IMG/VR virus record: IMGVR_UViG_3300042359_000853
Span: 124,001 to 188,000 of that record
Length of the DNA: 64,000 nucleotides
Strand: one strand, 5' to 3'
Part shown: piece after piece, positions 1-64,000 of the stretch
How positions within the stretch are numbered: the stretch's first letter is position 1
Layout of the letters: every line of letters starts with the position of its first letter
Made by a program: the position numbers and the translations under genes
Notes under the pieces: model-generated
What the model was told of the DNA's origin: nothing
Seen by the model: the letters and a program-made list of their open reading frames with translations, nothing else
The model's database searches: none

Positions 1-1030
1 CTGATTTATCTAAGTGACGAACAAACCATCGGTGACCACCAGGTTTAAAAGTGATCTCACCAGTCGATTTATCTACTTCTTCTTTTCCTTGCGCAATACC
101 AATCTCTTGATAAAACTCTGGTCTACAGAAGGCATCTAGTCCTGTATAGGGATTCATACCGTGAATAAATGAGATCTCAAACTTGATTTTCTTAGGTTTA
201 GCTAGTCTGTTTTTAGCAGTTTTGAATGTTACAACTATACCAGATGCACCTAGGTCCATCTCGTCTTCTTCTTGAGTTTTCAGCTTTGCTTTACTCATCA
301 TGCCGATAACAGAACTTGAATAAACGAGTGCCTTTCCACCTTTCAAGATTTCTTGTGGATACATAGAACCCTGCTCTAAATAGACGTGATTGCACACAAC
401 CATCGGGATACCCAAGTATCCTAGATCAATATTGATGGATCTGAACATTGCAGCAAGTGCTTTAGCCCTGGTCATATCAACTTTGATGTTTCCAGAAATA
501 AGGTCTTCTTTTTCTTTGTTTGAGCTCATTTGCCCAACTGAATCGAGAACTATTAAGAAAGGCTCGATTTCACCACGCTTCATCTTTTCTTCTTTAAGAG
601 AATCAAGTAGCTGTGTGAGTAAGATGTTAATCTCTTCAACTTTATTACCGTTGATAAGTTTGAACTTCTCTGGTGAGTTATCGACACCATATTTTGGTAG
701 ATCGGCAAGTTCAATAGAATATTCAGTATCGATGTAGATAACACCCATACCTGATTTTTGTGCGTGACGAGCAATCGACAGTGCGATAAAAGATTTGCCG
801 GTTCCAGAATCACCAGCTACGGTGAAAATCTTTCCGTGCTGAATACCACCACCAAGCATATCTGCTGATAGAGCGGCGTTTAGTAAATAGACACCGGTTG
901 AGATAAACTTTTTTTCACGAATTTCACTCTGAATAATAACAGGAACGCTTTTTGTAATGTTTGATAAAATATCACCGATCTTGGTGAATGAAAATGAATT
1001 TTTTTCTTCTTTTTTTGTAGTTTTAGCCAT
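1..1030 (-). CDS. uvsX: UvsX/RecA-like recombinase (3' end runs off window; absent from ORF track)
   Basis: Manual translation from ATG at 1030: MAKTTKKEEK...ISTGVYLLNAALS...AGDSGTGKSF (Walker A)...IYIDTE...IVLDSVG (Walker B)...VCNHVY...KGGKALVYSSS...KNRL. Confidence 0.93.
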   Translation of the reverse strand, partial: MAKTTKKEEKNSFSFTKIGDILSNITKSVPVIIQSEIREKKFISTGVYLLNAALSADMLGGGIQHGKIFTVAGDSGTGKSFIALSIARHAQKSGMGVIYIDTEYSIELADLPKYGVDNSPEKFKLINGNKVEEINILLTQLLDSLKEEKMKRGEIEPFLIVLDSVGQMSSNKEKEDLISGNIKVDMTRAKALAAMFRSINIDLGYLGIPMVVCNHVYLEQGSMYPQEILKGGKALVYSSSVIGMMSKAKLKTQEEDEMDLGASGIVVTFKTAKNRLAKPKKIKFEISFIHGMNPYTGLDAFCRPEFYQEIGIAQGKEEVDKSTGEITFKPGGHRWFVRHLDKS

Positions 1031-1072
1031 GAAACTTTTTTTTGATATTATATCAAAAAAAAGGCTAAAAGA

Positions 1073-1486
1073 TTAAAATGTAAAGTGCCAATGAAAGTGA
1101 TTCATTACAATCAAAAACTGAGTAGTTGTAACAAATCCAGATCTTAGAAGATCAACAATAAGATTGTAAATACCACCTCTTTTAGTAGATCTCTCTAAGA
1201 AGGTTAGTAGTGCTAGACCAACTAAAGTTGATAAAAAGAACACCCATTGACTAGAGAGAAGACCAACGGTCAAGAAAATAAAATTAAGTGTATTTATTAG
1301 AGTCCAAAAACCAAGTAGATAAAAATCTTGAGGCTCTCTAAAACTTGAAATCTCTGGAAGTTTTTTAGTGACCGTAAAAAATCCTCTGAACCAATCTTTT
1401 ATTTTATAAATTTTTACAAAATGAAAGAGCAGAAAAAAATTAGCCTGTGATAAGAAAAATAGGATAAGATAGAATATACTGGTCAT
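1073..1486 (-). CDS. Hypothetical membrane protein
   Basis: 137 aa with several hydrophobic segments. Confidence 0.6.
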   Translation of the reverse strand: MTSIFYLILFFLSQANFFLLFHFVKIYKIKDWFRGFFTVTKKLPEISSFREPQDFYLLGFWTLINTLNFIFLTVGLLSSQWVFFLSTLVGLALLTFLERSTKRGGIYNLIVDLLRSGFVTTTQFLIVMNHFHWHFTF

Positions 1487-1584
1487 AAAATTTTTAGATT
1501 ATATCTAAAAGTGTTTTTTTGTTCTAAAAATCTATATCTGCCGAGGAGAATAATTTTAATATATAACCTTGATTTTCTAAAAAT

Positions 1585-4269
1585 ATGGCCCATACACCAC
1601 TCTACAAAAGACTTAAAAATCGGGGAACATCATTTTATGCTTTCCCTGGCGCTGCTGAAGATATTTCAGCTTCTTATCAGAATGAAAATTTTAGAATGTA
1701 TTTTTCTAATTATGTTCTATTAAATTTTCCTAAACAAAATCTCTCAGCTGATGGTGCTACTAACAGTATTTATTTCGATTTTGGAACTTTTTCAAAATCA
1801 GAACTTTCTTCACCAGCTGATGATTATAGTGATGGGCTTATAGAATCGTTACGAAACTACGTAGCTAATTTTGAGGTTGTTATGAAGTCTTCGAAGCTTA
1901 ATAATACTGAATTTTATTACGATCATAATGATACAACAACACCCACTGAGAAAATATTCTGGAAATGGTGTAAGAAACTCAATCTATTCGATCTTGAGAT
2001 AGCAAACGATGGAGACGAGTATTTTGGGAATCTTCAAGAGTTTGCAAGAAATAATCTTACTAACGATGAATACTTTAAGGAATATCTTTGGAGAGAAAGA
2101 GAAATTTTTGATTTTGAAACGGTAACCTTCTACCAGACCACCAACCCATCACACACTGGAAAACTTGAAATCGAGATAAAAGGTGCTACAAATCTAAAAG
2201 TAGGAGATATTATAGAATTTATCGAACCATCTAGTTACAGCTCGGGTGATTTAGCTCGTGATTCTGGATTAACTAATCTTCTTACTACACTTTCTAGTGC
2301 AAGATCTAAAGTAGTTTATAAGACTAGTTCGTCTGGTAATGATATTATTATTGTTGATCTATATGTTGCCGCAGCTTTAAATCCGAATCTTTCTTCTACT
2401 ATAAATTTGGTTTATCATCGATTAGTTCAGTATATAGGTAACGTCAATGGTGTAAATAATGTTCAAGAATCTGATAGATCTTATACTGAAGTTTGGGCAC
2501 ATATACCCGATAATACAGGTCAAACACCAGATGTTCTTTTTAGAACCCGTATTGATAAAAATTATAAACCTGGAGTGGGTTTTCCTATTTTACCAGCACA
2601 AATACAAAGTGAAATCGCTGGTGCCGAGAATTTCAAAAATCCTATTGTGAATTCTCCACAAGATTATCCAGGTAGTTATTTCGGTCAATTTGATAATAGT
2701 TTTTATACTTATCAAATATCTACTGGTGATTCACAAAGAAGAAGAGGAGATTTTTTTGGTATATCAGGTGACGTAAATAATTTCTCAGTTAGCTCATCTA
2801 AACTAGATGGTTTATCAATTGACTTTGATAGAGATCACTATGTTAAAATGAATTCTCGTAATCAAGAGATTACAACTTTTGACGAGTTTAATATGCTCAA
2901 TGTCAATGGTAATCCACCAAAAGATTTTGAATTCAACGCCATACTTTGGTATTACGACGTGATAGATTCAAATGGTAATATCTCAAAAAATCTTTACGGT
3001 ATTACTTTTTTGGATAATCCAAATAATAATCCACTACCAAATGAAGTTGGATATCGACTGCCTAGTTTTTCAAAACTTTGTGCCAACTCCAATCAAGATG
3101 GTGTTTCTTATGCGTTCAATCTTATCTTAAACTTTGCCATAACAAATGATAATCCACAAGATGCCTATAATCCTGACGCCATAAATTCTCTTTTTAACTT
3201 TAACCTTTTTAATGAAGCTATGAGAAAGCTTTCTATGGCCAATAAGTCATTTCTACAAATACTTATCGATCAGGGAAAAATTCAAGATGAAATATTAAAT
3301 CTAAAGACCTTACTCTATTCACAAACACAGATAGAAGAGATTAATCAAAAAATTAATTTTTTAGAAAATCTTTTAAGACTTTATTCTTCTAACCAGATTG
3401 TTGGTAGTAACACTATAAGTGTAAGAAGTGTTATTCAGAATGGTAATTCCTATATAACACTTGATTCAATCGATGGTAAATACAACCCAGTTGAAGTAGT
3501 TAGAACTACAGATTTGTTTAATGTTTCAGGACCAGTTTCGTATCTTATCAAACCTTCGCAAAATAAAGATTTTTTATTAAAAGTCATTAACGATGATATT
3601 AATCCACAATTTTTAGGACAAAATATACGTTTGAATTTAACGATTGATAGAGATCTCGATTTTGGTCAAACACTGGATATTATTGTTGATGGCACAGACA
3701 ACGCCACACAAAATAAACAACTTGATATTTTTATAAGAACAGATTCTACACTTACACCTTTAATTCAAGGTCTGAACTTACCTATTTACTACAATATATC
3801 AACCAACACAACAAACACAGCTAAAAAATTCAAAAATTTCAATTTCAATACAAATTTTAATCAAAATGTTCTTCTTTTTTCTGATTATAGTCTTCTGGTT
3901 CCTTTTCAAGAACCAAATAAGTTGATCAAAAAAACGATGAAAGTTGGTGATTATGTTCTTTTTGAGGATTTTGTAGTTGGTTCTGCTTCTACGGTTGATT
4001 TTTCAGGACAATACAGATTATTAAATATTGATTCGAATGATTCGAAAATGTGGTTTGATCTTTCCACAAATCCGGTGGTAACAAATTATGTTTTTGGATC
4101 GGGCGTTAGTTTTCCTATTTGTTTAGACAATTATCTGTGTAATGCTTTTAGTTTAAAATATAATAAAGGATACAAGATTTCTATAACAAGAATAGTCTCT
4201 ACACTCACTGGTAACATTTCAACGGATTATCAGATAATTTCACAAAAGTTTTACGAAGATACAATTTAA
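1585..4269 (+). CDS. Large putative virion structural protein (baseplate/tail-associated)
   Basis: 894 aa, Asn/Ser/Phe-rich beta character, central coiled coil, TTTTAATATATA upstream; no catalytic motifs seen. Confidence 0.5.
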   Translation: MAHTPLYKRLKNRGTSFYAFPGAAEDISASYQNENFRMYFSNYVLLNFPKQNLSADGATNSIYFDFGTFSKSELSSPADDYSDGLIESLRNYVANFEVVMKSSKLNNTEFYYDHNDTTTPTEKIFWKWCKKLNLFDLEIANDGDEYFGNLQEFARNNLTNDEYFKEYLWREREIFDFETVTFYQTTNPSHTGKLEIEIKGATNLKVGDIIEFIEPSSYSSGDLARDSGLTNLLTTLSSARSKVVYKTSSSGNDIIIVDLYVAAALNPNLSSTINLVYHRLVQYIGNVNGVNNVQESDRSYTEVWAHIPDNTGQTPDVLFRTRIDKNYKPGVGFPILPAQIQSEIAGAENFKNPIVNSPQDYPGSYFGQFDNSFYTYQISTGDSQRRRGDFFGISGDVNNFSVSSSKLDGLSIDFDRDHYVKMNSRNQEITTFDEFNMLNVNGNPPKDFEFNAILWYYDVIDSNGNISKNLYGITFLDNPNNNPLPNEVGYRLPSFSKLCANSNQDGVSYAFNLILNFAITNDNPQDAYNPDAINSLFNFNLFNEAMRKLSMANKSFLQILIDQGKIQDEILNLKTLLYSQTQIEEINQKINFLENLLRLYSSNQIVGSNTISVRSVIQNGNSYITLDSIDGKYNPVEVVRTTDLFNVSGPVSYLIKPSQNKDFLLKVINDDINPQFLGQNIRLNLTIDRDLDFGQTLDIIVDGTDNATQNKQLDIFIRTDSTLTPLIQGLNLPIYYNISTNTTNTAKKFKNFNFNTNFNQNVLLFSDYSLLVPFQEPNKLIKKTMKVGDYVLFEDFVVGSASTVDFSGQYRLLNIDSNDSKMWFDLSTNPVVTNYVFGSGVSFPICLDNYLCNAFSLKYNKGYKISITRIVSTLTGNISTDYQIISQKFYEDTI

Positions 4270-4317
4270 ATTAAATAGGATTGAAGATTTAATATATAGA
4301 TTAAAATATATATTTAA

Positions 4318-4740
4318 ATGGCAGTTTGTGAAAATAGTTTATTTGGTGAAGGTAGTAAATATCTAAAATTTCAAGCCGGTGATCTGATCGCTGTTGATGG
4401 TCAAAATACAGTTGAAAGACTAGTATTAAATGATTTAAATTTACCATACAAACAACTTACTAAATTTAAGGTAACTCTAGAGGCAGGACAAGAAGATTAT
4501 CTAGTAGATCAGTTTGATGATAAAACTACTTTTTTTGCTATAGTAGCTAGGTATAATGCCAAATCAAAAGTTGAAGATAAAAACTACCTTCGTTGGAACT
4601 GGATAGATAATTCAAGATCTCAATATTTTTCTAAACTTCTGATGATGCATACAAATTCAGCAAATCCATTTACTGGTATCTATCTTCACAATCCAAATTT
4701 AGACTACGGAGTTAATATAGATATTCTCATAGCTACTTAA
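4318..4740 (+). CDS. Hypothetical, probably structural
   Basis: ORF with late-type motif at 4288-4298. Confidence 0.5.
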   Translation: MAVCENSLFGEGSKYLKFQAGDLIAVDGQNTVERLVLNDLNLPYKQLTKFKVTLEAGQEDYLVDQFDDKTTFFAIVARYNAKSKVEDKNYLRWNWIDNSRSQYFSKLLMMHTNSANPFTGIYLHNPNLDYGVNIDILIAT

Positions 4741-4754
4741 ATCATACAAAAATT

Positions 4755-5402
4755 ATGACCTACTCATCAAAAATCGGAACCTATTTAGAAGATATCTCGA
4801 TATATCAACTAGAAAATACTTCAAAGAGTTTCAAGATTCTAGACAATTCGGGATCTAAAGTTAGTGCTCAGTTTCCTATATCAACTATAACTAGTGTAGT
4901 GAAGGAGGAATCTTCAGTGTTGGTTTATTCAACTTCAGAAGATTTGAGATTCGATTTTAGTAGCCAGAGTGTTGCAAATCAAGTTTATAGTTTGATTGGT
5001 TGGATTAAGGATGATCCTACAAGAAAAATAACAGATCTAGGAGCGACCTCCTCAAGAGAAGATTCAGAGGCACCTGTAATCTATTTCAATCCGGTTGTAA
5101 AACTAAACAACGTTACAGGAACATGGTCTTCTACCTATTCTGGAACTTTTTCAGCAACTTGGGTATATTCAGATATAATGTCAAAAAGAGATTTAATTAC
5201 CGATCTTGTTAGACAAACTTCAGATAATAGAGATGGTGTATTGACCCTCACAGAATCGAATATTTTTATCTATACCAATTCGACCTATAGTAACTATATT
5301 TCAGGTGTTGGTGCCTATGTTATAACTTTCGATGTATCCGATAGAGCTGGAAATAGTGTTGGACAAGGTCTTACGATAAGTCTAACCGTTACTTCATCTT
5401 AA
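4755..5402 (+). CDS. Protein with C-terminal Ig-like (DUF5011/HYR-like) domain
   Basis: DSEAPVI...DNRDG...GAYVITFDVSDRAGNS pattern. Confidence 0.5.
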   Translation: MTYSSKIGTYLEDISIYQLENTSKSFKILDNSGSKVSAQFPISTITSVVKEESSVLVYSTSEDLRFDFSSQSVANQVYSLIGWIKDDPTRKITDLGATSSREDSEAPVIYFNPVVKLNNVTGTWSSTYSGTFSATWVYSDIMSKRDLITDLVRQTSDNRDGVLTLTESNIFIYTNSTYSNYISGVGAYVITFDVSDRAGNSVGQGLTISLTVTSS

Positions 5403-5406
5403 AAAT

Positions 5407-6330
5407 ATGAATACTATCTATAATTTTAAGAACTGGATTTCAGAATCAAAGTTGATAAACTTTTCACTTTGGGTATCAAACTTAACCGAGAAGGATCCTT
5501 CACTTTTGGATATTATTGATGAATATATCGAGGATAAAGATCCTACAATTGGATTAGAAAATCTTCTAGATACATTGAATAGCAGCCAAAAAGAAAATCT
5601 TCGTAAAAGAATAGAGGATAAACTATCCAAAGATTCACCTAAGCAGGTTACTGCGTCCATTCAGTCTATAGATCCTATTAGGCAAAAAACACTCTTCAAA
5701 CTTTTCGTAAAAACACTATCTTTTATTGATGGTATTGAGGTAGAAAAAAAACCAAAGAGGGATTGGCTTGTTTATTTTACAACAAAAAAGATCTGGAGAG
5801 AAAAGTTATTAAATCTCTCTACTAGAATAACTTCTATCAATCAAGAAGTTGAAAAAATACCAGGAGATCAAAAATGGGTAAAAGCTTTCTGGGGAGTAAA
5901 AAATGACGGACTTTTTTGCTATGGTTTTTATACAAAATCTGAATTTTACCCTATACAAGAGGTAAAATTTACAGGAAATTTTTCTAGGTATATATCTTCG
6001 TTGGGTGCTAAAATACTCTGGGAAATAAAAAGAGATTTTATGGAGGTCACTCCCCAAAACCTACTTCTTCTTGGAAAAATTAAAACTTCAGTTGATGGGT
6101 TTGATTTTCCAAGTAGTGATAAGTTTTCTCTATGGGAGAAGCACCTTTTACATTTCGGTTGGTATGGACTAGGTGTTTGGAGTAGTAGAGAAATCGACCC
6201 TTCTTCATTTGAGAAAATAAAGGAAGAAATAAAGGAAAAATTGAGAAGTTATAGGTGGTCGAATAAGGTAAAGATCTCACTTAGAGCCGAAGAGTTTTGG
6301 ATACATCTTTACATTCAGATTAAACAATAA
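5407..6330 (+). CDS. Hypothetical protein with N-terminal capsid-targeting-like motif
   Basis: Begins MNTIYNFKNWISES. Confidence 0.55.
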   Translation: MNTIYNFKNWISESKLINFSLWVSNLTEKDPSLLDIIDEYIEDKDPTIGLENLLDTLNSSQKENLRKRIEDKLSKDSPKQVTASIQSIDPIRQKTLFKLFVKTLSFIDGIEVEKKPKRDWLVYFTTKKIWREKLLNLSTRITSINQEVEKIPGDQKWVKAFWGVKNDGLFCYGFYTKSEFYPIQEVKFTGNFSRYISSLGAKILWEIKRDFMEVTPQNLLLLGKIKTSVDGFDFPSSDKFSLWEKHLLHFGWYGLGVWSSREIDPSSFEKIKEEIKEKLRSYRWSNKVKISLRAEEFWIHLYIQIKQ

Positions 6331-6348
6331 CTTATTTTCCCATACAAG

Positions 6349-7122
6349 ATGATTATGGAACTAGTTCGTCTTATCAAAAGTCTTGTAAGAGGTAATAAAG
6401 ATCTAGATTTAGGTCAATTACCCTCCCGTGGTTTGTTTTATCCTGAAGATTTCTCGATTAAAATCAAAAGAGCATCTTCAGAGCAGATCGTTCACTATGA
6501 AACCAATTTCGTAGAAAAAGATATGTTTTCTATTATTGAGTCTATTAAACGTGTAGTAGAAGCAAACGCTGTTTTTCCAGAAAATTATAATTTCAGATAC
6601 CTTAAAGTTATTGATCTTATCTGGGTATTTTTGGAAATTGTTAAATTTACACAGGATAAAAAAATAAACATCAACTATTTTGATAGTGATTCGTCACTTG
6701 TAAAGGAAGTTGAGATCTCTAATGAAAGTTTCAACTACTTTAATTTTTCAAAATTTGAGAGTTTTTACAACGCTGAAGAAAAAATCTTCGAGATGCAGGG
6801 TTACCGATTTTCGTTACCTTCTATTGGCGTTGAATCAGATTTACTTAAATATCTTAACTCGAAAAGTGCAAAAAAATCCGGAAGAGATCTAACAGATATG
6901 AACTACAACTTCATTTTCTTTCTGGGTATGAAAGATAGTATTACAAAAAAAGAAATAGAAAATCTAATTACTATTTTCAATGATGATTTAGATAAAAAAG
7001 AGATGGAAAAAATCGAAGCAATTATCGAAGAGTTTTCCAAGTCTATTAAATATACCTTGAAAATAGGTAAAAAAGTAATCGATCTTCAGTCAAAGATTCA
7101 ACTCAAAGAAATATTCAGATGA
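6349..7122 (+). CDS. Putative baseplate hub assembly protein (T4 gp26/gp51-like)
   Basis: LPSRGLFYP motif near N-terminus and later FSLPSIG; size fits. Confidence 0.45.
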   Translation: MIMELVRLIKSLVRGNKDLDLGQLPSRGLFYPEDFSIKIKRASSEQIVHYETNFVEKDMFSIIESIKRVVEANAVFPENYNFRYLKVIDLIWVFLEIVKFTQDKKININYFDSDSSLVKEVEISNESFNYFNFSKFESFYNAEEKIFEMQGYRFSLPSIGVESDLLKYLNSKSAKKSGRDLTDMNYNFIFFLGMKDSITKKEIENLITIFNDDLDKKEMEKIEAIIEEFSKSIKYTLKIGKKVIDLQSKIQLKEIFR

Positions 7123-7182
7123 ACTATATAAATAAAATTAGAAAAGGCGGTTGAAGTTTTTTCTAATTTTATATATATCTTA

Positions 7183-10100
7183 ATGAATTTTACGATTGAG
7201 TGGTTTCAGTACATGACCTCAGATCTGGGTAATCCCAGAGTTTTTTCGATAAATAGTTTTCCGACTGCTAAAATCGCGGTCTCGATAGAAAGTAGCATCT
7301 TTCGTCTGTGGATAAATTCAGGCATTCGGTTTCAAGAGCCTGTTTCTCTAATACTTAACAATTGGACACACTTCGCTATTGTTTATACAAACGGTTCAAT
7401 AAAAATCTATAAAAACGGTCAAAAAATAGGAAATACCATTGAATATTATTCTGGTATGATCACTGATTATGATGATAAACTTTACATCGGAACTGATCTC
7501 GAAGAAGATTCTTATTTTTCTGGAAGATTATCAAATTTTAGATGGACGCAAGATGAAGTGTATTCATCAAACTTCAATCCATTGGCACAAAATTACGATG
7601 TATTAGCTGATACGATTTTATTATTGAAATTTGATGATATCAATGATTTTGTTTATGATAGCTCAGATACTGGCAAAGACACTTATGGATTCACTCTTTC
7701 TTGGAGCTCTACGAGTCCTATTGGTGGAAGTGGTTCAGTTGTTTTCAACGGTATTGATGGATATCTATATGTAGAACCGGTTGATGATTTTGATTTTTCT
7801 GCCGCTAGTATAACACCAACACAGACACCAACTCAAACCTTGACACCGACACCATCTCTAAGTATAGTTGCAACAAGTTCTACAACAACTACAACAACCA
7901 CGACTACTTCAACTTCTACTACTTCAACAACTACTTTAGAGCCAAGAGTAAATTATACAAGTAGAGTAAAATTTTTGTATAATAAAATAACTAAAATAGC
8001 TAGACGTGGTAAAGATTACTACTTCGAATGGGAACTGTTAGTTGATGAATCCTTAAAGCAAAAAGAATTAGGACTACTATCAGATGTTATGTTGAAATAC
8101 TTTGGTATAAACTGGGACAGATATCCGACCTTGGAAGATTTCAAGAAAAAATCTTGGCCACATATAAGATCTGTTACCGAAGGAGTGCAGAATGTTGAGC
8201 TTAAAAAAATATCAGATGCAAAAGGTGTTTACCAAATAGGTTGGGATTTCTATCTCGTATCTAACAACTATAGTATTGGACAAATCAAGGAACTTTTTGA
8301 GGATGGTAAGGAGATATTGAGAGTTTCTACACTTCTACAAATAGAAGATTTAACTTCAGCTACCTCAAGTATTTACGAAAAATATACCACTGGCATAGAT
8401 CTACTGAAATCAGATTATTTACTTATTTCACCTACACCCACCCCTACACAAACACCTACACCAACCGTAACGGTCACTCCTACAAAAACACCAACTAGAA
8501 CTCCAACACCAACTAGAACTATGACACCGACGGTCACTCAAACTCCAACAGTGACCGCAACACCAACTGTAACACCAACTGTAACATCAACTCTGACACC
8601 CACAGTTACACCATCTGTAACTGAAACGCCCACACAAACCTCAACTGTAACACCAACACAAACCGTAACACCAACCGAAACTTCTACTCAAACACCTACT
8701 CAAACACCAACTATTACACCTTCTGTGACTTCAACTATCACACCTACCGTTACATCAACACCAACAGAAACACCCACTCAAACATCGAGTGAGACTCCTA
8801 CCTCTACCGTTACACCTACTTTAACTGTTACACCGACTAGGACCGTAACACCGACCAATACACAAACACCTACAACCACACCAACTTCAACAATAACAGA
8901 AGGGTCGATAGCTTCGGGTGCTTTCTTCTACTTTGATCCAGGTAATACATCTTCTTATAGTGGCTCAGGAACTACTCTAAATGACATTAGTGGTAATGGT
9001 AATAACGGCTCTATATTCGGAAGTCCAGTTCATACATCTGGTGCGGGTGGATACTTCACCTTTGATGGTGTTAATGATTACATTTTGAGTCCAGACATTT
9101 ATTTCGGAGCTACCGAAACACATACTATTGAAGTTTGGATACGTCCTACCGCTGTGGATGATTGTATATGGTCCGATCTTGGACAGCCTACAATAAATGA
9201 TGGATATCATTTTGCCGGGGCACAAATATTACAAACAGGACCATTCAATCAAATCATTACTTCTTTGTGGAATGGAACTGCTGTAACTAGAGTAGTCAAT
9301 GGTGCGGGTAGTTATCTTAATACCTGGAAGCAAGTAGTTAGAGTGTATAACGGTAGTGTATTAACATCATATCTCGATGGGGTCATCGGTGGAACAATTT
9401 CAATTGCATATGATTCTCCACACAATGATGGAATCACCGATTGGTATTTAGCTTTTGGTGCTATTGATACGACTACTTACTTGGGCTCGGTTGCTGGTTA
9501 TTTTGCTGGTGGATATGGTATTATTCGATATTATAGAAGAGCTCTCTCTGCTAGTGAGGTTCTACAAAATTATAACTCAACGGTCTATAGCTACAACACC
9601 ACTACAACAACTACAACAACTATTGCACCTTCTTCAACACCAACTCCTACTCAAACACCTACTCAAACACCCACTTCTAGTCAAACACCAACCACCACAC
9701 CAACATCAAGTATAACAAACACACCAACTCAAACTCCTACAAATACTCCTTCTGTTACAACAACATCGGCTCCTGTTACTCTAGGGTTGGTTATTGAGTT
9801 GGATGCCTATGATTCTTCCAGCTATCCAGGGTCAGGAACAACAGTTTCTAACTTGCGGTCACCTGGAACCTACGATCATACGCTTACGGGCTCATCATTT
9901 ACAACTTTAAATGGTATCAAATGTTTTGACTGTTCATCAGGAACAAAGAGAGTTGTTGTAAATGGAACTGGTCCTCTCCTACCTACTACTGGATATACCT
10001 ATATTACTTGGGGTAGATTGAAAAACGATACCAGTGGATTTAGAACTTTACTTTACACAAATTCTCCTAAATATACACCAATAACTATCCCCGATGGTTC

Positions 10101-11112
10101 AAACACACTTGCGTATTGGGACACAGCACTCAGAAGTTCTGGATATGATGCGTCATCATCGGTAGAAGTTTGGGTTCAGTTTGCTGTCGTAGGTGACAGC
10201 TCATCCCAAACATTCTACATAAACGGATCTCAAGTTGGTAGTACAATTTCTTTCGGTGCTGGTGGAACTACACACTGGGGTTGGGGTAATAATGATATAG
10301 TTCCGCAATCTTTTGGTCATGTTGCCAATCTATATTTTTACAATAGAAAGTTATCACTAGCAGAAATCACACAACAATATGATTTCCTCTCTCCTAGATT
10401 TGTACAAGTAACACCAACACCAACTTCTACAACAACACCGACACCTACACCAACTCCTACTGTAACACCAAATAGTGATATGTTACTTAAATTAGACGCT
10501 AATCTTTCAGAGAGTTATCCAGGCTCAGGCACTACTTGGTATGATCTAGCAGGCACACAACAAAACATGACTCTTGTTGGTAATCCTACTTTTGTTTCTG
10601 GAACTATATCTTATTTCGATTTCAACGGATCAGGTCAATATGCGCAAGGATCGGGTCTTACTGTTCCAACAACGGTTTATACTAAGTCCGTCTGGTTCTG
10701 GGTAGATGTATATACTGATAACAACATAGTAAGTGGATTTGATGGTGTTGGTGGTCACTTCATGTATATGGGTAGCTCACCAAAAATACAAGTTGGTCAC
10801 CACAATCAAGGGGTTGTATTCAATACCTATCAATCTACTGGAACAATATCACTTAATACATGGTACAATGTAGTTGTAACTTTCAATACTTCGAATGGAT
10901 TTAAAATTTATATAAATGGTCAGTTCGACAGTTCTCACAATATGACATTAGCACATCTTGGTAGTGGAACTACAAATTTAGCTAGTTACGCTAATACGGG
11001 GGGTAATTATCTAAATGGAAGAATATCAAAAGTCTATACTTGGCAAAAAGTTTTATCTGATCAAGAAGTTCTTGATATGTATAATCTTGATAAATCTTAC
11101 TTTGGTCACTAA
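7183..11112 (+). CDS. Multi-LamG/ConA-like lectin-domain fiber/adhesin with Thr/Pro-rich linkers
   Basis: N-terminal LamG (WTHFAIVY..IYKNG) plus three modules starting D(P/A)xxSxSYxGSGTT with Y(L/I)(D/N)G cores, separated by (TP)n/(T)n tracts. Confidence 0.8.
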   Translation: MNFTIEWFQYMTSDLGNPRVFSINSFPTAKIAVSIESSIFRLWINSGIRFQEPVSLILNNWTHFAIVYTNGSIKIYKNGQKIGNTIEYYSGMITDYDDKLYIGTDLEEDSYFSGRLSNFRWTQDEVYSSNFNPLAQNYDVLADTILLLKFDDINDFVYDSSDTGKDTYGFTLSWSSTSPIGGSGSVVFNGIDGYLYVEPVDDFDFSAASITPTQTPTQTLTPTPSLSIVATSSTTTTTTTTTSTSTTSTTTLEPRVNYTSRVKFLYNKITKIARRGKDYYFEWELLVDESLKQKELGLLSDVMLKYFGINWDRYPTLEDFKKKSWPHIRSVTEGVQNVELKKISDAKGVYQIGWDFYLVSNNYSIGQIKELFEDGKEILRVSTLLQIEDLTSATSSIYEKYTTGIDLLKSDYLLISPTPTPTQTPTPTVTVTPTKTPTRTPTPTRTMTPTVTQTPTVTATPTVTPTVTSTLTPTVTPSVTETPTQTSTVTPTQTVTPTETSTQTPTQTPTITPSVTSTITPTVTSTPTETPTQTSSETPTSTVTPTLTVTPTRTVTPTNTQTPTTTPTSTITEGSIASGAFFYFDPGNTSSYSGSGTTLNDISGNGNNGSIFGSPVHTSGAGGYFTFDGVNDYILSPDIYFGATETHTIEVWIRPTAVDDCIWSDLGQPTINDGYHFAGAQILQTGPFNQIITSLWNGTAVTRVVNGAGSYLNTWKQVVRVYNGSVLTSYLDGVIGGTISIAYDSPHNDGITDWYLAFGAIDTTTYLGSVAGYFAGGYGIIRYYRRALSASEVLQNYNSTVYSYNTTTTTTTTIAPSSTPTPTQTPTQTPTSSQTPTTTPTSSITNTPTQTPTNTPSVTTTSAPVTLGLVIELDAYDSSSYPGSGTTVSNLRSPGTYDHTLTGSSFTTLNGIKCFDCSSGTKRVVVNGTGPLLPTTGYTYITWGRLKNDTSGFRTLLYTNSPKYTPITIPDGSNTLAYWDTALRSSGYDASSSVEVWVQFAVVGDSSSQTFYINGSQVGSTISFGAGGTTHWGWGNNDIVPQSFGHVANLYFYNRKLSLAEITQQYDFLSPRFVQVTPTPTSTTTPTPTPTPTVTPNSDMLLKLDANLSESYPGSGTTWYDLAGTQQNMTLVGNPTFVSGTISYFDFNGSGQYAQGSGLTVPTTVYTKSVWFWVDVYTDNNIVSGFDGVGGHFMYMGSSPKIQVGHHNQGVVFNTYQSTGTISLNTWYNVVVTFNTSNGFKIYINGQFDSSHNMTLAHLGSGTTNLASYANTGGNYLNGRISKVYTWQKVLSDQEVLDMYNLDKSYFGH
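8428..8895 (+). repeat. Low-complexity Thr-Pro coding repeat (mucin-like linker); smaller tracts near 7810-7935, 9595-9770, 10410-10470
   Basis: Degenerate ACNCCN codon runs encoding TPTQTPTxTPT. Confidence 0.9.
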
Positions 11113-11879
11113 CCGAATAAATCATCACTTTTACCGTAGAAATGTTCCCTCAAAATTGGTAGATAATCATGACATTTGTATATCTTAGCTTCGTCGCCCT
11201 CTGGTCCTAAATGAACGAGATATCCCGATGGTATGATAATACCTTTACCCTCTAGGATAAGACGGTAGAGTGAAATCTGAATCGAATATTCATTGAGGTG
11301 AGTTTTACACCAATCTTGGAAAGGAGGTAGGAGTTTTTCCCAACATTTTTCAGATTCATCTACACCAGTGAACTTTTTATTGGATTTCCAATCAATAATA
11401 AATGGTATATCACCTTTTAGAAAAATAGAATCAATCGTTCCAGCAAGACCAAGCTCACCAGAGAAAACTTTAAGTTCAAACACGACTGGCTCAAAGTTTT
11501 TTAGATACTTAGCCCAGAAAAGATTGAATTTGTTGATTCTACGAACAGCTTCAATATCTGTAGGTAGTTCTTGATAAATGCCGTTGTAGTAGTTCTCGAC
11601 CCACTTATGAACTGAAGTTCCAAGATCGGTGGATATTTTGGCACCAGTTTTCCATTCTAATAAAATCTCTTCTACTGGAACTCCAGTTTTTTCGCTCCGT
11701 TTTTTTGCCCAAAAATCTTCGTCGAATTTTTTATGAAATCTCGAGATATATTTAGTAACTGAAGTAAGTTCAGTATCTCTATAATAATATCGGTGAGCTG
11801 CCTCGTTAAAGACAAACTCTTTATCCTTGAAAACTTCTAATCTATCCTTGAGATTCTGGGTTGCTATCTTGTTCGTCAT
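11109..11879 (-). CDS. PD-(D/E)XK exonuclease (Cas4/YqaJ-like)
   Basis: TSVT..GTSVH..E..LAGTIDSI..IIDWKSN..YSIQISLY. Confidence 0.85.
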   Translation of the reverse strand: MTNKIATQNLKDRLEVFKDKEFVFNEAAHRYYYRDTELTSVTKYISRFHKKFDEDFWAKKRSEKTGVPVEEILLEWKTGAKISTDLGTSVHKWVENYYNGIYQELPTDIEAVRRINKFNLFWAKYLKNFEPVVFELKVFSGELGLAGTIDSIFLKGDIPFIIDWKSNKKFTGVDESEKCWEKLLPPFQDWCKTHLNEYSIQISLYRLILEGKGIIIPSGYLVHLGPEGDEAKIYKCHDYLPILREHFYGKSDDLFG

Positions 11880-13395
11880 CTGGATTATAGTCTAGAAGAG
11901 ATGATGGTGTCTCAATAAAAGTTTCCTCTCTGTTTCTAATCATATTTATAGAAACTCTGAGTTGAGAAGCTAATTCTTGTCTGAGTAATTCAGAATTTCT
12001 GAGTAATTCAGAACGGTCCCGGTCTACGACTATATCGGATCGGAGTCTTCGTGTATCCAAGTGCCCTGTAATATCGCCCATAGATTCCTCATATACAACC
12101 TGTTCAGATGGGTCTTCTGATACATTTATATCTACCGCTGCATTATTTTCATTACCTAGTTCGGGTTCGGGTCGTTGAATCTCGATCGTTTGTTGATGTA
12201 GAAATCTTCTGTAAGGATTTCTTTCAGTTAATAACTCTCTGAATTTCTCTACTTTTTTCATTTTCAGATCTGCTACATCTGAATTTTCAATATCACCGTT
12301 GAGCTCTTCCCATTTTCCTGAGAAAAGATGATCTTCAATTTTATCAGAATATCTACAATCATCAACATGAATCCATCGATTAAGAATATCAGATGAAACA
12401 ACACGGTTTCTATGAACTCTGATATCACGATAATCTAGATAGATTACATCTGAACTATTGTAGTAGTTCAAGTCCTCTTGACTTTGCTCAAGTGAACTAC
12501 TGGGATTAAAAGATCCACTAGAAGAGGTCATTACTACGATTCTCTCACTATTTTTTGGATGATAGTTGTAGAAAGTTTTACTATCCAGGTCAAAAAACTT
12601 GAACGTATCTAAATAGGGAAATCTACTAATATCGGTAGTATCAAGTTTTACCGAAAGTTCAAGGTATTGACGCTTTCCATCTACCATAAACCATAAAGAA
12701 GAGTTCCAACTCTGTTCAGCGCGGCAGTAGTATCCGTTTTCTGTAGCAAAGTCTTTAAAGAGTCCACGATACACAGAATCGTTGGTTGTGTAGATTCTAT
12801 CCATGATTTTCAGACCACCATCGACTTCCCAAAGAAGAGCTCTTCCTAAGAGTGTTCCGAAAATTTTATCACGAAGAATAAGTAGATCGATAGTTCCACT
12901 ATTTTTCGTGTAGAGATCAAAGAACTCCTGACAAGATTTATGCTTCATACAAGACGAGTTCAAGCTACCGTGTGTTCGCTTATCGTAACTTTCTTCATCA
13001 TACCACCATGTGATTTCCTCACCAGTGGCGATGGAAAACTGGGTATGTAGTTTAGATCCGTGAGATTTGATACTATCGATGAATATTTCCATTTCTTGAT
13101 AGTCAATTTTTCTAAAAATCTTAGAAATAACACCAGATGGTTTTGTTTGATAACGCTTTGATGAAGACCAAATCTCATCTTGAGAAATCTTCTCAAACCT
13201 ATCGTGTGTAAGGTAGGAAAGTTTTGAAGGATCAGAAATCGAAATGCCTAAGTAGTTGACAGGATCTTCTACGATTTCATCAAGAGGTATTCTACCCTCA
13301 AGAAGAATCCTCGCGTAGTAAGATTTAGAAGATATAGCTTCAAGAAGATTGTGAAGCTCGGGTGAGATTTCTGGTTTGAAATAAGTTGGTTCCAT
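11842..13395 (-). CDS. Conserved phage protein, SCM-RALLW-MDRIY family, copy 1
   Basis: SLNSSCMKH..GRALLW..IMDRIY..FPYLDTFKF; paralog of 46286..47707. Confidence 0.7.
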   Translation of the reverse strand: MEPTYFKPEISPELHNLLEAISSKSYYARILLEGRIPLDEIVEDPVNYLGISISDPSKLSYLTHDRFEKISQDEIWSSSKRYQTKPSGVISKIFRKIDYQEMEIFIDSIKSHGSKLHTQFSIATGEEITWWYDEESYDKRTHGSLNSSCMKHKSCQEFFDLYTKNSGTIDLLILRDKIFGTLLGRALLWEVDGGLKIMDRIYTTNDSVYRGLFKDFATENGYYCRAEQSWNSSLWFMVDGKRQYLELSVKLDTTDISRFPYLDTFKFFDLDSKTFYNYHPKNSERIVVMTSSSGSFNPSSSLEQSQEDLNYYNSSDVIYLDYRDIRVHRNRVVSSDILNRWIHVDDCRYSDKIEDHLFSGKWEELNGDIENSDVADLKMKKVEKFRELLTERNPYRRFLHQQTIEIQRPEPELGNENNAAVDINVSEDPSEQVVYEESMGDITGHLDTRRLRSDIVVDRDRSELLRNSELLRQELASQLRVSINMIRNREETFIETPSSLLDYNPDDEQDSNPESQG

Positions 13396-13403
13396 TTTTT
13401 TTA

Positions 13404-14276
13404 TTAAGTGGTTTGAAGAAGAAAGTCGAGTTTTTCGTTACGAATAAAACAAGTTGTCATACGCATAATTTTTTGTGCTTCTTTTTTTATAACGTGAGAA
13501 TCTTCGTTAGAAAATATCTGTAAATATAGTGTAAAAACATCAAACGCGTCTAGGCTAAAATCATTTTCTCTAGTGAAAATAATATCTTTACTCTGTGTAT
13601 ATAAAACTTGTTTTTGCGAAGGTGTTAAATCCTTTAGTATCCTACGACCAAAAATTAAAACTTTCTTAAAGGCATCAAACTTTTTGTGATCTGATTTATT
13701 ATCCTTTTCACAAAGAATACGCCTGATATTTGAAATCATAACTCTTTGACCAACCAAACTGTTGATAGCTGAGATTTGTTCTAAAAAAGTTTCACTTACT
13801 AGATTTGATGAAACTTTATCAGCCGCTCTTGTTACACCAGTCAAATGTTTCTTATAGAGGGAAAAGTTTCTATCTGAAAAAACGATTTGTTTATTGCTGT
13901 CTTGTGATTGTAGTCCGATATTCAGCTGGAGAGCTCTTGATTTATCAGAAGAAGACAGAATGTAAAAACTTTTGTTCCAAAAAGATCCAGCTACTTCAAC
14001 TTGATCTGAAAGTAGGGTTAAGGACTGAACACCACCACGAATTTGTAGTCGATAAAAACTAATAGTAAAATTTTGTTCGATTTCAAGAATCTTTTCTTTC
14101 ATGAAAGAAGTAATATCAAATATCTCGTATTTATCCGATACTTCCCTTGTTGAAATTACCCTGTCACCCCACTTGGTGACTACCGTATTTGAGACTTTAT
14201 GAATGGTGATTTTTTCGATTTGAGAAAAAAGTTTCTCTCTATCCCAGGCCTTAAAATTTGACATTATCCAATTCAT
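13404..14276 (-). CDS. DUF932-like protein
   Basis: ILSSSDKSRALQLNIGL and YKKHLTG resemble the DUF932 core. Confidence 0.4.
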   Translation of the reverse strand: MNWIMSNFKAWDREKLFSQIEKITIHKVSNTVVTKWGDRVISTREVSDKYEIFDITSFMKEKILEIEQNFTISFYRLQIRGGVQSLTLLSDQVEVAGSFWNKSFYILSSSDKSRALQLNIGLQSQDSNKQIVFSDRNFSLYKKHLTGVTRAADKVSSNLVSETFLEQISAINSLVGQRVMISNIRRILCEKDNKSDHKKFDAFKKVLIFGRRILKDLTPSQKQVLYTQSKDIIFTRENDFSLDAFDVFTLYLQIFSNEDSHVIKKEAQKIMRMTTCFIRNEKLDFLLQTT

Positions 14277-14298
14277 AAGTTTATTTTTATCTACTCAG

Positions 14299-14306
14299 CA
14301 AATATA
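14299..14306 (-). promoter_or_regulatory. Bacteroidota primary-sigma -7 element (TATATTTG)
   Basis: Matches TAnnTTTG, upstream of 13404..14276. Confidence 0.6.
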
Positions 14307-14336
14307 GAGAGGAATGAATGGAGTTGTATATTAAAT

Positions 14337-15203
14337 TTAGGTTAAGTTTGTGTAGTTCATCACCAAAACTTCGGTTGCTCGTGATTGTTTTTGTCCACTT
14401 TTAGCCATCGCTGCTTTTGCGAACTCTTGCTGAGTCCATCGGTAACTATCCTTAGGAAACCACTCTTCGAGCTCATTAAAGGGATAATAAGATAGTGAAA
14501 ATTTTCCCGAGATTGATTTTAGACAATTTGCTAGACGAAGATGGTCTCGAGAAGTAAAATCGTGATTGGAATAGTAGGATCCCTCACCGACTTTCCAATA
14601 GGGTGGATCGCAATAGAAATAAGTATCAGGTGAATCTAAGAGAGTAATGATCTGTTCAAAATCAAGCCGATAAACATCGGTTATTAGAGAAAACTTTTCG
14701 CACCATTTATCATTCTCTAGTTTATTGATAAAAGATTGAAACTTCGAGTGGTATTTACCCTTCAGATCAATATATCCTGAAGTCTTGGGATTTGCTCCTG
14801 AGAAGATATTAGAAAGAATCAGCGCGTGTTTGGCAGCTCTTTCGAGATTTGGGACTTCTTCTATTTTGGATTCATCACCATAGAGCTCTCGTTGAGATTG
14901 TAAAAAAAAGTTTTTAGTATCTAAAGATGAACCTACACCCTTTTTTTGATAGGGAAAACTTTTACATATTTCTAAAACACCTTTAGGATCTTGACGAAGA
15001 CTTAGAAAAAGATTGTAGTTCAAGGGGTTCAAATCGTTATAGACAATCCTTTCAAGGTGTGGGTAGTTATCCAAGTTCATTCCGAAATAAGTCCAGAACA
15101 TACCCGAGAAAGTTTCTACATAAGTTTTGATATTTTTTGGTATTTCGGGTATAATCAACTTTTTAGCTATTTGACTTTTACCACCGATATAGGGAAGGCA
15201 CAT
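14337..15203 (-). CDS. dam: DNA adenine methyltransferase (Dam/D12 class), copy 1
   Basis: PYIGGKS, ETFSG, YNDLN, CDPPY. Confidence 0.9.
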   Translation of the reverse strand: MCLPYIGGKSQIAKKLIIPEIPKNIKTYVETFSGMFWTYFGMNLDNYPHLERIVYNDLNPLNYNLFLSLRQDPKGVLEICKSFPYQKKGVGSSLDTKNFFLQSQRELYGDESKIEEVPNLERAAKHALILSNIFSGANPKTSGYIDLKGKYHSKFQSFINKLENDKWCEKFSLITDVYRLDFEQIITLLDSPDTYFYCDPPYWKVGEGSYYSNHDFTSRDHLRLANCLKSISGKFSLSYYPFNELEEWFPKDSYRWTQQEFAKAAMAKSGQKQSRATEVLVMNYTNLT

Positions 15204-15793
15204 TAATCTAGTTCTCCTTTCATTGCTTTTATTTTATCTCGGATCTGAGATGCGATCTCGTAGTCTTCTTCTTCGAGTGCTTTATCGAGCATTTTCTGAA
15301 GATTTTCTAAAGTTACTTTAGGAGAAGAGCCTTGTTTTTTTGGCTGTTGAGGTTCGGATGCCTCTTCATCTAGATCAGGGATCAACCCGTAGATTTCCAT
15401 TACTTCAGATGAAACATAAATAGGAAGTTCTAGTTTTGCTGCTAGACAAAGAGCATCTCCTACACCTACATTGATCTCAATTTCTCCTTCTTGTGAGTTT
15501 GTAATAACTTTAGTATAAAAAATTCCCTCGAAAACAGAGTGTAAATAAACCGCATCCATCGTAAAGTTGTGATTAGTTGAGAGCGATTCAAAAAGATCCC
15601 AAACAAAAACTTTTTGAGTTTCTATTTTTTCAAGTTGAAGTGCGATAAACTGAGCTTCTCTATCACGAACAATCACCGGTAGTTTTCTATCACCACTCTC
15701 TTCTTCAAGAACAACGATATAGTTATCACCCATCGATTGGGTCTGTGATAGACCGATTATATTACACTCTATTTTCTTTTGGAAATTTGACAT
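15203..15793 (-). CDS. Bifunctional nuclease (DUF151) with C-terminal UVR domain
   Basis: VLEEESGDRKLPVIV..EAQFIA..GDALCLA..PIYV; LDKALEEEDYEIASQIRDKI. Confidence 0.85.
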   Translation of the reverse strand: MSNFQKKIECNIIGLSQTQSMGDNYIVVLEEESGDRKLPVIVRDREAQFIALQLEKIETQKVFVWDLFESLSTNHNFTMDAVYLHSVFEGIFYTKVITNSQEGEIEINVGVGDALCLAAKLELPIYVSSEVMEIYGLIPDLDEEASEPQQPKKQGSSPKVTLENLQKMLDKALEEEDYEIASQIRDKIKAMKGELD

Positions 15794-15837
15794 TTGTTAT
15801 TTTATGATTTTATCTTAAAAGGTTGCGAACAAAAAAG

Positions 15838-15869
15838 AAAAAAAACCTGGACAGAATCCAGGTTTTTTT
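15838..15869. terminator. Intrinsic terminator hairpin (bidirectional geometry)
   Basis: AAAAAAAACCTGGA-CAGAA-TCCAGGTTTTTTT. Confidence 0.85.
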
Positions 15870-15870
15870 C

Positions 15871-17058
15871 TTACATTTTTACCTTACTCTCGGTAGTAGT
15901 TGGTGGTTTGTTGATCCGTTGAATGTTCAGTAGGACATCTTTGAAGGCGCTAAGGAATTTTTTCACCTTTGGGTTTGAGATTTGATCCGTTGGGTCGTCT
16001 AAAATCCATAGTAGATAAGCTGTGAGTTCATCATCACCAAGACGCTTTAGAAACTTTGTGAGGTTTGTTAGTTGCTTATCGGATAGATTACCAACAGCAA
16101 ATTCTGGTTCTTTTAAGGATTGAACAAGTTCAGAGTTCTTATCACGGTTGTATTTATCTAGTATTTCTGAAACCTCATCATACCTATTGAGAACGTCACG
16201 AATACTCACACTCATCATTTCTTCACAATATTGTAGAAAACGTTGAGCTCCATTTCCAACATACGAGTGGGAAACTTCTCGTAGATAATCAATGAACATA
16301 TTCACTGAAGATTCTTTACCGAAGTTCTGAACAATAAAATCACTCAAGAAAGTCCAAGAACGAGGTGTAGCGTATGCTTTTGTATTTTCGGTTGGATTCT
16401 GATACAGCTTATCAGGGTAAGCTTTAAGATAAGAGATAATCAAGGGGTGAACCCACTTTGACGCAAAGTCTGTTTGCCAATCGTTCGCAGAGAGTGAGTG
16501 AGACATATGAATAAGACGGTTGTTCAACGCATTGTCGAACTCTTCTACGTCTGTTCCATCTTCGTCACCAAGGTTACCAGAGGCCATCATTAAAACGTTA
16601 CTATTAAACTTGAAGTCACCAATCTCACGCTCAAGTAAGATCTGAAGAGCTGCGTTTCTTACAAATTGCGGAGCTCTGTTCAACTCTTCGAAGTGAATAA
16701 TGGTGGGTTGAGAGTTAGCTTTCAGAGCCCACTCTGGTGTAGAATATCCGTGACACTTCCTAGAGACACCATCGATATCTACTTCTTTAAGGTAGGGAAA
16801 CTTAAAGTCGGTTTCATCAGACATCGATAGACGTAAATCCATATACTGGAAATTCATCTTGTCTGCGATAGACCTGGCGATAGCTGATTTAGCGATACCA
16901 GGTTTTGAGGTAATATAAAGAACACCACTCTTAGGCCACATACACATAAAATATAAACGCTCTCTACGGGTGAGTTCCCGCATTCTTTGGGAGATCTCTT
17001 CGGGAAGAGCTGTGGTCACTGGAAGTGGATTTGGATTTTTTGGAGACATTTTAGCCAT
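15871..17058 (-). CDS. MoxR-like AAA+ ATPase
   Basis: SKPGIAKS (variant Walker A), IIHFEELNRA (Walker B), ASGN, DNALNNR, ATPRSW. Confidence 0.9.
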   Translation of the reverse strand: MAKMSPKNPNPLPVTTALPEEISQRMRELTRRERLYFMCMWPKSGVLYITSKPGIAKSAIARSIADKMNFQYMDLRLSMSDETDFKFPYLKEVDIDGVSRKCHGYSTPEWALKANSQPTIIHFEELNRAPQFVRNAALQILLEREIGDFKFNSNVLMMASGNLGDEDGTDVEEFDNALNNRLIHMSHSLSANDWQTDFASKWVHPLIISYLKAYPDKLYQNPTENTKAYATPRSWTFLSDFIVQNFGKESSVNMFIDYLREVSHSYVGNGAQRFLQYCEEMMSVSIRDVLNRYDEVSEILDKYNRDKNSELVQSLKEPEFAVGNLSDKQLTNLTKFLKRLGDDELTAYLLWILDDPTDQISNPKVKKFLSAFKDVLLNIQRINKPPTTTESKVKM

Positions 17059-17074
17059 AGTTCGTTTTTTTTTA

Positions 17075-17106
17075 CAAAGATAAGAAGATTTTTGGTAGAA
17101 AACAAA
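17075..17106 (-). promoter_or_regulatory. Bacteroidota primary-sigma promoter TTTG-N20-TATCTTTG
   Basis: Both elements with canonical spacing upstream of the MoxR gene. Confidence 0.75.
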
Positions 17107-17124
17107 TATTTAATGAAAATATTT

Positions 17125-17487
17125 TTAGAAAGGATATTGATTGGATTCTAACTTTACCGATCCAGAAATCAACTGGTCTAATACCCAGGCTAGATTATAG
17201 ACATCACAACTACCAAGATTGATATAATCCTCTTCTTGAGAGATAAGACAAACTTTATTATTGTGGTATCCTAAACTACAAATACTTAACGATTCAGTAT
17301 CATAGGCATCGTCGTATCCATTTACTAATCTATCTAAACGAAAAGAGGTTGGAAGATTAAGCCTGGAATCTTTGTCTTCGATTAAAAAACTTACCTTCTG
17401 TGCGATAAGGTTGATCATTTCTGATTGGAGATCTTGAATTTTTTGTCTAAACATCTTTTTTGTTTTTAGTCCAGCAAATATATCCAA
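17125..17487 (-). CDS. Hypothetical protein
   Basis: ORF in tight minus-strand operon. Confidence 0.55.
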   Translation of the reverse strand: MDIFAGLKTKKMFRQKIQDLQSEMINLIAQKVSFLIEDKDSRLNLPTSFRLDRLVNGYDDAYDTESLSICSLGYHNNKVCLISQEEDYINLGSCDVYNLAWVLDQLISGSVKLESNQYPF

Positions 17488-17493
17488 GATTTT

Positions 17494-18084
17494 CTAAATA
17501 TCCAAAGAATCTGAAAAGTTTTTTTCGACTTGTATGTTTTTTAGGGAGACAACAGGCTTGACACGCTCAAAAACCTTTTCAACCTGACCTAGATTGGATA
17601 GATTATCAATAGTTCCGGGTTTTATGGAATATTTGATAGTTTCTGTAAGTATTTTGGATTTGTCTTCTGGTGATATTTCATCTGACATTCCGATCATCTC
17701 TTGTAGTATAGGTAGATACTTCTCTACCATTTCAGAGGATATAGACCATTCGTGTGTTTCTTGAATAGCATCTCTACCAAGTTCAGATTCGACCAAAGAT
17801 TTAGTGGTCTCATTTAGAGAGATATACCTATCACTCGGAACGAAAAGAACACTTGAAACTTCACTTTCTCTTTGTGAATAAACTTTCAGAGAACCTGGAT
17901 TCATACGAGAATTTTCATACATCCGGCACCACTCGACTTTAGCTACTTCTTTGACTTGGTCGGTCAGAGTAGATACGATGTTCTCTCTTTCTTTGATCTC
18001 AAGATTGAGTTTATGTATTTGTGAAACCCTCGAAAAAAATAGTGGATCTTTAGTTTCTACGGATATTTGTAACTTTTTAGGCAT
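17494..18084 (-). CDS. Hypothetical protein
   Basis: ORF in operon, overlapping start/stop. Confidence 0.6.
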   Translation of the reverse strand: MPKKLQISVETKDPLFFSRVSQIHKLNLEIKERENIVSTLTDQVKEVAKVEWCRMYENSRMNPGSLKVYSQRESEVSSVLFVPSDRYISLNETTKSLVESELGRDAIQETHEWSISSEMVEKYLPILQEMIGMSDEISPEDKSKILTETIKYSIKPGTIDNLSNLGQVEKVFERVKPVVSLKNIQVEKNFSDSLDI

Positions 18085-18490
18085 ATTGTAACTCTTTGTA
18101 TTTTAATGATTTTACACTCTTTAGATTAGAGCAAAGATACGCTCTAAAAAAACGATTACCAAAATTAGTTCCTTGAATCTCAACTAGATAACTTTGGTCT
18201 GAAACTTTTTTAACTGAAATTTTAGTCTCGTTTGTATGCCAGTAAGGATACCTTACTACACCGGTGCTTCTTGTGTTTCGAAGTGTATTCTCAAATTGTA
18301 ACCGATCGACCTCTCCTTTTCCAAATAAGTTCTCAAAATATTCATCTAGATGCCTAGCTTCTGATTCATCAAAGTTCCAGAGTTTTTTGTCAGTCAATAG
18401 ATGTTCAATCTCTGATGATGTTATTGGCAGAGTATCTGATGAAAAGGTAGTAGAGAGAGTTGTGTAGTAATCTGATTGTGTTGAAAACAT
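18077..18490 (-). CDS. Hypothetical protein
   Basis: ORF in operon. Confidence 0.55.
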   Translation of the reverse strand: MFSTQSDYYTTLSTTFSSDTLPITSSEIEHLLTDKKLWNFDESEARHLDEYFENLFGKGEVDRLQFENTLRNTRSTGVVRYPYWHTNETKISVKKVSDQSYLVEIQGTNFGNRFFRAYLCSNLKSVKSLKYKELQYA

Positions 18491-18507
18491 AAATATTTTT
18501 TACAAGG

Positions 18508-19554
18508 TTAGGCGATATTCATTGTAGCTCCAGCTTGACCGATGAAACTCTTTTCTGCTATTTCAAGAGCTTCAGATATTACTCTTACAATACGATAGGG
18601 ATCAGCGTTCGAAGCTGGTCTTCTATCTTCAACATACCCACGCCAGTCTTTGGCTGTTTGTAGTGGAACACGAAGTGATGCGCCTCTATCAGAGACACCC
18701 CAACTAAACGTATCAATAGACTGGGTTTCGTGTTTACCGGTAAGACGAAGTTCATTAGAAGAGCCGTAGTTTGAGATATGCTCTTTGTGTCGTGTCTCAA
18801 AGGTGTTAAATAGTATATCAAAATAATCCTTACCACCAACTTCACGCATCATGGTATTAGAGAAGTTGCAGTGAAGACCACTGCCATTCCAATCACCAAC
18901 AACTGGTTTCGGGTGAAACTCAATTGAAAATCCCCACTTTTCTGAAAGTCTTTGTAGAAAATGACGAGCTACCCAAAGATCATCACTAGCGCGTCTGGAC
19001 GAAGTATTGAAAATCTGAAACTCCCACTGACCTAGGAGAACTTCAGCGTTGGTTCCTGTGATTTTAAGACCGGCATCCAAACAATGCTCTAAATGTTCAG
19101 ATACAAATTTTCTCCCGTGAACTTGATCACTACCAACACCGCAGTAATACTTACCTTGTGGTTGAGGATATCCATTCTGTGGAAAACCAAGAGGTCTTCC
19201 ATCGAGCATAATAGTATATTCTTGTTCGAAACCATACCAAGTATCATCCTTCTCGGGAGTTAAGTGTCGAGTATTACTCTCATGTGGTGTTCCATCTGGA
19301 TTATAAACTTCACAAAGAACTAAATAAGAGGTATAGTATCCGTAATCTACCGTGTTCGGGTAGAGTGATACTGGTTTTAAGATCCTATCAGAGTAATGAC
19401 CCTCTGCTTGTTGAGTAGATGAACCGTCGAAAGACCATTCTGGACAATCTTCAATAGAGAAGTTTTCTTCATCAATCTCTAAAATTTTTACCTTACTTCG
19501 AAGGTTTGGCTCTGGTCGATATCCATCTAGCCATACATATTCAAGTTTTATCAT
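18508..19554 (-). CDS. glnII: Glutamine synthetase type II
   Basis: KLEYVWLDG, WSFDGSST, GFEQEY, YYCGVG, NAEV..GQWEFQ, HPKP..GDWNGSGLHCNFS, RLTGKHET, DRGAS, EDRRPASN. Confidence 0.96.
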   Translation of the reverse strand: MIKLEYVWLDGYRPEPNLRSKVKILEIDEENFSIEDCPEWSFDGSSTQQAEGHYSDRILKPVSLYPNTVDYGYYTSYLVLCEVYNPDGTPHESNTRHLTPEKDDTWYGFEQEYTIMLDGRPLGFPQNGYPQPQGKYYCGVGSDQVHGRKFVSEHLEHCLDAGLKITGTNAEVLLGQWEFQIFNTSSRRASDDLWVARHFLQRLSEKWGFSIEFHPKPVVGDWNGSGLHCNFSNTMMREVGGKDYFDILFNTFETRHKEHISNYGSSNELRLTGKHETQSIDTFSWGVSDRGASLRVPLQTAKDWRGYVEDRRPASNADPYRIVRVISEALEIAEKSFIGQAGATMNIA

Positions 19555-19562
19555 ATATTTAG

Positions 19563-19868
19563 TTATTTTTTTGTAACATAAAAATCCTCAGCGCCTTCGT
19601 ATCGTTCAACAAGATTATTATCCAAAAGAAACTTCACTAGATGTGTAGTTTGAGTATCTGAAATTTTAAGAGTTCTTGAAATAAGATCTTTGTGACAGGG
19701 CCTTCTAAGCTTAGCAAGTATTTTATCAATAGATTTTTGATCGGGAATTGTTGAAATCACCTTTTGGTAACTATCTCTAGCTAAGTTCATTTTTTGATTG
19801 ACTAGAAGATTAATATCTTCTGAAGATTTTCCTAAAATTTCCTCTTCGGTAAGTGTTATTGATATCAT
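19563..19868 (-). CDS. Small protein, possible winged-helix C-terminus
   Basis: ISRTLKISDTQTTHLVKFLLDNNLVE. Confidence 0.45.
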   Translation of the reverse strand: MISITLTEEEILGKSSEDINLLVNQKMNLARDSYQKVISTIPDQKSIDKILAKLRRPCHKDLISRTLKISDTQTTHLVKFLLDNNLVERYEGAEDFYVTKK

Positions 19869-19879
19869 AATTTTTTTAT

Positions 19880-20215
19880 TTAAACTTCGTCGTCGTAGTC
19901 TGATTCACTCCACTCGTCACCGGAATCCCAGCTATCAAGTTCATCATCATTATCTTCGTTGTATTCGTCGTAAGATGCTAGATCTTCCGAAGCGTATTCG
20001 TATTCGGCTACATCGTTTTTAGAAAAAAGTGTAAGTAAAGATTTCAACTCAACTTCAGTCAGGGAAATATCTTTAATTCTAAAGGCGTCGTAAGAGCTAT
20101 TTTCGAGCATTTCATACTCAATTTTTTCACTATCTTGAAGTTTGTTGAGAGCATCGTAAATATCATCGTAGTTCACACAATCGTAAAGTGTATAGTATTT
20201 TGCTAGTTTAGCCAT
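19880..20215 (-). CDS. Small, highly acidic protein
   Basis: D/E-rich tail DEYNEDNDDELDSWDSGDEWSESDYDDEV. Confidence 0.6.
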   Translation of the reverse strand: MAKLAKYYTLYDCVNYDDIYDALNKLQDSEKIEYEMLENSSYDAFRIKDISLTEVELKSLLTLFSKNDVAEYEYASEDLASYDEYNEDNDDELDSWDSGDEWSESDYDDEV

Positions 20216-20945
20216 TTGTATTTATATTTTTTAGTTTTTTTTCTATTAATGTTTGCGCTAGGTAGGGAAGTTTTTTATTATCGACCCACTGAGCAACAAC
20301 TCTGAACTTATCATCAATAAGTGAAATCGTGAAGTAGTTGAAGTTATCATCTCTAAATGTAGCGGTTGTAGATTCTATTTTTATAGGATAAATATAATCG
20401 AACCTATCAAGATGGTAGTTCTCCACTGACTTGATAAACTCGAAATTTCCCTCTTTATAATAATTTTGTGATAAAAGTTTCAAGAATTTATCTACTTTTT
20501 CGAGCTTTGTAGACTTAAGCTGACTACTAACATCACGAGGATAGAAACCAAGATTAGCAAAAAGAGGTCGTTGATCCAAACCAAGGTAAGTTCGTATAGA
20601 TCCAAGTGTTTTCGAGTTACAAATAGCATAATAAGAAGTGTTTTCTCTGTGTTGTGAAAGGCCTAGACCTTCGATAAAAATATCTGTGACCTCAAAATCA
20701 GTAACTCTCTTTAACTTTTCAACATCTCTAGGTGAAAAGGATCGAACCTCGATATCATCAGCTACGATTATTAGATAACCCGGTCCTTCACTTTTTATAC
20801 GATTATCGACATATTTTTTATAATCTTCTTGGGAGAGTGATTCTTTCATTTGTTCAATAACCTGGGAAAGAGAACCTTCTTCTATACGAACAGCTAGAAT
20901 ATTGGTTCCGAAGGTATCGCGTATCCATTCAATTTTTCTAATCAT
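20208..20945 (-). CDS. 2H-phosphoesterase-like protein lacking catalytic histidines
   Basis: Scaffold YVDNR..G.Y-LIIV..GLG..N.SYYAIC.S..L..IR..LGL..FANLGF; the HxT motifs are replaced. Confidence 0.5.
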   Translation of the reverse strand: MIRKIEWIRDTFGTNILAVRIEEGSLSQVIEQMKESLSQEDYKKYVDNRIKSEGPGYLIIVADDIEVRSFSPRDVEKLKRVTDFEVTDIFIEGLGLSQHRENTSYYAICNSKTLGSIRTYLGLDQRPLFANLGFYPRDVSSQLKSTKLEKVDKFLKLLSQNYYKEGNFEFIKSVENYHLDRFDYIYPIKIESTTATFRDDNFNYFTISLIDDKFRVVAQWVDNKKLPYLAQTLIEKKLKNINTNG

Positions 20946-20950
20946 TTAAC

Positions 20951-22231
20951 TTAGTCATTTTCTTTGCCTTCGATAATGATTTGCTTGAGCTTACCATTAC
21001 TTCGAGCTATTGGGCATTCCCTATTTACAGAAATAATCAAAACTTTACCTTTTACTCTTGAAAGATCTAAATGATCGGTTTCACCATCAGTAAGAATAAC
21101 CGAGTTACAATCGTTGTGATTTTTTACAATATGATCGATCATCGGTTGTAGGCAAGTTCCACCAAGACCTTTGATAGGAATACTCTGAAGTTTTTTAGCA
21201 TTTTTGATATTCTGAACCCATTTAACTTCGGTATCAGATTCCATAAAGTTCATTTCGATATCGTTACGATTAACATATGAAAGAACCCGCTCAAAAGTTC
21301 CCTGACCACCCATTGAACCACTGGTATCTAAACCGACATTGATTCGGTTTTTCATTTTACGAACACCTTTGACACCTTGAATACTTCTGCGGTTAGGTCT
21401 TACGATAGTTTTGTTCTTGATAGTTCCAAAGATCAAATTTGAAATAGCTCTTTTGATATAGGATAGGTAATCTTTTCTTTTCTTACGAAGTTTATTGAGT
21501 GTTTTTTCTACGTTAAAACTACTAAGACCACGACTATGTAACCTATCAATAGCGTCTTTTACCATTGACTCTCTTTGCTCTTCTGAGATTTCATCAGTGA
21601 TGTGAACATCAAGATACTGACCAGAGTTTTTTTCTAGATTATCTAAGATACTATCTAATGAGTGTGTGTCAATGGTTCCACCAGGTGATTTAGGATCTTT
21701 ACCAAAAGGTCCATAACTACCACTATTCTGATCTTTACCACCATTTTTTTGACGCTCTTCTTGTTTATCACGAAGCCACTCGTAGAGCTCTTCAAAAATA
21801 AGATTACCTTCGTATTCTTTCGGAACAAAAAGTGCCATATTCTTACCCTCTTCGTCTTTGGGGATCTCAATGAAATCTGGCAGAATATCCTCTACGATAA
21901 TATGGTTGATGATCATGTCCTGTGCGATATTGGATAGTTTAGGATCGTATTGGCCAGTAATCGTTCTACGAGGATGGTTTAGAAGCAGGTGAAAATCTTC
22001 GTGAAGTGTAATAAAGTTGATCTCTCTTTGAGTGAGACGATTTAGAAAAGAACTAGAATAAAAGAAGTTCATACCCTTTGCTGTCATATTCACCGCACAG
22101 GTTCCGATATTTTCATCTTCTTTAAAGTTAATAAAAAGATTGAAGTTACCGTAAAAGGGTAAATTGACACGGCTATCAATCAGCATACTTTGAACCGATT
22201 CGAGAAGTTTCTCGTGTATGTTTTTAATCAT
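20951..22231 (-). CDS. DUF2201-like metallopeptidase + VWA-like protein (MoxR partner)
   Basis: LHEDFH (HExxH), NIAQDMIIN, RPNRR, LDTSGSM (MIDAS), GLGGT, LTDG. Confidence 0.88.
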   Translation of the reverse strand: MIKNIHEKLLESVQSMLIDSRVNLPFYGNFNLFINFKEDENIGTCAVNMTAKGMNFFYSSSFLNRLTQREINFITLHEDFHLLLNHPRRTITGQYDPKLSNIAQDMIINHIIVEDILPDFIEIPKDEEGKNMALFVPKEYEGNLIFEELYEWLRDKQEERQKNGGKDQNSGSYGPFGKDPKSPGGTIDTHSLDSILDNLEKNSGQYLDVHITDEISEEQRESMVKDAIDRLHSRGLSSFNVEKTLNKLRKKRKDYLSYIKRAISNLIFGTIKNKTIVRPNRRSIQGVKGVRKMKNRINVGLDTSGSMGGQGTFERVLSYVNRNDIEMNFMESDTEVKWVQNIKNAKKLQSIPIKGLGGTCLQPMIDHIVKNHNDCNSVILTDGETDHLDLSRVKGKVLIISVNRECPIARSNGKLKQIIIEGKEND

Positions 22232-22246
22232 TTTCTATTTTTTTTA

Positions 22247-22254
22247 CAAAGATA
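22247..22254 (-). promoter_or_regulatory. Bacteroidota -7 element (TATCTTTG)
   Basis: TAnnTTTG upstream of the VWA gene. Confidence 0.65.
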
Positions 22255-22282
22255 TGAATAAAAATACAAAGGTTCAAGTTTT

Positions 22283-22957
22283 TTAGTCTAAATGAACCGA
22301 TATTTTTTTACCCGAGAATACGACATATTCTACTCCTTCGAGACTTTTCAGTTTATCTTCAAGCTCGAAAGCTTTAGAAAAAGGTATTTGTTCGTCTGTA
22401 TTAAAGTGTAGTGTGGTTTTTCTTACTAAAGATTCGTTCAAGGGAGATGATACAACCTCTCTTTGTGAGTCAATCGAAACAACTTCAATGGATTCATTTA
22501 CGATCGATCCAACCTTATCGAGTAGTGTAAGATCTTTCTGCGCTACCGAAGACTCGTTTATTGGTGCAAAAACCTCTTTCAGCGAACGAACATACGATTC
22601 GTCTAGTTTATTTTTATAGACTATATCTAAAAGATCTTCTGAAAAACTATCAATCGTTGAGGATCTTTCTATCCAGCCAGCTTTTTCATTATCTGGATTT
22701 GAGGCGTAGAGCCATTCAATATTACCTCGATTGATACTTTCTTTTAGTATTTTTGATTTGATTTGGTAAGTTTTTGACCCACCTTGAGCGGTTCTAACCG
22801 TTTTTTGACAAGTTACATCAAAATAGAAGTTCGATCGGTGAGCGTTTTCGTGTATCTCAACCTTCTCAAAAGATTCTTTGAGGATTCTATCAATTTTGTT
22901 GATGTTTTGAATCATTAAATCTAGATTATACATATTTTTTATTTTTTTTTCAACCAA
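22283..22957 (-). CDS. Hypothetical protein
   Basis: ORF with several (L/I/V)NES sites. Confidence 0.6.
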   Translation of the reverse strand: MVEKKIKNMYNLDLMIQNINKIDRILKESFEKVEIHENAHRSNFYFDVTCQKTVRTAQGGSKTYQIKSKILKESINRGNIEWLYASNPDNEKAGWIERSSTIDSFSEDLLDIVYKNKLDESYVRSLKEVFAPINESSVAQKDLTLLDKVGSIVNESIEVVSIDSQREVVSSPLNESLVRKTTLHFNTDEQIPFSKAFELEDKLKSLEGVEYVVFSGKKISVHLD

Positions 22958-23196
22958 TCCTCTACTGATTTGTAGAGCTCTGGATCAAGAGAATCACCAA
23001 CTTGAAGAAGTATATCTTGTGTGAGTTCCAATTTTATCGAAGGATCACTCTCATTTTTTAGCATCTCAAGTTGAGATTTAATGATATTTTTACTATCATC
23101 ATCCAGTTCTGGTCTATTCTCGATCATTTCAAGAAATGATTCATCGTCCATTTCTTGATTTGATTCATTGAATTTATTAAAATTCACAATTTTCAT
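22939..23196 (-). CDS. Small acidic protein with capsid-targeting-like N-terminus
   Basis: MKIVNFNKFNES; late-type motif at 23202-23213. Confidence 0.65.
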   Translation of the reverse strand: MKIVNFNKFNESNQEMDDESFLEMIENRPELDDDSKNIIKSQLEMLKNESDPSIKLELTQDILLQVGDSLDPELYKSVEDWLKKK

Positions 23197-23230
23197 AAGA
23201 GTATATATTAAAAAAAGAAATACATTTCTT

Positions 23231-23353
23231 TCACCTTAAGACAACATCTTCTCTGGTAGCTGCTAAACCTAAAAAATAAACGAATAGAATAAACAATCCA
23301 GTTAGAACAAACCCTAAAATAAATAAAAAATCTGGGAAACTAATCTTTTTCAT
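23231..23353 (-). CDS. 40-aa single-pass membrane peptide (not in ORF track)
   Basis: MKKISFPDFLFILGFVLTGLFILFVYFLGLAATREDVVLR; start overlaps the upstream gene end. Confidence 0.55.
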   Translation of the reverse strand: MKKISFPDFLFILGFVLTGLFILFVYFLGLAATREDVVLR

Positions 23354-23756
23354 TATTGATAAGTTTTTGATAGATAATCTCTAATGAGTGTTTTACGTTC
23401 GAGTTTATCTCTTCTTCCATAAGTGACCGACGGGTTTCGACTTGATGATCAAAAATCTCAACTAACTTTCTATAAGTATCAAGAGTAATATCGAGATCAT
23501 ATTTATAGGAGTGGTTGATGATCGATAGTTTAGAATCACAAAAAACAACAAAAAGTCCGAGAGCTTCGTTACGAATAAACCGCTTATTAGAAAGAGGTGA
23601 GATAAGTAGAATGGAATCTTTTCGACGAATAAGGTTTCTACAAATCTTGGCTTTTTCAGATGAAAACTCAGGATTTTTTGTTTTGCTCTTCATCTGTAGA
23701 AGACGATAAGCATCAATACCAATCTTTTGGAAAAATCGTTTAGTTTTGTGTATCAT
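23340..23756 (-). CDS. Hypothetical protein
   Basis: ORF in operon. Confidence 0.6.
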   Translation of the reverse strand: MIHKTKRFFQKIGIDAYRLLQMKSKTKNPEFSSEKAKICRNLIRRKDSILLISPLSNKRFIRNEALGLFVVFCDSKLSIINHSYKYDLDITLDTYRKLVEIFDHQVETRRSLMEEEINSNVKHSLEIIYQKLINNEKD

Positions 23757-24885
23757 TTTTATGGTTTTGGTCTAGTTGTTGGTTGAAAGTTGCTGATTGC
23801 TTGAATCCGAGTTTTACAAGATGACTACATAGAGATCCCCAAGGTCGATTTCCCAAAAAAAGAATCTTCTCGTGTCGGTGAATAGCATCGGGTATATGTG
23901 TGAGTAAATCTTGGGGCATTTCTTGATAAGATATCTCAACTACCGTGCCATCCGCGGATTCTTTACCGAATTTGACAATGTAGTATCCAGTTTTGAGAAG
24001 TTCTTTCATTTTGTCAAGGTTCTCTGTAACTGGAAACCATTTTGACAACTTGAGAAGAACTTCATCTACTGCTCTTTCGTAGATGTTGTTGTCTAATCCT
24101 TCTGACGAAAGTTCTTTGTCGGTTAAGGGGGATACCCAAAAATAATAATCTAGAGATCCTTCTTTGGTTTCAAGATCTTCGATACGGGATCTGAGAACCT
24201 CTCTTTTGCTATCAAGATGATGAAGAGAAACTTTATAGGAAGCTATTTGACTATTTATTTTGAGATGCTCCTTGTTGAGATCTGAGAGCTCTTGGCGAAG
24301 ATTTTTGAGTTTCTCCTGGCGAACTTCTTGAAACTTCTCTAAAAGAGTTTCTCCAAGTATAGGATAGATACCTTGAGTATCTGTCATTAATGTGGGCTCT
24401 GGTATATCCTGTGAAATTTCATCTTCAGATTGGTCTTCTTCACCAAAAAGATCGGAGATTTTATCTAGAAGTTTCTGACCTACTGATAAATCTTCCTCGA
24501 AGATTTGTGAAAGCTTATCGATAGGTTTTTGAGATTGTATAGAAAGATACACTTTAACTTCACTACCCTCGAACTCAGATACAAACGGTAGAGCAGTGAT
24601 TATTTTCTTGTTACGAAGATTAACAAAGGTTTGATCTTGATACTTAATAGTATTCAGAAGTTCCAGTCGCCTTTCTCTGGATAGACGAATACCTTTGTTT
24701 AAGCATCGAAAATCACAAGTGCCGTCATCGTAGAGTTGGAGCTCGAAAGTGCAGTTTTCTAGTTCAAGACCCGATAGATATTTACCTGAGATTTGAGCTT
24801 TTTTAGTTGAAAAAGAAATATGAGAGCCACCACCAATAAAATCTTCAATAGGTAGAGGTTGAAAAAATTCGCCAGATGTATTCAT
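23740..24885 (-). CDS. Hypothetical protein with central coiled coil
   Basis: 381-aa ORF with heptad segment. Confidence 0.6.
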   Translation of the reverse strand: MNTSGEFFQPLPIEDFIGGGSHISFSTKKAQISGKYLSGLELENCTFELQLYDDGTCDFRCLNKGIRLSRERRLELLNTIKYQDQTFVNLRNKKIITALPFVSEFEGSEVKVYLSIQSQKPIDKLSQIFEEDLSVGQKLLDKISDLFGEEDQSEDEISQDIPEPTLMTDTQGIYPILGETLLEKFQEVRQEKLKNLRQELSDLNKEHLKINSQIASYKVSLHHLDSKREVLRSRIEDLETKEGSLDYYFWVSPLTDKELSSEGLDNNIYERAVDEVLLKLSKWFPVTENLDKMKELLKTGYYIVKFGKESADGTVVEISYQEMPQDLLTHIPDAIHRHEKILFLGNRPWGSLCSHLVKLGFKQSATFNQQLDQNHKNDTQN

Positions 24886-24890
24886 AAGTG

Positions 24891-24922
24891 CAAATATACA
24901 AAAGATTTCTTAATCAACCAAA
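24891..24922 (-). promoter_or_regulatory. Bacteroidota promoter TTTG-N20-TATATTTG, near-leaderless
   Basis: -7 element ends 5 nt before the ATG at 24885. Confidence 0.65.
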
Positions 24923-25338
24923 ATTTTTTCAATATTTATATCTCTTTTCATAACCATTATTTCTCTTTCGTCTATTAGTGGTTTTGGAAGTTGTCTACCA
25001 CGACCATCTACTAGATTTTCGATACTAATATAATCAAAGTTTGTAGTAGAACAAAGATATAGAAAATCACTATCTCTGATTGAAGAGGGACCATCGGTAA
25101 GTAGTTGATGAGTGATATTCACTATTTCTGTATCAAGACTAAAGTTTCTAAGAGAGGTCTCGTTGAAATCTGGATGTCTATCAACAACTAGAATATAGAG
25201 TAGAATTTTCTCAGCTCTTGGAAGAAGTCGAAATAGTTCTTCAATAGAAACTACATTGAAAAGCCTGTAGGCTTTCACGAAATTGTCGGAAACTTTTATT
25301 TTTCCAGTTTTTTGGTCTTGATTAAGTAGTGATGTCAT
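24910..25338 (-). CDS. Hypothetical protein with C-terminal RDxxIxxIL motif
   Basis: Ends KRDINIEKILVD. Confidence 0.6.
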   Translation of the reverse strand: MTSLLNQDQKTGKIKVSDNFVKAYRLFNVVSIEELFRLLPRAEKILLYILVVDRHPDFNETSLRNFSLDTEIVNITHQLLTDGPSSIRDSDFLYLCSTTNFDYISIENLVDGRGRQLPKPLIDEREIMVMKRDINIEKILVD

Positions 25339-25385
25339 AGTAGGGGGTGTGGTTGTTTATATATATTTCTAAAAAAAGTTTAATC

Positions 25386-26483
25386 GTGATTATAAGACAT
25401 AAAATTTCAAAAGACTTTCAGTTACTTACCGGTGATAAAAAAATCGTTATCCTTAAAGCCGGTTCGCTTCTTGAGAACTACAAATATACAACAAAAAACG
25501 ATCAAGTCAAAGTAGATCGTGATATTGTTGATTCCAATCCAGATTTTTTCTTACTACTAGATTGGAAAGTAGAACTAGTCAATGTAATGAAACAAAATAA
25601 AATCCAAACACCAGCGGTGATTGCTAAGAAAATCATACCTTTCTTAGAAGAGATTATTATGAGTTCGTCTGGCTCGGGATCTTCTGATCCATCAGAGGAG
25701 ATCGAAGCTTTACAAGAAGAACTCAAGGAAAAAAATAGAAAACTTCGTGAAAGAGAAATCGAACTAGAAACTACACAGGACAGAGTTCTAAGAAGGGAAA
25801 AACAAATAGAACTCGATCTCGAAGAGGCGAAAACTAGACTTGATAGAAGAGAAAGAGAAATCACAGATCTTTCATCAAATCTTGATCTCCTTACCCAGGG
25901 TAAAGAAAGAGAACTTGAGCTCAAATACCAAAAACGTGAAAATGCCTTAGCATCAGAATGGCAAGATAAGTTTGATGAACTAACGAGAAAAGAATCCCTG
26001 AACTCACAAAAACTTATTGAAGTTGAAGCTAAAGAATCTGGTTTTCTAAAAAAACTGAAAGAACTTCAACAAAAAGAAGAAAGTATCCGAGAGCTTGAAC
26101 TAGGTATTAAATCAAAAGAAATGAATATTGAAACTCTTATTATGGACTCTCAAAAAGATCTAGATAAGAAACAAAAAGAAATGCTCGAAAAACTAAAAAA
26201 TGATATGAAGGATCTATCTCAAAGAGAAAAAGACTTCGACCAAAAAATGAACCTTTTAGAAGAAAGAGAAAAAACTCTACTTACAAATGAAGAGAACTTC
26301 TTAGAAAAAATAAAATCTCTTGAATCTCAAATCGAGCAAAAACAACTAGTTCTAGACGAAAAAATAGTAGAGATTGCTAAAAAAGAAGAGGAACTTTCCC
26401 AAAAGAACGTAGATTTTCTTATTGACCAGGCTCTCACTCAATTTGAGAAGAAGATTCCTTGGCAATACCATAGAAGAAAGTAG
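25386..26483 (+). CDS. Long coiled-coil protein (probable start GTG 25386; ORF track starts 25347)
   Basis: E/K/L-rich heptads over most of its length; late motif at 25356-25365 lies inside the longer ORF call. Confidence 0.7.
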   Translation: MIIRHKISKDFQLLTGDKKIVILKAGSLLENYKYTTKNDQVKVDRDIVDSNPDFFLLLDWKVELVNVMKQNKIQTPAVIAKKIIPFLEEIIMSSSGSGSSDPSEEIEALQEELKEKNRKLREREIELETTQDRVLRREKQIELDLEEAKTRLDRREREITDLSSNLDLLTQGKERELELKYQKRENALASEWQDKFDELTRKESLNSQKLIEVEAKESGFLKKLKELQQKEESIRELELGIKSKEMNIETLIMDSQKDLDKKQKEMLEKLKNDMKDLSQREKDFDQKMNLLEEREKTLLTNEENFLEKIKSLESQIEQKQLVLDEKIVEIAKKEEELSQKNVDFLIDQALTQFEKKIPWQYHRRK

Positions 26484-26509
26484 AAATCTAGGTTTTTATA
26501 TATACCCCT

Positions 26510-27250
26510 GTGTCAAAGAAACTTTACGATAAAACACTTGAGTATTTAGGTAAAAAAGAAAAAATTCTTTTTATAACTACATCAAATAGATGGACAGATG
26601 AACTCCCTAAATCTACTCAACTAGCTAAAGCTCTCAGAGAAGAAGTAGGACCATCTAAAGTAGAGATTATCGATGCCTTCAAGCTTAATATTGTTCCGTG
26701 TGAAGGAAACGTTTCTACTAAAGAAGGTGGCAATCATTGTGGTAGTAAAGGTTCCCAACTAAAAGATTCAAGAAAAAATCCAAGTGGTCATCATAGATGC
26801 TGGGCAAATATCAACTCTCCTGAAGATGAACTTTGGAAAATATCAAGAGAACTTCTAGAAAGTGATGCGGTTGTGTTTTTTGGATCTATTCGGTGGGGTA
26901 AGGTAAATGCTACCTACGCTAAGCTTATTGAAAGACTTACCTGGCTAGAAAATCGTCATACTGCTCTTGGTGAATCAAACTTGGTAAAAAATATTGACGC
27001 AGGGGTAATTGCTCTAGGTCATAACTTTAATGTAGAACAAGCTGTGAAACTAGAAAAAGAAAATCTTACTTTTTTTGGATTCAAGGTTCCGGATGAACTT
27101 TCTTGGGGATGGCAGTGGTCTAAAAACTCTTCTGATGAAGGTCTTCGTGGATACAAAGAGGACATTAAAGATTTCACAGAAGAGTTCTCACTGGACGAGC
27201 ACATAGAAGAATGTGTAAAAAGATTTGGAGATTTCATAAAAAAGGGGTAG
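26510..27250 (+). CDS. Flavodoxin-like / NAD(P)H-dependent FMN reductase family protein
   Basis: ILFITTSNR..STQLA..LNIVPCEG..ESDAVVFFGSIRWG..LIERL. Confidence 0.8.
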   Translation: MSKKLYDKTLEYLGKKEKILFITTSNRWTDELPKSTQLAKALREEVGPSKVEIIDAFKLNIVPCEGNVSTKEGGNHCGSKGSQLKDSRKNPSGHHRCWANINSPEDELWKISRELLESDAVVFFGSIRWGKVNATYAKLIERLTWLENRHTALGESNLVKNIDAGVIALGHNFNVEQAVKLEKENLTFFGFKVPDELSWGWQWSKNSSDEGLRGYKEDIKDFTEEFSLDEHIEECVKRFGDFIKKG

Positions 27251-27330
27251 AATCTCTACTGAAACTCTACCCCTCGGGCATTTGGTCCTTTAGCTCCACC
27301 ACTATATTTTTATCTAAAACATAGAAAACT
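27240..27330 (-). ncRNA. Candidate small non-coding RNA with intrinsic terminator
   Basis: Minus-strand TATCATATATA upstream, GC-richer core AGTGGTGGAGCTAAAGGACCAAATGCCCG, 9-bp hairpin AGGGGTAGA/TCTACCCCT followed by a U-run; no convincing ORF. Confidence 0.4.
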
Positions 27331-27360
27331 TATCTTATATATGATATTTTAGGAAATGGT

Positions 27361-27391
27361 TTTGATATCTAGAACTTTTTATCTATATTTG
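27361..27391 (+). promoter_or_regulatory. Bacteroidota promoter TTTG-N19-TATATTTG
   Basis: Both elements upstream of the ABC transporter. Confidence 0.7.
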
Positions 27392-27404
27392 CTAAAAAAA
27401 ATAT

Positions 27405-29216
27405 ATGATAACCTCTTCAGATAAACAGATATTCTCGAGTATCTGGAAATTTTCAAAGCCTTTTAAACGTGATCTTAGCTCGGTCTTTCTTCTTATTGTT
27501 TTAGTTTCGGTCTTGGATGCGGTAAATCACTACTGCTTGAGTAAGGTATTTGACACAGCTGGCGTAAAATCAGGTCTAGAAAATTCGGTCTGGTGGCTCT
27601 TTTTAGCTGGATTTGCTATGATATCAAAGATATTTTTCTCAAAATGGCGAGAAAAGATTGAGATCCAAAAACTAGATGTGAATGTTTCTAACTTTCTAAA
27701 TAGCTATTCTATATCGAAGTTTTTTACTTTTTCTAACGGCCAACACCTAAACGAGCACTCGGGTATCAAGCAGAATATTATACAAACTGGTTTTGGATCC
27801 TTGAGAAATCAGATGAATGTGTTTATCTACAACCTTGTTCCTACCCTATCGCAGTTTGTAGTTGCTATTTTTATATTTTATTGGATAAATATTTGGATGG
27901 GTATTGGATATACCCTATTTTCTCTATTTTTTGGCTTTATTCTTTTTAGATTTCATAAGTTTTTAACGCCACAGGTTGAGAAGGTAAGAGAAGTTGAAGT
28001 ATCAAACTCAAGGCTAATCTCTGAACTTTATCGGTATGTTGTTCTTATTAAAAATGAAGTAGCCGAAGATAAATCTCTCGGGGATCTCGATACAGCTCAA
28101 ACAAAATACAAAAGCTCTTATAGTCAAACCTGGCTCTCGGCTATTGATAGACTTCTGATTATTCGGCTTTCATCACAGGTGTTCAGATTTTTAAGTATTC
28201 TTTTTTGTGTATATCTTATTTATCAAGACCAAATCACGATGGGATCTATATTTTTAGTTTATCTGTGGTCTGGAAACTACATCAATGCTATTTGGTCTAT
28301 TACCGATCTACAAAAGGGTTATATTACTGATAAAATAAATATACAAAAGTATTTTGATCTGATTGGCACTGAAAGTGATGTGGTTCAAGATAAAAATCCT
28401 ATAACTGAAGGTCTTGTTGGTGATATTGAGTTCAAGAGTGTTCATTTTGCCTATCCTAAAAGAGTTGATAAATATGAAGGTGAAAAGATTTCACCGGATG
28501 AAAAAAACAGTTTTGTTTTAGATGGTATTTCTTTTGTGATACCTAAGGGAAAAAAAGTTGCTTTTGTAGGTGAGTCTGGCTCTGGTAAATCAACAATCGC
28601 AAATCTTATTCGTAGATCTTTCGATCCACAGATGGGAGAGATTTGTGTGAATGGTAACCCCTTGAAAAAGATTGACATCAAAAAGTTTCTCAAAAAGATT
28701 GGTTCAGTTGATCAGGATATTATTCTTTTTGATAGATCACTTCGTGATAATATTTCTTTTGGAACCGGTAAGCGTCTCACTGATGAGGAGCTCTCTAAAG
28801 TTGCTAAGCTATCGGGTATTGATAACTTTTTCACGAAGCTAGAGTTTGGTTGGGATACGATTATCGGTGAGAGAGGAGCTAAACTCTCTGGTGGGGAGCG
28901 TCAAAGAATAGGCATCGCAAGAGCACTTGCTAAAGAACCAGAGATCCTGATTTTTGATGAAGCGACCTCAGCACTTGACTCAAAAAATGAAAAACAAGTA
29001 TCTAAGGCTATTGAAAAATCCTCTTTTGGAAAAACCTCGATTATTATTACACACCGACTTTCAACTGCTCTTGCTTGTGATAAAATATTTGTAATGAGAC
29101 TTGGTAGAATTTTAGACTCTGGTTCTCACGCTGAACTTTTAGAACGGTGTGAATACTACCGAGAACTTGTTAAAAATCAACTCAATCCAAAAAGCGAAAC
29201 AAAAACTGAAGTCTAA
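27405..29216 (+). CDS. ABC exporter, fused TMD + ATPase (MsbA-like)
   Basis: TM N-half; GESGSGKS, LSGGERQR, ILIFDEATSALD, ITHRLST. Confidence 0.95.
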   Translation: MITSSDKQIFSSIWKFSKPFKRDLSSVFLLIVLVSVLDAVNHYCLSKVFDTAGVKSGLENSVWWLFLAGFAMISKIFFSKWREKIEIQKLDVNVSNFLNSYSISKFFTFSNGQHLNEHSGIKQNIIQTGFGSLRNQMNVFIYNLVPTLSQFVVAIFIFYWINIWMGIGYTLFSLFFGFILFRFHKFLTPQVEKVREVEVSNSRLISELYRYVVLIKNEVAEDKSLGDLDTAQTKYKSSYSQTWLSAIDRLLIIRLSSQVFRFLSILFCVYLIYQDQITMGSIFLVYLWSGNYINAIWSITDLQKGYITDKINIQKYFDLIGTESDVVQDKNPITEGLVGDIEFKSVHFAYPKRVDKYEGEKISPDEKNSFVLDGISFVIPKGKKVAFVGESGSGKSTIANLIRRSFDPQMGEICVNGNPLKKIDIKKFLKKIGSVDQDIILFDRSLRDNISFGTGKRLTDEELSKVAKLSGIDNFFTKLEFGWDTIIGERGAKLSGGERQRIGIARALAKEPEILIFDEATSALDSKNEKQVSKAIEKSSFGKTSIIITHRLSTALACDKIFVMRLGRILDSGSHAELLERCEYYRELVKNQLNPKSETKTEV

Positions 29217-29221
29217 AAATC

Positions 29222-29518
29222 ATGAGAGAAGAAGCCATCCACAAAAGTTGTCGTAGAACTATCCGCCAAAAATTTGAAGAGCTCAGAGTAGGTCAATTTA
29301 GTATTGATATACTAGCTCATTTTTTACAAAACAAATCTAAAAAACTTCGTGATATTGAACGGGAAACACCTTACAAAAAGATTTATTTAGAAGAAGCACA
29401 AAGAATGATTTCGCTTGTCCATAAAGCTAAACGAGTATCTAAAACATTTAATATTCGTAGTAATGACCATAAAAAGAGGTGGAAACTTCTAGATATTTTA
29501 GAAAGATTAGAAAAATAA
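29222..29518 (+). CDS. Small basic hypothetical protein
   Basis: ORF directly after the ABC gene. Confidence 0.5.
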   Translation: MREEAIHKSCRRTIRQKFEELRVGQFSIDILAHFLQNKSKKLRDIERETPYKKIYLEEAQRMISLVHKAKRVSKTFNIRSNDHKKRWKLLDILERLEK

Positions 29519-29566
29519 TATATAGTTAGACTACATGGCCAGTAGATATAAAAAAATTCAGTCATT

Positions 29567-29737
29567 ATGAATACAATCAACAAAGAGCAGTTTATGGGTC
29601 TAATCAGACACGCGCTCACATTCGTAGGTGGTGTCTTGGTTATGCGTGGAGATCTCGACGCAGTAGGTCAAGAGCAACTTATCGGTTCAGTGATGACCCT
29701 AGCCGGACTTGTCTGGTCTTACTGGGTGAAAAGATAA
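29567..29737 (+). CDS. Putative small holin, 56 aa, 2 TM (not in ORF track)
   Basis: MNTINKEQFMGLIRHALTFVGGVLVMRGDLDAVGQEQLIGSVMTLAGLVWSYWVKR; IRHxLTxxGG..G..WS pattern of small phage holin-like proteins. Confidence 0.7.
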   Translation: MNTINKEQFMGLIRHALTFVGGVLVMRGDLDAVGQEQLIGSVMTLAGLVWSYWVKR

Positions 29738-29757
29738 AGAAAATCTTTCAAGTTACT

Positions 29758-29790
29758 AAAGACCTACACAAAAAATGTAGGTCTTTTTTT
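29758..29790 (+). terminator. Intrinsic terminator
   Basis: AAAGACCTACA-loop-TGTAGGTCTTTTTTT. Confidence 0.85.
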
Positions 29791-29816
29791 ATACATACAA
29801 AAAAATAGAATATTTA

Positions 29817-31940
29817 ATGAGACCAAGATCTATTGACGAAGTATGGCGGCAAATGCAAGTAGAAAAGCAACTACAAGAGCAGAGAAGATTCGAACAAGAA
29901 AGAAAAATGTGGGAACAAAGAGAAAGGCAAAGACAAGAATATCTCTTATCCATAAAAATGAATGAGAAGCTAGCACCGACAGTTCCTACTTCAGCAGCTG
30001 CTTCTGCTGGAGGAACAGTTCAGACGATTCAAGATCAAGACTTTCCTACTCTTTTTGGTGAAACACACATGATCACTTGGGCTGATGTATCAACAGATAC
30101 TTGGAAATACATCGTTCATAACTTCAATACTGGTGAGCTTTCTGAAATATTTGATACAGAATTGATATACGATAGTGGCAACGAATGGTATCTTTATGAT
30201 GAATGGCTGGCGGTTTCTGAAAAGGGGCATTCTGTTGTTTTCAGAAAGTCAGGAACCAATTTATATAAGATTTATTTTTTCAACGTAAATGGAGAACTCG
30301 TTGGTCAAAAAGATCTAGAAAGTCGCAAAGATTTTCAATATACCGAAAACGCACAGATATATGTGGGAGATTTGAACGGTCTAGGCACTGTTTATCATTT
30401 TGATGGTGATAATGTAAGAACTCATACGTTTGAGGGTCTGAGTGCATCTTCTATCGAAGTTGATGATTTTGGTGAAGATGATGTAACAAAAGATGGTAGC
30501 GTCATAATTGAGGCGCCAGATAATAGTAAAACATTCATAGCCAGGCCTAGTGGTGAGTTAGTAGAGATAACCTCTGATATCCAAGGTGCAAATCAAGTTT
30601 TATTAGATTATAACACAGATTTTTTATTTGCAGTAGATCAAGATCTTTGGGTAAAGTCGATTTCACAAGGGGGAGAGCTAAAAAATACGATGGATTTATC
30701 ACCTTATAATATAGAGAATTGGAATGAGATTTCTCTGTATGGTGATAACTGTGCTTACGTGCTTCTCACTTCGTATGATAGCTACAGAATGCTTGTTTCT
30801 TATGATGGTGATTCTAATCAGTTTGTTTCTATTACTTTTTCTGATTCTCTGATATATGATATCAGCTATCACGAAAGAAGCTGGCAATCGCCAAGACCTT
30901 ACTTCGGTAAAACTTTGATACTGACTACCTATCAGAGTAGAGCAGATAACTATATAAGTGGATTTGAGGGTTCAGGAGTAGAAATCAGTTGGTTACTGAA
31001 AAGTGCAGATGAATTTCAATCCTATATGTTTAGTGGAACTGTTTCATTTTTTGAAAGTGGTGGCAACTGGGTTGGTGATCGAACTTTTGCTATAGGTGAA
31101 AATCCAATGGTTATGTTCGCATACACACAAAGTGTTATTCAGGCAGGGTTTCTTCTATCTTCTGGATTTTTCACACAATCAACAGGCGTTACCTTGTCTC
31201 TCTGCTCAAATATTTGGGGAAAACCGATTGGCGATCATTCGTTTGCTGTTTTTGATGTTTTGGATGATAGAGTTTGGCAGGTCTATGATCAAAACTCTAT
31301 TGTTTCACAAACATCTTCTAGTTCTGCTTGGTCGTGGGGAACTAGTAACTGGGATGTCAATCGTTATGGAACACTTTTAGTTTTAGGTGGTGGTGGTAAT
31401 AATTTTGCTTACACAACAGAAATTGGATTGACTTCGGCACCAAGTGATATAAATATTATTTATAATAATGTGAATTGGGGCGACAGAACTGGTATTTCTA
31501 CTGAATATCAAATAGGCGTTCGTTATATTCCAGGTCAAGAGGGAAATGCTTACGTAGCTGGATTTTATGTTTTATCTAGGTCTGGTTTTTCTTCTTATGA
31601 AGAGTTCCCCTTTACTGGTCTTTCTCCTAGTATCCCACACACAATTTCTGGGATTGAAATAGGAACCGAAATTGTTTCTTTTAATTTGATAAATCAGGAT
31701 AATTCGAACTTAAGATGTATTGTTTATGACCTTTCTACACTTGGATTAATTGATGATTATGATACCGAACAATCTACCGATGTTTATATCCAATCTTGGA
31801 AAAACAGAGTAGCTGTTATTAAACAAAATGCTAATGAAAGACAGATTAAATTCATAGGAAAACACGGAATACAAACAAAAAAGGTTGATGCGAATAGTTT
31901 TTCAGATGAATCCAACGATCCAAGAGACAATGATGATTAA
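29817..31940 (+). CDS. Beta-rich (propeller-like) putative virion protein with N-terminal charged helix
   Basis: R/Q/E helix, SAAASAGG linker, then aromatic-rich beta strands. Confidence 0.55.
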   Translation: MRPRSIDEVWRQMQVEKQLQEQRRFEQERKMWEQRERQRQEYLLSIKMNEKLAPTVPTSAAASAGGTVQTIQDQDFPTLFGETHMITWADVSTDTWKYIVHNFNTGELSEIFDTELIYDSGNEWYLYDEWLAVSEKGHSVVFRKSGTNLYKIYFFNVNGELVGQKDLESRKDFQYTENAQIYVGDLNGLGTVYHFDGDNVRTHTFEGLSASSIEVDDFGEDDVTKDGSVIIEAPDNSKTFIARPSGELVEITSDIQGANQVLLDYNTDFLFAVDQDLWVKSISQGGELKNTMDLSPYNIENWNEISLYGDNCAYVLLTSYDSYRMLVSYDGDSNQFVSITFSDSLIYDISYHERSWQSPRPYFGKTLILTTYQSRADNYISGFEGSGVEISWLLKSADEFQSYMFSGTVSFFESGGNWVGDRTFAIGENPMVMFAYTQSVIQAGFLLSSGFFTQSTGVTLSLCSNIWGKPIGDHSFAVFDVLDDRVWQVYDQNSIVSQTSSSSAWSWGTSNWDVNRYGTLLVLGGGGNNFAYTTEIGLTSAPSDINIIYNNVNWGDRTGISTEYQIGVRYIPGQEGNAYVAGFYVLSRSGFSSYEEFPFTGLSPSIPHTISGIEIGTEIVSFNLINQDNSNLRCIVYDLSTLGLIDDYDTEQSTDVYIQSWKNRVAVIKQNANERQIKFIGKHGIQTKKVDANSFSDESNDPRDNDD

Positions 31941-32665
31941 GGAGTCGCTACCCCTTTTTTAGAAACTACTAGAGCAGACATTTCGTTGGCAAATCCAATC
32001 GATGATATAACATCTCCTGTTTTTAGATATTCTATAGAAAAACTAGCTAAAAAAGTATCACCTGCGCCTGAAACATCGATAGTTTCTAGAGGGTTCTTTT
32101 GAGGAAATATAACACCTCTATACCTACTGCCACGAGAGCCTAGTGTTATAATCAGGTTATTATCATCTAGATGTTTGTTGATATCTCTTTCACTATCGTT
32201 TAGCTTAATAAAGGTGAATAGACTAGCTAGTTGCTGATCTAACTTTTTCTTTGTATCAAGTATAGATATCTTAGAACTTCTAGCTATAAGCTCTAGAATT
32301 TGGGAATTCAGAAATCCCTTATTGTAATCAGAAACTATCACTAGATCGAAAGTTGATAAATCTGGTAAGTTTTCAAGAGTCTTACAGGGATTATTTTCAC
32401 CTTCATCAATTCTCAAAAACATATGGTTTGATTTTTTATCAACATATCTTGTCTTAGTAATCAAATCTTCTTGATGTAGGGAAAAAATATCAACTTCTTT
32501 ACTCAATGCTTCTAAATTTTTAGCAACATTTCCGGCCATTCCTGGATTTTCTATGATCTCTACCGGTTTTACAACTGGAACAGGCGCCTCTGGTGATAAT
32601 CTTGATGATGAGCAGTAGATAAATCTATCCAAACAAATCTCACCAATCACTGCTATTTTCTTCAC
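31937..32665 (-). CDS. rfaE: D-glycero-D-manno-heptose-7-phosphate kinase (HldE/RfaE domain I, PfkB family)
   Basis: IGEICLD..RLSPEAPVPVV..GMAGNVA..VSDYNKG..DVSGAGDT. Confidence 0.9.
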   Translation of the reverse strand: MKKIAVIGEICLDRFIYCSSSRLSPEAPVPVVKPVEIIENPGMAGNVAKNLEALSKEVDIFSLHQEDLITKTRYVDKKSNHMFLRIDEGENNPCKTLENLPDLSTFDLVIVSDYNKGFLNSQILELIARSSKISILDTKKKLDQQLASLFTFIKLNDSERDINKHLDDNNLIITLGSRGSRYRGVIFPQKNPLETIDVSGAGDTFLASFSIEYLKTGDVISSIGFANEMSALVVSKKGVATP

Positions 32666-32921
32666 CTAAAATATAGTTTATTTTTTTATCTCTAAACTTC
32701 TTTTTACCATTTTTTATAGGTAGAATATAATGATTCCAACTTTGGAGAGATATCCAGTTAGATTTTGATACATCTATTTTTTCACCTTTACAAAATATCT
32801 GAAACTTATTATCATTGCTGCTACTTAAAATAATATCATGACCTTGAGGTAGAGTAACATCTCTATCACCATCTCTAAAGGTAACATCTCTCCAAACATG
32901 ATAGTAGCTGGTGTGATCCAT
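32640..32921 (-). CDS. Small hypothetical with C-terminal RDKKINYIL motif
   Basis: ORF in operon. Confidence 0.6.
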   Translation of the reverse strand: MDHTSYYHVWRDVTFRDGDRDVTLPQGHDIILSSSNDNKFQIFCKGEKIDVSKSNWISLQSWNHYILPIKNGKKKFRDKKINYILGEENSSDW

Positions 32922-32922
32922 A

Positions 32923-33216
32923 TTATTCTTCTATTATTTTAGAGATTTGTTTATCTCTTGTATAGCTCGTGAACCAATCTAAACGAATACATCTTTTATC
33001 ATTATCTAAACGAAAGATATGACCTTCTCTCGATCCAGTCTCGATGATTGATATTGTTTCTGGTTTTGCGTCTGAGAGTTTAATCCAATTCATCCAATCT
33101 AAATTAACAAAATCAAATTTTTGACCCTTTTTCAGAGGAATCTCTAGAAAAGCTCTTGGATCGATTGTTGGAAACGAAAGAGTAAAATCTTCAAGTGCTA
33201 TATAAGTAATCGTCAT
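32923..33216 (-). CDS. Small hypothetical with C-terminal RDKQISKII motif
   Basis: ORF in operon. Confidence 0.6.
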   Translation of the reverse strand: MTITYIALEDFTLSFPTIDPRAFLEIPLKKGQKFDFVNLDWMNWIKLSDAKPETISIIETGSREGHIFRLDNDKRCIRLDWFTSYTRDKQISKIIEE

Positions 33217-33217
33217 T

Positions 33218-34570
33218 CTAAATCTCTGATAAAAGTTTTTTTAGTTTTTGTAAATCTTGTAAATATAGAGATTTTATTTCTTTTTGAGATAAAGTTTTTA
33301 GCTCTTCTTTCTTATCTTCTAGGTCTTTCAATATCTTTTCGTAGATCTCTTTTACTAGAGATGAAATAGGCATACGAAGTAGATATTCGTAAGAAGAATC
33401 AACTTTTGTGAAATTTAGTTCTTGAAGTCTTTGTGTTAGGTCTTTTTTTGGAATATTCATCACTAAGATTTCTTTTTCAATAACACCTTTAATAAATCTA
33501 GCCCGGTTGGATAGAATTAAAATTTCCTGTTCAAGATTTTTTATCAATAAATCTTTTCTTTTTTGATAAAATTGAAGTCTGAAATTTGTAAAATAATCAA
33601 GAATCTGTGTATCTGACTCAAAGACTTTCAGTTTTCCGAACTCATCAAGAGTAGTAAAGATCTCTGTAGAGTATTCCTCAAGTTTTAGAAGTTTGATGAT
33701 TTGCTCATCATCAAGAGTTCCCATAACTGATTTATCCCACCTCACCGTATAGTTGATGTCTTCTTTGCAGTTATCATCCCAAGAAGAGATAATACCACGA
33801 GCTTGAAGATCATCCAAAACTTCTTCGTATTTTTCCCAGGTAAACGAGGGTGGTATTTCTAAAATTTGAGTTGAAATTTTATTGATGTTCTTGAAGACAC
33901 CACGAATAATCCATCTTTTATCGTTGGCTGCGTCAGGTATAAACTCACCACGAAAACCAGCAATTTGTGGTATGAGTTTTTTTGGACTCTTACCACCTAG
34001 TATATCAATAACAGAATTAACAACATCTAAAGGATTTCTATTTAAGATATTCGATGAGAATCCAACCGCAATACCTGAGCCACCGTTTATTAAAATAGTC
34101 GGAACTATAGGTAAGAAATATTTAGGCTCTATTTGTTGGCCTTCTTCCCAGAGGTATTCAAGTAGCTCTTCATCTTTATACAGATGAAAAAATATCGAAG
34201 AAAGTTTAGTAGCTATGTATCTTGGAGCAGAAGCCTCAGGAGCTCTAAGTGATCCAAACTGACCATGCTCTTCTAAAAGAGGTAGATTATTCTTAAACTT
34301 TTGAGCCATTTGAGTGATAGCTCCATCTAGTGATGATGAACCGTGATGATAGAAGCTTTCAGAGGAAACTTTTCCTGAAAGTTGAAAGATTTTGAGTGGT
34401 TTGGCAGATGGTGTTTTCCAAATGGAAGAAGCTGTGTGAATAATCTTTCTTGCTACCGGTTTAAATCCATCAACAACCGACGCGATAGCTCTATTTTCAA
34501 TAGAATATAGAGCGAAAGCTTTGTATTCATTATCTAGAAATTGAGAGATTGTTTTTTGTCCAGGTTTCAA
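33218..34570 (-). CDS. DNA topoisomerase II medium subunit (T4 gp52-like)
   Basis: RAI..VDGFKP, YHHGSSSL, GQFGS..SAPRYI (catalytic Tyr), GIAVGFS. Confidence 0.95.
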   Translation of the reverse strand: MKPGQKTISQFLDNEYKAFALYSIENRAIASVVDGFKPVARKIIHTASSIWKTPSAKPLKIFQLSGKVSSESFYHHGSSSLDGAITQMAQKFKNNLPLLEEHGQFGSLRAPEASAPRYIATKLSSIFFHLYKDEELLEYLWEEGQQIEPKYFLPIVPTILINGGSGIAVGFSSNILNRNPLDVVNSVIDILGGKSPKKLIPQIAGFRGEFIPDAANDKRWIIRGVFKNINKISTQILEIPPSFTWEKYEEVLDDLQARGIISSWDDNCKEDINYTVRWDKSVMGTLDDEQIIKLLKLEEYSTEIFTTLDEFGKLKVFESDTQILDYFTNFRLQFYQKRKDLLIKNLEQEILILSNRARFIKGVIEKEILVMNIPKKDLTQRLQELNFTKVDSSYEYLLRMPISSLVKEIYEKILKDLEDKKEELKTLSQKEIKSLYLQDLQKLKKLLSEI

Positions 34571-34619
34571 GAAGTTTTTTCTTTTGGTATGAGTAAGTTC
34601 GTAAAAAGTTGTAAATAGA

Positions 34620-34814
34620 TTAGATCTGCTCTAACCATTCACTGAATCTTAAAACCTTCCTCTCTGATACCTTTTGTGGAAGTTCTCTGTAATCTACGTC
34701 AGTCCATTCCTTATCGAAAACCCAGTGGTATTTCTTGGGAGCTTTCTTTTTAGAACCCCACTTATTTCTAAGAGCCCAGATAAGTTTATATTGTTTTTTT
34801 GATGTTGCTGGCAT
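34620..34814 (-). CDS. Small basic protein, probable internal/core protein
   Basis: MPATSKKQ..., C-terminal KVLRFSEWLE motif. Confidence 0.6.
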   Translation of the reverse strand: MPATSKKQYKLIWALRNKWGSKKKAPKKYHWVFDKEWTDVDYRELPQKVSERKVLRFSEWLEQI

Positions 34815-34844
34815 GACTTATTGTTTTTTTGGTATATATAAAAT

Positions 34845-36701
34845 ATGGCAAAAGAAAAAAAGATAGAAGAAAAGTATGTTGTCCTTGATCATATAGAGCA
34901 CATACTACTTAGACCACAAACCTACATCGGAGCAAATAAACCACATACTCAAAAAAGATGGATACCCCAGGGATCCAAGATGATACAAGAGGAACTCACT
35001 TATGTTCCGAGTTTTCTAAAAATATTTGATGAGATTATCTCAAACTCAGTTGATGAAAGTAAAAGAAATAAAAAACTTAACCGAATAGATGTAAATATTG
35101 ATAAAAAGACCGGCGAAATATCAGTTTCTGATAACGGTGGAATACCGGTGGTCATTCATAAAACTCATAATCAAATGGTTCCCGAGGTTATTTTTGGAAA
35201 TCTTATGTCTGGCTCAAACTACGATGATACAGAAGAAAGAGTAGTGATGGGTCTCAATGGATTAGGATCGAAACTCACCAACGTTTTTTCTAAAAAGTTT
35301 GTAGTTCAAACCTGTGATGGTAAAAATGGATTTCTTCAAGTTTTTTCCCAGAATATGAGAGAAAGAACACAACCCACTATAACAAAAGGAGGCACACCAG
35401 GAACGAAGATCACTTATCTTCCTGATCTAGATAGGTTTGGTCTAAAAAAACTCGATACAGCTCATTACAATCTATTACATAAACGAGTGGTTGATATTGC
35501 TGGATGTAATCCATCAGTCAAGATTTTTTTCTGTGGTAGTGAAATCAAATGTAAATCTTTCGAGGATTATGTAAGGTGGTATCGTCAAGATTATTACTAC
35601 GAAAAATCAACCGACGGTCTTTGGTCAGTGGCTGTTGCTCCTTCTAGTGAAGGTTTTTCCCAGGTAAGTTTTGTCAATGGATCAGACACTTATGATGGTG
35701 GATCACATGTTGATTATATAACAAGTGGTATTATTCAACCACTCAGAGATTACTTCATGAAAAAATTCAAAGTAGATGTAAAACCTTCAGAGATCAAAAA
35801 TCACTTTCAGATTTTTCTTTCTTCAACAATTGTGAATCCTAGTTTTTCCTCTCAAACAAAAGAAAAACTTATTACTGAACCTAAAGATTGGGGTTATACT
35901 TTTACTATTTCACCTAAAATGATAGGTTGGATACTAAGATCCGAAATTGTAAAATCTATATCTGATTGGATCATTCAGAAAAAAGCAGCTGATCAAAATA
36001 AAATGCAACGACAGCTCAATAAACAAGTTGATAATCTTAAAGTTGAAAAGTTAGTTGATGCCAAGGCTAAAGATAGATGGAGGTGTTCGCTCGGTATTTT
36101 TGAGGGAGATTCGGCTAGTAACTCGTTTAGAAAATACAGAGATCCACAAACACAAGGATCTTTTTCTCTCAAAGGTAAGTTTATAAATGTAAGCGATTTA
36201 GCTCTTCAGAAAATGACTGATAATAAAGAGCTTGTAAATCTTATGTCAGCTATTGGCCTAAAACTTGGGCAAAAAGCAACCTTGAAAACCTTGAGATGGG
36301 GTCGTATTATATTCTACGCCGATCAAGACCCCGATGGTAACTCTATTGTAGCTCTTCTTCTGAACTTTTTCTATAAGTTTTGGCCTGAACTTTTTGATAT
36401 GAACTTCGTTTTCAAAGCAGAGACACCTCTCATGGTTGTGAAATCATCGAAACTTACAGAAGATCTATGGTTCTATTCTATGCAAGAGTTTGATAAATGG
36501 TCTGGTGGCAAAAGCTTGAAAGATTATACGATTACCTATAAAAAAGGACTTGGTGCTCTCGAAGATGATGAATATAAGAAGATTATAAAAACACCCAACT
36601 TAGTTAAAATTTCAAGTGATGAACTTTCTACTAAAAAACTAGATATTTGGTTTGGAAAAAACTCAGCTCTTAGAAAAGAGGAGTTATTTGATGTGGTTTG
36701 A
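34845..36701 (+). CDS. DNA topoisomerase II large subunit (gp39+gp60 fused; GHKL + TOPRIM)
   Basis: EHILLRPQTYIG, EIISNSVDE, DNGGIP, GLNGLGSK, EGDSA, LKGK, DQDPDG, YKKGLG. Confidence 0.96.
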   Translation: MAKEKKIEEKYVVLDHIEHILLRPQTYIGANKPHTQKRWIPQGSKMIQEELTYVPSFLKIFDEIISNSVDESKRNKKLNRIDVNIDKKTGEISVSDNGGIPVVIHKTHNQMVPEVIFGNLMSGSNYDDTEERVVMGLNGLGSKLTNVFSKKFVVQTCDGKNGFLQVFSQNMRERTQPTITKGGTPGTKITYLPDLDRFGLKKLDTAHYNLLHKRVVDIAGCNPSVKIFFCGSEIKCKSFEDYVRWYRQDYYYEKSTDGLWSVAVAPSSEGFSQVSFVNGSDTYDGGSHVDYITSGIIQPLRDYFMKKFKVDVKPSEIKNHFQIFLSSTIVNPSFSSQTKEKLITEPKDWGYTFTISPKMIGWILRSEIVKSISDWIIQKKAADQNKMQRQLNKQVDNLKVEKLVDAKAKDRWRCSLGIFEGDSASNSFRKYRDPQTQGSFSLKGKFINVSDLALQKMTDNKELVNLMSAIGLKLGQKATLKTLRWGRIIFYADQDPDGNSIVALLLNFFYKFWPELFDMNFVFKAETPLMVVKSSKLTEDLWFYSMQEFDKWSGGKSLKDYTITYKKGLGALEDDEYKKIIKTPNLVKISSDELSTKKLDIWFGKNSALRKEELFDVV

Positions 36702-37592
36702 TCCAAGTAAGTAGTTACTAGAATCTCCGGCAAAGAGTGTAGTATAACCTAGTTTCTCTTCTAGGAATGTTTTAGTTTGACCGGTAAAATCTTCAATCCA
36801 AATGTGTGGTCTATGATTCACGATAGTATTTATAGATCCTCTAATAAGTTCTAACTCGTGACCTTCTACATCTATTTTCATAAAAGAAATATTATCAAAA
36901 CCAAAATCATCCAAAATTGAGCTCTGAACAAGCTCACCACTTTCGGATATAGCAGTTGAACCCCTATTCCATGATGCTGGATTTTCCATAAATAAAGTTC
37001 CTCTTTTAGAAGAGAGAGCGGTCTTGAATGTATGAATATTTTTTATTTTTTTCGTGTTTGTTAGAAGAAGTTCGTAATTTGCGCTACTTGGTTCAAAAGA
37101 ATAGATATTACTTTCTGGAAAATATTTATGAAACATCAAGCTATGATTTCCAATATTGGCACCACAATCTATAATGTTTTTAATATTATTCAGATATGGT
37201 AGAAATTGAAAGAAAAGATCAGATTCCCAAAATTTATTGAATTTTACGATATACTCAGAAATCAAATCGCCGGCATGTAACGTCAAATCGAATGATTCTA
37301 AACGAAAAGTTTTTTTATTTTTATCCTCTTCAAAATAAATTGCCTCTTCTAGTAGGATATTTCCCTCAGAAACAATACTGACAAAAACACCCTCTATTTT
37401 TGTATTTTCAAATATTTCTTTATTGAGATTAATTTCAACATTCCCGTTAGTAGGTATCCAGATCCATCCAGAATAAAATAGATCAATTTTATTCAGATTA
37501 AATACCGTAATATCTGAAGTAATAGGTTGGGTATTTATATTGTTAATTATAAGTTTGTGATTGATATAGTCTATTGTTGTTAGAAGTATCAT
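36684..37592 (-). CDS. FkbM-family methyltransferase
   Basis: IDCGANIGNHS, SFEP, FMKIDVEGHE. Confidence 0.9.
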   Translation of the reverse strand: MILLTTIDYINHKLIINNINTQPITSDITVFNLNKIDLFYSGWIWIPTNGNVEINLNKEIFENTKIEGVFVSIVSEGNILLEEAIYFEEDKNKKTFRLESFDLTLHAGDLISEYIVKFNKFWESDLFFQFLPYLNNIKNIIDCGANIGNHSLMFHKYFPESNIYSFEPSSANYELLLTNTKKIKNIHTFKTALSSKRGTLFMENPASWNRGSTAISESGELVQSSILDDFGFDNISFMKIDVEGHELELIRGSINTIVNHRPHIWIEDFTGQTKTFLEEKLGYTTLFAGDSSNYLLGSNHIK

Positions 37593-37661
37593 ATAAAAGG
37601 ATTGTTCGTAATTTAAGAATATTGGATTTAATATCTAGTTATTTTTATATATAGGATTTAT

Positions 37662-39773
37662 ATGTTTATTATAGAAAAGGTCTCTAAATTTCTAGAAAAT
37701 ATAGAATATTATTCACAGGATATGCTAAAAGATTTTTATTCTAAATCTTCTGATATTAATACAATTGGATCTTTTGAACTGTATAGAAAATATCTTTCTA
37801 CTATATTTGAAGATTTTCGTATTGAATATCGTGGAGATATCTCGGGACTAGAGGAATTTAGATATTCTAATTCTGTTATTGATAGAGATGGAAAATCAGA
37901 TGTTCGTCATAAAATGGGTTCAGGGGTTTATACCACACCCAATCTTTATCAAGCTCAACAATATGCAGATCAGGTTTTGGGTAAAATATATTTTGTTTTA
38001 ATCAATCAAACCGATGAACTTAGATATTCATCAAAACTTTATTTTTATAGAGATGTCGCTAGTTTTGTAGGGAACCCGAATAGACCACCAAATGGATTTG
38101 ATATAGATAGATTTACAAGACACATGCAAAAACTTGGTAGATCTATTCATGTGAAAAAAATATCAACACAAGATGAAACCGTTCACCCTGTAGAAAATAC
38201 CTGGATACTTGGATCTAAAAAAGATATTTTAGGATTTTCTAGGTTTCTCGATAGTCAAACTCAAAACTTGATTGAAAGAAATATTACTTTTAATGATCTT
38301 GATAAAACAAGCTCGGGTCAAAAAAGAGGTGACATTTTGCTCGGTAAAATAGTTCGAGGTGAAGAAATACCACTCAAACCCGAAGGTGAATCAGGAGTTG
38401 TAATCAAAAGAATTTCAGATATTATCAATAAGAACACCCAAGATATAACTTCAAGAAATTTAATAGCTCCTAAATATACACCCTATGATTCTGTAAAGAT
38501 GAGAGATGTGTTCCTAAAAAGACCAGATTATAAAAAATATACGAATAGTCTAAGGGCCGAAGATGGTGAAGAATATAAATTGAACGATATTGTAAAAACT
38601 TCGGATTTTGGATCTTCCGGTGGAAGTTCATTGGGAACAGAATCTACAATTAAAGTTGAAAGTATTTATTGTTTTTATTTTGCTATTCGACAATTTTTAA
38701 ATAGAGATATTTCAATAACTGATGATATTTCCTACTTTCTTACTTCACCTTCTGTTTTGGATTTTATCAAAACACCTATTCAAGTTACACAAGAAATGCT
38801 GGATAGATTTAGTCAATGGGAAAGTAGTTTTATAGAAACCGTGAATGGTATTAACAGAACAGATAAATACCTTGTTAAAGATAGAAAAAACAATAGTGTT
38901 CTTGATAGTAATAAAAAATATTCCTTTCATCAAATAAACTCTAGAGATGATCTTATTACTTCGTTATCAGACAAATACCGTAGTTTCAATTTAGGTATTC
39001 CAATATCTAAATGGACACCTTCCGATATTTGGTCAGTTGATGTAGAAAGAAAGGATCATATTATTGGTCTTATTAGGGCCTGTAGATCACTCCAAGATCT
39101 CAATAGAATTGTAAATAATTCATTTGATAGATCTGAACTTGTTGGAATTTCTATTAAAAAAATTAAAAGTGGCCAAAATAACTTTAAGATCATTATCAAT
39201 AATGAATCCCCTAAGCCACAATACACTTTCTCGAAAGTCATCATACTTGATAATCCTTTAGAAACACTTAACACTACAATTGTTGTAAATAGAAAATCCG
39301 AAGTATATGGTGATGGTGAAGAGAAAATTGATTTTAGAACCTACGACTCGAATATAAGAAATATAGTAGGAGAAGTTCAGGGTAGTGAAGCTAAATTTGG
39401 AAAAATATCACTAGGTCAAATCAATAAAATGTTGAAAGATTTAGAGATTGGAGAAGTTCCGAACTACGTCGAATTGATGAATCTCGATGAAAAAGATTTA
39501 AGGGAAAAAATTCTAGATATAAATAATAAAATTCTACAAAATTCATCACTCAGTGACTATATTAGGATAAGTAGAGTTCGTTCTGATTCAAAACCTCAGA
39601 CAAAAAGAAGACTTATATCTAAATATCAAGGTCTTTTCCTAGTTTCTACTCTATTAGACAAGTTGTTGGTTAGTAAAGAATCTGTGGATAATGTTCTTCA
39701 AAAAATATTCTATTACGCTCTTGCTATTGAAAATCAAGAATATGAATGCCCTAAATACATTCGTATTATATGA
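37662..39773 (+). CDS. Two-domain protein: N-terminal ADP-ribosyltransferase-like, C-terminal PD-(D/E)XK-like
   Basis: YRG..F..GSGVYTT..A..YA..GKIYFVLI; KWTPSDIW..LVGISIKK. Confidence 0.5.
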   Translation: MFIIEKVSKFLENIEYYSQDMLKDFYSKSSDINTIGSFELYRKYLSTIFEDFRIEYRGDISGLEEFRYSNSVIDRDGKSDVRHKMGSGVYTTPNLYQAQQYADQVLGKIYFVLINQTDELRYSSKLYFYRDVASFVGNPNRPPNGFDIDRFTRHMQKLGRSIHVKKISTQDETVHPVENTWILGSKKDILGFSRFLDSQTQNLIERNITFNDLDKTSSGQKRGDILLGKIVRGEEIPLKPEGESGVVIKRISDIINKNTQDITSRNLIAPKYTPYDSVKMRDVFLKRPDYKKYTNSLRAEDGEEYKLNDIVKTSDFGSSGGSSLGTESTIKVESIYCFYFAIRQFLNRDISITDDISYFLTSPSVLDFIKTPIQVTQEMLDRFSQWESSFIETVNGINRTDKYLVKDRKNNSVLDSNKKYSFHQINSRDDLITSLSDKYRSFNLGIPISKWTPSDIWSVDVERKDHIIGLIRACRSLQDLNRIVNNSFDRSELVGISIKKIKSGQNNFKIIINNESPKPQYTFSKVIILDNPLETLNTTIVVNRKSEVYGDGEEKIDFRTYDSNIRNIVGEVQGSEAKFGKISLGQINKMLKDLEIGEVPNYVELMNLDEKDLREKILDINNKILQNSSLSDYIRISRVRSDSKPQTKRRLISKYQGLFLVSTLLDKLLVSKESVDNVLQKIFYYALAIENQEYECPKYIRII

Positions 39774-39801
39774 AAAAACCCAGATTTCTCTGGGTTTTTT
39801 T
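39773..39801. terminator. Bidirectional intrinsic terminator between convergent genes
   Basis: AAAAAACCCAGA-TTTC-TCTGGGTTTTTTT. Confidence 0.9.
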
Positions 39802-39825
39802 GTGCTGAAAAATAAAAAAAAGTAA

Positions 39826-40452
39826 TTAAGAAACATAAACTTGTGGTGGTTGAATAGTAAATCCACCGTCAATATACTCATCAATGAAGTAATCCCAAAC
39901 AAAAGTAGCATCGATACTGTTGATGATACCTGGTGTTGCCCAATCAAAATCAGCATAAGTCAAAGTTTGAAGTTGGCAATTTTGGTAAGTTACTCTTCTA
40001 AGCACATATCCTTTTTTATCATGTTGATTAACAATTATTGTTCCGATAAGATCAGATTTATAATGAAGAGAACCGTTTTGAGAGTTCCAAGCTAGATCAT
40101 ACCAAGCTTTGAGTGTAGTGAAGGTTTCCATATTCAATTGCTCATTAACATTCACGTTGAATGGAATTGTGATTGTTCCAGAGGTTGTTTGTGGAGTATT
40201 CAAAAATTCACGAGTTGAGTATTTAAATCTTTGCGTTGAGTTTTGAAGGTTTCTAGTGAGCTGTGTTTGATTTATCGGAGCTTTAAGACCTTGTTGAAGA
40301 AGAAGAACTGGATCTCTTCCTTGTGCTTGTAAAATTACCGGTAGAAGAAAAGTAATCTCAAAGAGATTGGTATATACCGGTTCTTGTGGCTTGGTTCCAG
40401 GACCACCCGGAGAACCAGTCATATAAAGTTGTGTGAAATGTGGTAGAGGCAT
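39826..40452 (-). CDS. Tail tube protein (T4 gp19-like)
   Basis: PVYTNLFEITF, W..L..N..G..K.D..GTIIV.Q.DKKG..R..Y.NC, DW, F.WDY; late motif upstream. Confidence 0.75.
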   Translation of the reverse strand: MPLPHFTQLYMTGSPGGPGTKPQEPVYTNLFEITFLLPVILQAQGRDPVLLLQQGLKAPINQTQLTRNLQNSTQRFKYSTREFLNTPQTTSGTITIPFNVNVNEQLNMETFTTLKAWYDLAWNSQNGSLHYKSDLIGTIIVNQHDKKGYVLRRVTYQNCQLQTLTYADFDWATPGIINSIDATFVWDYFIDEYIDGGFTIQPPQVYVS

Positions 40453-40536
40453 ATTTCTAAAGTTTTTTTTAGTTATATATTAAAGTTTTTTTTTCTCTAT
40501 TCCTAACATTTTCATAAAAAATATTATAATTAGATT

Positions 40537-41661
40537 ATGAGTAAAATATTTTTAGTAGGTGATATACACCTAGGTATGGGTTGGCCTAATAGTTATACTA
40601 AATGGTCAAAGGTCCATCAAGATTATTTTTCCGATTTTCTATTTCCACTTCTTGAAAGTCAGTTAAGTAGCCAAGATATTATTGTATTACTTGGTGATTT
40701 TTTTGATAATCGTGAAGTGATACCTATAGATACCTTAAATTATGGAAAAAGTGTTATAGAAAGATTATCTCGGTTAGCTCCAACACACATCATCGTTGGA
40801 AATCACGATCTTTGGACTAGAAGTTCATCCGAGATCAATTCAGTCAATATTTTTGGATGGATACCGAATGTTTCTATTTATCAAAAAACTTCCCAAATCC
40901 AATATAGAGATAAGAAGATTTGTATGATGCCCTATATTCACCATAAAGAAGAACAAATCAAAGAAATCGAAAAATTTAGAGATAGTAACTATTTATTTTG
41001 TCATTCAGATCTGAATGGATGTAAAATGCACTTAACATCGACAGCGCATAGAAACTCGGATAAAATTGATCTAGATGAGTTCAGGTCTTTTGAAAAAGTA
41101 AGATCAGGTCATATTCACATTCGTCAAGAGACAGGTATATTCAAGTTTGTTGGTTCTATTTTTCAAATGGATAGAGCTGATATGGGAGACCAGAAAGGTA
41201 TTTGGATTATTGATACTGATGATGATTCCGAGGTTTTCATCCCCAACACGAAATCTCCTATTTTCGAAAAGGTTTATGTTAAAACTCCTGAAGATGTTGA
41301 AGATTTATCTAACCTAAAAGATTCTAAAAACTGGATAGATCTCTATATCTCAAACTCACTTCTTATCAACAACAGAAAACTCAGAAGAAAGTTGGAGATT
41401 CTTTTAGAAACAATTAACTTTTTATCGGTAAGTTATATTGATGATATTCAAGTTTTAGAAAAATTAGAAGGTCAAAATGAGTCAGGAGTCTTGGACGAAG
41501 AGGTCATAGCAAGAGCTATCAATCTTGAACTCGAATATACAGAAGTTATTAAAAACTATATAGAAGAACAAAAGTGGGAATCAAAAAAGATCAAATCTGG
41601 TATTCTTACTGAGTTTGACGAAATTAGTAGAATATATCAAGATGGATTTCAAAAAAATTAA
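40537..41661 (+). CDS. Recombination nuclease (T4 gp47 / Mre11-SbcD-like)
   Basis: GDIHLG, LGDFFDNR, VGNHD, FCH, SGHIH. Confidence 0.92.
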   Translation: MSKIFLVGDIHLGMGWPNSYTKWSKVHQDYFSDFLFPLLESQLSSQDIIVLLGDFFDNREVIPIDTLNYGKSVIERLSRLAPTHIIVGNHDLWTRSSSEINSVNIFGWIPNVSIYQKTSQIQYRDKKICMMPYIHHKEEQIKEIEKFRDSNYLFCHSDLNGCKMHLTSTAHRNSDKIDLDEFRSFEKVRSGHIHIRQETGIFKFVGSIFQMDRADMGDQKGIWIIDTDDDSEVFIPNTKSPIFEKVYVKTPEDVEDLSNLKDSKNWIDLYISNSLLINNRKLRRKLEILLETINFLSVSYIDDIQVLEKLEGQNESGVLDEEVIARAINLELEYTEVIKNYIEEQKWESKKIKSGILTEFDEISRIYQDGFQKN

Positions 41662-41664
41662 ACT

Positions 41665-42471
41665 ATGATACTTGTTACTGGATACAAAGGATTTATTGGT
41701 AAAAACCTATTTGATAAACTCATACAACTCAACTACTCCATCACAGGTTTAGATAGTGAATATTTTCTAGAAGAAGATTGGCAAGGTTGGCTAAAAAAGT
41801 ACTTGAATGATAAATCACCAAGTTTCGTATTTCATGTAGGTGCGTGCTCCGATACACTAGAGACTGATGTAAATTATATGCTTACTAGAAACTATGAATC
41901 TACTAGAATCATTTCTTCTTGGTGCGAAAGAAACGGTGTGGGTTTGGTTTATTCTTCCTCGGCTGCTAACTATGGATCGACTGGTCATCTTCCTACAAAT
42001 CTTTATGGATGGAGTAAAAAAATAGCTGAAGATTTTGTATTATTAAAAGGTGGGGTTGCTCTTCGATATTTCAATGCCTTCGGACCTGGTGAAGAAGGTA
42101 AAGGTAAAATGGCTTCTGTAGCCTATCAATCATGGATTAGAAATAAAGTGGGTGAGAAGATTAAACTCTTTCCAGGCCGTCCAACTCGAGATTTTATCTA
42201 TATAAGAGATATTGTAGAGGCGAATATATCTGCTATGAAAAACTACAGATCTATTTTTGGTAATTACTATGATATAGGAACTGGAGTTTCATCACCATTT
42301 GAAGATGTTTTAGAAAATTTAGATATACCTTTCACCTATACCGATAGTCTAGAAATACCAAAAGGATATCAATTTTTCACACAAGCTAATTCATCGAAAT
42401 TTCTAAGAGGTTGGGAACCCAGATGGACTCTCTCAACTGCTCTAGCCGATTATAGAAAATATTTAGATTAA
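41665..42471 (+). CDS. hldD: ADP-L-glycero-D-manno-heptose 6-epimerase-like
   Basis: TGYKGFIG, FHVGACSDT, YSSSAANYG, YGWSK, LRYFN, GKGKMASV, RDFIY. Confidence 0.85.
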   Translation: MILVTGYKGFIGKNLFDKLIQLNYSITGLDSEYFLEEDWQGWLKKYLNDKSPSFVFHVGACSDTLETDVNYMLTRNYESTRIISSWCERNGVGLVYSSSAANYGSTGHLPTNLYGWSKKIAEDFVLLKGGVALRYFNAFGPGEEGKGKMASVAYQSWIRNKVGEKIKLFPGRPTRDFIYIRDIVEANISAMKNYRSIFGNYYDIGTGVSSPFEDVLENLDIPFTYTDSLEIPKGYQFFTQANSSKFLRGWEPRWTLSTALADYRKYLD

Positions 42472-43409
42472 GCAAATATCTTATTCGCGTAGTTTCTGGT
42501 TTCTCTGCTCAATTGGTCCTGTATTTCTACAAAAGGAATTCCATCTTCTAGAGCTTTTTTATAAATATCTAGATTAGGACCACTGTTGTATCCAGCAACA
42601 GCTAGGTCAAGTCTTTTCGGAAACCTATTTAGATGATCATTCATCATTTTTATATAGATTCTTAAAGATTCTTCTGAATTAGTTCTTAGACCACGACCAC
42701 CATAGGAGTTCCAAGTTCCTATCAAAAACTGACACAGACCCACAGCTCCTGCACTAGATCTTGCCCTAGGATTAAAGTTAGATTCAGTGTAGATTTGTCT
42801 TAGCGCTATAATATAGGGAAGACCTATTGAATTACAATCCCCCTCGAATTTTTTTGCTACTTCTTGGCCTACCACTTCTACGAATTTATTCTTCAAGCTC
42901 TCATCATCAGGTAAAGGATCTCTAGAAGGGGCTTTAGCACCATCAAAAGTGGGAATACCCCCTTTCAGTGGAAGATCAAACTGTCTATTTAATACTGGTG
43001 ATTCAGACTCCTTGCGAACAGGTCCTTCTGGTGGCATTTCAGTTGAGGGTTTTTTTGTAGTAGTAGAAGTTGTTGTTGCTTCTTTGGTTGTAGTTGTTGG
43101 TGTAGTATCTTGTTCTTTTGGTGTTCCGGCTGGTGTTTTCCAGGCCTGAGCTCTAGTTATCACTTTTTTTGGTGAGCCATCTTCTCTTTCATCTGGAAAT
43201 TCAGTATCTAATATGTCGATTGATCTTTGATAAGAGTCTTTGAAATCTTTTCCAGTTATTTGATACCATTTCGTTGAACCCTTTCGTCTTGAGAGCCAAT
43301 GTCCACCTTCTACCTTGTACTCAAAAGGATCGCCAGATCGTGTTTTAATTTCACCTACAGATTCGGTCAGATAGCTATAAAATTGTTCCCAATTATGAAG
43401 TCTTCTCAT
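42468..43409 (-). CDS. Lytic transglycosylase (SLT domain) with T/P linker
   Basis: TESNFNPRARSSAGAVGLCQF, AGYNSGP, ETRNY. Confidence 0.9.
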   Translation of the reverse strand: MRRLHNWEQFYSYLTESVGEIKTRSGDPFEYKVEGGHWLSRRKGSTKWYQITGKDFKDSYQRSIDILDTEFPDEREDGSPKKVITRAQAWKTPAGTPKEQDTTPTTTTKEATTTSTTTKKPSTEMPPEGPVRKESESPVLNRQFDLPLKGGIPTFDGAKAPSRDPLPDDESLKNKFVEVVGQEVAKKFEGDCNSIGLPYIIALRQIYTESNFNPRARSSAGAVGLCQFLIGTWNSYGGRGLRTNSEESLRIYIKMMNDHLNRFPKRLDLAVAGYNSGPNLDIYKKALEDGIPFVEIQDQLSRETRNYANKIFA

Positions 43410-43423
43410 AGATTTGTTTTTTT

Positions 43424-43990
43424 TTATCTAGAATAGTTAGGTGTTCTAGGCCCCTTTTTGCCCTCTTTTTCAACCTTTCTTTTACGAGCAACAGATGCCT
43501 TTTTTTGTTTTTTTGTCATTTTAGCTGCTACTCTTACCTTACGACATTTTGGATATCCACCCCTCGACGCATCATCTCTACCACATGGTGGATGTGATCC
43601 ATCTGGATTTGTTTTAGAAATATCAACCCACTTTTCTTTAAACCACTTATCTAGACCACCGTGAGTATCTGAATAAGACCGTTTTTTTTCAAAGAACTGA
43701 GAATAGGATAGAATGTTATCTATAGATTCCTGTGTATTTTCTATTTGTTCTAGTTTATCGTAGTATTTCGGATCTTCCATCAGATGATCAGTAGCTATTT
43801 CTCTAGCAATACTCTGGTCATCGGTGTGCTCCATTTCAACAGAAATACCCCTTTCTAGTTGCTTGTCGATCGTCTGATCTTCAATAGGAAGATTGTGTTT
43901 CTTCTTGATATCTGCTAGAGTTTTACCATCGGATAGACCACCTGGTATTTTATCTTCTAAAAAAGATTGATATTTTAGAACGTCTTTCAT
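43424..43990 (-). CDS. DUF5661-like domain + basic C-terminal domain
   Basis: GISVEMEHT..AREIATDHLMEDPKYYDKL; GLDKWFKEKWVDI..PCGR..YPKCR. Confidence 0.7.
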   Translation of the reverse strand: MKDVLKYQSFLEDKIPGGLSDGKTLADIKKKHNLPIEDQTIDKQLERGISVEMEHTDDQSIAREIATDHLMEDPKYYDKLEQIENTQESIDNILSYSQFFEKKRSYSDTHGGLDKWFKEKWVDISKTNPDGSHPPCGRDDASRGGYPKCRKVRVAAKMTKKQKKASVARKRKVEKEGKKGPRTPNYSR

Positions 43991-44778
43991 TTTTTGGATC
44001 TTGATTTTTTCTTACCCTTTTTCCAGCGACCACCCTTTTCTTTGTATCTTTTAGCTGCTGCTCCTACAGCATAGGCTGAAGGCCAAACTTCGTATCTTGA
44101 TTTGGCCCAACTCTTACAAGAAGCCCAAAGAGATGGATTGAGAGGTATGTTTTTCTCTAATAAAAAACTATATCCAACACTTTCATTATGTTGTATGTAA
44201 AGTTTCAGCTCATCTTGAATAAACCCAACCGCCTCTTCTATTCCAGAAAAGTATAACTCTTCAAATTCATCGTCTAAGTCTTCGAGATTAGTAGAGAATA
44301 GTTTATGTATTCTCACTAGACCTTCTTCACGATTTTCATCTATGTTGATAACCCACTCATAATAATAATCAAGATCGAGTTCATCGCTAGTATATCTAAC
44401 TTTCACAACAATATCATCATCTTGCATTTCCCAATCGAATTTAGATTCAAGCCCTGAAAAAAGTTCAGAAAATTCAATCATTTTTTCTTTTAGATAATTA
44501 ATATCTTGAGATATATCTTCATTTATTTGATAAAATTGAGAAAATTTGTAAACAATACCCTCTTCTATCTGTGATTGAACTTGGGTATCTAAAATTTCAT
44601 ATTCATCTATATCGGGAAGAAGAGCTAATTTACTACCAGAATCCCAATCTACAAAAATACTTCCCATATCATCAATATAACTTATTTTTCCCTCATCACC
44701 ACTTCTAAGTTTAGTATAGGGATCTTCCAGTCGTATAATTCTTACTCTTTTTCCTATTAAATTGTCTTTTTCTTTCAT
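43987..44778 (-). CDS. DUF4314-like N-terminus + acidic middle + basic WPSAYA domain
   Basis: LEDPY..GDEG..IDDMGSIFVDWDSGSKLAL; AKSRYEVWPSAYA..YKEKGG. Confidence 0.7.
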   Translation of the reverse strand: MKEKDNLIGKRVRIIRLEDPYTKLRSGDEGKISYIDDMGSIFVDWDSGSKLALLPDIDEYEILDTQVQSQIEEGIVYKFSQFYQINEDISQDINYLKEKMIEFSELFSGLESKFDWEMQDDDIVVKVRYTSDELDLDYYYEWVINIDENREEGLVRIHKLFSTNLEDLDDEFEELYFSGIEEAVGFIQDELKLYIQHNESVGYSFLLEKNIPLNPSLWASCKSWAKSRYEVWPSAYAVGAAAKRYKEKGGRWKKGKKKSRSKK

Positions 44779-44831
44779 ATCTGTATGTATATATATATTT
44801 TTTGAAAAATAGTAATTTTATATATAAACAA

Positions 44832-45518
44832 ATGATTACTACAAAAGATTTAGAAACAACATTCAAGGAAATATTCGAAACTGAAAAGGGGTTAGTTCAA
44901 TCCATAGAAACTGTATTCGAATTATCAAGGGATAAAAGTTTTTACAAACTCGTAATTTCTATACATGGACTTTCTATCGAAGATACACTTATTATTCATA
45001 CTAAATTTATCTTCAAAACAAATTTAGAAAAAAACAAATTAATCGAAAACTCGTTTATCTATCTCTACGATATAAATTGTGAATATCACAAAGTAGATTT
45101 TAGAAATATTATTGATCTTAGAAAAAAGATAGAAGATATTATTGAATCAAATGAGTTCGGAACAGATCTTCAAATACTCTCTGATTTTATCGAGGCACCA
45201 TCGATGTTCTTGAACTATTATCTTAAAAGAGCTAGAATAACAAACTACTCAATTTATGATGTTAAATATGATCCGAAATTTAAGACACTACCTTGTAGTC
45301 AAATAACATTTGATTTCAAGATAAATGTTAATAACGCTTATGATATTTCAGTTTCTATTCAGAAAAAAGAAAAAGAAGAGGTTGATGATATAGTGAGGTA
45401 TAAATTCAGATTTCAATTTTTAGATAAAATCTTTAATAGAGAAACCGACACACTAACAAACATTCACTTTTTTATTGGATCAAATATAGCAAAAACGCTC
45501 GATAAAATGATTAAATAA
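44832..45518 (+). CDS. Conserved hypothetical (probable start ATG 44832)
   Basis: Late motif at 44816-44826 directly upstream. Confidence 0.6.
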   Translation: MITTKDLETTFKEIFETEKGLVQSIETVFELSRDKSFYKLVISIHGLSIEDTLIIHTKFIFKTNLEKNKLIENSFIYLYDINCEYHKVDFRNIIDLRKKIEDIIESNEFGTDLQILSDFIEAPSMFLNYYLKRARITNYSIYDVKYDPKFKTLPCSQITFDFKINVNNAYDISVSIQKKEKEEVDDIVRYKFRFQFLDKIFNRETDTLTNIHFFIGSNIAKTLDKMIK

Positions 45519-45550
45519 TTTATATATACATAAAAATAAAAACTTCTACT

Positions 45551-46282
45551 ATGTTCAAACCAAATACCAATAACTATAGAACAAAATATTCTAAAATATC
45601 TCAATTTCATGATTTTACTGATAACATCTCATCTGAAAAAGATGATTTAGAAAGTGTAAAAAGAAGTTATGATCAAGATCATGATTCAGATTATGAGCTA
45701 CCTAATCTCTTCAAGTATAAATACAACCGTGTAACTCGAAAGATAGATGATAAAACGAAAGCTGAAGTTTTAGATGAGTTAGAAGAGATGCCAAATCCAA
45801 AAAAAGAAAAAGAATATACATTAGAACTTGAAAATTTAACTTCATTTGAGGATTTCGCAGATACACCGTCAAATGAAGTGAATGAAGGACCAACTTCCTA
45901 TATGTTTTTCAATAATCTTAAACTTATTCATAAACTTGTTAACGAAATGCTTACTTACGACCAAGAAGTAGTAAACTCTATTTTAGATCACGGTCACAAC
46001 TGGGCCGAAGATCATATGTCAGTAGCAAAAGAAGCTATTTCTCATGTAAGAAACTATTTTGTTGGTGAAGTTGATGCTATCTCCGAATCTTACGAAGGTA
46101 ACTATATGTTTTTCGGAAATCTAGTTTGTATTTCTGATATGATTGAAGAGATTATGGATAGAGATCCAAATAAAATTGACGTAGAGCTTAAAGAAAAACA
46201 CGACTGGGCTGAAGATCATGTCTCAGCCGCTAAAGAAAATGTTACACAAGTTTATGATTTTCTAAAAAATGAAATTAAATAA
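45551..46282 (+). CDS. Protein with tandem HxWAEDH helical repeat
   Basis: Two copies of YMFFxNL...HxWAEDHxSxAKE. Confidence 0.7.
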   Translation: MFKPNTNNYRTKYSKISQFHDFTDNISSEKDDLESVKRSYDQDHDSDYELPNLFKYKYNRVTRKIDDKTKAEVLDELEEMPNPKKEKEYTLELENLTSFEDFADTPSNEVNEGPTSYMFFNNLKLIHKLVNEMLTYDQEVVNSILDHGHNWAEDHMSVAKEAISHVRNYFVGEVDAISESYEGNYMFFGNLVCISDMIEEIMDRDPNKIDVELKEKHDWAEDHVSAAKENVTQVYDFLKNEIK

Positions 46283-46285
46283 GAT

Positions 46286-47707
46286 ATGATTGATAAATAT
46301 TCCCAGTTTTTAGCACAAAAACTCTTATTAGAATCTGAAATCAAATATTCTGATGGTTTTAGAAAGATATTATCTGATATTGGTGACCCAGTAAGTAAAA
46401 CACTATCTTCTCTGGAAAATCAAGATATTAAAACGAATGTTAATTTTATTGATATTCTCAAAGATGATAAAGAGCAATTATCGTTTATTCAAGATAAAAA
46501 AGCTTCAACTCTTTTAAGTAAACTCAAAAATGAAATAGATGTAACTTGGAATGGACAGGGTGGAATACTCAAGAACAACGCGGATAATGAAGATGTTTTT
46601 TCAGCTCTTGGATATGTTAGACCTGAATCCGGTAATCTTCCAAGACCAGCTTCTACACAAACCAGAGGAAAATTATTGAGAGATACGATTTCACCTAAAA
46701 GTGGTAAAATCTATGTTCTTGTAAAGTTTGGTGATATGGAAACAGTTCTCAATAAAGAGTTCTTAAATTTTGTTGATAGATCCGATGAGATCTGGACCCA
46801 ATCAGTTAGACAACCCATGCGTGTAGGAAGAGCAGTGACTGCTCTATTACAAAATGCACCTGTGAAACACACTTCGGTTGAAATTGCTGATTTTGTAAAT
46901 AGATATAAAACAAAAGTTGATGAACTAAATGACGTATTTAGATTTATAGAAGTTGTAAGTGGTGATGATATAGCTAAGTGGTATCATGTAGAAAACTATG
47001 AAGAAAAATCGGGTGGTTCAGAACTTCACCGATCATGTATGGCAAGAAAATCAGCAGGTGTCTTTGAAATCTATACCAAGAATCCAGAAGTTTGTCAGTT
47101 AATTATTCAAAAAAGTGAGAGTGATCCCGACAAAATATCCGCTAGAGCTCTTCTGTGGACTTTGAATAGTGGAAAAAAGTTTATGGATAGAGTTTATTTT
47201 AATGATCCTCAGTCTATTGAGTTATTTAGAAGTTATTGTAAAGAAAATAATATATGGGCTAAATATAATAATAATAGCGGAGCTTTTTCATCTGCTATTA
47301 ATCCCGAAAATGGATCTAGAGAAGAGATCGAAATAGAAGTGGTTCTTGAATCGAGGAAGTACCGTCAGTTTCCCTATATGGATACACTGAAGTTTTTTCA
47401 TCCGAAAAAAGCAATTCTAGACAACTCACATGAGGATGATCCGAACTGGTATAAATTAGAAGACACCGCTGGTGATTATATAAGTCAAGAAGATCAGGGG
47501 TGTGATAGGTGCTACGGTGAAGATTATGTTGATTGTTGGGAATGTGATGGAACGGCTTATTCTAGTTGTGATAATTGTGACGGAGACGGTAAAGTTGAAG
47601 ATGAAGATGGAACAAAAGTTGAATGTGATGTATGCAATGGTAGTGGCAGAATCAATTGTGATACTTGTGATGGGGATGGAAGACTTACTTGTCCTGAATG
47701 TGGTTAA
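46286..47707 (+). CDS. SCM-RALLW-MDRVY family protein, copy 2, with C-terminal DnaJ-type zinc finger
   Basis: RSCMARK..ARALLW..FMDRVY..FPYMDTLKF; five CxxCxG repeats plus a terminal CPEC. Confidence 0.75.
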   Translation: MIDKYSQFLAQKLLLESEIKYSDGFRKILSDIGDPVSKTLSSLENQDIKTNVNFIDILKDDKEQLSFIQDKKASTLLSKLKNEIDVTWNGQGGILKNNADNEDVFSALGYVRPESGNLPRPASTQTRGKLLRDTISPKSGKIYVLVKFGDMETVLNKEFLNFVDRSDEIWTQSVRQPMRVGRAVTALLQNAPVKHTSVEIADFVNRYKTKVDELNDVFRFIEVVSGDDIAKWYHVENYEEKSGGSELHRSCMARKSAGVFEIYTKNPEVCQLIIQKSESDPDKISARALLWTLNSGKKFMDRVYFNDPQSIELFRSYCKENNIWAKYNNNSGAFSSAINPENGSREEIEIEVVLESRKYRQFPYMDTLKFFHPKKAILDNSHEDDPNWYKLEDTAGDYISQEDQGCDRCYGEDYVDCWECDGTAYSSCDNCDGDGKVEDEDGTKVECDVCNGSGRINCDTCDGDGRLTCPECG

Positions 47708-47709
47708 GA

Positions 47710-48651
47710 TTAAATCTTGATTCCTGTCACTGGATCGTAGTTTAAAATAAGAATCTCACGACCTTTTTCTTGTGGTTTTTTTGTTGATGCGTTATTTCCA
47801 CCTGAGGCAGAGGATCGATTAACTTCTTTTTCATACCACACATATTTATCTTTCGGAAGAAGCTCTTCAAGTAATGGAAAGTAATAATAAGATAGAGACC
47901 ACCTTGAAGATGTAGTTTTAAGAAGTTCTAATAACCTTCTATGTGAAGCGGGACCGAATACACCTTCAGAATCTGCACCATACCAAAATAATCTTTTAGC
48001 ATCATCTTCACCCTTTTCATTTGGTCTAAAATAAGGTGGATCTAGATATAGATAAGTTGTTGGGCTATCCCATTTTCTAATCAGAACCTCGAAATCTAGA
48101 TTATTAAATTCAGTGATTGAATTTAACTTCTGCTCATATTTGCCCTCTTTAAGTTTTTTTAGAAGTGTAAGAAGTTTTAGTCGGTCTTTATCTTTTTTGT
48201 AACCATTAAACCCAGCTCCTCTTGGATAAACCGAATTGTGAGAAGATGTGATTAAAAACGCGTAGATTGCTGCTCTCTTTAGGTCAGGAATCTCGAAATC
48301 TGTAATATCCAAGAAATCATTCTTGGTATATTTGTGGTAGATAGATTTGTAAAAATCCCATTTTTTTAAGGGGTCAGTTTCTGTCGTTCTTAGAGGACCA
48401 GATAAGAACTTTTCTAGAACATCTACGAATGCATCTTTTTGAGAAGCACATTTGAAGAGATTGACTTGGTGTCTGTTTTTATCATTGAAGATGACTTTGT
48501 CAAAGACCAACTCTGGATCATCCATGTAAGTGGCAAAGCTACCACTGAATGGTTCAATATAACAATCTATACCGGTTTTGGGAATTTTTTTATTGATAAA
48601 TTCCATAAAAACATTCGAACTCTTGCCGCCAAAAAAACTGATAATTGACAT
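47710..48651 (-). CDS. dam: DNA adenine methyltransferase (Dam/D12 class), copy 2
   Basis: SFFGGKS, EPFSGS, FNDKN, LDPPY. Confidence 0.9.
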   Translation of the reverse strand: MSIISFFGGKSSNVFMEFINKKIPKTGIDCYIEPFSGSFATYMDDPELVFDKVIFNDKNRHQVNLFKCASQKDAFVDVLEKFLSGPLRTTETDPLKKWDFYKSIYHKYTKNDFLDITDFEIPDLKRAAIYAFLITSSHNSVYPRGAGFNGYKKDKDRLKLLTLLKKLKEGKYEQKLNSITEFNNLDFEVLIRKWDSPTTYLYLDPPYFRPNEKGEDDAKRLFWYGADSEGVFGPASHRRLLELLKTTSSRWSLSYYYFPLLEELLPKDKYVWYEKEVNRSSASGGNNASTKKPQEKGREILILNYDPVTGIKI

Positions 48652-48720
48652 TTTACTTTCTATATTTAATTTTTGTCTTAGTTATAGATACTACTCCATC
48701 GAAAGTTTCACTACTTTCAT

Positions 48721-48750
48721 AAAAAAACCCAACTCTTCTGGAGTTGGGTT
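48721..48750 (-). terminator. Intrinsic terminator after tmRNA
   Basis: Minus strand AACCCAACTC-CAGAA-GAGTTGGGTTTTTTT. Confidence 0.9.
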
Positions 48751-48753
48751 ACT

Positions 48754-49103
48754 TGGTGGAGGTGCTGGGATTCGAACCCAGGTTTCTACATTTACCTAAA
48801 TAATCAATCATTCACAAGCTTAGAACTCTTTTCTAAGAGAACCAACTATCGGATTTTATCGAAGAACCTTCCGAAAAAACTTTTGAGGCTATTTATAGAG
48901 TTACCTCATTCTCGGAAACGTCTAGGCTACGGCCAATCTGTTTGCCTTTAGGATGTTGTTGCGTAGGGCGAATACTAAGTCTTCAACGCTTCCTACTTCA
49001 TTCGTGTTGCCACTTAAAGTTTTCATACAACTTATGAATCGGTGAGTATGATCCGATGCTTGCTTGATTACCCGAATAAATGAGTCAAAAGCCATTCACC
49101 CCC
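48754..49103 (-). ncRNA. ssrA: tmRNA
   Basis: 5' GGGGGTGAATGGCTTTTGAC, 3' GGGTTCGAATCCCAGCACCTCCACCA; 7-bp acceptor stem with G3.U wobble and encoded CCA; internal tag ORF 48922-49011 ending LAVA*. Confidence 0.93.
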
Positions 49104-49110
49104 GAGTGTT

Positions 49111-49123
49111 GATATATATAAAA
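49111..49123 (-). promoter_or_regulatory. Representative phage late-type promoter motif TTT(T/A)ATATATA
   Basis: Sits about 8 nt upstream of the tmRNA 5' end; about 20 further copies upstream of genes in the window. Confidence 0.65.
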
Positions 49124-49138
49124 TCGAAAAGATAAGTT

Positions 49139-49435
49139 TTAATCAAAATTGAAAAAAACTTGAATGAATGGTTCACCAACTCCATCCTCAAGACACATTT
49201 CTAAAACCCCATCGTATTTAGGAAAAAATCTCATCTCAATTTCATCTAGAAAATCTGTGATTTCAATAAGACGACTTATATCCTTTAATCCTGGATCATC
49301 CAAGAAGCACTGCATATAGAAACCCTCGTCTTCCCACCATACTGAATAGTTGCATATAGCGAACTCTTCAAGATAGGCTTCGAGCTCTGATAAGATCGCT
49401 TCTCTTTCAACTTCTTCCTTTTCACTCAAGGCCAT
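49139..49435 (-). CDS. Small acidic protein
   Basis: 98 aa, E/D-rich. Confidence 0.6.
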   Translation of the reverse strand: MALSEKEEVEREAILSELEAYLEEFAICNYSVWWEDEGFYMQCFLDDPGLKDISRLIEITDFLDEIEMRFFPKYDGVLEMCLEDGVGEPFIQVFFNFD

Positions 49436-49440
49436 ATTGT

Positions 49441-51099
49441 TTAGTCAAATTTGAATTTTATAGTGCCGGTCTCAAATACAATAGTAGGTTTGAAACCCGT
49501 ATCGTCAAAAAGTTTTTTGTAGGTTTCAAGCTCTCTTTTCACCGTTAGGATAGGAGTTTCATCTACTGGAAGCAATAGATAGAAGTTTTCATCATCGGTA
49601 TAAACCTTTTTTGAGTTGAATAACCTTTGTCTTTTCATCTTCATAATCAGTGAGCCATATTTAGCTGAGATAGATGGATCTAGACCTACTTTTCTAGCTA
49701 TACGAAGATTATTCCAATTTACACCGAGAGTTGCTCTTGCTAATCTTTCGAGAAAAGAAATGTTTTGCATTTCAGTATGTGTATGCTCTGAGAAATATCC
49801 AACAGAGATGTTTGTACATTCTGGTATAAGATCCATAAATGATGCTGAATCGGTGAACACACCGGTGTTATCTAACCTCATCTGCATACCATTCGCGTTA
49901 AGTTCATCACATAGACTTTGAGCAAAGACGTTTGAGCAACAAGTTTGAGAAAGTTGAGAAGTGATTACTGAGAAATAGTTTCTTCTATCAAAAGAAATAC
50001 ATTTTTTCATACCTCTAAGATGTTGTATAGTATCAAAGTTTTCAGCTACTTTACTAGATCCAATAGCCCCGCGCTCTTCACCAATAAAGAAGTAATACAC
50101 ACCAGGTATTCTGTTAGCAATCATATAAAGAAGTATAGTAACACCAGCCTTATCATCAGCTCCAAGTATAGATGTTCCATCAGTTACAAAAATTTCATCT
50201 CCGTTCTCGGTATAGGAAAGAACTCTAACTGCACTTTTAGTTCTTGATGCTGTGTCAGTGTGACAAGTAAACATGGTATCAGAATTTCCGATGACTAAGT
50301 AGTAGTTTCCCCACTGGTCCTTTTGTAGACCAGGAACAGGTAGATATTCCATGACTTCTTCTTCGTGTCCATGTGGATAAGTCTCAGTTGTAAGAGATAA
50401 GAAAGTAGATCGAACGTCTTTTGGATCATATTGAAATGGACGAACCGTTACTGGATCCCCTTTAGCTACTGAATAATATTTACTACCATAACTAGATCCG
50501 TAACCATAAGATGTTCCGGTTCCCCAACTTTTGTTGCCACTTTTAGATGACCACGAACCCGAACCACCATACAATTCAACATCTGAACCATCGTAATAAT
50601 CATAATCATCATCACGAGCACCTTTAGAAGTAGAAGTTGATCCAGAAGTTTTGCTCAAACTAGGAATAAGAGGTTTTTTCTGAACCCAACGATTATAATA
50701 GATCAAAAAGTTCTGAACAAGGGAGTCTAATTGTTTTTTGGTGTATTTAGAAGAAAAATCCGGATTTTTACCCATGAAATATTTTAGAAGAGCACTCACA
50801 CCAATCACACCGGTCTTTTCTCCAAGTACGACATCAAAATAATCAGGTGAAGTAGAGCAGTCTAAAGTTTTCAGATTTATCTTGTTTTCATACTTATCAT
50901 TTTGGTGTAGATCGAAGAAAAACTCACAAACAACAATTGTTTCATCCAACGACTTTGATGTTTTATCATTAACTTTGGCTTTATCATAGGATAAATCTGA
51001 TAGATCGCCGAGCATCACCCAAAATCCATCTGTGAAATTAATTAGTGGCCCGGATTCTCCACCTTCTAACATTTCTATTTTTTCTTTTTCTTTTTGCAT
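49441..51099 (-). CDS. M28/M20-like zinc hydrolase, copy 1, with extra N-terminal domain
   Basis: YPHGHE, FTCHTDT, LGADDKAG, GEERG, SFDRR, FTDS, PECTNISVGY..EH. Confidence 0.85.
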   Translation of the reverse strand: MQKEKEKIEMLEGGESGPLINFTDGFWVMLGDLSDLSYDKAKVNDKTSKSLDETIVVCEFFFDLHQNDKYENKINLKTLDCSTSPDYFDVVLGEKTGVIGVSALLKYFMGKNPDFSSKYTKKQLDSLVQNFLIYYNRWVQKKPLIPSLSKTSGSTSTSKGARDDDYDYYDGSDVELYGGSGSWSSKSGNKSWGTGTSYGYGSSYGSKYYSVAKGDPVTVRPFQYDPKDVRSTFLSLTTETYPHGHEEEVMEYLPVPGLQKDQWGNYYLVIGNSDTMFTCHTDTASRTKSAVRVLSYTENGDEIFVTDGTSILGADDKAGVTILLYMIANRIPGVYYFFIGEERGAIGSSKVAENFDTIQHLRGMKKCISFDRRNYFSVITSQLSQTCCSNVFAQSLCDELNANGMQMRLDNTGVFTDSASFMDLIPECTNISVGYFSEHTHTEMQNISFLERLARATLGVNWNNLRIARKVGLDPSISAKYGSLIMKMKRQRLFNSKKVYTDDENFYLLLPVDETPILTVKRELETYKKLFDDTGFKPTIVFETGTIKFKFD

Positions 51100-51107
51100 G
51101 GTTTTAT

Positions 51108-51605
51108 TTATTTTTGATTGGTATAGTTTTTAAAACTTAATATTTTTGATTCGTTTTTGGGTGTCTCTTCAACTGATATTTTAATAATACTTGGAAGATT
51201 TTTATACATATCGCAAAATTGATCTAGGCTATCAAAGTAGCAAAATATATATTTATGGATATCAATCTCGTCGAGAATGTATCTCACACCACCATGAAGA
51301 AGGTAACCACCCACATTCCTTCTTTTCAATAGATAACCTTTGAAATAAATTCTCTCCTTACCAAAACCACCATATCCACGTGAAAAATCATAGTGGGTAA
51401 AAGTTTTAGAAGGTTCTCCAAACTCAATACCTTTAAGATCTCCAGTAAGTAGATTTAGTTTATTTATTTCATCTTTTTCAAAGTGAGCCCTATATCTTGA
51501 TTGATTAAGAAAATCAGTTATCTCAATCTCGTTGGGAAGTTCTAAAATTGTTGCATTTTTAGAGTCTTTTATCGACAAACGTTCTAAAGTAGAAATATTT
51601 TTCAT
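51108..51605 (-). CDS. Hypothetical protein
   Basis: ORF; C-terminal NESKILSFKNY motif. Confidence 0.6.
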   Translation of the reverse strand: MKNISTLERLSIKDSKNATILELPNEIEITDFLNQSRYRAHFEKDEINKLNLLTGDLKGIEFGEPSKTFTHYDFSRGYGGFGKERIYFKGYLLKRRNVGGYLLHGGVRYILDEIDIHKYIFCYFDSLDQFCDMYKNLPSIIKISVEETPKNESKILSFKNYTNQK

Positions 51606-51630
51606 ACAGGGTATATATTATTTTCAAAAC

Positions 51631-51960
51631 TTATAAAAGTCTATTTAGTTGAGATAAACCCTGATAAATATCAATAACTCGTAGTTTTAGAACAGATTGA
51701 GTTGATGGTGATGTCATCGATTGACCTTCTCTACGAATAAAGGCAGTTATATAAACAACATCCCCTCTTTTTACTTCTTTGTTAGCTAAATCTGTATTTA
51801 CTGCTATTAAGTTTTCATTGGCACCAGAAGTAGATTCTTTTTCAGGTTCTACGAAAATATCAACAATAGATTCTATTTCGATTTTACCAGAAATCTCGTC
51901 AGAATCGAGATTTAATTTTTTATCTTCTACGTCAGAAGAGAGATTTGTAAATTTCTTCAT
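51631..51960 (-). CDS. Hypothetical protein
   Basis: ORF with late motif upstream. Confidence 0.6.
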   Translation of the reverse strand: MKKFTNLSSDVEDKKLNLDSDEISGKIEIESIVDIFVEPEKESTSGANENLIAVNTDLANKEVKRGDVVYITAFIRREGQSMTSPSTQSVLKLRVIDIYQGLSQLNRLL

Positions 51961-52005
51961 TAAACAATCGGTTTTTAATATATATATAAAATTTAAAGGA
52001 ATAAA

Positions 52006-53322
52006 ATGTCAAAATTAGTAAACTTGAACACAATCAGTGATTCAGACCAAATCGATAAGATCTTGGATTCTGATCTGATGATATTTGAAGATGTTCAAGG
52101 ATCAAAAATATTAGTTCAATGGGATGGTGAAAAATTCACGATAAAACCAAAATCTTTATCTTCAGAACCTATCAACCTAGTTGATTTAGCTATGCAGAAC
52201 TATTATAACGCGGCTTTTGACTACCTTAATTCGTTAGATAAAAGAGTGAAAACATTACTCAATAAAAAGTGGTGGTATGTTTTTGAGTATTTCTCTGATA
52301 ATCAACCTGCTAATATAGCTTACACAAGAACCCCAAAAAACGGATTAGTTCTAACATCCATCATTAAAGGTCGTGATTATAACTATACTATCGAGGAGCT
52401 TGATGAATATTCCAGACTTTTCAATGTTGATCCTCTGCCGATTATTTTTCGGGGAAGACTTTCACAAAAAACAAGAGAAGCTATTAAATATTTTCTCAAC
52501 ACCTCTGAGAAAGATTTAGAATATGTTTTTGGTGAAAAATCTTTTGCTTTTTTCTTTTACAAAATACTTAACCCTAACACACAAAACTCTTTTCTGATGG
52601 AAGATGAGTTTCAAAATAATCTAGAAAAACTGATTATTAAAACACCAGATACCGAAACAACATTTGCTATCTTAAATCCACTCTATAAAAAAATATCTGA
52701 TAATGGATCTACTGAATTTGTTGAAGTATATACTCTTATTTTAGTTAACTTTTTGAGTTTTTGTCAATCCGTGGATCTGAAACGTATAAAGTTGGATGCC
52801 ACCAATCGTGAAGAAGCCTATATTAGCCTAATATGTAAACTATTTAATGTGTATATGACCGAGGTTAAATCTGATGTTTTAGATTTTGAGTTTACGATAC
52901 CTCATTTTTTCAATAAAGATAAGTTTAAAATAAATCGTGAGCTTATTTCTGATGTAGCTACAAAGAATATTATCTCACAAGATCCGAAAATAGAATATAT
53001 CTTCAAAGTGGTCCTGGGATCATTCAACAGAAAAAAGAAAAAACCGATTGGTGTTTTTAATAATAATACCTTAAATCTTTTCAATAATTTTGTAGATACT
53101 TTAGAAGCTCGTGTTGATGAGTATCTTAACAAAAAATCAGAAATAGAACTCACCAAAAAGGGTCTTCTAGATTTTAGTGATTATTTTGATATTAAATATG
53201 ATACTGATTCACAAGGTCAAGTTTATCCAGATGTCTATAAAGAGTTTGAGAAGGGAGCTGATGAGAAATCTAAAAAAGATAAATCACCAAAAGGATTCTC
53301 AATTCCAGAAAAAAAACCTTGA
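52006..53322 (+). CDS. RNA-ligase (Rnl2-like) fold protein lacking catalytic lysines
   Basis: IFEDVQGS at motif I position, VFEYF (III), PIIFRG, EKLIIK (IV), FAILNP (V). Confidence 0.5.
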   Translation: MSKLVNLNTISDSDQIDKILDSDLMIFEDVQGSKILVQWDGEKFTIKPKSLSSEPINLVDLAMQNYYNAAFDYLNSLDKRVKTLLNKKWWYVFEYFSDNQPANIAYTRTPKNGLVLTSIIKGRDYNYTIEELDEYSRLFNVDPLPIIFRGRLSQKTREAIKYFLNTSEKDLEYVFGEKSFAFFFYKILNPNTQNSFLMEDEFQNNLEKLIIKTPDTETTFAILNPLYKKISDNGSTEFVEVYTLILVNFLSFCQSVDLKRIKLDATNREEAYISLICKLFNVYMTEVKSDVLDFEFTIPHFFNKDKFKINRELISDVATKNIISQDPKIEYIFKVVLGSFNRKKKKPIGVFNNNTLNLFNNFVDTLEARVDEYLNKKSEIELTKKGLLDFSDYFDIKYDTDSQGQVYPDVYKEFEKGADEKSKKDKSPKGFSIPEKKP

Positions 53323-53345
53323 ACTTTTAATCTATAATATCATAC
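53322..53345 (+). promoter_or_regulatory. Representative putative middle promoter AACTTTT-N12-CATAC
   Basis: Same 19-nt AAC-to-CATA offset as the motifs at 55182-55204 and upstream of gp52 (34587-34610, minus). Confidence 0.5.
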
Positions 53346-53444
53346 CTATTAGGTATTATAAATAATTATATTTTTTATAGTAAAATATAGAAAAAAAGTT
53401 GAAAAAATACTACTTTACAGATTTATATTTTAATATATAGATCT

Positions 53445-54014
53445 ATGAAATATAAAGTAAGTGAATATGCTAAATTGAAAAACGTTACCTACCGAACCGT
53501 TTGGAACTGGATAAAATCAAATAAGATAGACTATCAAACTACAAACACCGGTGGTCTGGTTATAGTTGAAGAAGATCCCAATTCAAATAAAGAGGTAGCA
53601 GTTTATGCTCGTGTTTCTTCATCAGAGAATAAAGATAATCTAGAAAGACAGAAAAATAGATTATTGGACTATTGTGCTTCTAGAGGATATAAAGTTTCTA
53701 GTATAGTAACAGAGATTGGATCTGGATTGAACGATAAAAGACCAAAATTAGAAAAAATTCTAACAAATAGATCTATAAGTATAATTGTAGTTGAACATCG
53801 GGATAGATTATCAAGATTTGGATTTAATTATATAGAAAAACTATTAAATTCAAATGATAGAAGGATAGAGGTAATAAATGAGCCTCTTAATGAAAAAGAA
53901 GATTTAATACAAGACTTTGTATCTATAATTACTAGTTTTACCGCTAGATTGTATGGACAAAGAAGAAGTAAAAGAAGAACCGAATTTCTTATAAAAAATC
54001 TACAAAGTGAATGA
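53445..54014 (+). CDS. tnpA: IS607 transposase (MerR-like HTH + serine recombinase)
   Basis: VTYRTVWNW; VYARVSS..LERQ; EIGSGLN; EHRDRLSRFG; ARLYG. Confidence 0.95.
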   Translation: MKYKVSEYAKLKNVTYRTVWNWIKSNKIDYQTTNTGGLVIVEEDPNSNKEVAVYARVSSSENKDNLERQKNRLLDYCASRGYKVSSIVTEIGSGLNDKRPKLEKILTNRSISIIVVEHRDRLSRFGFNYIEKLLNSNDRRIEVINEPLNEKEDLIQDFVSIITSFTARLYGQRRSKRRTEFLIKNLQSE

Positions 54015-55180
54015 TCCTAGTTGAAAAGCACATAATTAGATCAGGTAAATATTTCAATCAACTAATGGAAGTTACTAGATTGAGTAAAAATCTTTATAAT
54101 TCTGGTTTGTATGCTGTGAGGCAGCACTATTTTGAATACAAGAAGTTCTTAAATTATGTAAATCTTAATAATATGTTTGTTGAACAGAAACAACAAGATT
54201 ATTACAAACTACCAGCAAAGGTTAGCCAACAAACACTGAAAATGGTGGAACAAAATTTCAAATCATTTTTTGGATTACTAAAATCTGAAAAAACTAAAAA
54301 GGTAAAAATACCTAAATATCTGGATAAAAATTCCAGTTTTTTAACAATTTGGACAAATCAAGCAGTTTCTCTCAAAAAGAAGGGTTACTTAAAGCTATCA
54401 GGAACTGATGTCTATATCAAAACAGATATTGATCATATCAATCAAGTTAGAGTTGTTCCTAGAAATAATGAGTTAGTAGTAGAGATATTATATGAAGTCC
54501 GGGAAAATGATTTAAAGAAAGATAACGGAAAATATTCATCTATAGATCTTGGCATCAATAATCTCATGACTTTATCGGGAAACACAACAAAACCTATTAT
54601 AGTCAATGGGAAACCACTAAAATCTATTAATCAGTATTACAACAAGAAAAAATCCGAAATTCAGGGTAAATTAGAAACAATCAACAAAACAAAAAAGAGC
54701 AAAAAATTAAATAAACTAACAAACAAAAGAAACAACAAAATAAATGATTATCTACACAAATCAAGTAAAATAATTATCAATCATTTAGTTTCCAAAGATA
54801 TATGTACTTTAATAGTTGGATACAATCAATACTGGAAACAAGAGATAAATATTGGAAAAAAGAATAATCAGAATTTTGTTTCAATTCCCTATCTAAAATT
54901 ATTAAATATGTTAGAATACAAATGTAAAAAAGAAGGCATTAACTTTGTCAAAAACGAGGAGAGTTATACATCCAAGTGCTCGTTTATAGATGGTGAGGAA
55001 ATTAAAAAACATACAAAATATTTAGGTAAAAGAATAAAAAGAGGATTATTCGAGAGCGCGTCTGGTAAATTGATAAATGCGGATTTGAATGGATCTCTAA
55101 ATATTCTCAAAAAAGTAGTTGGGGAATTTCAGTACCCAATAGAGGTGTGTAGCACGCCAAAAGTTATTAATTTAGCTTAG
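54011..55180 (+). CDS. tnpB: TnpB RNA-guided endonuclease
   Basis: SKNLYN, SIDLGINN (RuvC-I), DYLHKSS, EESYTSKC, NADLNGSLNI (RuvC-III). Confidence 0.95.
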   Translation: MILVEKHIIRSGKYFNQLMEVTRLSKNLYNSGLYAVRQHYFEYKKFLNYVNLNNMFVEQKQQDYYKLPAKVSQQTLKMVEQNFKSFFGLLKSEKTKKVKIPKYLDKNSSFLTIWTNQAVSLKKKGYLKLSGTDVYIKTDIDHINQVRVVPRNNELVVEILYEVRENDLKKDNGKYSSIDLGINNLMTLSGNTTKPIIVNGKPLKSINQYYNKKKSEIQGKLETINKTKKSKKLNKLTNKRNNKINDYLHKSSKIIINHLVSKDICTLIVGYNQYWKQEINIGKKNNQNFVSIPYLKLLNMLEYKCKKEGINFVKNEESYTSKCSFIDGEEIKKHTKYLGKRIKRGLFESASGKLINADLNGSLNILKKVVGEFQYPIEVCSTPKVINLA

Positions 55181-55216
55181 AAACTTTTTCTATGGATTTC
55201 CATAAAATTAGTAGCT

Positions 55217-56374
55217 ATGAACAAGGATTATTTACTTCACCATTATCCAACCTATTTAGATAGATATTTTTCTGGGAAAACTATAAAATTTCGAGATCAA
55301 ATTTTGAAGCGTGATTATTTTGTTCATCTGATCTCTTCGCTACTTACTAAATATTATTACACTAAAGAGAACGAGTTCAAGTTGAATGCTACTATCTTAA
55401 GAGAAACTTATGGTAAGTGGTATAACTATTATATGGAATATTTAGTTCATAACGGTATTCTTATTGTTTATAAAAATCATCAAAGGGGTAGGCGGTCAAG
55501 AATCTACCAGCTCTCTATCTCTATCTTAACGAGTCCTGTAAGTAGATATCTGAATGGTGATGAGATTTTGTTGAAAAAAAGAAAAAAATGGACAGATTAT
55601 AATCTCAAATCAAGTGAATCACCTATTTGTATGGAGATAAGACAAAGGTTGATAGAAGATTTATATAGCGTTCAAATACAATATGATAAGGCTTGTTTTG
55701 AACTCTTATCAAAAGAACACCTCTCTCGAGTTGAACTTGAAAGAAATAACTTCGCGGTGGAATGTATTCGTGAAGGCGAAATCTATTTTCACTTTGATGA
55801 TTATGGAAGATTTCACACACCTTTCACTATACTTCCCAAAAACGTTAGAAATAACTGCCTTACTATTCAAAATAGTGATATCACAGAGATTGATATACCA
55901 AACTCACAGCCACTATTCCTTCTAAAACTCATTCAGATGAATAGGCACATTCCGATAGAAGAGGTAGAGTATGAACTATTCTCAGAATTAGTTAGAGATG
56001 GAGTTTTCTATAAACATCTTTCTAAAATCTCTGGAAATAAAAATGTTAAAGAAGTGAAAAAAAATGTTTTTGAGATCTTTTTCGGACATAATAATCAAAA
56101 CTCTACATCTAGATTATTTTCTGGTTTTTTTCCAAGTATCTTTAATTTTCTAAGGGTCATTAAAAGGGAACGTGGTGATTACCGATGGGTTTCCCATCAA
56201 CTACAAAGATTAGAATCAGATTTTATTTTCAATAAAGTTATTAAAAAAATCTATAGTAGAGATCCCAATATCAAACTATTCACGGTTCATGATAGTATTT
56301 TTTGTAGAAAAGATAGGGTTGGGTTTGTAGATAACATCTTTATTTCAGAAATAAAAAAAGAGTTTGATTTCTAA
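55217..56374 (+). CDS. Compact family-A polymerase-palm-like protein
   Basis: GRFHT, EIDIPNSQP (motif A), KEVKKNVFEIFFG (motif B-like), LQRLES, TVHDSI (motif C). Confidence 0.6.
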   Translation: MNKDYLLHHYPTYLDRYFSGKTIKFRDQILKRDYFVHLISSLLTKYYYTKENEFKLNATILRETYGKWYNYYMEYLVHNGILIVYKNHQRGRRSRIYQLSISILTSPVSRYLNGDEILLKKRKKWTDYNLKSSESPICMEIRQRLIEDLYSVQIQYDKACFELLSKEHLSRVELERNNFAVECIREGEIYFHFDDYGRFHTPFTILPKNVRNNCLTIQNSDITEIDIPNSQPLFLLKLIQMNRHIPIEEVEYELFSELVRDGVFYKHLSKISGNKNVKEVKKNVFEIFFGHNNQNSTSRLFSGFFPSIFNFLRVIKRERGDYRWVSHQLQRLESDFIFNKVIKKIYSRDPNIKLFTVHDSIFCRKDRVGFVDNIFISEIKKEFDF

Positions 56375-56398
56375 TCTTCTTTTTTAATATATACCTTC

Positions 56399-56938
56399 AT
56401 GTTTGATTCTCTACATCAGTCAAGTTTTATTATCTTTTTCGATTATGATCACGCTCAAAAATCTATTATAGAATCCATTCTTTATTCAAGAAATTGGTTT
56501 ATTCGTAATATATCTAAAGTGGACGATACACTTACAAGTGAAGCTCTTTTTTGCTACACACTTGATGATGTAAACTTGAAATCTGAAGCTCTGTATCTTT
56601 TACAAAAAACAGGCCTTCGTCACTGCGTTGTTTCTATTGAAAACTCTCTATTCATACTGACTCGTTCGAATGAATCTATAAAAATTTCTAGAGTAGTAGA
56701 TGAGAACGATATCGAGCCGGTGATATTATACTTTATCATTCAAAATATGCCCTATAGATTTGTAAGAGAAAAAACTTATAATCTGGTTTCTATGAAAGAA
56801 GATTTAGAAAATGGAACCCAAGTTCAAGTTTTAGACGGTAAGGTGTGGATTGACATGGTTGTAGAAGATTTAGATAGTGAATGGAAAAACCTCTACGGAA
56901 TCCTATCTAAATACGGCAGGGTTCGTATTCAAAGATAA
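56399..56938 (+). CDS. Hypothetical protein
   Basis: ORF with late motif upstream. Confidence 0.6.
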   Translation: MFDSLHQSSFIIFFDYDHAQKSIIESILYSRNWFIRNISKVDDTLTSEALFCYTLDDVNLKSEALYLLQKTGLRHCVVSIENSLFILTRSNESIKISRVVDENDIEPVILYFIIQNMPYRFVREKTYNLVSMKEDLENGTQVQVLDGKVWIDMVVEDLDSEWKNLYGILSKYGRVRIQR

Positions 56939-56945
56939 AAAATAT

Positions 56946-57692
56946 TTAGGCCAATCGATTAGAAAGGCCTATTTTAGGTCTCGAGTTGTTGATATAAGCC
57001 TCTAAGTTCTTATCATCGATCATCCTGAATTGATTGAATAGTTGAAGATTTTTCTGGTAGAGTTCCATATCGGGTTGGCCTCTGTGGTGCCAAAAATGAA
57101 ATGCTCGATAGGGCATTTGGTGGTTAGATAGAAGACGAGATACTTTAACACTCTGCGCATCGTCTTCGGCTCCCCAACCGATATATTCTTCAGGCCATCC
57201 GGCAATTCTTTCGATAGCAGGTCTTCTAAAAATAGTAATACCTCCACAGAAAGGAACTTTTTGATGATCGTTTTCACCTCTACCTGGACGGTTGATTCCT
57301 AAAATTTGATTGAAATCAAGATTATTCTCCCACTCCTCTAGATCAACTACTGATTTGTAGGGATTCACTACATCGTAGAACTGCGTTTGATTGAGTGAAT
57401 CAATTAGTTCATTTGGATTCATAATCACATCGGCATCTCCAAAGACCACAACCTGACTAGTTGAGTGTTTAAGACCTACGTTATAGGCTAAAGATTTAAT
57501 GAAAGGCCCGTCGTTATACATAAAAATATGTTTACCTGGTAGGTTTAGATGATCGATTTTGGTGTTTCTATCTTGTTCTACTACAATAATTTCAACACCC
57601 TGAAAACCGGACACCCATTCAAGGACTTTTCTTAGGTTCATAATCCTATCTTGTGAAAATCTGAAAGCTATAATAAATGAGAATGGAGGCAC
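56946..57692 (-). CDS. GT-A glycosyltransferase (GT2/GT7 galactosyltransferase-like)
   Basis: IVVEQD, YNVG, FGDADV (DxD), GG, GWGAEDD, HFWH. Confidence 0.88.
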   Translation of the reverse strand: MPPFSFIIAFRFSQDRIMNLRKVLEWVSGFQGVEIIVVEQDRNTKIDHLNLPGKHIFMYNDGPFIKSLAYNVGLKHSTSQVVVFGDADVIMNPNELIDSLNQTQFYDVVNPYKSVVDLEEWENNLDFNQILGINRPGRGENDHQKVPFCGGITIFRRPAIERIAGWPEEYIGWGAEDDAQSVKVSRLLSNHQMPYRAFHFWHHRGQPDMELYQKNLQLFNQFRMIDDKNLEAYINNSRPKIGLSNRLA

Positions 57693-57778
57693 TTTATGTT
57701 ATTTTTTCTTTTTATAGTTTTTTTTAGACTATAAGTTTTTTTTTCATAGAATATAGCTGGAAATTAAAAAATATTCCG

Positions 57779-57786
57779 TAACTTTG
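57779..57786 (+). promoter_or_regulatory. Bacteroidota -7 element TAACTTTG, near-leaderless
   Basis: Ends 5 nt before the ATG at 57792. Confidence 0.55.
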
Positions 57787-57791
57787 CTATT

Positions 57792-58883
57792 ATGAAAATT
57801 ATAGACACTTTTTTAGAGCTGACCTCTCAAACTTATCCACACGGTCACGAACGGGAACTTGAACGATTTTTACCGAAAGGTATTTGTATCGATGAGTTTG
57901 GAAACTATTTTATGTATGTTGGAGATAAAACAACTACGACAATGTTTACTTGTCACTTAGATACCGCATCGTATGAAAAATCAAGAGTAACACATGTTAT
58001 TCGTGATGATAAAATTTTTACCGATGGTCGAACCATTCTCGGAGCTGACGATAAATCTGGTATGACTATCCTTCTTTGGATGATTCATAAAGGTGTTCAA
58101 GGTCTTTATTATTTTTTTCTAGGTGAAGAAAGAGGTTGTGTTGGTTCGGGAAAACTTAAAAGAGTATTTACCGAAATGTATCCACTGATTACGAAAATAA
58201 TTTCTTTCGATAGACGAGGCACACACTCGGTGATTACACACCAATCTTACGGAAGAACAGCCTCAGACGAGTTCGCTAGAGATCTATCAAGGCGACTAAA
58301 CGAAACCGGTTATGGTTTTAGGTATGAGCCGGATCCCACGGGTATTTACACCGATTCCAATCAGTTTGCCTCGATAGTTCCAGAATGCACAAATATTTCA
58401 GTAGGTTACCGAGACGAGCACTCAACTTATGAATCTCAAATTATTTCACACCTTGAAAATCTTTGCTACGCAGTTACTCAAATTGATTGGGAATCAGTAG
58501 TAGTAGCTAGAGACCCTAAGGTAAAAGATAGTGGTTGGGGATACGACTATGGATATTGGGGGAGGAGCCAAAGCTATACTGAACGAGATGAATGGTTCGA
58601 TGATTACTTTAGTCAATCGGATAGTTCTACCTATTCTCACGGGAAAACTTACTATGACGGAATAACGATAGACGAATTCGGTGATCCCGTTGATAGTAAT
58701 GACGAAATTTCACTTGAAGATATTAAGATGGTCCTCGATAAAATGGAAGTCGAATACCAAAAAATCCACTGGAATGGTGAAGAATGTTATGTTGAAATTG
58801 ATGGTTCTATGCAGTATTTTGCCGATAGAGAAAACTTAGTTGATTTTATCGATTATTATCAACACTTCTCTAACCAAGAATAA
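57792..58883 (+). CDS. M28/M20-like zinc hydrolase, copy 2
   Basis: YPHGHE, FTCHLDT, LGADDKSG, GEERG, SFDRR, YTDS, PECTNISVGY..EH. Confidence 0.85.
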   Translation: MKIIDTFLELTSQTYPHGHERELERFLPKGICIDEFGNYFMYVGDKTTTTMFTCHLDTASYEKSRVTHVIRDDKIFTDGRTILGADDKSGMTILLWMIHKGVQGLYYFFLGEERGCVGSGKLKRVFTEMYPLITKIISFDRRGTHSVITHQSYGRTASDEFARDLSRRLNETGYGFRYEPDPTGIYTDSNQFASIVPECTNISVGYRDEHSTYESQIISHLENLCYAVTQIDWESVVVARDPKVKDSGWGYDYGYWGRSQSYTERDEWFDDYFSQSDSSTYSHGKTYYDGITIDEFGDPVDSNDEISLEDIKMVLDKMEVEYQKIHWNGEECYVEIDGSMQYFADRENLVDFIDYYQHFSNQE

Positions 58884-59055
58884 GTCCTGGGTTCTTGTAT
58901 TCTCTGTTTTGAGAAATCTCTAAAAGTTGCTCGGTAGATAAATTTTCGGGGTTCCAACCTTTGTCTCTACAATACTGGTGAATAAATCTTTCTCTTAGTA
59001 GAGAGATTTCTTCTTTTTTGAGTCCTGTTTCTGATTTGATTAGTTGGTCTTTCAT
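58870..59055 (-). CDS. Small conserved hypothetical protein
   Basis: RERFIHQYCRDKGWNPENLSTEQLLEI. Confidence 0.6.
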   Translation of the reverse strand: MKDQLIKSETGLKKEEISLLRERFIHQYCRDKGWNPENLSTEQLLEISQNREYKNPGLILG

Positions 59056-59107
59056 AGTGGTTTTTTATTTTTTCTGGGAATAATCCTTTTCATATATATA
59101 AAAATAT

Positions 59108-59479
59108 ATGATCATCACAAAAGAAATACGGGTAAAAATTACCGAGCAAAATATAAATCACTTTGAGAATCTCGGATATGAAACAGCACTGGGAGAAGAA
59201 ATATCCATACCGGTTGAACTACTTACTTCGGGAAGTCATCATAGAATTCGTTGTAAGTGTGATAGTTGTGGTATAGAAAAAGATGTTATTTACAAGAACT
59301 ATATCAAATACGATAATAACTGGGGAGAATATAAGTGTAGAAAGTGCTCTGAGTCAAAAAGAAAAGAATCACTAAAGAAATCTTTAGGTGTTGAATATCC
59401 AATACAAAACATTGAGATAAAAAAAAGAATATTATCTCGTTCAAGTGGCACGAAAGTCACTTCTAAACAACTAGATTAA
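59108..59479 (+). CDS. Zinc-ribbon protein resembling a homing-endonuclease DNA-binding N-terminus
   Basis: CDSC, CRKC, GVEYPIQNIEIKKRI. Confidence 0.65.
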   Translation: MIITKEIRVKITEQNINHFENLGYETALGEEISIPVELLTSGSHHRIRCKCDSCGIEKDVIYKNYIKYDNNWGEYKCRKCSESKRKESLKKSLGVEYPIQNIEIKKRILSRSSGTKVTSKQLD

Positions 59480-61182
59480 AACTCAAACTCTGTTCCGGGC
59501 TCTGGTGGAGTCTCAGTTCCACCTTGTGCTGGTGGTCCTTGTGCTGGTGGTCCTTGTGCTGGTGGCTCCTCTGTACCTGGTTCTGCTGGTGGCGTCTCTG
59601 CACCGGGTTCAGTAGCTCCACCCTCGGGAACACCACCCATATCCGGTGTTGCTTCTGATGAACCTTCTACTTTTTTATTTAACCAATATCTTTCATTTTC
59701 ATTTCTTTCTTCTTGAGAAAGACCATAGATATGTTCCATAAGATAATCAATATGGAAATAAGTTCTATCGTCTTTCATAAGAGAAAGAAGATTAGTAACA
59801 ATAGATACTTTTTTATCCATATTTGACAGCTTTCTCCAATTCTCAAAAATTTGATTTACATTAAAAACAATATCACACTCATTTAAGAAAACTTCATCAT
59901 CTTTGAGCTCGGGAAACTCCATACACATCTGAAGTCTTATGGGCTTAACGATGAGTTCTTTATAGATTGCACGAAGACGACCGATAAAATTTCCAAATAC
60001 AACTTCATCACGAGTCATCGAAGATATTTCTTCATAAATAGTTCCACCACCAGAGGTTTCATCAAATCTCTGAAAAGGAATTTTAGAAGCTGATTGAAGA
60101 GCTTTCTTAAAGTATCCAAGAATAACATCCTCGTTTAAGTTGTGACCTTGGGGTTGTTTAATTTCCATGGTAGGAGTTCCAGCATCACTATCAGGAAACC
60201 AATATTGTTTGTTGTAGGGTAGATGTTTCGATCCACTAATCTGAAGAGTTCCTAGTGTATCATCCCATTCAACTTCTTCAGAGTAGTCAGAAATAAGTTG
60301 ACCGATTTGCTCCTCTGCTCTTTGACGAGGAAGACCTTTCACAGGAATCGTAAATTGTTGATAAAGTGTAGCATTGATAACATTGAACATTATTCTTGCT
60401 TGTTCAATAACTTTCAACTGGTTGTAAGGCTTGATAAGACCCTCAAGATAAGAAATCTCTGTGTAGTCGTTTTGTGTTGAATAAGAGATGAAGATTATCT
60501 GTGAATCAAGAAAAATTCTTCTTAGTTGTGGATCTTCGGGAAATTGAATCCAAAGATTTCCAATATTTGGTTCATAAGCTGGAACTAATGTTTCCGGCTT
60601 TAATCTGTTGAAATGAACAACGTTTTGTTTTTTATCATCCCAAACAATTTCCATGGCTATGTAACCATCTATCAAAAAATCTTTCATTAGATTGAAAGCT
60701 GTTATGCCATCATTAAATCCGTATTTGTTATATATTTTCTCGAAAAACTCTTGATATTTATCTCTAATTTCTTGTGAATACGAGGCGGATATGTTTTTTG
60801 GTGTACAAAAATCTTTCTCACTATAAATAATTGCCTCTTCGGCTACTCTTGAAACATAATCTCTCAGGTAATCTTTGATCGAATATTCACGAAGTATTCT
60901 TCTTTTATCAATATAAGCTCTATCAAGATAAGGTATTGATTTTTTGTTTAATACACTAGCAACTGCTCTTTGTGAGAAAAAATCATAATACGATCCATCT
61001 TTTTGAGAATATGGATCCTCATTCATATTTACACCCACGGTGTTTCTTAAGATCATATCGTCGTATTTCATACCCCATGAACTCAAATTTCTTAAAAGTC
61101 GTGAGAAAAGACCACGATTTTCGACTGATGAACTCATTATCAGTCCAGAGCCTTCTCTATTTTGAGGATTGTATGATGCCAT
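59476..61182 (-). CDS. Portal protein (T4 gp20-like)
   Basis: FLIDG, SYLE..IKPYNQL..IE, YWFP, YFKKALQSASKIPFQRF, TRDEVVF..FI.RLR. Confidence 0.9.
   Translation of the reverse strand: MASYNPQNREGSGLIMSSSVENRGLFSRLLRNLSSWGMKYDDMILRNTVGVNMNEDPYSQKDGSYYDFFSQRAVASVLNKKSIPYLDRAYIDKRRILREYSIKDYLRDYVSRVAEEAIIYSEKDFCTPKNISASYSQEIRDKYQEFFEKIYNKYGFNDGITAFNLMKDFLIDGYIAMEIVWDDKKQNVVHFNRLKPETLVPAYEPNIGNLWIQFPEDPQLRRIFLDSQIIFISYSTQNDYTEISYLEGLIKPYNQLKVIEQARIMFNVINATLYQQFTIPVKGLPRQRAEEQIGQLISDYSEEVEWDDTLGTLQISGSKHLPYNKQYWFPDSDAGTPTMEIKQPQGHNLNEDVILGYFKKALQSASKIPFQRFDETSGGGTIYEEISSMTRDEVVFGNFIGRLRAIYKELIVKPIRLQMCMEFPELKDDEVFLNECDIVFNVNQIFENWRKLSNMDKKVSIVTNLLSLMKDDRTYFHIDYLMEHIYGLSQEERNENERYWLNKKVEGSSEATPDMGGVPEGGATEPGAETPPAEPGTEEPPAQGPPAQGPPAQGGTETPPEPGTEFEF
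59522..59565. repeat. 15-bp tandem repeat x3 (PPAQG) in portal C-terminal tail
   Basis: CCTTGTGCTGGTGGT repeated. Confidence 0.9.
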
Positions 61183-61222
61183 TAAAACTTTTAATCTTTA
61201 TTTTTATATATTAAAATTTTGG

Positions 61223-61915
61223 TTATTGGTTGAACTTTTCTAAGTTTCTCTGGATTCTATCGTATCTTTCTTTTAACTCAACTGGAGTAAAGTTCTTACC
61301 CTCGGCTTCTTTATAGAGCTGCTCAAGAGATAACCTTTTCATTTCTGCGTCTCTTTGTTGTTGTTTATCTTTCTTGGCGAGCATAATCTCGTATAATTTT
61401 TTTGGATCATATTTATTGATAGGGTGACCAGCGTATAGAAATCTTGGAACTAGATTGGTATTGATTCTGTGAGATTGAGTGAGCTGTGCCATATTATACT
61501 CCATGAGGCTATATTCAAATCCTATTTGTAAAAGTTTATTGTAGATGCCTTGAAAATCGACCGGTAGATCACGATTTTTTGTAAAATCATCCTCTATCAT
61601 ATAATCATCAAATATTCTCGCACGAAACTCTAGTGGTATAAAATTCAAGTTCAGAGCTAGTATAACAATTTTATTCTCAAATTTCTTGAACTCTACCGTA
61701 AATACCGGTGAATAACTCATCCAATTAGATTCATCTCGATAATGAAAAAAATAAAAACCACCGAAACTAATCTCACGAAAGGGAATGTTCTGGACCTCTT
61801 TATCACTACCTCGATATTTATTATAAAAAAATACAGAATTATTTTTATAGGCATCTGCGGTAGATACCTTTTTTAGATTATTATCTGATTGAACTTTATC
61901 TAGAAGAATTCCCAT
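61223..61915 (-). CDS. DNA end protector-like protein (T4 gp2-like); probable start ATG 61915
   Basis: GGFYFFHY..YSPVF..ALNLNFIP..R; divergent from gp4-like gene. Confidence 0.6.
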   Translation of the reverse strand: MGILLDKVQSDNNLKKVSTADAYKNNSVFFYNKYRGSDKEVQNIPFREISFGGFYFFHYRDESNWMSYSPVFTVEFKKFENKIVILALNLNFIPLEFRARIFDDYMIEDDFTKNRDLPVDFQGIYNKLLQIGFEYSLMEYNMAQLTQSHRINTNLVPRFLYAGHPINKYDPKKLYEIMLAKKDKQQQRDAEMKRLSLEQLYKEAEGKNFTPVELKERYDRIQRNLEKFNQ

Positions 61916-61934
61916 TTCTTCTATATATAAAGAT

Positions 61935-62441
61935 ATGTTAAACCAAAAACCTACTAACACACAGAAATACCATCAAGGATTGTATATTCCACAGAATCGT
62001 GATAAACTCATTAAAGCTAACAACGAAGGTGGCGTCTATTATAGAAGTGGTCTTGAGAAAAAAATGATGATCTATCTAGATCTTAATGATAAAATTTCAA
62101 GGTGGTGCTCAGAATATATTAAAATACCTTATGAGAAAACCGAATGGAGTTCTGTAAGAAAAGATTTTGAGACAACCCAACATACTTATTATCCTGATTT
62201 TTACTATGAACTTTATAAATCAGACGGTAGTCTTTCTAAAGTTGTAGCAGAGGTTAAACCACGCTCAGAAACAATTGAGCCAGTAATCAAGGAAAACATG
62301 ACCTCGAAACAGATAAGAAATCTCGAATACAGCTTAAAAACATATAATAAAAACCTACAAAAGTGGAAGTATATGATAGAATATTGTCAGAGAAAAGGGT
62401 TCGAGTTCATTATTATCACCGAAGAACATTTAGGAAATTGA
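61935..62441 (+). CDS. Head completion nuclease (T4 gp4 / TnsA-like)
   Basis: YRSGLE, W.SE..IPY, HTYYPDF, EVKP, KW, F.IITE. Confidence 0.9.
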   Translation: MLNQKPTNTQKYHQGLYIPQNRDKLIKANNEGGVYYRSGLEKKMMIYLDLNDKISRWCSEYIKIPYEKTEWSSVRKDFETTQHTYYPDFYYELYKSDGSLSKVVAEVKPRSETIEPVIKENMTSKQIRNLEYSLKTYNKNLQKWKYMIEYCQRKGFEFIIITEEHLGN

Positions 62442-63947
62442 GGGTCTTTTCCAGATCCATTTATCTTGACCACATCCCCAAATTCTATAATAATTTTGTG
62501 AATGCATGATTTGAACTTCAGTAAGTGTTGAATCATGGCCTAGACTAACTAATTTTCTTTTATTGTAACCAAACCGATGTTTTCTCAAACCATCGACCAC
62601 CCACCAGTAGTTCAATCCACTATTCTTATCAAAAATGAATCCGAGTCTAGAATATACTTCACCAGAATATAGGGAAAGATCTGCGTAGGTTTTGATCTCT
62701 TCAATATTTGTGTTATTTCTGATAAAATATTCGAACAATCTAGATGCCGAACCAGTGACCTGATAATCAATACCGTTACAAAATCTTAGAAGTTCATATT
62801 CTTTTTTTCCATTGATCCAACGAAAGCCAAAAGTCATTAAGCTTACTAATCTATCTTCATAAAAAAGACCCAACGCTGTTGAATAGTTGGAATAACCTTG
62901 TATATGATTATCATTTAAAAACTTAGAAACTATTTCTCTTTGAGTTACCCCTTTAATTTGGCATTTTCTAGCAAATATTCTATTTTTAGATTTTTTACAT
63001 CTATTTAATAAAATAGATTTAAGAACTTCTTTTCTATTTTTCCAGTCATCCTCCCAGATATGTATAAGTTGAACGCCTCTTTCTTTACATAAGTTTGTTT
63101 TCGTGAGATGATAGTTTTTATCTTTTTTAAATTCACTATGCCAATAAAGTCTGTTGAACTCAATAGCGAGATTGTGATCTGGTATATAAATATCAAGAAG
63201 TAGAGGTGAAATAAGATCTCTTTCACTAATTTTATGGTTGATTTCTTTTTCGTTTAGAAAAGAAGAAATTTCATCTTCAAATTTACTTCTATTGTATGAT
63301 TTTATATTATCTCTTGAATGTTTTGTGTTCAAGTATGTTTCAACTCCGTATTTTATGAGGCAAGTTTGTTTTATTTTTTCTTTGACCTGGTCGAGTTCTA
63401 GCTGGTGATTGACGCCCCATCTTTCTAAGTAATATTTTTTTGTTTTCAATTTAAATTCTTCAGTCTTAAAGTAATGATCTGTTCCCCATTTTTCAAGTGC
63501 CGTTTTCTTGTATTTTTCTTGTATTTCTGGGTTTTGAAAACTAGATTTATGACCCCATCTCTCTAGGTTAGTTTCTTCCTGTCTTTTTTTGATGGTATCT
63601 GACTTAGAAACGTTATCCACACCCCACTTTTCTATCGAGGTATTCATTCTCTTCTCTTTTGTAGATTGATCTGTGGCTGAACATTTTGCTGAACAAAAGT
63701 CCCTATATCCATCTCTCCAGTTACGGTGAAAAGAGGTTTTACTCCCACACTTACAAGTATAATACTTCGGTTGGTTCGATACCCAATGCCAAATTTTCTG
63801 GATAAAGGGTAAGTCTTCAATATTTTTACAAAAACTTACGATCTCTTTGTATAGATCAGAGAAATTATTTCTGAGGAAATTTTCTCGTAATCTAACAGAG
63901 TGACCTTGTGTGACTTCATTTATCTTATTTAATCTTAGTTCATCCAT
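62430..63947 (-). CDS. Homing endonuclease (Hef/Vsr-like EDxHD type) with N-terminal repeats
   Basis: CKC, FCSAKC, repeated (K/R)WGxD/(K)YGVE units, LDIYIP..AIEFNRLYWHS, IHIWEDDW, RIFARKC..NHIQG..ELLRFC. Confidence 0.8.
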   Translation of the reverse strand: MDELRLNKINEVTQGHSVRLRENFLRNNFSDLYKEIVSFCKNIEDLPFIQKIWHWVSNQPKYYTCKCGSKTSFHRNWRDGYRDFCSAKCSATDQSTKEKRMNTSIEKWGVDNVSKSDTIKKRQEETNLERWGHKSSFQNPEIQEKYKKTALEKWGTDHYFKTEEFKLKTKKYYLERWGVNHQLELDQVKEKIKQTCLIKYGVETYLNTKHSRDNIKSYNRSKFEDEISSFLNEKEINHKISERDLISPLLLDIYIPDHNLAIEFNRLYWHSEFKKDKNYHLTKTNLCKERGVQLIHIWEDDWKNRKEVLKSILLNRCKKSKNRIFARKCQIKGVTQREIVSKFLNDNHIQGYSNYSTALGLFYEDRLVSLMTFGFRWINGKKEYELLRFCNGIDYQVTGSASRLFEYFIRNNTNIEEIKTYADLSLYSGEVYSRLGFIFDKNSGLNYWWVVDGLRKHRFGYNKRKLVSLGHDSTLTEVQIMHSQNYYRIWGCGQDKWIWKRPSIS

Positions 63948-64000
63948 AGACGAGGAGCGAATGTTTCATATTATATATATAGAAATAAAAAAAGTCCCTC

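What the first reader, a model, noticed from the sequence alone, without database searches (positions are those of the whole stretch)
11842..58883. Candidate undescribed two-component system: SCM-RALLW-MDR(I/V)Y protein plus M28-like hydrolase, each in early and late copies
Both families occur twice. SCM copy 1 (11842) and hydrolase copy 2 (57792) are under host-type early promoters. SCM copy 2 (46286, capsid-targeting-like motif, DnaJ zinc finger) and hydrolase copy 1 (49441) are in TATATA late units about 1.7 kb apart. The SCM protein has a conserved Cys, a possible nucleophile, and the hydrolases keep the Zn ligands (H-x-D, DD, EE, D, H). Parallel duplication suggests a writer/eraser or processing pair acting both from the virion and after early expression. 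The target is unknown.
Basis: inference. Interest (0 to 1): 0.8.

Follow-up and report, generated by a model that had tools for sequence, protein, structure and literature searches.

The report
Conserved phage peptidase plus unknown-enzyme pair
A lake-water jumbo phage carries two copies each of a zinc exopeptidase and of an uncharacterised, virus-only enzyme-like protein, and these two genes sit side by side in many unrelated phages, so they look like an undescribed two-enzyme module whose chemistry and target are still unknown.

Summary
SCM1/SCM2 are paralogs (32% identity, E 3e-22) and HYD1/HYD2 are paralogs (48%, E 1e-69). All peptidase metal ligands and the SCM cysteine are conserved.

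New evidence links the two families. They are adjacent in several phage lineages, often with overlapping stop and start codons, and form two conserved pair types:
- Type A: a HYD2-like peptidase followed by an SCM1-like gene.
- Type B: an SCM2-like gene (with a DnaJ-type zinc finger) convergent with a HYD1-like gene, with a tmRNA gene between them.

The N-terminal extension of HYD1-type peptidases is homologous to the SCM N-terminal module (hhalign E 1e-5). A probable remote SCM homolog lies directly upstream of the same peptidase in KP34-like Klebsiella, Vibrio and Pectobacterium podophages.

The SCM core is a large viral family (5,868 clusters) with no Pfam or PDB relative. Its predicted fold is weakly GNAT/PcfJ-like, and its conservation is at active-site level.

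The promoter split is real at motif level: a host Bacteroidota −7 box versus a phage TATATA box. TATATA also drives a topoisomerase gene, so "late" and "virion" are unproven.

The writer/eraser chemistry is inference. Verdict: a real, undescribed, functionally coupled module of unknown mechanism.

The parts
11842..13395 (-). SCM1, 517 aa. Short SCM N-terminal module (about residues 1-72), SCM core (residues 73-279, nt 12559-13179), acidic C-terminal tail. No zinc finger.
   Evidence: ORF. Paralog of SCM2. All invariant residues kept. Second gene of a unit headed by a host-type box.
14299..14306 (-). TATATTTG, a Bacteroidota-type -7 box 22 nt upstream of the 13404-14276 gene that precedes SCM1.
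   Evidence: Same motif class before HYD2-like genes in 11 related loci.
46286..47707 (+). SCM2, 473 aa. SCM N-terminal module (nt 46286-46765), SCM core (46763-47485), DnaJ/BSD2-type zinc finger with three CxxCxGxG repeats (47495-47707).
   Evidence: AF2 model of the core has pLDDT 89.6. Third gene of a TATATA-headed unit conserved in L003, L004, L008 and L010. Low-depth metatranscriptome contigs cover it.
44802..46282 (+). Two genes of unknown function (238 and 243 aa) that precede SCM2 in the same unit. TATATA boxes lie at 44817-44826 and 45519-45528.
   Evidence: The same two-gene lead-in occurs in L003, L004, L008 and L010. No Pfam or PHROG match.
49441..51099 (-). HYD1, 552 aa. N-terminal extension homologous to the SCM N-terminal module (about residues 1-135, nt 50695-51099), a Gly/Ser/Tyr-rich linker, a lid-less dizinc peptidase domain (residues 232-474, nt 49678-50406) and a C-terminal tail.
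   Evidence: (phrog_4191, E 1e-63). N-terminal homology: hhalign E 1.4e-5 against 0.54 for reversed controls. RNA-library contigs cover it.
51981..51990 (-). TTTATATATA box heading the unit 51960->49139 that contains HYD1. A second TATATA lies about 12 nt before the ATG of the 51108-51605 gene.
   Evidence: TATATA lies directly before HYD1-type genes in L003, L004, L008 and L010.
57792..58883 (+). HYD2, 363 aa. The peptidase domain starts at residue 1 (nt 57792-58526) and is followed by an acidic, Tyr-rich tail.
   Evidence: phrog_4191, E 4e-67; Peptidase T 3gb0, E 7e-7.
57779..57786 (+). TAACTTTG, a Bacteroidota-type -7 box 6 nt before the HYD2 ATG, in a 99-nt intergenic gap.
   Evidence: TAnnTTTG precedes HYD2-like genes in 11 related loci.
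48754..49103 (-). Phage tmRNA gene with its own TATATA box (49113-49122), lying between SCM2/methyltransferase and HYD1. Associated by position; a role in the module is not shown.
   Evidence: ARAGORN. Rfam RF00023, 65.3 bits. Same position in L003, L004 and L008. Depth 300-800 in freshwater metatranscriptomes.
47710..48651 (-). Dam-like DNA methyltransferase, copy 2. It is a paralog of 14337-15203(-), which lies one gene from SCM1. This is the third duplicated family; membership in the module is doubtful.
   Evidence: phrog_56. 32% identity, E 2e-33. A methyltransferase homolog occurs in 13 of 166 related loci, next to an SCM2-type gene in L005 and L011 and far from any SCM gene in most others.

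Best explanation
The four genes are two diverged sets of one conserved phage module made of two enzymes that act on the same, still unknown, target.

Component 1 is a lid-less dizinc exopeptidase or amidohydrolase of the MH clan. Its ligand spacing is M28-like, its nearest solved relative is Peptidase T, and all ligands and the catalytic Glu are intact.

Component 2, the 'SCM' protein, belongs to a large family seen only in viral sequences. It has an N-terminal helical module, an alpha/beta core with a weakly GNAT/PcfJ-like predicted fold, and an invariant polar constellation: Tyr, Ser-Cys, Tyr, Asn, Arg, Asp-Arg-x-Tyr and Pro-Tyr-x-Asp. That pattern indicates an enzyme rather than a scaffold.

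Most likely mechanism (inference): the SCM core carries out a Cys-dependent acyl, aminoacyl or peptidyl transfer or cleavage on an amino group or terminus of a protein or other macromolecule. The peptidase removes or trims the terminal residue or acyl group on the same substrate. This could be a sequential processing pair or a write/erase pair. The shared SCM N-terminal module is the docking or targeting element.

Set A is the HYD2 and SCM1 lineage. HYD2 is read from a host sigma-type promoter at the onset of infection.

Set B is SCM2 with its DnaJ-type zinc finger plus HYD1 with its grafted SCM N-module. It is read from the phage's own TATATA promoters, next to a phage tmRNA gene.

Status of each step:
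- Shown: paralogy, intact catalytic residues, gene linkage, shared N-module, the two promoter motif classes.
- Inferred: enzymatic chemistry, common target, timing.

My probabilities: that the two proteins are functionally coupled, about 0.8. That the chemistry is specifically transferase plus exopeptidase on a terminal amide, about 0.25.
For: Linkage:
- 23 of 79 IMG/VR loci around SCM genes hold the peptidase within 10 kb. The genes are 0-36 nt apart on the same strand in L052, L062, L066, L070, L077 and L080, and are interleaved as 4 SCM plus 2 HYD in L037.
- 30 of 80 HYD2-like loci hold an SCM gene within 10 kb, and 13 within 400 nt.
- In Cellulophaga phage phi40:1, gp038 (M20-type peptidase) and gp037 (SCM) are 30 nt apart.
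- There are two conserved pair types with matching subfamilies. The grouping is congruent in both trees: clade B has support 100 and 96, and the labels need 4 changes against 11.8 in shuffles.
- The megaphage records hold 7-15 SCM and 4-6 peptidase places each.

Shared domain:
- The HYD1-type N-extension matches the SCM N-module with hhalign E 1.4e-5 and 8.4e-6, probability 80-83%. Reversed controls give E 0.54.
- The motif [LIV]-x-[FY]-[ST]-[DE]-x-F-x-x-[ILM]-L sits at the same N-terminal offset in both families in five loci.

Enzyme-like conservation of SCM:
- C92 338/338, R128 342/342, D142, Y145, P204 and D207 100%.
- The family has 5,868 clusters at 50% identity.

Fold:
- The AF2 model has pLDDT 89.6.
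- All top PDB matches by Foldseek are GNAT-superfamily proteins (4lua with probability 0.96, FemX, FemA, Eis, NMT).
- ESM Atlas structure hits are GNATs.

Peptidase:
-.

Promoters:
-.

Autographiviridae:
- The ORF directly upstream of the peptidase (KpV71 gp11, Vibrio OWB_00005) carries the same five motifs in the same order. The regex hits 334 of 377 SCM proteins, 0 of 3,653 other ORFs, and 1-3 per 100,000 shuffles.
- hhalign gives E 0.013 with a colinear alignment.
- That ORF (KP34p10) and the peptidase are both listed as conserved genes in KP34-like phages. In PhiM1-like phages the peptidase, and the hypothetical protein listed just before it (PhiM1_09), are among the conserved genes, and the peptidase is one of six conserved early-region ORFs (PMC4411677, PMC6115819).
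Against: - No biochemical or genetic data exist for either family. Literature searches found only the annotation 'putative peptidase'.
- The fold assignment is weak: TM-score at most 0.37 and best E 1e-3.
- There is no acyl-CoA-binding glycine motif between the fourth strand and the third helix, so the donor, if any, is unknown.
- The peptidase also occurs without a detectable SCM partner within 8 kb in Thermus phage G20c and Bacillus phage Tsamsa.
- In this window, SCM1 and HYD2 are 44 kb apart.
- Many jumbo-phage loci are related to each other, so synteny counts are not independent.
- The link to the Autographiviridae partner is not significant by HMM. The regex was written after both families had been seen. 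The AF2 model of that partner failed (pLDDT 38).
- No fusion of the two catalytic domains was found among 211 SCM proteins.
Confidence: 0.6

Rival explanations
1. SCM is not a catalyst. It is an adaptor, regulator or pro-protein substrate of the peptidase: it brings the peptidase to a target or is itself trimmed or activated, and the invariant residues form a binding surface or a metal or redox site.
For: The genes are tightly linked, with translational-coupling-like overlaps. The N-terminal module is shared. Variable C-terminal protein-interaction modules such as the DnaJ-type zinc finger are present. The acyl-CoA motif is absent, and there is no significant match to any enzyme family.
Against: Eleven polar residues scattered over 130 positions are more than 99% invariant across sequences that are only 25-30% identical. 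That is typical of an active site and unusual for an adaptor. There is a single invariant Cys and no invariant His or second Cys, which argues against a structural metal site. SCM genes commonly form tandem arrays of 2-4 without extra peptidases.
Confidence: 0.15
2. There is no functional coupling. Two independent accessory enzymes are neighbours only because related phages inherited the same gene order.
For: Most loci with the pair fall into a few clades: a jumbo-phage clade and Pervagoviridae-like compact phages. The peptidase exists alone in Thermus and Bacillus phages. SCM1 and HYD2 are unlinked in the window. 56 of 79 SCM loci have no peptidase within 10 kb.
Against: Adjacency recurs in lineages whose proteins are only 25-30% identical and whose surrounding genes differ. 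It occurs in both gene orders (L077). The subfamilies are paired (A with A, B with B). A peptidase subfamily has acquired an SCM-derived N-terminal domain. Within this window, the only duplicated families are these two plus one methyltransferase.
Confidence: 0.12
3. The module is part of a DNA-modification pathway. SCM would be a Mom-like, GNAT-fold enzyme that adds an acyl or aminoacyl group to a base, and the M20/M28-like amidohydrolase would trim it, working alongside the duplicated Dam-like methyltransferases.
For: A Dam-like methyltransferase paralog lies one gene from SCM1, and another abuts SCM2. A methyltransferase also lies next to SCM2-type genes in L005 and L011. In T7-like phages the pair sits directly before primase, helicase and polymerase. 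That Mu Mom has a GNAT-type fold is from my own knowledge and was not tested here.
Against: The methyltransferase is present in only 13 of 166 related loci and is absent from the compact-phage pairs. There is no similarity to Mom or to known hypermodification enzymes in Pfam or PHROGs. To my knowledge KP34-like phages are not known to carry hypermodified DNA.
Confidence: 0.08
4. The TATATA-driven copies (SCM2, HYD1) are packaged through their N-terminal motif and injected, so they act before any gene expression. The host-promoter copies act after early expression.
For: Both type-B proteins, and only they among the peptidases, carry the same N-terminal module. This is what a shared packaging or targeting signal would look like. 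The portal gene is also under a TATATA box.
Against: The same N-module is present in most SCM proteins, including SCM1 and the type-A partners (median N-extension 123 aa), so it is not specific to 'late' copies. TATATA also drives topoisomerase II, the tmRNA and a homing endonuclease. In Cellulophaga phi40:1, where virion proteomics is annotated, gp037 and gp038 are not marked structural. No virion data exist for this phage.
Confidence: 0.12

Closest known systems
MEROPS clan MH dizinc exopeptidases (M28 aminopeptidases; M20 Peptidase T, DapE, ArgE-type amidohydrolases); phage family phrog_4191 'peptidase'
   Same: The full ligand set is present: His, bridging Asp, Glu-Glu, Asp, His. The spacing is M28-like (31, 26, 27 and 70 residues). 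There is significant similarity to Peptidase T (3gb0, E 7e-7) and a strong phrog_4191 match. The protein is already annotated 'putative peptidase' in KP34-like and PhiM1-like phages.
   Different: It scores below the Pfam gathering cut-offs for M28, M20 and M42. It lacks the M20 lid/dimerisation domain. It carries phage-specific tails, and in type B an N-terminal module borrowed from its partner protein. The substrate is unknown.
GNAT-superfamily acyl/aminoacyl transferases (N-acetyltransferases; FemX/FemA aminoacyl-tRNA-dependent transferases)
   Same: The predicted topology of the SCM core follows the GNAT order through strand 5 (strand 1, helices 1 and 2, strands 2-4, helix 3, strand 5). 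All top Foldseek PDB hits are GNAT-fold proteins. The invariant residues sit on strands 3 and 4 and on the loop between helices 1 and 2, where GNATs bind substrate.
   Different: The TM-scores are very low. There is no Pfam or PDB sequence match. There is no Q/R-x-x-G-x-G/A pyrophosphate loop. An invariant Ser-Cys dyad is not a GNAT feature. The extra strands after strand 5 differ.
PcfJ-like domain (PF14284), function unknown, found on conjugative plasmids and phages
   Same: One BFVD structural hit to a PcfJ-like phage protein (E 4e-3, probability 0.89). 74 of the 100 nearest named ESM-Atlas clusters are PcfJ. pCF10 PcfJ has a comparable 'L-x-H-C-V ... Y ... strand-strand' segment.
   Different: No Pfam hit in 46 members. 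hhalign is not significant. PcfJ lacks the R, D-R-x-Y and P-Y-x-D motifs, and its own function is unknown.
Acylation/deacylation enzyme pairs of metabolism (for example ArgA with ArgE, DapD with DapE), given as a functional analogy
   Same: An acyltransferase-fold enzyme is paired with an M20/M28-type metallo-amidohydrolase. This is the type of logic proposed here (own knowledge).
   Different: There is no sequence relationship on the SCM side, no pathway context, and the proposed substrates here are unknown macromolecules. This is an analogy only.

Membership tests
MH-clan dizinc peptidase (M28/M20) | Metal ligands His, Asp (bridging), Glu, Asp/Glu, His plus a catalytic Glu, in the canonical order | tested here: met
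   H55, D86, E112/E113, D140 and H210 are invariant in 15 divergent sequences including HYD1 and HYD2. They align with Peptidase T around the H-x-D, GADDK, GEE and V-G-Y-x-x-x-H motifs.
MH-clan dizinc peptidase (M28/M20) | Score above the Pfam gathering threshold for PF04389 (M28) or PF01546 (M20) | tested here: not met
   HYD2 scores 19.5 bits against a cut-off of 21.3, and HYD1 12.7 bits. The phi40:1 peptidase scores 21.8 bits against 24.6 for M20. The proteins are divergent members; PHROG family phrog_4191 matches at E 1e-63 to 1e-67.
M20 subfamily (Peptidase T type) | Lid/dimerisation domain inserted in the catalytic domain | tested here: not met
   About 60 residues in HYD2 correspond to about 167 residues in 3gb0 between the two aligned blocks. 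The architecture is therefore single-domain and M28-like.
GNAT superfamily | GNAT alpha/beta fold | tested here: inconclusive
   The model is confident (pLDDT 89.6). The Foldseek top 50 hits are almost all GNAT-fold proteins, but the best E is 1e-3 and TM is 0.2-0.37. ESM-Atlas structure hits have TM 0.40-0.53.
GNAT superfamily | Acyl-CoA pyrophosphate-binding loop (Q/R-x-x-G-x-G/A) after strand 4 | tested here: not met
   The consensus after the F-M-D-R-V-Y strand is x-x-x-D-S-D. There is no glycine motif.
GNAT superfamily | Sequence-profile match to an acetyltransferase family | tested here: not met
   There is no such Pfam hit in 46 members at E up to 0.05 and no PDB sequence hit with the family profile.
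PcfJ-like (PF14284) | Pfam PF14284 match | tested here: not met
   No hit. hhalign against pCF10 PcfJ gives probability 0.3%. Only structural and language-model leads exist.
DUF7277 (PF23942) | Pfam gathering score of 27 bits | tested here: not met
   The best score shown is 18.2 bits for the SCM2 core. 3 of 46 members hit, with a best E of 4.5e-4. This is possibly a distant relative covering strand 3 to strand 5.
DnaJ/BSD2-type zinc finger | Repeated CxxCxGxG motifs | tested here: met
   SCM2 residues about 406-473 hold three CxxCxGxG motifs plus three further CxxC motifs. Orthologs pass BSD2_CRD (35.4 bits against 27) and come near DnaJ_CXXCXGXG (30.6 against 32.7). SCM2 itself is sub-threshold.
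Known anti-phage defence or candidate systems (PADLOC-DB) | Match of any component to a PADLOC model | tested here: not met
   There is only a weak hit of the SCM2 zinc-finger region to PDC-M01B (E 1.7e-4), and nothing for the SCM core or the peptidases.
Capsid-targeted (packaged) phage proteins | Presence in virions, and an N-terminal targeting sequence removed by the prohead protease | not testable with these tools
   There is no virion proteome for this phage. The shared N-terminal module exists, but it is also in type-A SCM proteins. phi40:1 gp037 and gp038 are not annotated structural.

The most novel reading that the evidence does not exclude
The SCM domain is a new class of cysteine-dependent enzyme found only in viruses. 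Together with its dizinc exopeptidase partner it would form a phage-specific system that rewrites the termini of host or phage macromolecules, for example by creating or removing N-terminal residues or acyl groups on proteins or on aminoacylated RNAs. The constant tmRNA neighbour of the type-B pair would fit that idea. The system would be used for host takeover or counter-defence and would be conserved from T7-like Klebsiella, Vibrio and Pectobacterium podophages to 0.2-0.7 Mb Bacteroidota phages.
Probability: 0.2. Interest if true: 0.85.

Novelty: categorically new. Interest (0 to 1): 0.68.

Why it matters
- The SCM domain is one of the larger unannotated phage protein families: 5,868 clusters at 50% identity. 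No hit was found in one motif-pattern scan of 185,579 species-representative cellular genomes.
- Tying it to a recognisable zinc exopeptidase gives the first handle on its function.
- The pair, or a probable remote version of it, is a core early-region feature of KP34-like Klebsiella phages and other Autographiviridae, and of Cellulophaga model phages. These are cultured and genetically tractable, so the hypothesis can be tested directly.
- If the two enzymes modify and trim a common target, this would be a new host-takeover or counter-defence chemistry.
- Even if the function proves mundane, about 390 GenBank phage genomes would gain an annotation for a conserved early gene.
- The finding also documents two promoter classes and a conserved, highly represented phage tmRNA in an uncultured freshwater jumbo phage.

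Tried and rejected
- Pfam, PHROGs, PADLOC and PDB sequence searches of the SCM proteins and of 46 family members gave nothing significant for the core.
- Domain fusions as a functional clue: no SCM-peptidase fusion, and no informative extra domains in long family members beyond zinc fingers.
- A conserved third partner gene: the neighbours differ between lineages (exonuclease VIII, GroEL, PhoH, a 1,800-aa protein). The Dam-like methyltransferase is an occasional neighbour only.
- Proving homology of the Autographiviridae upstream protein (phrog_6980) to SCM:
  - HMM searches in both directions were not significant.
  - hhalign with 3 sequences failed.
  - hhalign with 11 sequences gave E 0.013.
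  - The database search returned only near-identical sequences.
  - The IMG/VR scan added no diversity.
  - The AF2 model was unusable (pLDDT 38), so it was not sent to Foldseek.
  - The link therefore rests on motif colinearity and gene context.
- PcfJ relationship: not supported by hhalign.
- Scan of representative bacterial and archaeal genomes for SCM: the first alignment had no usable pattern; the second found no relative.
- Literature: the search for 'PcfJ' was swamped by C. elegans pCFJ plasmids. Nothing was found on PcfJ-like function, DUF7277 or the pair.
- TAnnTTTG as a window-wide enriched motif: rejected (85 observed, 79 expected).
- Equating the TATATA box with 'late': rejected, because it also precedes topoisomerase II and the tmRNA.

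Full report
**Context**

The window has 33.7% G+C. It is part of a 227.6-kb IMG/VR viral contig (L002 and L087) that recurs in lake-water metagenomes. The nearest GenBank relatives of the SCM and peptidase genes are unannotated 'uncultured phage' records of 634-735 kb, at 30-39% (SCM2) and 36-45% (HYD2) protein identity.

The window encodes a portal protein, topoisomerase II, an exonuclease, two Dam-like methyltransferases, a transposase, a homing endonuclease and a tmRNA. The presence of the Bacteroidota −7 promoter box points to a Bacteroidota host. One near-identical protein is also labelled as coming from a Flavobacteriaceae metagenome-assembled genome.

**Observation check**

All four ORFs exist as described.
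- SCM1 and SCM2 share 32% identity over 222 residues (E 3e-22).
- HYD1 and HYD2 share 48% over 250 residues (E 1e-69).
- tblastn finds no further copies in the window.
- An all-against-all comparison of the 69 ORFs finds only three paralogous pairs: SCM, the peptidase and a Dam-like methyltransferase. The duplication is therefore selective.

**The peptidase**

- Both copies match phrog_4191 'peptidase' (E 1e-63 and 4e-67).
- They fall just under Pfam's M28 cut-off.
- Their best solved relative is Peptidase T, 3gb0 (E 7e-7).
- In an alignment of 15 relatives down to 22% identity, H55, D57, D86, E112, E113, D140, R141, D188, H210 and E214 are invariant. This is the complete dizinc ligand set plus the catalytic Glu, with M28-like spacing.
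- The M20 lid domain is absent.
- It is therefore an intact, single-domain MH-clan exopeptidase or amidohydrolase.

**The SCM protein**

- The core (residues 160-400 of SCM2) has no Pfam, PHROG or PDB sequence relative. The only hint is a sub-threshold DUF7277 hit.
- A profile search of 1.84 billion cluster representatives finds 5,868 clusters at E up to 1e-3.
- ESM-Atlas neighbours are 86-100% viral.
- A motif-pattern scan of one genome per species (185,579 bacterial and archaeal species) found no relative.
- In 343 unique sequences the Cys is 338/338. R128, D142, Y145, P204 and D207 are 100% conserved. S91, Y74, Y104, N107, W132 and R143 are above 99%. This is active-site-level conservation.
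- An AlphaFold model built from a 46-sequence alignment is confident (pLDDT 89.6). Its strand and helix order follows the GNAT topology through strand 5.
- Foldseek against the PDB returns almost only GNAT-fold proteins, but weakly: best E 1e-3, TM at most 0.37. Against viral models it returns 16 uncharacterised phage proteins, then a PcfJ-like protein and GNATs.
- The acyl-CoA glycine loop is absent.
- SCM2 and its orthologs end in a DnaJ/BSD2-type zinc finger. SCM1 does not.

**Linkage**

- Around 79 IMG/VR SCM loci (±10 kb), 23 contain the peptidase. In L052, L062, L066, L070 and L080 the peptidase stop overlaps or abuts the SCM start. In L077 the order is reversed, with 36 nt between the genes. 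L037 interleaves four SCM and two peptidase genes.
- Around 80 HYD2-like loci, 30 contain an SCM gene and 13 have it within 400 nt.
- In Cellulophaga phage phi40:1 the annotated M20-type peptidase gp038 is followed 30 nt later by the SCM homolog gp037.
- The huge-phage GenBank records carry 7-15 SCM places and 4-6 peptidase places each.

**Two pair types**

Sorting adjacent pairs by subfamily gives two conserved arrangements.
- Type A: a peptidase that starts directly with the catalytic domain (closest to HYD2), followed on the same strand by an SCM without a zinc finger (closest to SCM1).
- Type B: an SCM with a 160-residue N-terminal module and a zinc finger (SCM2 type), convergent with a peptidase that has an N-terminal extension (HYD1 type), 0.7-1.7 kb apart. 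This is seen in the window, L003, L004, L008 and L010.

In both protein trees type B is a well-supported clade (100 and 96). The pair-type labels need 4 changes, against 11.8 in shuffles. This fits co-inheritance of the pairs, although shared genome phylogeny contributes.

**A shared domain**

The N-termini of SCM2 and HYD1 show the same motif at the same offset, and the motif is conserved in the orthologs of both families. A profile of 98 SCM N-terminal modules aligns to a profile of 11 HYD1-type N-extensions with E 1.4e-5 and 8.4e-6 (probability 80-83%). Reversed controls give E 0.54.

The type-B peptidase has therefore acquired its partner's N-terminal module. This is the strongest single sign that the two proteins dock to each other or to a common target. 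By eye, the same module is present in short form in SCM1. It occurs in most family members (median N-extension 123 residues), so it is not a marker of 'late' copies.

**Promoters**

- TTWATATATA occurs 20 times against 1.5 expected, and nearly always 10-30 nt before a start codon.
- It heads the SCM2 unit, the HYD1 unit and the tmRNA. It also heads the portal, topoisomerase II and other genes.
- TAnnTTTG, the Bacteroidota −7 box (own knowledge), is not enriched overall. However, six copies sit 13-30 nt before start codons in intergenic gaps. These include HYD2 and the gene heading the unit that contains SCM1.
- Both classes are conserved in relatives. 11 HYD2-like genes are preceded by TAnnTTTG. 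All 12 adjacent SCM1-like genes in the jumbo clade are preceded by TATATA. HYD1-type genes and SCM2-type units in L003, L004, L008 and L010 are preceded by TATATA.
- The host-type versus phage-type split is therefore real, but it does not map onto 'both early' versus 'both late', and timing is unmeasured.
- Freshwater metatranscriptome assemblies contain low-depth contigs over SCM2, the methyltransferase and HYD1, and very deep ones over the tmRNA.

**tmRNA**

A tmRNA gene (Rfam 65 bits) lies between the SCM2/methyltransferase genes and HYD1. A tmRNA is found in the same position in L003, L004 and L008. Whether it belongs to the module is unknown, because these loci are related to each other.

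**Extension to Autographiviridae**

The peptidase is in 391 GenBank phages, mostly Klebsiella (Drulisvirus), Pectobacterium and Vibrio podophages.
- In KpV71, Vibrio phage OWB and PP90, the ORF directly upstream of the peptidase is a 557-711-residue protein with no annotated function (KpV71 gp11 and OWB_00005 match phrog_6980).
- It carries G-S-C-M, Y, R-A, R-x-Y, P-Y-x-D and a trailing Y-x-x-[EQ]-D-[ST]-x-G motif in the same order as SCM. It also has a Cys-rich C-terminus.
- HMM searches are not significant.
- hhalign gives E 0.013 with a fully colinear alignment.
- A five-motif pattern matches 334 of 377 SCM proteins, 0 of 3,653 other ORFs, KpV71 gp11 and OWB_00005 but not PP90, and 1-3 per 100,000 shuffles. 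The pattern was written after I had seen both families.
- I rate remote homology as probable, not shown.
- Published comparative genomics lists this ORF (KP34p10) and the peptidase as conserved genes in KP34-like phages. In PhiM1-like phages the peptidase is one of six conserved early-region ORFs, and the hypothetical protein listed just before it is also conserved (PMC4411677, PMC6115819).
- Thermus and Bacillus phages have the peptidase without a detectable partner nearby.

**Mechanism**

Shown:
- Two intact enzyme-like families.
- Genetic coupling between them.
- A shared N-terminal module.
- Two promoter motif classes.

Inferred:
- The SCM core performs Cys-dependent acyl, aminoacyl or peptidyl transfer or cleavage, and the peptidase trims the terminal residue or acyl group of the same substrate.
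- The GNAT-like fold without a CoA loop resembles aminoacyl-tRNA-dependent transferases more than acetyltransferases, but the evidence is thin.

I give about 0.8 to functional coupling and about 0.25 to this specific chemistry. The rivals are: SCM as an adaptor or substrate; synteny only; a DNA-modification pathway with the duplicated methyltransferases; and virion delivery of the type-B copies.

**Novelty**

The peptidase is a divergent member of a known clan and is already annotated as such. The following are not described in any library or paper I could search:
- the SCM family;
- its coupling to the peptidase;
- the two pair types;
- the grafted N-module.

**Limits**

- Many loci are phylogenetically related.
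- Contigs are fragments, so absence within 10 kb is not absence from the genome.
- The fold assignment is weak.
- No experiment bears on activity, timing or location.

Noticed in passing
window 48754-49103 (-): A phage-encoded tmRNA (Rfam RF00023, 65.3 bits) with a predicted 29-residue tag ending in LAVA and its own TATATA box at 49113-49122. It is very abundant in lake and river metatranscriptome assemblies (depth 300-800; one 326-nt contig with no differences). The 57-aa 'ORF' at 48922-49095 is the tag reading frame, not a protein gene. The same tmRNA position occurs in L003, L004 and L008.
   Followed up: partly
window 14337-15203 (-) and 47710-48651 (-): Two Dam-like (DPPY motif) DNA methyltransferase paralogs, 32% identical (E 2e-33). 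One lies one gene from SCM1 and the other abuts SCM2. This is the only other duplicated family in the window. Homologs occur in 13 of 166 related loci, next to an SCM2-type gene in L005 and L011 and far from any SCM gene in most others.
   Followed up: partly
window, 20 sites such as 1556, 4289, 7168, 34833, 37644, 44817, 45519, 51981, 56384, 61205: A phage-specific promoter-like box, TTWATATATA (20 found, 1.5 expected), lies 10-30 nt before start codons of structural, replication and RNA genes alike. It is conserved before orthologous genes in related jumbo-phage contigs.
   Followed up: partly
window 14299, 17075, 22247, 24891 (-); 27384, 57779 (+): Six TAnnTTTG boxes (Bacteroidota -7 type), several with a TTG 16-21 nt upstream, head units in the 11-29 kb region and HYD2. 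This suggests a host-RNA-polymerase-dependent gene set and a Bacteroidota host.
   Followed up: partly
IMG/VR loci L037/L120, L039, L040, L042, L044, L048, L051, L054, L060, L069: SCM-family genes often form tandem arrays of three or four diverged paralogs. Some proteins carry two SCM cores (P0071, P0072). The 634-735 kb GenBank phages hold 7-15 copies.
   Followed up: no
window 7183-11112 (+): A 1,309-aa protein with several long Thr/Pro-rich linkers separating repeated globular modules, under a TATATA box. It is possibly a fibre or adhesin. Not analysed.
   Followed up: no
window 54011-55180 (+) and 62430-63947 (-): A transposase-like gene (phrog_506, E 7e-50) and a large homing/HNH endonuclease (phrog_3339, E 4e-118) lie inside the phage genome, close to HYD2 and the portal gene.
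   Followed up: no
window 27405-29216 (+): An ABC-transporter-like ATPase (phrog_2392, E 2e-112) under a host-type TAnnTTTG box.
   Followed up: no
L195 (pCF10) 15874-17984 (-): On plasmid pCF10 the PcfJ-domain gene overlaps a gene annotated as Cas9 inhibitor AcrIIA9 family and lies near ArdC-like and other leading-region genes. This is a possible hint that PcfJ-like domains act in establishment or counter-defence.
   Followed up: no
L052, L062, L066, L077, L080, L086 peptidase C-termini: The type-A peptidases of compact phages end in a CxxC...CxxC zinc-ribbon-like segment. In type B, by contrast, the zinc finger is on the SCM partner.
   Followed up: no

Follow-up and report, generated by a model that had tools for sequence, protein, structure and literature searches.

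Short terminal peptides which are shared by otherwise unrelated proteins and read by a common machine are found in several systems. In phage T4 the capsid targeting sequence (CTS) of the internal proteins IPI, IPII, IPIII and Alt is a constant tag of about 10 residues that is read by phage machinery, whereas the bodies behind it diversify rapidly. The CTS is N-terminal, is cleaved off by the prohead protease and marks a handful of proteins. Clp degrons and adaptor docking peptides, such as the ssrA tag, the MuA-type C-motifs and the XB peptide of SspB, are short C-terminal elements that hand proteins, or adaptors with their cargo, to a Clp unfoldase; ssrA-type tags need a free, non-polar C-terminus, and the XB peptide binds the zinc-binding N-domain of ClpX. 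In the poxvirus ankyrin-PRANC (F-box-like) proteins and other viral substrate adaptors a large family of variable target-binding bodies carries a constant C-terminal module that plugs into a degradation machine, the PRANC module being a domain of about 50 residues that binds host Skp1 in eukaryotes. Finally, encapsulin cargo-loading peptides and microcompartment encapsulation peptides are short, often amphipathic helical termini which are appended to unrelated cargo proteins and read by one shell protein, and encapsulin shells share the HK97 fold with phage capsids.

Here we describe a tail of 9 residues (R-D-x-K-I-x-x-I-L) which lies at or near the C-terminus of many small, otherwise unrelated proteins in one clade of huge freshwater phages and whose reader has not been identified. 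Different from the CTS it is C-terminal and helical, has no recognised cleavage site, marks about 100 proteins per genome and is found on membrane proteins as well. It has no sequence resemblance to the Clp recognition peptides, although a Clp ATPase, ClpP and even a tmRNA are encoded by the phages. Compared with PRANC, the constant part is only 9-13 residues, the bodies are not one repeat family, and the machine would be a bacterial-type Clp protease encoded by the phage. The consensus differs from that of the encapsulin peptides, which are G/S/L-rich and extended and mark a few cargo proteins encoded next to the shell gene, while no shell gene is linked to the carriers described here. Literature searches, including a term search of the text of the huge-phage paper (PMC7162821), found no description of the motif.

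A near-C-terminal motif in a huge-phage fragment and its relatives

The stretch of DNA analysed (the window, 64,000 nucleotides) is part of a 227,583-bp fragment, about 39% complete, of a T4-like huge phage from lake water, which is present in at least 16 lake-water runs. Coding density under translation table 11 is 93-96% and no alternative genetic code was needed. A sequence-only reading had proposed that four non-homologous ORFs of the window share the C-terminal motif R(D/N)x(K/N/Q)(I/L)xx(I/F)(L/I), and this observation is confirmed and proves to be much larger than first seen. All four ORFs exist on the minus strand and carry the peptides in question, with two corrections: the motif is near rather than at the C-terminus, and the first member does not fit the proposed consensus, having L instead of I/F at position 8, and is a degenerate copy.

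The first carrier (13404-14276, 290 aa) ends in FIRNEKLDFLLQTT, in which the degenerate tail RNEKLDFLL (codons 13416-13442) is followed by three residues (QTT) and the stop. It is the only carrier in the window with orthologues in relatives that include a tail-less phage, with 46% identity to LR745206, 45% to LR756502 and 25% to LR756500. The LR745206 and LR756502 orthologues end in ..SIRNSVLESLGI, whereas the orthologue in the tail-less LR756500 ends just before the tail, as would be expected of an appended module. The second carrier (24910-25338, 142 aa) ends in KRDINIEKILVD, with the tail RDINIEKIL (codons 24919-24945) followed by two residues (VD); its orthologues in LR745206 (..VRDAKIDIINEK) and LR756502 (..VRDAKIENLLEES.., in which 19 more residues follow the tail) are about 35% identical in the body, and its ESM Atlas model is poor. 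The third carrier (32640-32921, 93 aa) ends in FRDKKINYILGEENSSDW, with the tail RDKKINYIL (codons 32667-32693) followed by eight residues (GEENSSDW). It has no homologue in the four relatives. Contigs 100% identical to this stretch in two freshwater RNA libraries cover 32537-32782. The fourth carrier (32923-33216, 97 aa) ends in TRDKQISKIIEE, with the tail RDKQISKII (codons 32932-32958) followed by two residues (EE), and lies directly downstream of the gene for a T4 gp52-like topoisomerase II subunit (33218-34570). Only homologues of 89% identity or more were found for it among 5.8 billion proteins, and its AF2 model is unusable (pLDDT 49).

The sequence-only reading had stated in advance that lack of genome-wide enrichment at C-termini, relative to shuffled or internal positions, would speak against the motif. 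The outcome is the opposite. The proposed pattern occurs 7 times in the 251 crudely called genes of the fragment, and all 7 occurrences lie within 10 residues of a C-terminus, whereas residue shuffles give 0.32 hits in all and 0.023 in that zone (binomial P = 1.4e-10). Four of the hits lie outside the window, where the motif had not been defined, and all four are in the zone (P = 2.4e-6), which makes an independent test. No hits were found in N-terminal zones or in reversed sequences, and a broader pattern gives 11 of 15 hits in the zone (P = 4e-13).

The scale is larger still in related phages. Carriers make up 108 of 969 proteins in LR745206 and 96 of 993 in LR756502, and LR756504 has 39, mostly with the variant R-K-x-K-I-x-x-L-L, while LR756500, LR756501 and two cultured T4-like phages have none. 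In LR745206 there are 131 hits, 108 of them within 10 residues of the end and 82 within 0-3 residues, as compared to 12.7 expected in the whole proteome; LR756502 and LR756504 behave alike. The motif ends 0-10 residues before the stop (mode 1-3) and is followed mostly by D, K, N, E or G, with 11-20 more residues in a few proteins.

The carriers are small (median about 100 aa, range 46 to 731 aa), and between 6 and 11% of them have a transmembrane-like segment. BLAST without the tails finds no similarity among the four proteins of the window. Among nine tail-bearing proteins compared at an early stage only the pair at positions 2432/2688 of the fragment is detectably related, and no pair was found among the 66 carriers compared across the three phages. 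No Pfam family was found above threshold in any of the 42 carriers scanned (12 from the fragment and 30 from relatives), and PHROGs, run on the 12 carriers of the fragment only, gave weak hits, none of them significant. Searches for more distant relatives gave little: megablast of the window against phage records gave no match, a word search with a tail region found 2 close homologues only, and the ESM Atlas gave nothing above noise. A profile of 13 tails, without those of the GenBank phage records, found only a near-identical protein among 1.84 billion representatives, the motif being too short for significance, and a profile of 78 tails against PDB sequences gave a best E of 0.31.

One carrier (fragment positions 2688-2936) folds confidently in an AF2 model (pLDDT 84) as an SH3-like barrel with strands 10-13, 29-35, 41-45, 52-55 and 63-65, followed by a terminal helix 66-80 that holds the motif. 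The top Foldseek hits are all SH3 domains (probability about 1.0, target-normalised TM up to 0.69), though E is only 0.01-0.05, and several carriers have an SH3-like N-terminal pattern.

Constraint on the tail at the protein level

In 28 orthologue pairs between LR745206 and LR756502 the tail is 68% identical and the body 36%, and most of the 13 homologues scored as tail-less still carry a degenerate tail. The conserved positions 1, 2, 4, 5, 8 and 9 share one helix face. Substitutions are conservative (I/L/V), and the conserved positions are always in frame and just before stops. Arg is encoded by AGA, AGG and CGN at genome-wide frequencies, and the codons for K4 and I5 likewise follow background usage (p = 0.93, 0.15 and 0.68 for W01), so that selection acts on the protein.

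An alternative is that the conserved stretch is a nucleotide-level element, such as a promoter, a translation-coupling site or a recombination site at gene ends, with the peptide as a by-product. The genes are tightly packed, so that tails lie just upstream of the next start, and there is a weak synonymous bias at positions 8-9 (ATA in 58 of 70 against 36.6 expected, with TTA favoured) which is not explained by a general 3'-end effect or by codon-pair context. This bias shows that something at the nucleotide level also acts there. However, in addition to the codon usage at R1, K4 and I5, the three x positions vary at all three bases, and the distance to the stop and to the next start varies from 0 to more than 60 nt. 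A pure DNA element is therefore largely refuted and most unlikely.

It is also possible, though unlikely, that the tail has no common partner, and that all carriers descend from one old small-protein family whose last recognisable piece is the C-terminal helix, kept for the folding or self-association of each protein on its own. In favor of this, carriers occur in tandem arrays (27 adjacent pairs against 12 expected in LR745206), some share the SH3-like pattern, and in the one good model the tail is part of a confident helix. Then again, the wide range of lengths and the presence of membrane proteins do not fit well, and the conserved 290-aa protein has the tail only in tail-bearing phages. 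Moreover, independent self-association does not require the same Arg, Lys and aliphatic residues in 100 proteins, and cross-pairing would be selected against.

Candidate readers of the tail

The sequence-only reading interpreted the motif as a convergent amphipathic helix serving as a sorting, degron or adaptor-binding signal, for example for a phage or host AAA+ machine or a scaffold, and named a MoxR/VWA pair as a possible partner. This interpretation is partly supported. A near-C-terminal motif with helical periodicity, which sits on proteins without detectable homology and is under much stronger constraint than their bodies, is what a signal of this kind recognised in trans would look like, and a phage-encoded AAA+ machine does co-occur with it. 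This machine, however, is a ClpC-like Hsp100 with ClpP. The DUF2201/VWA protein in the window is also conserved in a tail-less relative and hence is not specifically linked, and no MoxR-type ATPase was recognised near it in the window. Convergence is not shown, as the tail may equally be one ancestral module kept while the bodies diverged, or may have spread by duplication in tandem arrays.

We favor the view that the tail, [I/L]-R-[D/E/N]-x-K-[I/L]-[N/D]-x-[I/L]-L followed by 0-10 mostly polar residues and the stop, is a clade-specific short linear motif that forms the last two to three turns of a C-terminal amphipathic helix and is attached to 5-11% of all proteins in these huge Bacteroidota-type phages, mostly small, fast-evolving accessory proteins of unknown function. 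Its invariant Arg, the Lys and the three aliphatic residues would dock by one helix face onto one common partner, so that the tail works as an address or docking tag. What our analysis establishes is the motif itself, its terminal position, abundance and clade distribution, purifying selection at the protein level and the co-occurrence with Clp and Hsp70 genes; docking of the helix in trans, the identity of the partner and a role as degron or adaptor are our inferences. We consider recognition in trans likely, but the Clp machine as the reader, although our preferred candidate, is doubtful, and the explanation as a whole is tentative.

The candidate ATPase (fragment positions 72471-74600) is a class-I Hsp100 protein of ~710 aa. 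It matches Pfam AAA, AAA_lid_9, UVR, AAA_2 and ClpB_D2-small, keeps a ClpC-like UVR middle domain, and has an (L/V)-G-F loop where ClpA and ClpC contact ClpP. It lacks the usual N-terminal adaptor domain, as it aligns to the ClpA, ClpB and ClpV models only from about residue 140 and has just a 45-residue acidic leader, which is missing in LR756504. A docking mode like that of the XB peptide, which binds the N-domain of the unfoldase, is thus not matched by this two-ring enzyme. The ATPase is present in the fragment, LR745206, LR756502 and LR756504 and absent from the tail-less LR756500, and ClpP genes are present in the three complete tail-bearing genomes. Nine of 11 tail-bearing IMG/VR records carry the ATPase or ClpP, the two that do not being 13% and 30% complete, and none of 7 tail-less AT-rich records carries either. 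The R-K variant of LR756504 is the kind of drift expected with a co-evolving partner.

This link is correlative only. The association is confounded by shared ancestry, since the tail-bearing records probably form one clade and LR756500 was the only within-clade tail-less genome available. Two tail-bearing records rated 91-94% complete (G006 and G007) have the ATPase but no ClpP, another (G009), rated 83% complete, has ClpP but no ATPase, and LR756501 and Salicola phage SCTP-2 have Clp-type ATPases without tails. There is no physical or structural evidence for any partner: the one complex prediction, of the fragment's ATPase with an 82-aa carrier, scored 0.00, a value that counts neither for nor against binding, and a hexamer was not modelled. 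In addition, classic Clp degrons sit at the very C-terminus with a free carboxylate and end in non-polar residues, a feature that the tails described here do not share. Were the Clp machine nevertheless the reader, the tail would be either a degron that lets the phage clear a whole class of its own early or accessory proteins or the constant docking end of adaptors whose variable bodies bring targets to the protease.

The phage Hsp70 (fragment positions 12051-13928, 807 bits) co-occurs with the tail just as well. It is among the best-conserved clade proteins, is present in every large tail-bearing genome and is absent from LR756500, and the tail might recruit this DnaK-type chaperone to marginally stable young proteins. 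However, LR756501 has Hsp70 but no tails, the helical periodicity of the conservation contrasts with the binding of extended peptides by Hsp70, and the tail is rich in Asp, Glu and Asn, which DnaK disfavours. We therefore regard an Hsp70 client tag as very unlikely.

Could the tail be a signal for packaging into the virion? The phage has T4-type head genes, namely a gp20 portal (Portal_T4, 171 bits), a gp23 major capsid protein (97 bits) and a weak prohead-protease match (Peptidase_S77). T4 internal proteins likewise are polymorphic bodies behind a constant short terminal peptide, and huge capsids have room for cargo, so that diverse small proteins might be directed into the prohead and injected with the DNA. 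On the other hand, about 100 different cargo species is far more than in any known case, some carriers are membrane-protein-like, and carriers do not cluster with head genes. Nor does the tail share the N-terminal position of the T4 signal or its removal at an L/I-x-E site, as position 7 is Glu in only about 14% of tails and there is no consistent I-x-E site. We consider this reading unlikely.

We cannot exclude that the tail docks onto another hub, either a conserved host protein (RNA polymerase, ribosome, replisome, divisome or a host protease) or a phage protein not identified here, and recruits many host-takeover proteins to one place. The evidence for a tag read in trans applies equally to this possibility, which we consider unlikely but less so than packaging. 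Carriers sit among early-type DNA-metabolism genes and in arrays near genome ends, and the split between R-D and R-K could track different hosts. About 100 clade-specific conserved proteins remain as candidates. No candidate stands out, however. The motif lacks the hydrophobic or aromatic pair of sliding-clamp binding tails (PIP-like, T4 gp45-binding), positions 8-9 being I/L/V with Phe at 7% or less, and the carriers have no recognisable replication domains. A different tail, D-[DE]-L-F-G, on a PD-(D/E)XK nuclease and on a 407-aa protein of unidentified function, fits that role better.

Other candidate readers found little support. A 142-aa weak TPR protein inside the first carrier cluster (fragment positions 3873-4301) has no homologue, and there is no TPR match at all, in five related genomes, and it was rejected. 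The PrkA-YeaH-SpoVR module comprises the best-conserved clade-specific proteins in LR745206, LR756502 and LR756504 but is an unlikely reader, since PrkA is absent from the 97%-complete tail-bearing record G004 and from G006. A search across 120 orthologue sets for a charge swap matching the D-to-K change in LR756504 was not informative, as no protein stood out (PrkA 5:1, GluRS 5:0, Hsp70 0:0), and the phylogenetic profile (present in tail-bearing genomes, absent from LR756500) gave 104 candidates, too many to decide between.

A more far-reaching reading, which is unlikely but not excluded by our data, is that the tail is the constant docking end of a phage-encoded library of about 100 hypervariable substrate adaptors. 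Each small body, SH3-like or other, would bind a different host or phage protein, and the tail would plug it into the phage's own N-domain-less ClpC-like/ClpP protease. This would give huge phages a programmable targeted-degradation system, the bacterial-virus counterpart of poxvirus ankyrin/F-box proteins, and the R-D and R-K dialects would then mark co-evolution with the unfoldase.

Huge phages carry hundreds of small genes that nobody can annotate. Our results show that a tenth of them in one widespread freshwater clade share a single, strongly conserved terminal tag, which groups about 100 orphan proteins per genome into one functional class and gives a direct experimental handle, as a 12-residue peptide can be used to fish for the reader. 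The tag is also a practical marker by which this phage clade can be recognised and true gene ends called in metagenomic contigs. If the reader is the phage's own Clp protease, this would be the first case of a phage marking a large part of its own proteome, or its adaptors, for its own degradation machine, and it would also explain why these phages carry ClpC-like ATPase, ClpP, Hsp70 and tmRNA genes. If the tag is instead a packaging or host-hub signal, that is equally new for phages at this scale.

The phage record and its closest relatives

The window covers bases 124,001-188,000 of a single IMG/VR virus record of 227,583 bp (33.5% G+C; hereafter G000), which is rated 39% complete by CheckV, so that the whole genome is probably near 580 kb, completeness figures here and below being estimates. 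The record belongs to a T4-type phage, as it encodes a gp20 portal, the gp23 capsid protein, both topoisomerase II subunits and two Dam-type methylases. A 524-aa protein (genome 5740-7314, plus strand) ends in a type IX secretion (Por_Secre_tail) sorting domain, which scores 25.7 bits and thus just under the cut-off of 27, and is consistent with a Bacteroidota host. By topoisomerase the nearest relatives are the 634-642-kb 'Mahaphage' genomes LR745206, LR756502 and LR756504 at 50-56% identity, which their describers assigned to Bacteroidetes hosts (PMC7162821). The same DNA occurs in at least 16 lake-water metagenome runs.

The auxiliary genes of the window include a glutamine-synthetase-like protein (window 18508-19554, minus strand), a DUF2201 VWA-like plus metallopeptidase protein (20951-22231, minus strand), which is also conserved in the relative LR756500, a PfkB-family kinase (31937-32665, minus strand), whose GTG start overlaps the end of the 93-aa carrier of the tail described below by 26 nt, and an ABC-type ATPase (27405-29216, plus strand). 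An IS605 OrfB/TnpB-type gene (54011-55180, plus strand; OrfB_IS605 81 bits, Cas12f1-like TNB domain) lies inside the phage genome, and its only homologue among the four relatives examined is found in LR756500 at 47% identity.

A shared tail near the C-terminus of many proteins

The sequence-only reading had described four non-homologous ORFs of the window that end in a common motif, and this observation holds: the four ORFs and their terminal peptides are exactly as described. However, the motif lies 2-8 residues before the stop rather than at the very end, and the first member (RNEKLDFLL) does not fit the pattern that was proposed for it. Absence of enrichment at C-termini relative to shuffled or internal positions had been named in advance as the outcome that would count against the motif. 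We called 251 genes in the whole record by a crude longest-ORF method (96% coverage) and scanned them. The proposed pattern occurs seven times and all seven occurrences lie within 10 residues of a C-terminus, whereas residue shuffling predicts 0.32 hits in total and 0.02 in that zone (binomial P = 1.4e-10). Four of the seven lie outside the window, in sequence on which the motif had not been defined, and all four are terminal (P = 2.4e-6), which amounts to an unbiased replication. None was found in N-terminal zones or in reversed sequences, and looser copies bring the count in this fragment to 12-13.

Four related genomes were then retrieved whole and scanned with one protein pattern, the gene calls again being crude longest-ORF calls. 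Tail-bearing proteins number 108 of 969 in LR745206, 96 of 993 in LR756502, 39 of 951 in LR756504 and 1 of 695 in LR756500. In LR745206, 108 of 131 pattern hits lie within 10 residues of the end and 82 within 0-3 residues, as compared to 12.7 hits predicted by shuffling for the entire proteome. LR756504 mostly uses a dialect, R-K-x-K-I-x-x-L-L. Counts made with a DNA pattern and reversed-pattern controls show no tails in LR756500, LR756501 (735 kb), Salicola phage SCTP-2 or Vibrio phage pv27. A scan of IMG/VR yielded at least 80 loci, and of the 80 inspected fifteen hold genuine terminal tails, all on large (33-476 kb), AT-rich contigs and often with several tails per locus; a follow-up on whole records confirmed 11 tail-bearing records. 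Written around the invariant Arg, the extended logo has K/L, S/Q, E and I/L in the four preceding positions, followed by R (100%), D 53%/E 23%/N 16%, x, K 80%, I 57%/L 42%, N 38%/D 20%, x, I 64%/L 26% and L 73%, and then by polar residues and the stop.

A second, different C-terminal tail is present on a PD-(D/E)XK nuclease (window 11109-11879, minus strand), which ends in GKSDDLFG, and on a 407-aa protein (window 2-1030, minus strand; genome 123807-125030), which ends in SDADELFG. This tail resembles the T4 clamp-binding tail (SLDFLFG). No protein of LR745206 or LR756502 ends this way, although both proteins have orthologues there.

But is it the peptide or the underlying DNA that is conserved? 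The codons for Arg (AGA, AGG and CGN), Lys and the first Ile follow genome-wide synonymous usage (p = 0.93, 0.15 and 0.68, respectively, in LR745206), the three x codons vary at every base, and replacements are conservative (I/L/V). The conserved triplets are always in the gene's own frame, whereas the spacing to the stop and to the next start is variable. Selection therefore acts on the peptide, and a DNA element ranks last among the explanations we consider. Then again, some doubt remains, as the last two motif positions show a synonymous bias to ATA-TTA in all tail-bearing genomes (for instance at window 32667-32672 and 24919-24924): in LR745206 Ile-8 is ATA in 58 of 70 cases against 36.6 expected (p = 2e-6) and Leu-9 leans to TTA. 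Neither a general 3'-end effect nor codon-pair context explains this bias, the cause of which was not identified, and the other conserved positions use background codons.

The carriers and their evolution

The tail-bearing proteins, or carriers, are small (median 97-122 aa, range 46-731) and have an ordinary pI, and between 6 and 11% of them have a transmembrane-like segment, about the same as other small proteins. None of the 42 carriers scanned matched a Pfam family, and PHROGs, run on the 12 carriers of the fragment, gave nothing significant. Without the tail there is no BLAST similarity among 66 carriers, apart from one pair in G000 and two pairs that are the same gene read from overlapping loci. 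A carrier from the window has only near-identical relatives among 5.8 billion proteins. One subfamily (G000 2432-3486) is predicted with confidence (pLDDT 84) to fold as an SH3-like barrel followed by a helix (residues 66-80) that contains the motif, whereas the 97-aa carrier of the window gave no usable model; only proteins of the window's own record were folded, and sequences from the GenBank phage records did not enter the folding or profile searches. Short contigs 100% identical to the window in three freshwater RNA libraries lie over window 32347-32782, which takes in part of the 93-aa carrier gene, and a fourth, near-identical contig (4 differences in 280 nt) overlies the 97-aa carrier gene at 32977-33256. 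This shows presence in RNA libraries but is not proof of transcription.

Carriers are clustered, with 27 adjacent pairs against 12 expected in LR745206, they occur in tandem arrays of up to six, and they are densest near genome ends. In LR756504 an array of six tail-bearing genes (69-130 aa) lies at 606.2-607.6 kb (locus L046); four are clear paralogues, two have hydrophobic segments that look transmembrane, and all end in the R-K dialect, mostly exactly at the C-terminus. In LR745206, around 338825, 357761 and 376472 (loci L015, L016 and L017), three in-frame canonical motifs (RDYKINKILGDD.., RDDKINSIIDGE.., RDLKIGSLLGS..) are followed by 100-113 more residues instead of a stop and may be fusions of a carrier with the next gene.

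Between LR745206 and LR756502, 41 carriers have a homologue. In 28 pairs both members keep a canonical tail, which is 68% identical while the bodies are 36% identical, and most of the other 13 still show a recognizable degenerate tail. Two carriers of the window have orthologues. The 142-aa protein keeps the tail in both relatives, whereas the 290-aa protein has a degenerate tail in LR745206 and LR756502 but its orthologue in tail-less LR756500 ends just before it. Thus, the tail behaves as a separate module, which is present or absent by lineage and is far better conserved than what it is attached to. These comparisons do not separate a convergent origin, as had been suggested, from spread from a single source.

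On a helical wheel derived from the logo, R1, D2, K4, I5, I8 and L9 fall on one face spanning about 160 degrees and the free positions 3, 6 and 7 on the other. An invariant Arg in the middle of an aliphatic stripe argues against a membrane anchor or a simple folding element and is what a docking helix looks like, and the same face on about 100 unrelated bodies argues for one common reader. The sequence-only reading, which took the tail for a convergent amphipathic helix serving as a sorting, degron or adaptor-binding signal, for example for an AAA+ machine, is supported in part. The tail, its position and its conservation are established directly from the sequences, whereas docking onto a partner in trans is our inference from them.

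Candidate readers of the tail

We looked for the reader in three ways. First, in the neighbourhood of the carriers, a weak TPR protein lies inside one cluster, but it is not conserved and no TPR was found in the relatives. The sequence-only reading had also pointed to MoxR/VWA proteins as possible partners, but no MoxR-type ATPase was recognized next to the VWA-like protein of the window. Second, a phylogenetic profile gave 104 proteins that are shared by tail-bearing genomes and missing from LR756500. The best conserved of these form a proteostasis set consisting of Hsp70, a PrkA-SpoVR pair, the gap between which was left unscanned, and a 709-aa class-I Clp/Hsp100 ATPase. In G000 the phage Hsp70 (807 bits) is encoded at genome 12051-13928 (plus strand), a ribosomal protein S21 homologue (63 aa, 54-57% identical across three relatives) at 102235-102426 (plus strand) and a thioredoxin at 76489-76875 (plus strand), and LR745206 additionally encodes PrkA, SpoVR, an EF-G-like GTPase and a Glu/Gln-tRNA synthetase. 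Third, wider co-occurrence weakens two of these candidates, since PrkA is missing from near-complete tail-bearing records and Hsp70 also occurs in tail-less LR756501.

The ATPase (G000 genome 72471-74600, minus strand; 12471-14600 of locus L304) is a two-ring enzyme that lacks the Clp N-domain and has a UVR-type middle domain. It carries an (L/V)-G-F tripeptide, LGF in G000, at the place where the ClpP-docking loop lies in ClpA (IGL) and ClpC (VGF), and it falls below every NCBIfam equivalog cut-off (ClpB, ClpA, ClpV). It is found in G000, in the three complete tail-bearing genomes and in four tail-bearing IMG/VR records, but neither in LR756500 nor in seven tail-less records. Phage ClpP genes, of which relatives carry 2-3, accompany it in the three complete GenBank genomes and in the tail-bearing IMG/VR record G004, and occur without it in five more, less complete, tail-bearing records. 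Counting against the link, two near-complete records lack ClpP, and all tail-bearing records are probably one clade. A single complex prediction, of the ATPase with an 82-aa carrier, returned no answer and so speaks neither for nor against binding.

Taken together, the shared tail is real, statistically overwhelming, conserved across a phage clade found in many lakes and, to our knowledge, undescribed. As to the specific reader, which is not established, we place the phage Clp machine first, with the tail as degron or adaptor dock, followed by an unidentified host or phage hub, then by virion targeting or a self-contained structural helix, and then by Hsp70. The general reading of the tail as a terminal docking tag that is read in trans is well supported by sequence evolution. 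The window also holds a phage-encoded tmRNA (48754-49103, minus strand), for which ARAGORN gives the tag peptide GNTNEVGSVEDLVFALRNNILKANRLAVA and which scores 65 bits against the Rfam RF00023 gathering score of 47 over the full-length model, another sign that these phages manage tagging and proteolysis themselves.

What the first reader, a model, noticed from the sequence alone, without database searches (positions are those of the whole stretch)
20208..20945. 2H phosphoesterase with both catalytic His motifs lost: possible cyclic-nucleotide sponge
The scaffold resembles 2H phosphoesterases, but the two Hx(T/S) motifs read LIIV and FANLGF. Active phage 2H enzymes such as Acb1 degrade CBASS signals. 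A dead version in an early operon could bind such signals or RNA ends without cleaving them.
Basis: inference. Interest (0 to 1): 0.6.

Follow-up and report, generated by a model that had tools for sequence, protein, structure and literature searches.

The report
Catalytically dead 2H phosphoesterase, huge phage
A huge phage keeps, under purifying selection, a copy of an RNA-end-healing 2H phosphoesterase that has lost its whole active site, so it is a genuine pseudoenzyme, more likely a scaffold working with a conserved acidic partner protein than a cyclic-nucleotide sponge.

Summary
Window 20208-20945 (-) encodes a 245-aa protein. Residues 12-150 fold as a 2H phosphoesterase (Pfam 2H-SAK, 27.5 bits against a cut-off of 27; AF2 pLDDT 94; the top 19 VIA-align 2 fold matches are all 2H proteins).

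In about 140 of the 150 best homologues the two motifs read YHxT and HxT[LI]GF. Here they read YLIIV and LFANLGF. All eight near-invariant active-site positions (Y16, R52, D53, H58, T60, D127, H129, T131) are replaced, mostly by hydrophobic residues.

The loss is shared by one well-supported clade (SH-aLRT 98) nested among active enzymes. Other lineages lost the motifs separately.

The gene is not decaying: the reading frame is intact and dN/dS is 0.13-0.19. However, the dead domain has become the fastest-evolving segment of its gene block, while the C-terminal domain is nearly frozen.

Two further results:
- In 39 of 39 loci a small acidic-tail protein gene follows immediately, and here it overlaps by 8 nt.
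- Active relatives usually sit beside a CCA-adding enzyme. Dead ones never do.

The pair lies between a DUF2201 peptidase-vWA gene and a MoxR ATPase gene.

The sponge idea is not supported, because the phosphate-binding residues are gone and the old cleft is not conserved. A non-catalytic scaffold or adaptor role is more likely, but it is untested.

The parts
20208..20945 (-). Gene for the 245-aa two-domain protein: a dead 2H-SAK domain plus a conserved C-terminal domain
   Evidence: ORF; Pfam PF22547; AF2 pLDDT 94.1; orthologues at 97, 83, 67, 45 and 37% identity with the same length
20511..20945 (-). N-terminal 2H-fold domain (codons 1-145), catalytically dead and a local divergence island
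   Evidence: VIA-align 2 hits to 2H proteins over residues 12-150. Nucleotide identity to L007 is 67-78% here against 95-98% in the flanks. dS 1.28 and dN 0.18, against dS 0.02-0.55 and dN <=0.06 in the ten other segments of the block.
20763..20777 (-). Former HxT motif 1, now YLIIV (H58L, T60I)
20544..20564 (-). Former HxT motif 2, now LFANLGF (H129F, T131N); the preceding conserved Asp127 is Pro
20211..20510 (-). C-terminal domain (codons 146-245), two helices, a four-stranded beta-meander and a final helix. It has no Pfam family and is the best conserved part of the protein in the dead clade.
   Evidence: Secondary structure; only weak fold matches, Z<=4.6; dN 0.008 against L007; 86-99% identity among close orthologues
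19880..20215 (-). Partner gene: a 111-aa protein with a roughly 70-residue beta-alpha-beta-beta-alpha core (YY[ST]LxEC motif) and a disordered D/E/Y-rich tail. Its ATG overlaps the stop of the 2H gene by 8 nt.
   Evidence: A homologue lies immediately downstream of the 2H gene in 39 of 39 loci with enough DNA; overlap; AF2 model
20951..22231 (-). DUF2201 metallopeptidase-vWA protein, immediately upstream
   Evidence: PF13203 and PF09967; homologues lie upstream of the 2H gene in most related loci
15871..17058 (-). MoxR-like AAA+ ATPase, last gene of the unit
   Evidence: phrog_1297 at 2.9e-52 and weak AAA/AAA_5 hits; homologues lie downstream of the pair in most related loci
15838..15870 (.). 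Strong bidirectional terminator-like hairpin directly after the MoxR gene. It probably marks the 3' end of the transcription unit that holds the dead 2H gene.
   Evidence: 15-pair stem with T runs on both strands
17494..18084 (-). orf196, a conserved companion of the island, present in both active and dead loci
   Evidence: jackhmmer hits in 18 loci
18077..19868 (-). Block found only in the dead clade: orf101, a GlnII-type glutamine synthetase and orf137, inserted between the partner gene and orf196
   Evidence: Homologues occur only in L001/L015, L005, L006 and L007; NF041605 GlnII at 400 bits

Best explanation
The gene encodes a pseudoenzyme. It descends from the phage two-domain 2H-SAK family, which consists of RNA 2',3'-cyclic-phosphate end-healing enzymes that usually sit beside a CCA-adding enzyme.

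In the window's clade the whole active-site constellation was replaced. The fold, the C-terminal domain and the obligate downstream acidic-tail partner were all kept.

The protein therefore no longer hydrolyses phosphoester ligands through the old cleft, and probably no longer binds them there. What selection keeps is a non-catalytic role carried mainly by the C-terminal domain and the partner, with the dead 2H domain retained as a folded scaffold. The most likely role is as an adaptor or scaffold pair inside the DUF2201(peptidase-vWA)...MoxR transcription unit in which the pair is embedded.

Shown: descent, loss of the active site, retention under purifying selection, the shift of constraint from the N- to the C-domain, and the gene linkage. 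Inferred: physical binding to the partner, any link to MoxR-vWA, and the scaffold role itself.
For: **Family and fold.** PF22547; AF2 pLDDT 94; an all-2H top of the fold list; a viral 247-aa 2H-SAK cluster at TM 0.65.

**Active site gone.** In active members the eight positions are 93-100% conserved (Y16 0.96, R52 0.99, D53 0.97, H58 1.00, T60 0.97, D127 0.93, H129 1.00, T131 0.99). All eight are replaced in the window protein and its closest orthologues; only the deepest branch, P0004, still has His129. The structural positions G93, G95, G133, F134, D138 and K144 are largely kept. No His is invariant in the clade.

**One clade.** The window protein and P0001-P0005 form a clade with SH-aLRT 98, nested among active members. 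Starred branches force at least 2 separate losses in the family, and parsimony gives 5.

**Not decay.**
- The 245-248-aa frames are intact in six lineages.
- dN/dS is 0.13-0.19 overall, about 0.13-0.14 in the N-domain and 0.05-0.13 in the C-domain.

**Constraint moved to the C-domain.** C-minus-N identity is +0.23 +/- 0.09 in dead pairs (n=15) and -0.16 +/- 0.08 in active pairs (n=1225).

**Partner.** It is adjacent in 39 of 39 loci, whether the search was seeded from the 2H gene or from the partner, and here it overlaps the 2H gene by 8 nt. It is kept with dead copies (L005, L006, L007, L014, L019).

**Context.**
- DUF2201 lies upstream and MoxR downstream in most loci.
- In L014 the order appears to be DUF2201-2H-partner-MoxR with no other called gene between; the contig is only 2 kb, so both end genes are partial.
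- A terminator follows MoxR.
- A CCA-adding enzyme lies within 4 kb upstream in 15 distinct active loci and in none of the dead loci. No PF01743 or PF02834 hit was found in the 227-kb record.
Against: - No direct evidence of any interaction. The complex prediction gave no verdict, which counts neither for nor against.
- Shared gene order among related huge phages may be inherited synteny rather than functional coupling.
- The N-domain is still under purifying selection (dN/dS about 0.13), so it does something more than fill space.
- The record is only about 39% complete, so a CCA-adding enzyme or an active 2H paralogue could lie elsewhere in the genome.
- The C-terminal domain and the partner have no recognisable fold relatives, so the proposed role has no positive structural support.
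Confidence: 0.55

Rival explanations
1. Sponge: the dead 2H domain binds cyclic oligonucleotide immune signals or 2',3'-cyclic phosphate RNA ends without cleaving them, and so sequesters them.
For: - The fold is kept and under purifying selection.
- Active 2H enzymes of phages do act on such ligands (Acb1; paper PMC9117128, listed).
- Catalytic residues were lost repeatedly and independently in the family, as expected if a non-catalytic use of the fold is accessible.
Against: - Both Thr, R52, D53, Y16 and D127 are also gone, replaced by I, S/V, E, I, P and N. No phosphate-binding constellation remains.
- The domain is the least conserved part of the protein and a divergence hotspot.
- The family context is RNA repair, not Acb1. 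There is no PF23474 hit, and the Z 5.9 match to 7t27 is no better than to any other 2H protein.
- The sponge families named in the literature read here (Acb2, Acb4, Tad1, Tad2) are not described as 2H-fold proteins.
Confidence: 0.1
2. Arms-race decoy or inhibitor: the dead 2H domain is a protein-binding surface aimed at a variable host factor, such as a defence sensor or a tRNA-cleaving toxin that recognises the phage repair enzyme. Divergent alleles of the domain are exchanged among phages.
For: - The N-domain alone is a sharp divergence island against two relatives. dS is 1.28 against 0.02-0.55 elsewhere, and dN is 0.18 against <=0.06.
- dN/dS nevertheless stays at about 0.13, the pattern of old alleles moved by recombination.
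- The edges of the island coincide with the domain boundaries.
- No template repeat or reverse transcriptase explains it.
Against: - Only four closely related sequences are available, so one or two chance recombination events could give the same picture. dS also varies among the other genes of the block (0.016-0.55).
- No site-level evidence of positive selection.
- No candidate host target.
Confidence: 0.15
3. Still an enzyme: a new active site or a different chemistry has replaced the HxT dyad.
For: Purifying selection acts on the N-domain. R118, D138 and K144 are invariant in both active and dead members.
Against: - No invariant His, and no new polar cluster conserved within the clade. The replaced positions became L, I, F, I and P.
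- The retained R118, D138 and K144 are equally invariant in active members, so they are not a novelty of the dead clade.
Confidence: 0.05
4. Decaying relic: a gene on its way to loss after the RNA-repair function became dispensable.
For: Constraint on the N-domain relaxed relative to the C-domain after inactivation, and the neighbouring CCA-adding enzyme is missing.
Against: - Frames of conserved length are intact in six lineages that differ by up to 63% in sequence.
- dN/dS is 0.13-0.19 in both domains.
- The AF2 model is very confident.
- The partner and the overlap with it are kept.
Confidence: 0.03

Closest known systems
Pfam PF22547 '2H-SAK' (2H phosphoesterase domain of the 'Swiss Army Knife' RNA-repair proteins)
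   Same: - The sequence family matches at and just above the cut-off.
- 109 of 113 homologues match it.
- The fold is the same.
- The protein nests inside the viral two-domain subgroup.
   Different: - Both HxT motifs and four further near-invariant residues are lost.
- The fungal SAK proteins fuse the domain to an RNA ligase, a PTP phosphatase and a kinase. The phage proteins instead carry an unnamed 100-aa C-terminal domain and a separate acidic partner.
Active two-domain homologues in uncultured huge phages (LR745206.1, LR756502.1 and IMG/VR contigs L016-L038)
   Same: - Same length and same two domains.
- The same partner gene lies immediately downstream.
- The same island with DUF2201, orf196 and MoxR.
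   Different: - They keep YHxT and HxTLGF, and most lie next to a CCA-adding enzyme.
- In them the N-domain is the better conserved half.
Acb1 (phage anti-CBASS 2H nuclease; PDB 7t27; Pfam PF23474)
   Same: A small viral 2H-fold protein, matched at Z 5.9 with rmsd 3.7 over 106 residues.
   Different: - No sequence-family match.
- Acb1 is catalytically active and uses both HxT motifs.
- Acb1 has no C-terminal domain.
- No link of Acb1 to an acidic partner or a CCA-adding enzyme is known to me (own knowledge; not checked here).
LigT / ThpR 2',5'-RNA ligase-type cyclic phosphodiesterases (e.g. 1vgj, 4qak)
   Same: The best fold matches, at Z 7.4 and 6.6.
   Different: - They are active enzymes of about 180 aa with a single domain.
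- Pfam LigT_PEase is matched by only 4 of 113 family members, and only weakly.
Viral nucleotide sponges (Acb2, Acb4, Tad1, Tad2)
   Same: Only the proposed logic, binding without cleavage.
   Different: - No sequence-family hit to any sponge family came up, and the fold lists are led by 2H enzymes.
- As I recall them, the sponge folds are unrelated to 2H (own knowledge; the paper read states only that Acb4 resembles a dsRBM).
- The phosphate-binding residues are absent here.
MoxR AAA+ / vWA-metallopeptidase pair of jumbo phages (Iyer et al. 2021, PMC7824862)
   Same: The flanking genes at 20951-22231 and 15871-17058 fit the pair described there as a proposed virion-assembly chaperone system.
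   Different: In the passages read, that paper does not mention the 2H gene and acidic partner found between the two genes here.

Membership tests
2H phosphoesterase superfamily | The 2H fold: two lobes of beta-sheet with flanking helices forming a central cleft | tested here: met
   AF2 pLDDT 94.1. The 19 best VIA-align 2 matches are all 2H proteins, with Z 7.4-4.8 over residues 12-150. Atlas TM is 0.65 to a 2H-SAK cluster.
2H phosphoesterase superfamily | Two H-x-T/S motifs on the central strands (the catalytic dyad) | tested here: not met
   Motif 1 reads L-I-I and motif 2 reads F-A-N. The protein is a member by descent but not a functional phosphoesterase.
Pfam PF22547 2H-SAK | Score at or above the curated gathering threshold of 27 bits | tested here: met
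   27.5 bits and 29.1 bits in the genome search. This is marginal because the catalytic columns are lost; active relatives score 64-73 bits.
Pfam PF22547 2H-SAK | Phylogenetic placement inside the family | tested here: met
   The clade of the window protein and P0001-P0005 (SH-aLRT 98) sits inside a starred clade of 17 with active members; the nearest active ones are P0006 and P0007.
Phage two-domain 2H-SAK module (defined here) | A C-terminal domain of about 100 aa plus an acidic-tail partner gene immediately downstream | tested here: met
   C-domain aligned. Partner present at 19880-20215 with an 8-nt overlap.
Phage two-domain 2H-SAK module (defined here) | A CCA-adding enzyme (PF01743) within 4 kb upstream | tested here: not met
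   Absent from the flanks and from the 227-kb record. Five active lineages also lack it, so this is a common feature rather than a defining one.
Acb1 anti-CBASS nuclease (PF23474) | Sequence-family match | tested here: not met
   No PF23474 hit at E<=0.1, and none among the families that 113 homologues match.
Acb1 anti-CBASS nuclease (PF23474) | Cleavage of cyclic oligonucleotide signals | not testable with these tools
   This needs biochemistry. The catalytic residues are absent.
Nucleotide sponge (functional class) | A conserved ligand pocket with phosphate- and base-binding residues, and tight binding without cleavage | tested here: inconclusive
   The old pocket residues are replaced and the domain is poorly conserved, which argues against a sponge. 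Binding itself was not tested.

The most novel reading that the evidence does not exclude
The strictly linked pair (2H-SAK two-domain protein plus acidic-tail partner), embedded between a peptidase-vWA gene and a MoxR ATPase gene and usually next to a CCA-adding enzyme, defines an undescribed tRNA 3'-end repair or quality-control system of huge phages.

In the window's clade this system was rewired. The enzyme became a fast-diversifying, non-catalytic decoy or adaptor whose dead domain is swapped among phages as a cassette, in an arms race with a host factor.
Probability: 0.15. Interest if true: 0.65.

Novelty: new variant of a known kind. Interest (0 to 1): 0.4.

Why it matters
Huge phages carry large sets of translation and RNA-repair genes whose workings are mostly unknown. 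This case gives a clean natural experiment. The same two-gene module exists in active and dead versions, inactivation arose more than once, and constraint measurably shifted from the enzyme domain to the C-terminal domain.

That separates a catalytic function (RNA-end healing, linked to CCA addition) from a second, non-catalytic function that alone is enough to keep the gene. It also names the partner protein to test.

The result corrects a tempting annotation as well. A dead enzyme in a phage is not automatically a sponge. Here the ligand-binding residues went together with the catalytic ones.

Tried and rejected
- **Complex prediction** of the dead 2H protein with the 111-aa partner: no verdict (ipSAE 0.01 in two runs, controls not run). 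This is neither support nor evidence against binding.
- **Source paper**: the paper that named the SAK proteins (Burroughs and Aravind, NAR 2016) is not held and text searches for it found nothing. What I say about 'SAK' comes from the Pfam name and the atlas cluster architectures.
- **PDB by sequence**: profiles gave nothing significant. The best hits were a recombinase at E 0.045 and AKAP7 at E 0.38.
- **Foldseek against the PDB** was weak (Usb1, E 0.035). The exhaustive VIA-align 2 search was needed.
- **Diversity-generating retroelement** as the cause of the divergence island: rejected for the held record. There is no second copy of the N-domain DNA and no RVT_1 hit in the 227-kb record.
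- **Net charge** of the domains does not separate dead from active members.
- **C-terminal domain**: no Pfam, PHROG or NCBIfam family, no atlas feature hit, and only weak fold matches.
- **Partner protein**: no family and only generic ferredoxin-like, ACT or prodomain-like matches at Z<=5.8.
- **Over-diverse alignments**: two related-loci runs with alignments too diverse to search failed and were repeated with narrower alignments.
- **'Early operon'**: the sigma-70 scan is at chance level (59 sites against 49.7 +/- 6.7), so it says nothing.

Full report
**1. What is at the coordinates**

Window 20208-20945 (minus strand) is an ATG-started ORF of 245 aa. It sits in a tightly packed run of minus-strand genes. 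The window is part of a 227.6-kb IMG/VR virus record that CheckV rates at about 39% complete, so it is a fragment of a huge phage. The only GenBank phage records with relatives are three uncultured phages of 634-642 kb.

**2.

- Pfam places residues 30-139 in PF22547 '2H-SAK' at 27.5 bits, against a cut-off of 27.
- An alignment-based AlphaFold2 model is very confident, with mean pLDDT 94.1.
- In an exhaustive structural comparison with 48,161 PDB chains, the 19 best matches are all 2H phosphoesterases aligned to residues 12-150. These include LigT 1vgj (Z 7.4), CNPase (6.9), MHV ns2 (6.7), AKAP18, Usb1, Acb1 7t27 (5.9) and a Burkholderia phage PDE (5.8).
- Each Z value is middling and Foldseek alone was weak. 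The uniformity of the list, the Pfam hit and the phylogeny agree with each other.

An exhaustive profile search found 385 relatives at E<=1e-3. About 140 of the 150 best have YHxT and [FL]HxT[LI]GF at the two motif positions. The window protein has YLIIV and LFANLGF there.

**3. The loss goes beyond the two histidines**

In active members eight positions are 93-100% conserved: Y16, R52, D53, H58, T60, D127, H129 and T131. In the window protein and its closest orthologues all eight are replaced (I, S, E, L, I, P, F and N in the window protein). Fold-supporting positions such as G93, G95, G133, F134, D138 and K144 are largely kept. No histidine is invariant in the clade. I infer that catalysis and phosphate binding in the old cleft are both gone.

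**4. The loss is clade-wide and the gene is not decaying**

The window protein and P0001-P0005 (97 to 37% identity) form one clade with SH-aLRT 98, nested among active enzymes. The deepest member, P0004, still has the second His but not its Thr, which suggests stepwise loss.

Other family members lost the motifs separately (P0086/P0099, P0028, P0075, P0018, and L019 for motif 1 only). Parsimony needs 5 changes of state, and at least 2 are forced by well-supported branches.

All clade members keep frames of 245-248 aa. Nei-Gojobori dN/dS is 0.13-0.19 overall, and well below 1 in each domain in nearly every comparison.

**5. Constraint has moved**

- In 1225 pairs of active two-domain proteins the 2H domain is the better conserved half (C-minus-N identity -0.16 +/- 0.08).
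- In the 15 pairs of the dead clade it is the worse conserved half (+0.23 +/- 0.09).
- Against the closest relatives the N-domain is a sharply bounded divergence island. Nucleotide identity to L007 is 67-78% where the flanks are 95-98%, and 57-63% to L005.
- Both dS (1.28) and dN (0.18) in the N-domain far exceed those of the ten other genes or domains of the block, where dS is 0.02-0.55 and dN is at most 0.06.
- Because dS is raised as well, this looks like exchange of an old divergent allele of just this domain, not only faster protein evolution.
- A diversity-generating retroelement is not the cause in the DNA held.

**6. A conserved partner**

The next gene (19880-20215, 111 aa) overlaps the stop codon of the 2H gene by 8 nt. 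Its homologue lies immediately downstream of the 2H gene in every locus with enough DNA, 39 of 39. These include loci found by searching with the partner itself, loci with dead 2H copies, and one locus where the 2H protein lacks the C-terminal domain.

The partner has a small beta-alpha-beta-beta-alpha core, with Y8, C13, L23 and L26 invariant, and a disordered D/E/Y-rich tail that usually ends in DDY. Its fold matches are generic. A complex prediction gave no verdict.

**7. Wider context**

Active relatives have a CCA-adding-type nucleotidyltransferase within 4 kb upstream in 15 distinct loci. None of the dead loci has one, and none was found in the 227-kb record.

Together with the architecture of the eukaryotic SAK proteins (RNA ligase + PTP + kinase + 2H), this points to RNA or tRNA 3'-end healing as the ancestral job. 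That is an inference.

Most loci, active or dead, also carry a DUF2201 metallopeptidase-vWA gene upstream, and an orf196 homologue and a MoxR-like ATPase downstream. In L014 the order appears to be DUF2201-2H-partner-MoxR with no other called gene between, although that contig is only 2 kb and its end genes are partial. In the window a strong terminator follows MoxR. This peptidase-vWA/MoxR pair has been described in jumbo phages and proposed to act in virion assembly (PMC7824862).

The dead clade alone has orf101, a GlnII-type glutamine synthetase and orf137 inserted after the partner.

**8. Interpretation**

The best reading is a pseudoenzyme kept for a non-catalytic role that resides mainly in the C-terminal domain and the partner, probably as an adaptor or scaffold within the vWA-MoxR unit.

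The sponge idea is weakened by three things: the loss of all likely ligand-contact residues, the poor conservation of the domain, and the RNA-repair ancestry of the family rather than Acb1 ancestry. It is not excluded without binding assays.

A decoy or inhibitor under diversifying pressure is the most interesting alternative, and it is suggested by the divergence island. Both a residual or new enzymatic activity and a decaying relic are unlikely.

**9. Novelty**

Members of the 2H superfamily without catalytic residues are known in principle (own knowledge). A trypanosome mitoribosomal protein appears among the fold matches, but its motifs were not checked. I therefore file this as a new variant of a known kind.

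What appears undescribed:
- the phage two-domain subfamily;
- its obligate acidic partner;
- its embedding between vWA and MoxR;
- the repeated inactivation with a shift of constraint.

No cultured phage carries the module, so nothing has been tested at the bench.

Noticed in passing
window 48754-49103 (-): A phage-encoded tmRNA gene (Rfam RF00023 at 65.3 bits; ARAGORN tag peptide ending ...ANRLAVA).
   Followed up: partly
window 18508-19554 (-): A GlnII-type glutamine synthetase (NF041605 at 400 bits, below the equivalog cut-off of 500) carried by the phage. Together with orf101 and orf137 it occurs only in loci of the dead-2H clade.
   Followed up: partly
window 20500-20985 compared with L007 and L005: A sharply bounded divergence island confined to the dead 2H domain. 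Both dS and dN are several-fold above every neighbouring gene, which suggests domain-level allele exchange. Within the same block, the WIN-L007 dS ranges from 0.016 (BFN nuclease) to 0.55 (MoxR), so the region is mosaic in general.
   Followed up: partly
L027/L028 1464-2042 and 3126-3707; L035/L036 1884-2477 and 3391-3996: In these active loci the CCA-adding enzyme gene upstream of the 2H gene is split into two ORFs about 1 kb apart, as if interrupted by an inserted element such as an intron or a homing endonuclease.
   Followed up: no
L019 4001-4750: A homologue in a 281-kb contig lost only motif 1 (FNMNII) and keeps motif 2 (LHITIGF). It has a GATase-domain gene upstream in place of the CCA-adding enzyme, and it keeps the partner.
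   Followed up: no
window 20951-22231 (-): PHROGs labels the family of this DUF2201 metallopeptidase-vWA protein 'HNH endonuclease' (phrog_1314 at 3.2e-48). Pfam finds DUF2201_N and DUF2201 instead, so the PHROG name looks like a misannotation.
   Followed up: no
window 11109-15793 (-): Downstream of the terminator lie a bifunctional-nuclease-domain protein with a UVR motif (15203-15793), a D12-class adenine methyltransferase (14337-15203) and a PD-(D/E)XK nuclease-like protein (11109-11879).
   Followed up: no
L001/L015 (IMGVR_UViG_3300049629_001818, 110 kb): A second IMG/VR contig carries a 100% identical copy of the gene and the same neighbours. It is probably the same phage, or a near-identical one, from the same data set.
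   Followed up: no
L003 6632-6982: In the 642-kb phage a small protein with a CHU_C type IX secretion signal domain lies between the CCA-adding enzyme and the 2H gene. This hints at a Bacteroidota host for this phage lineage.
   Followed up: no
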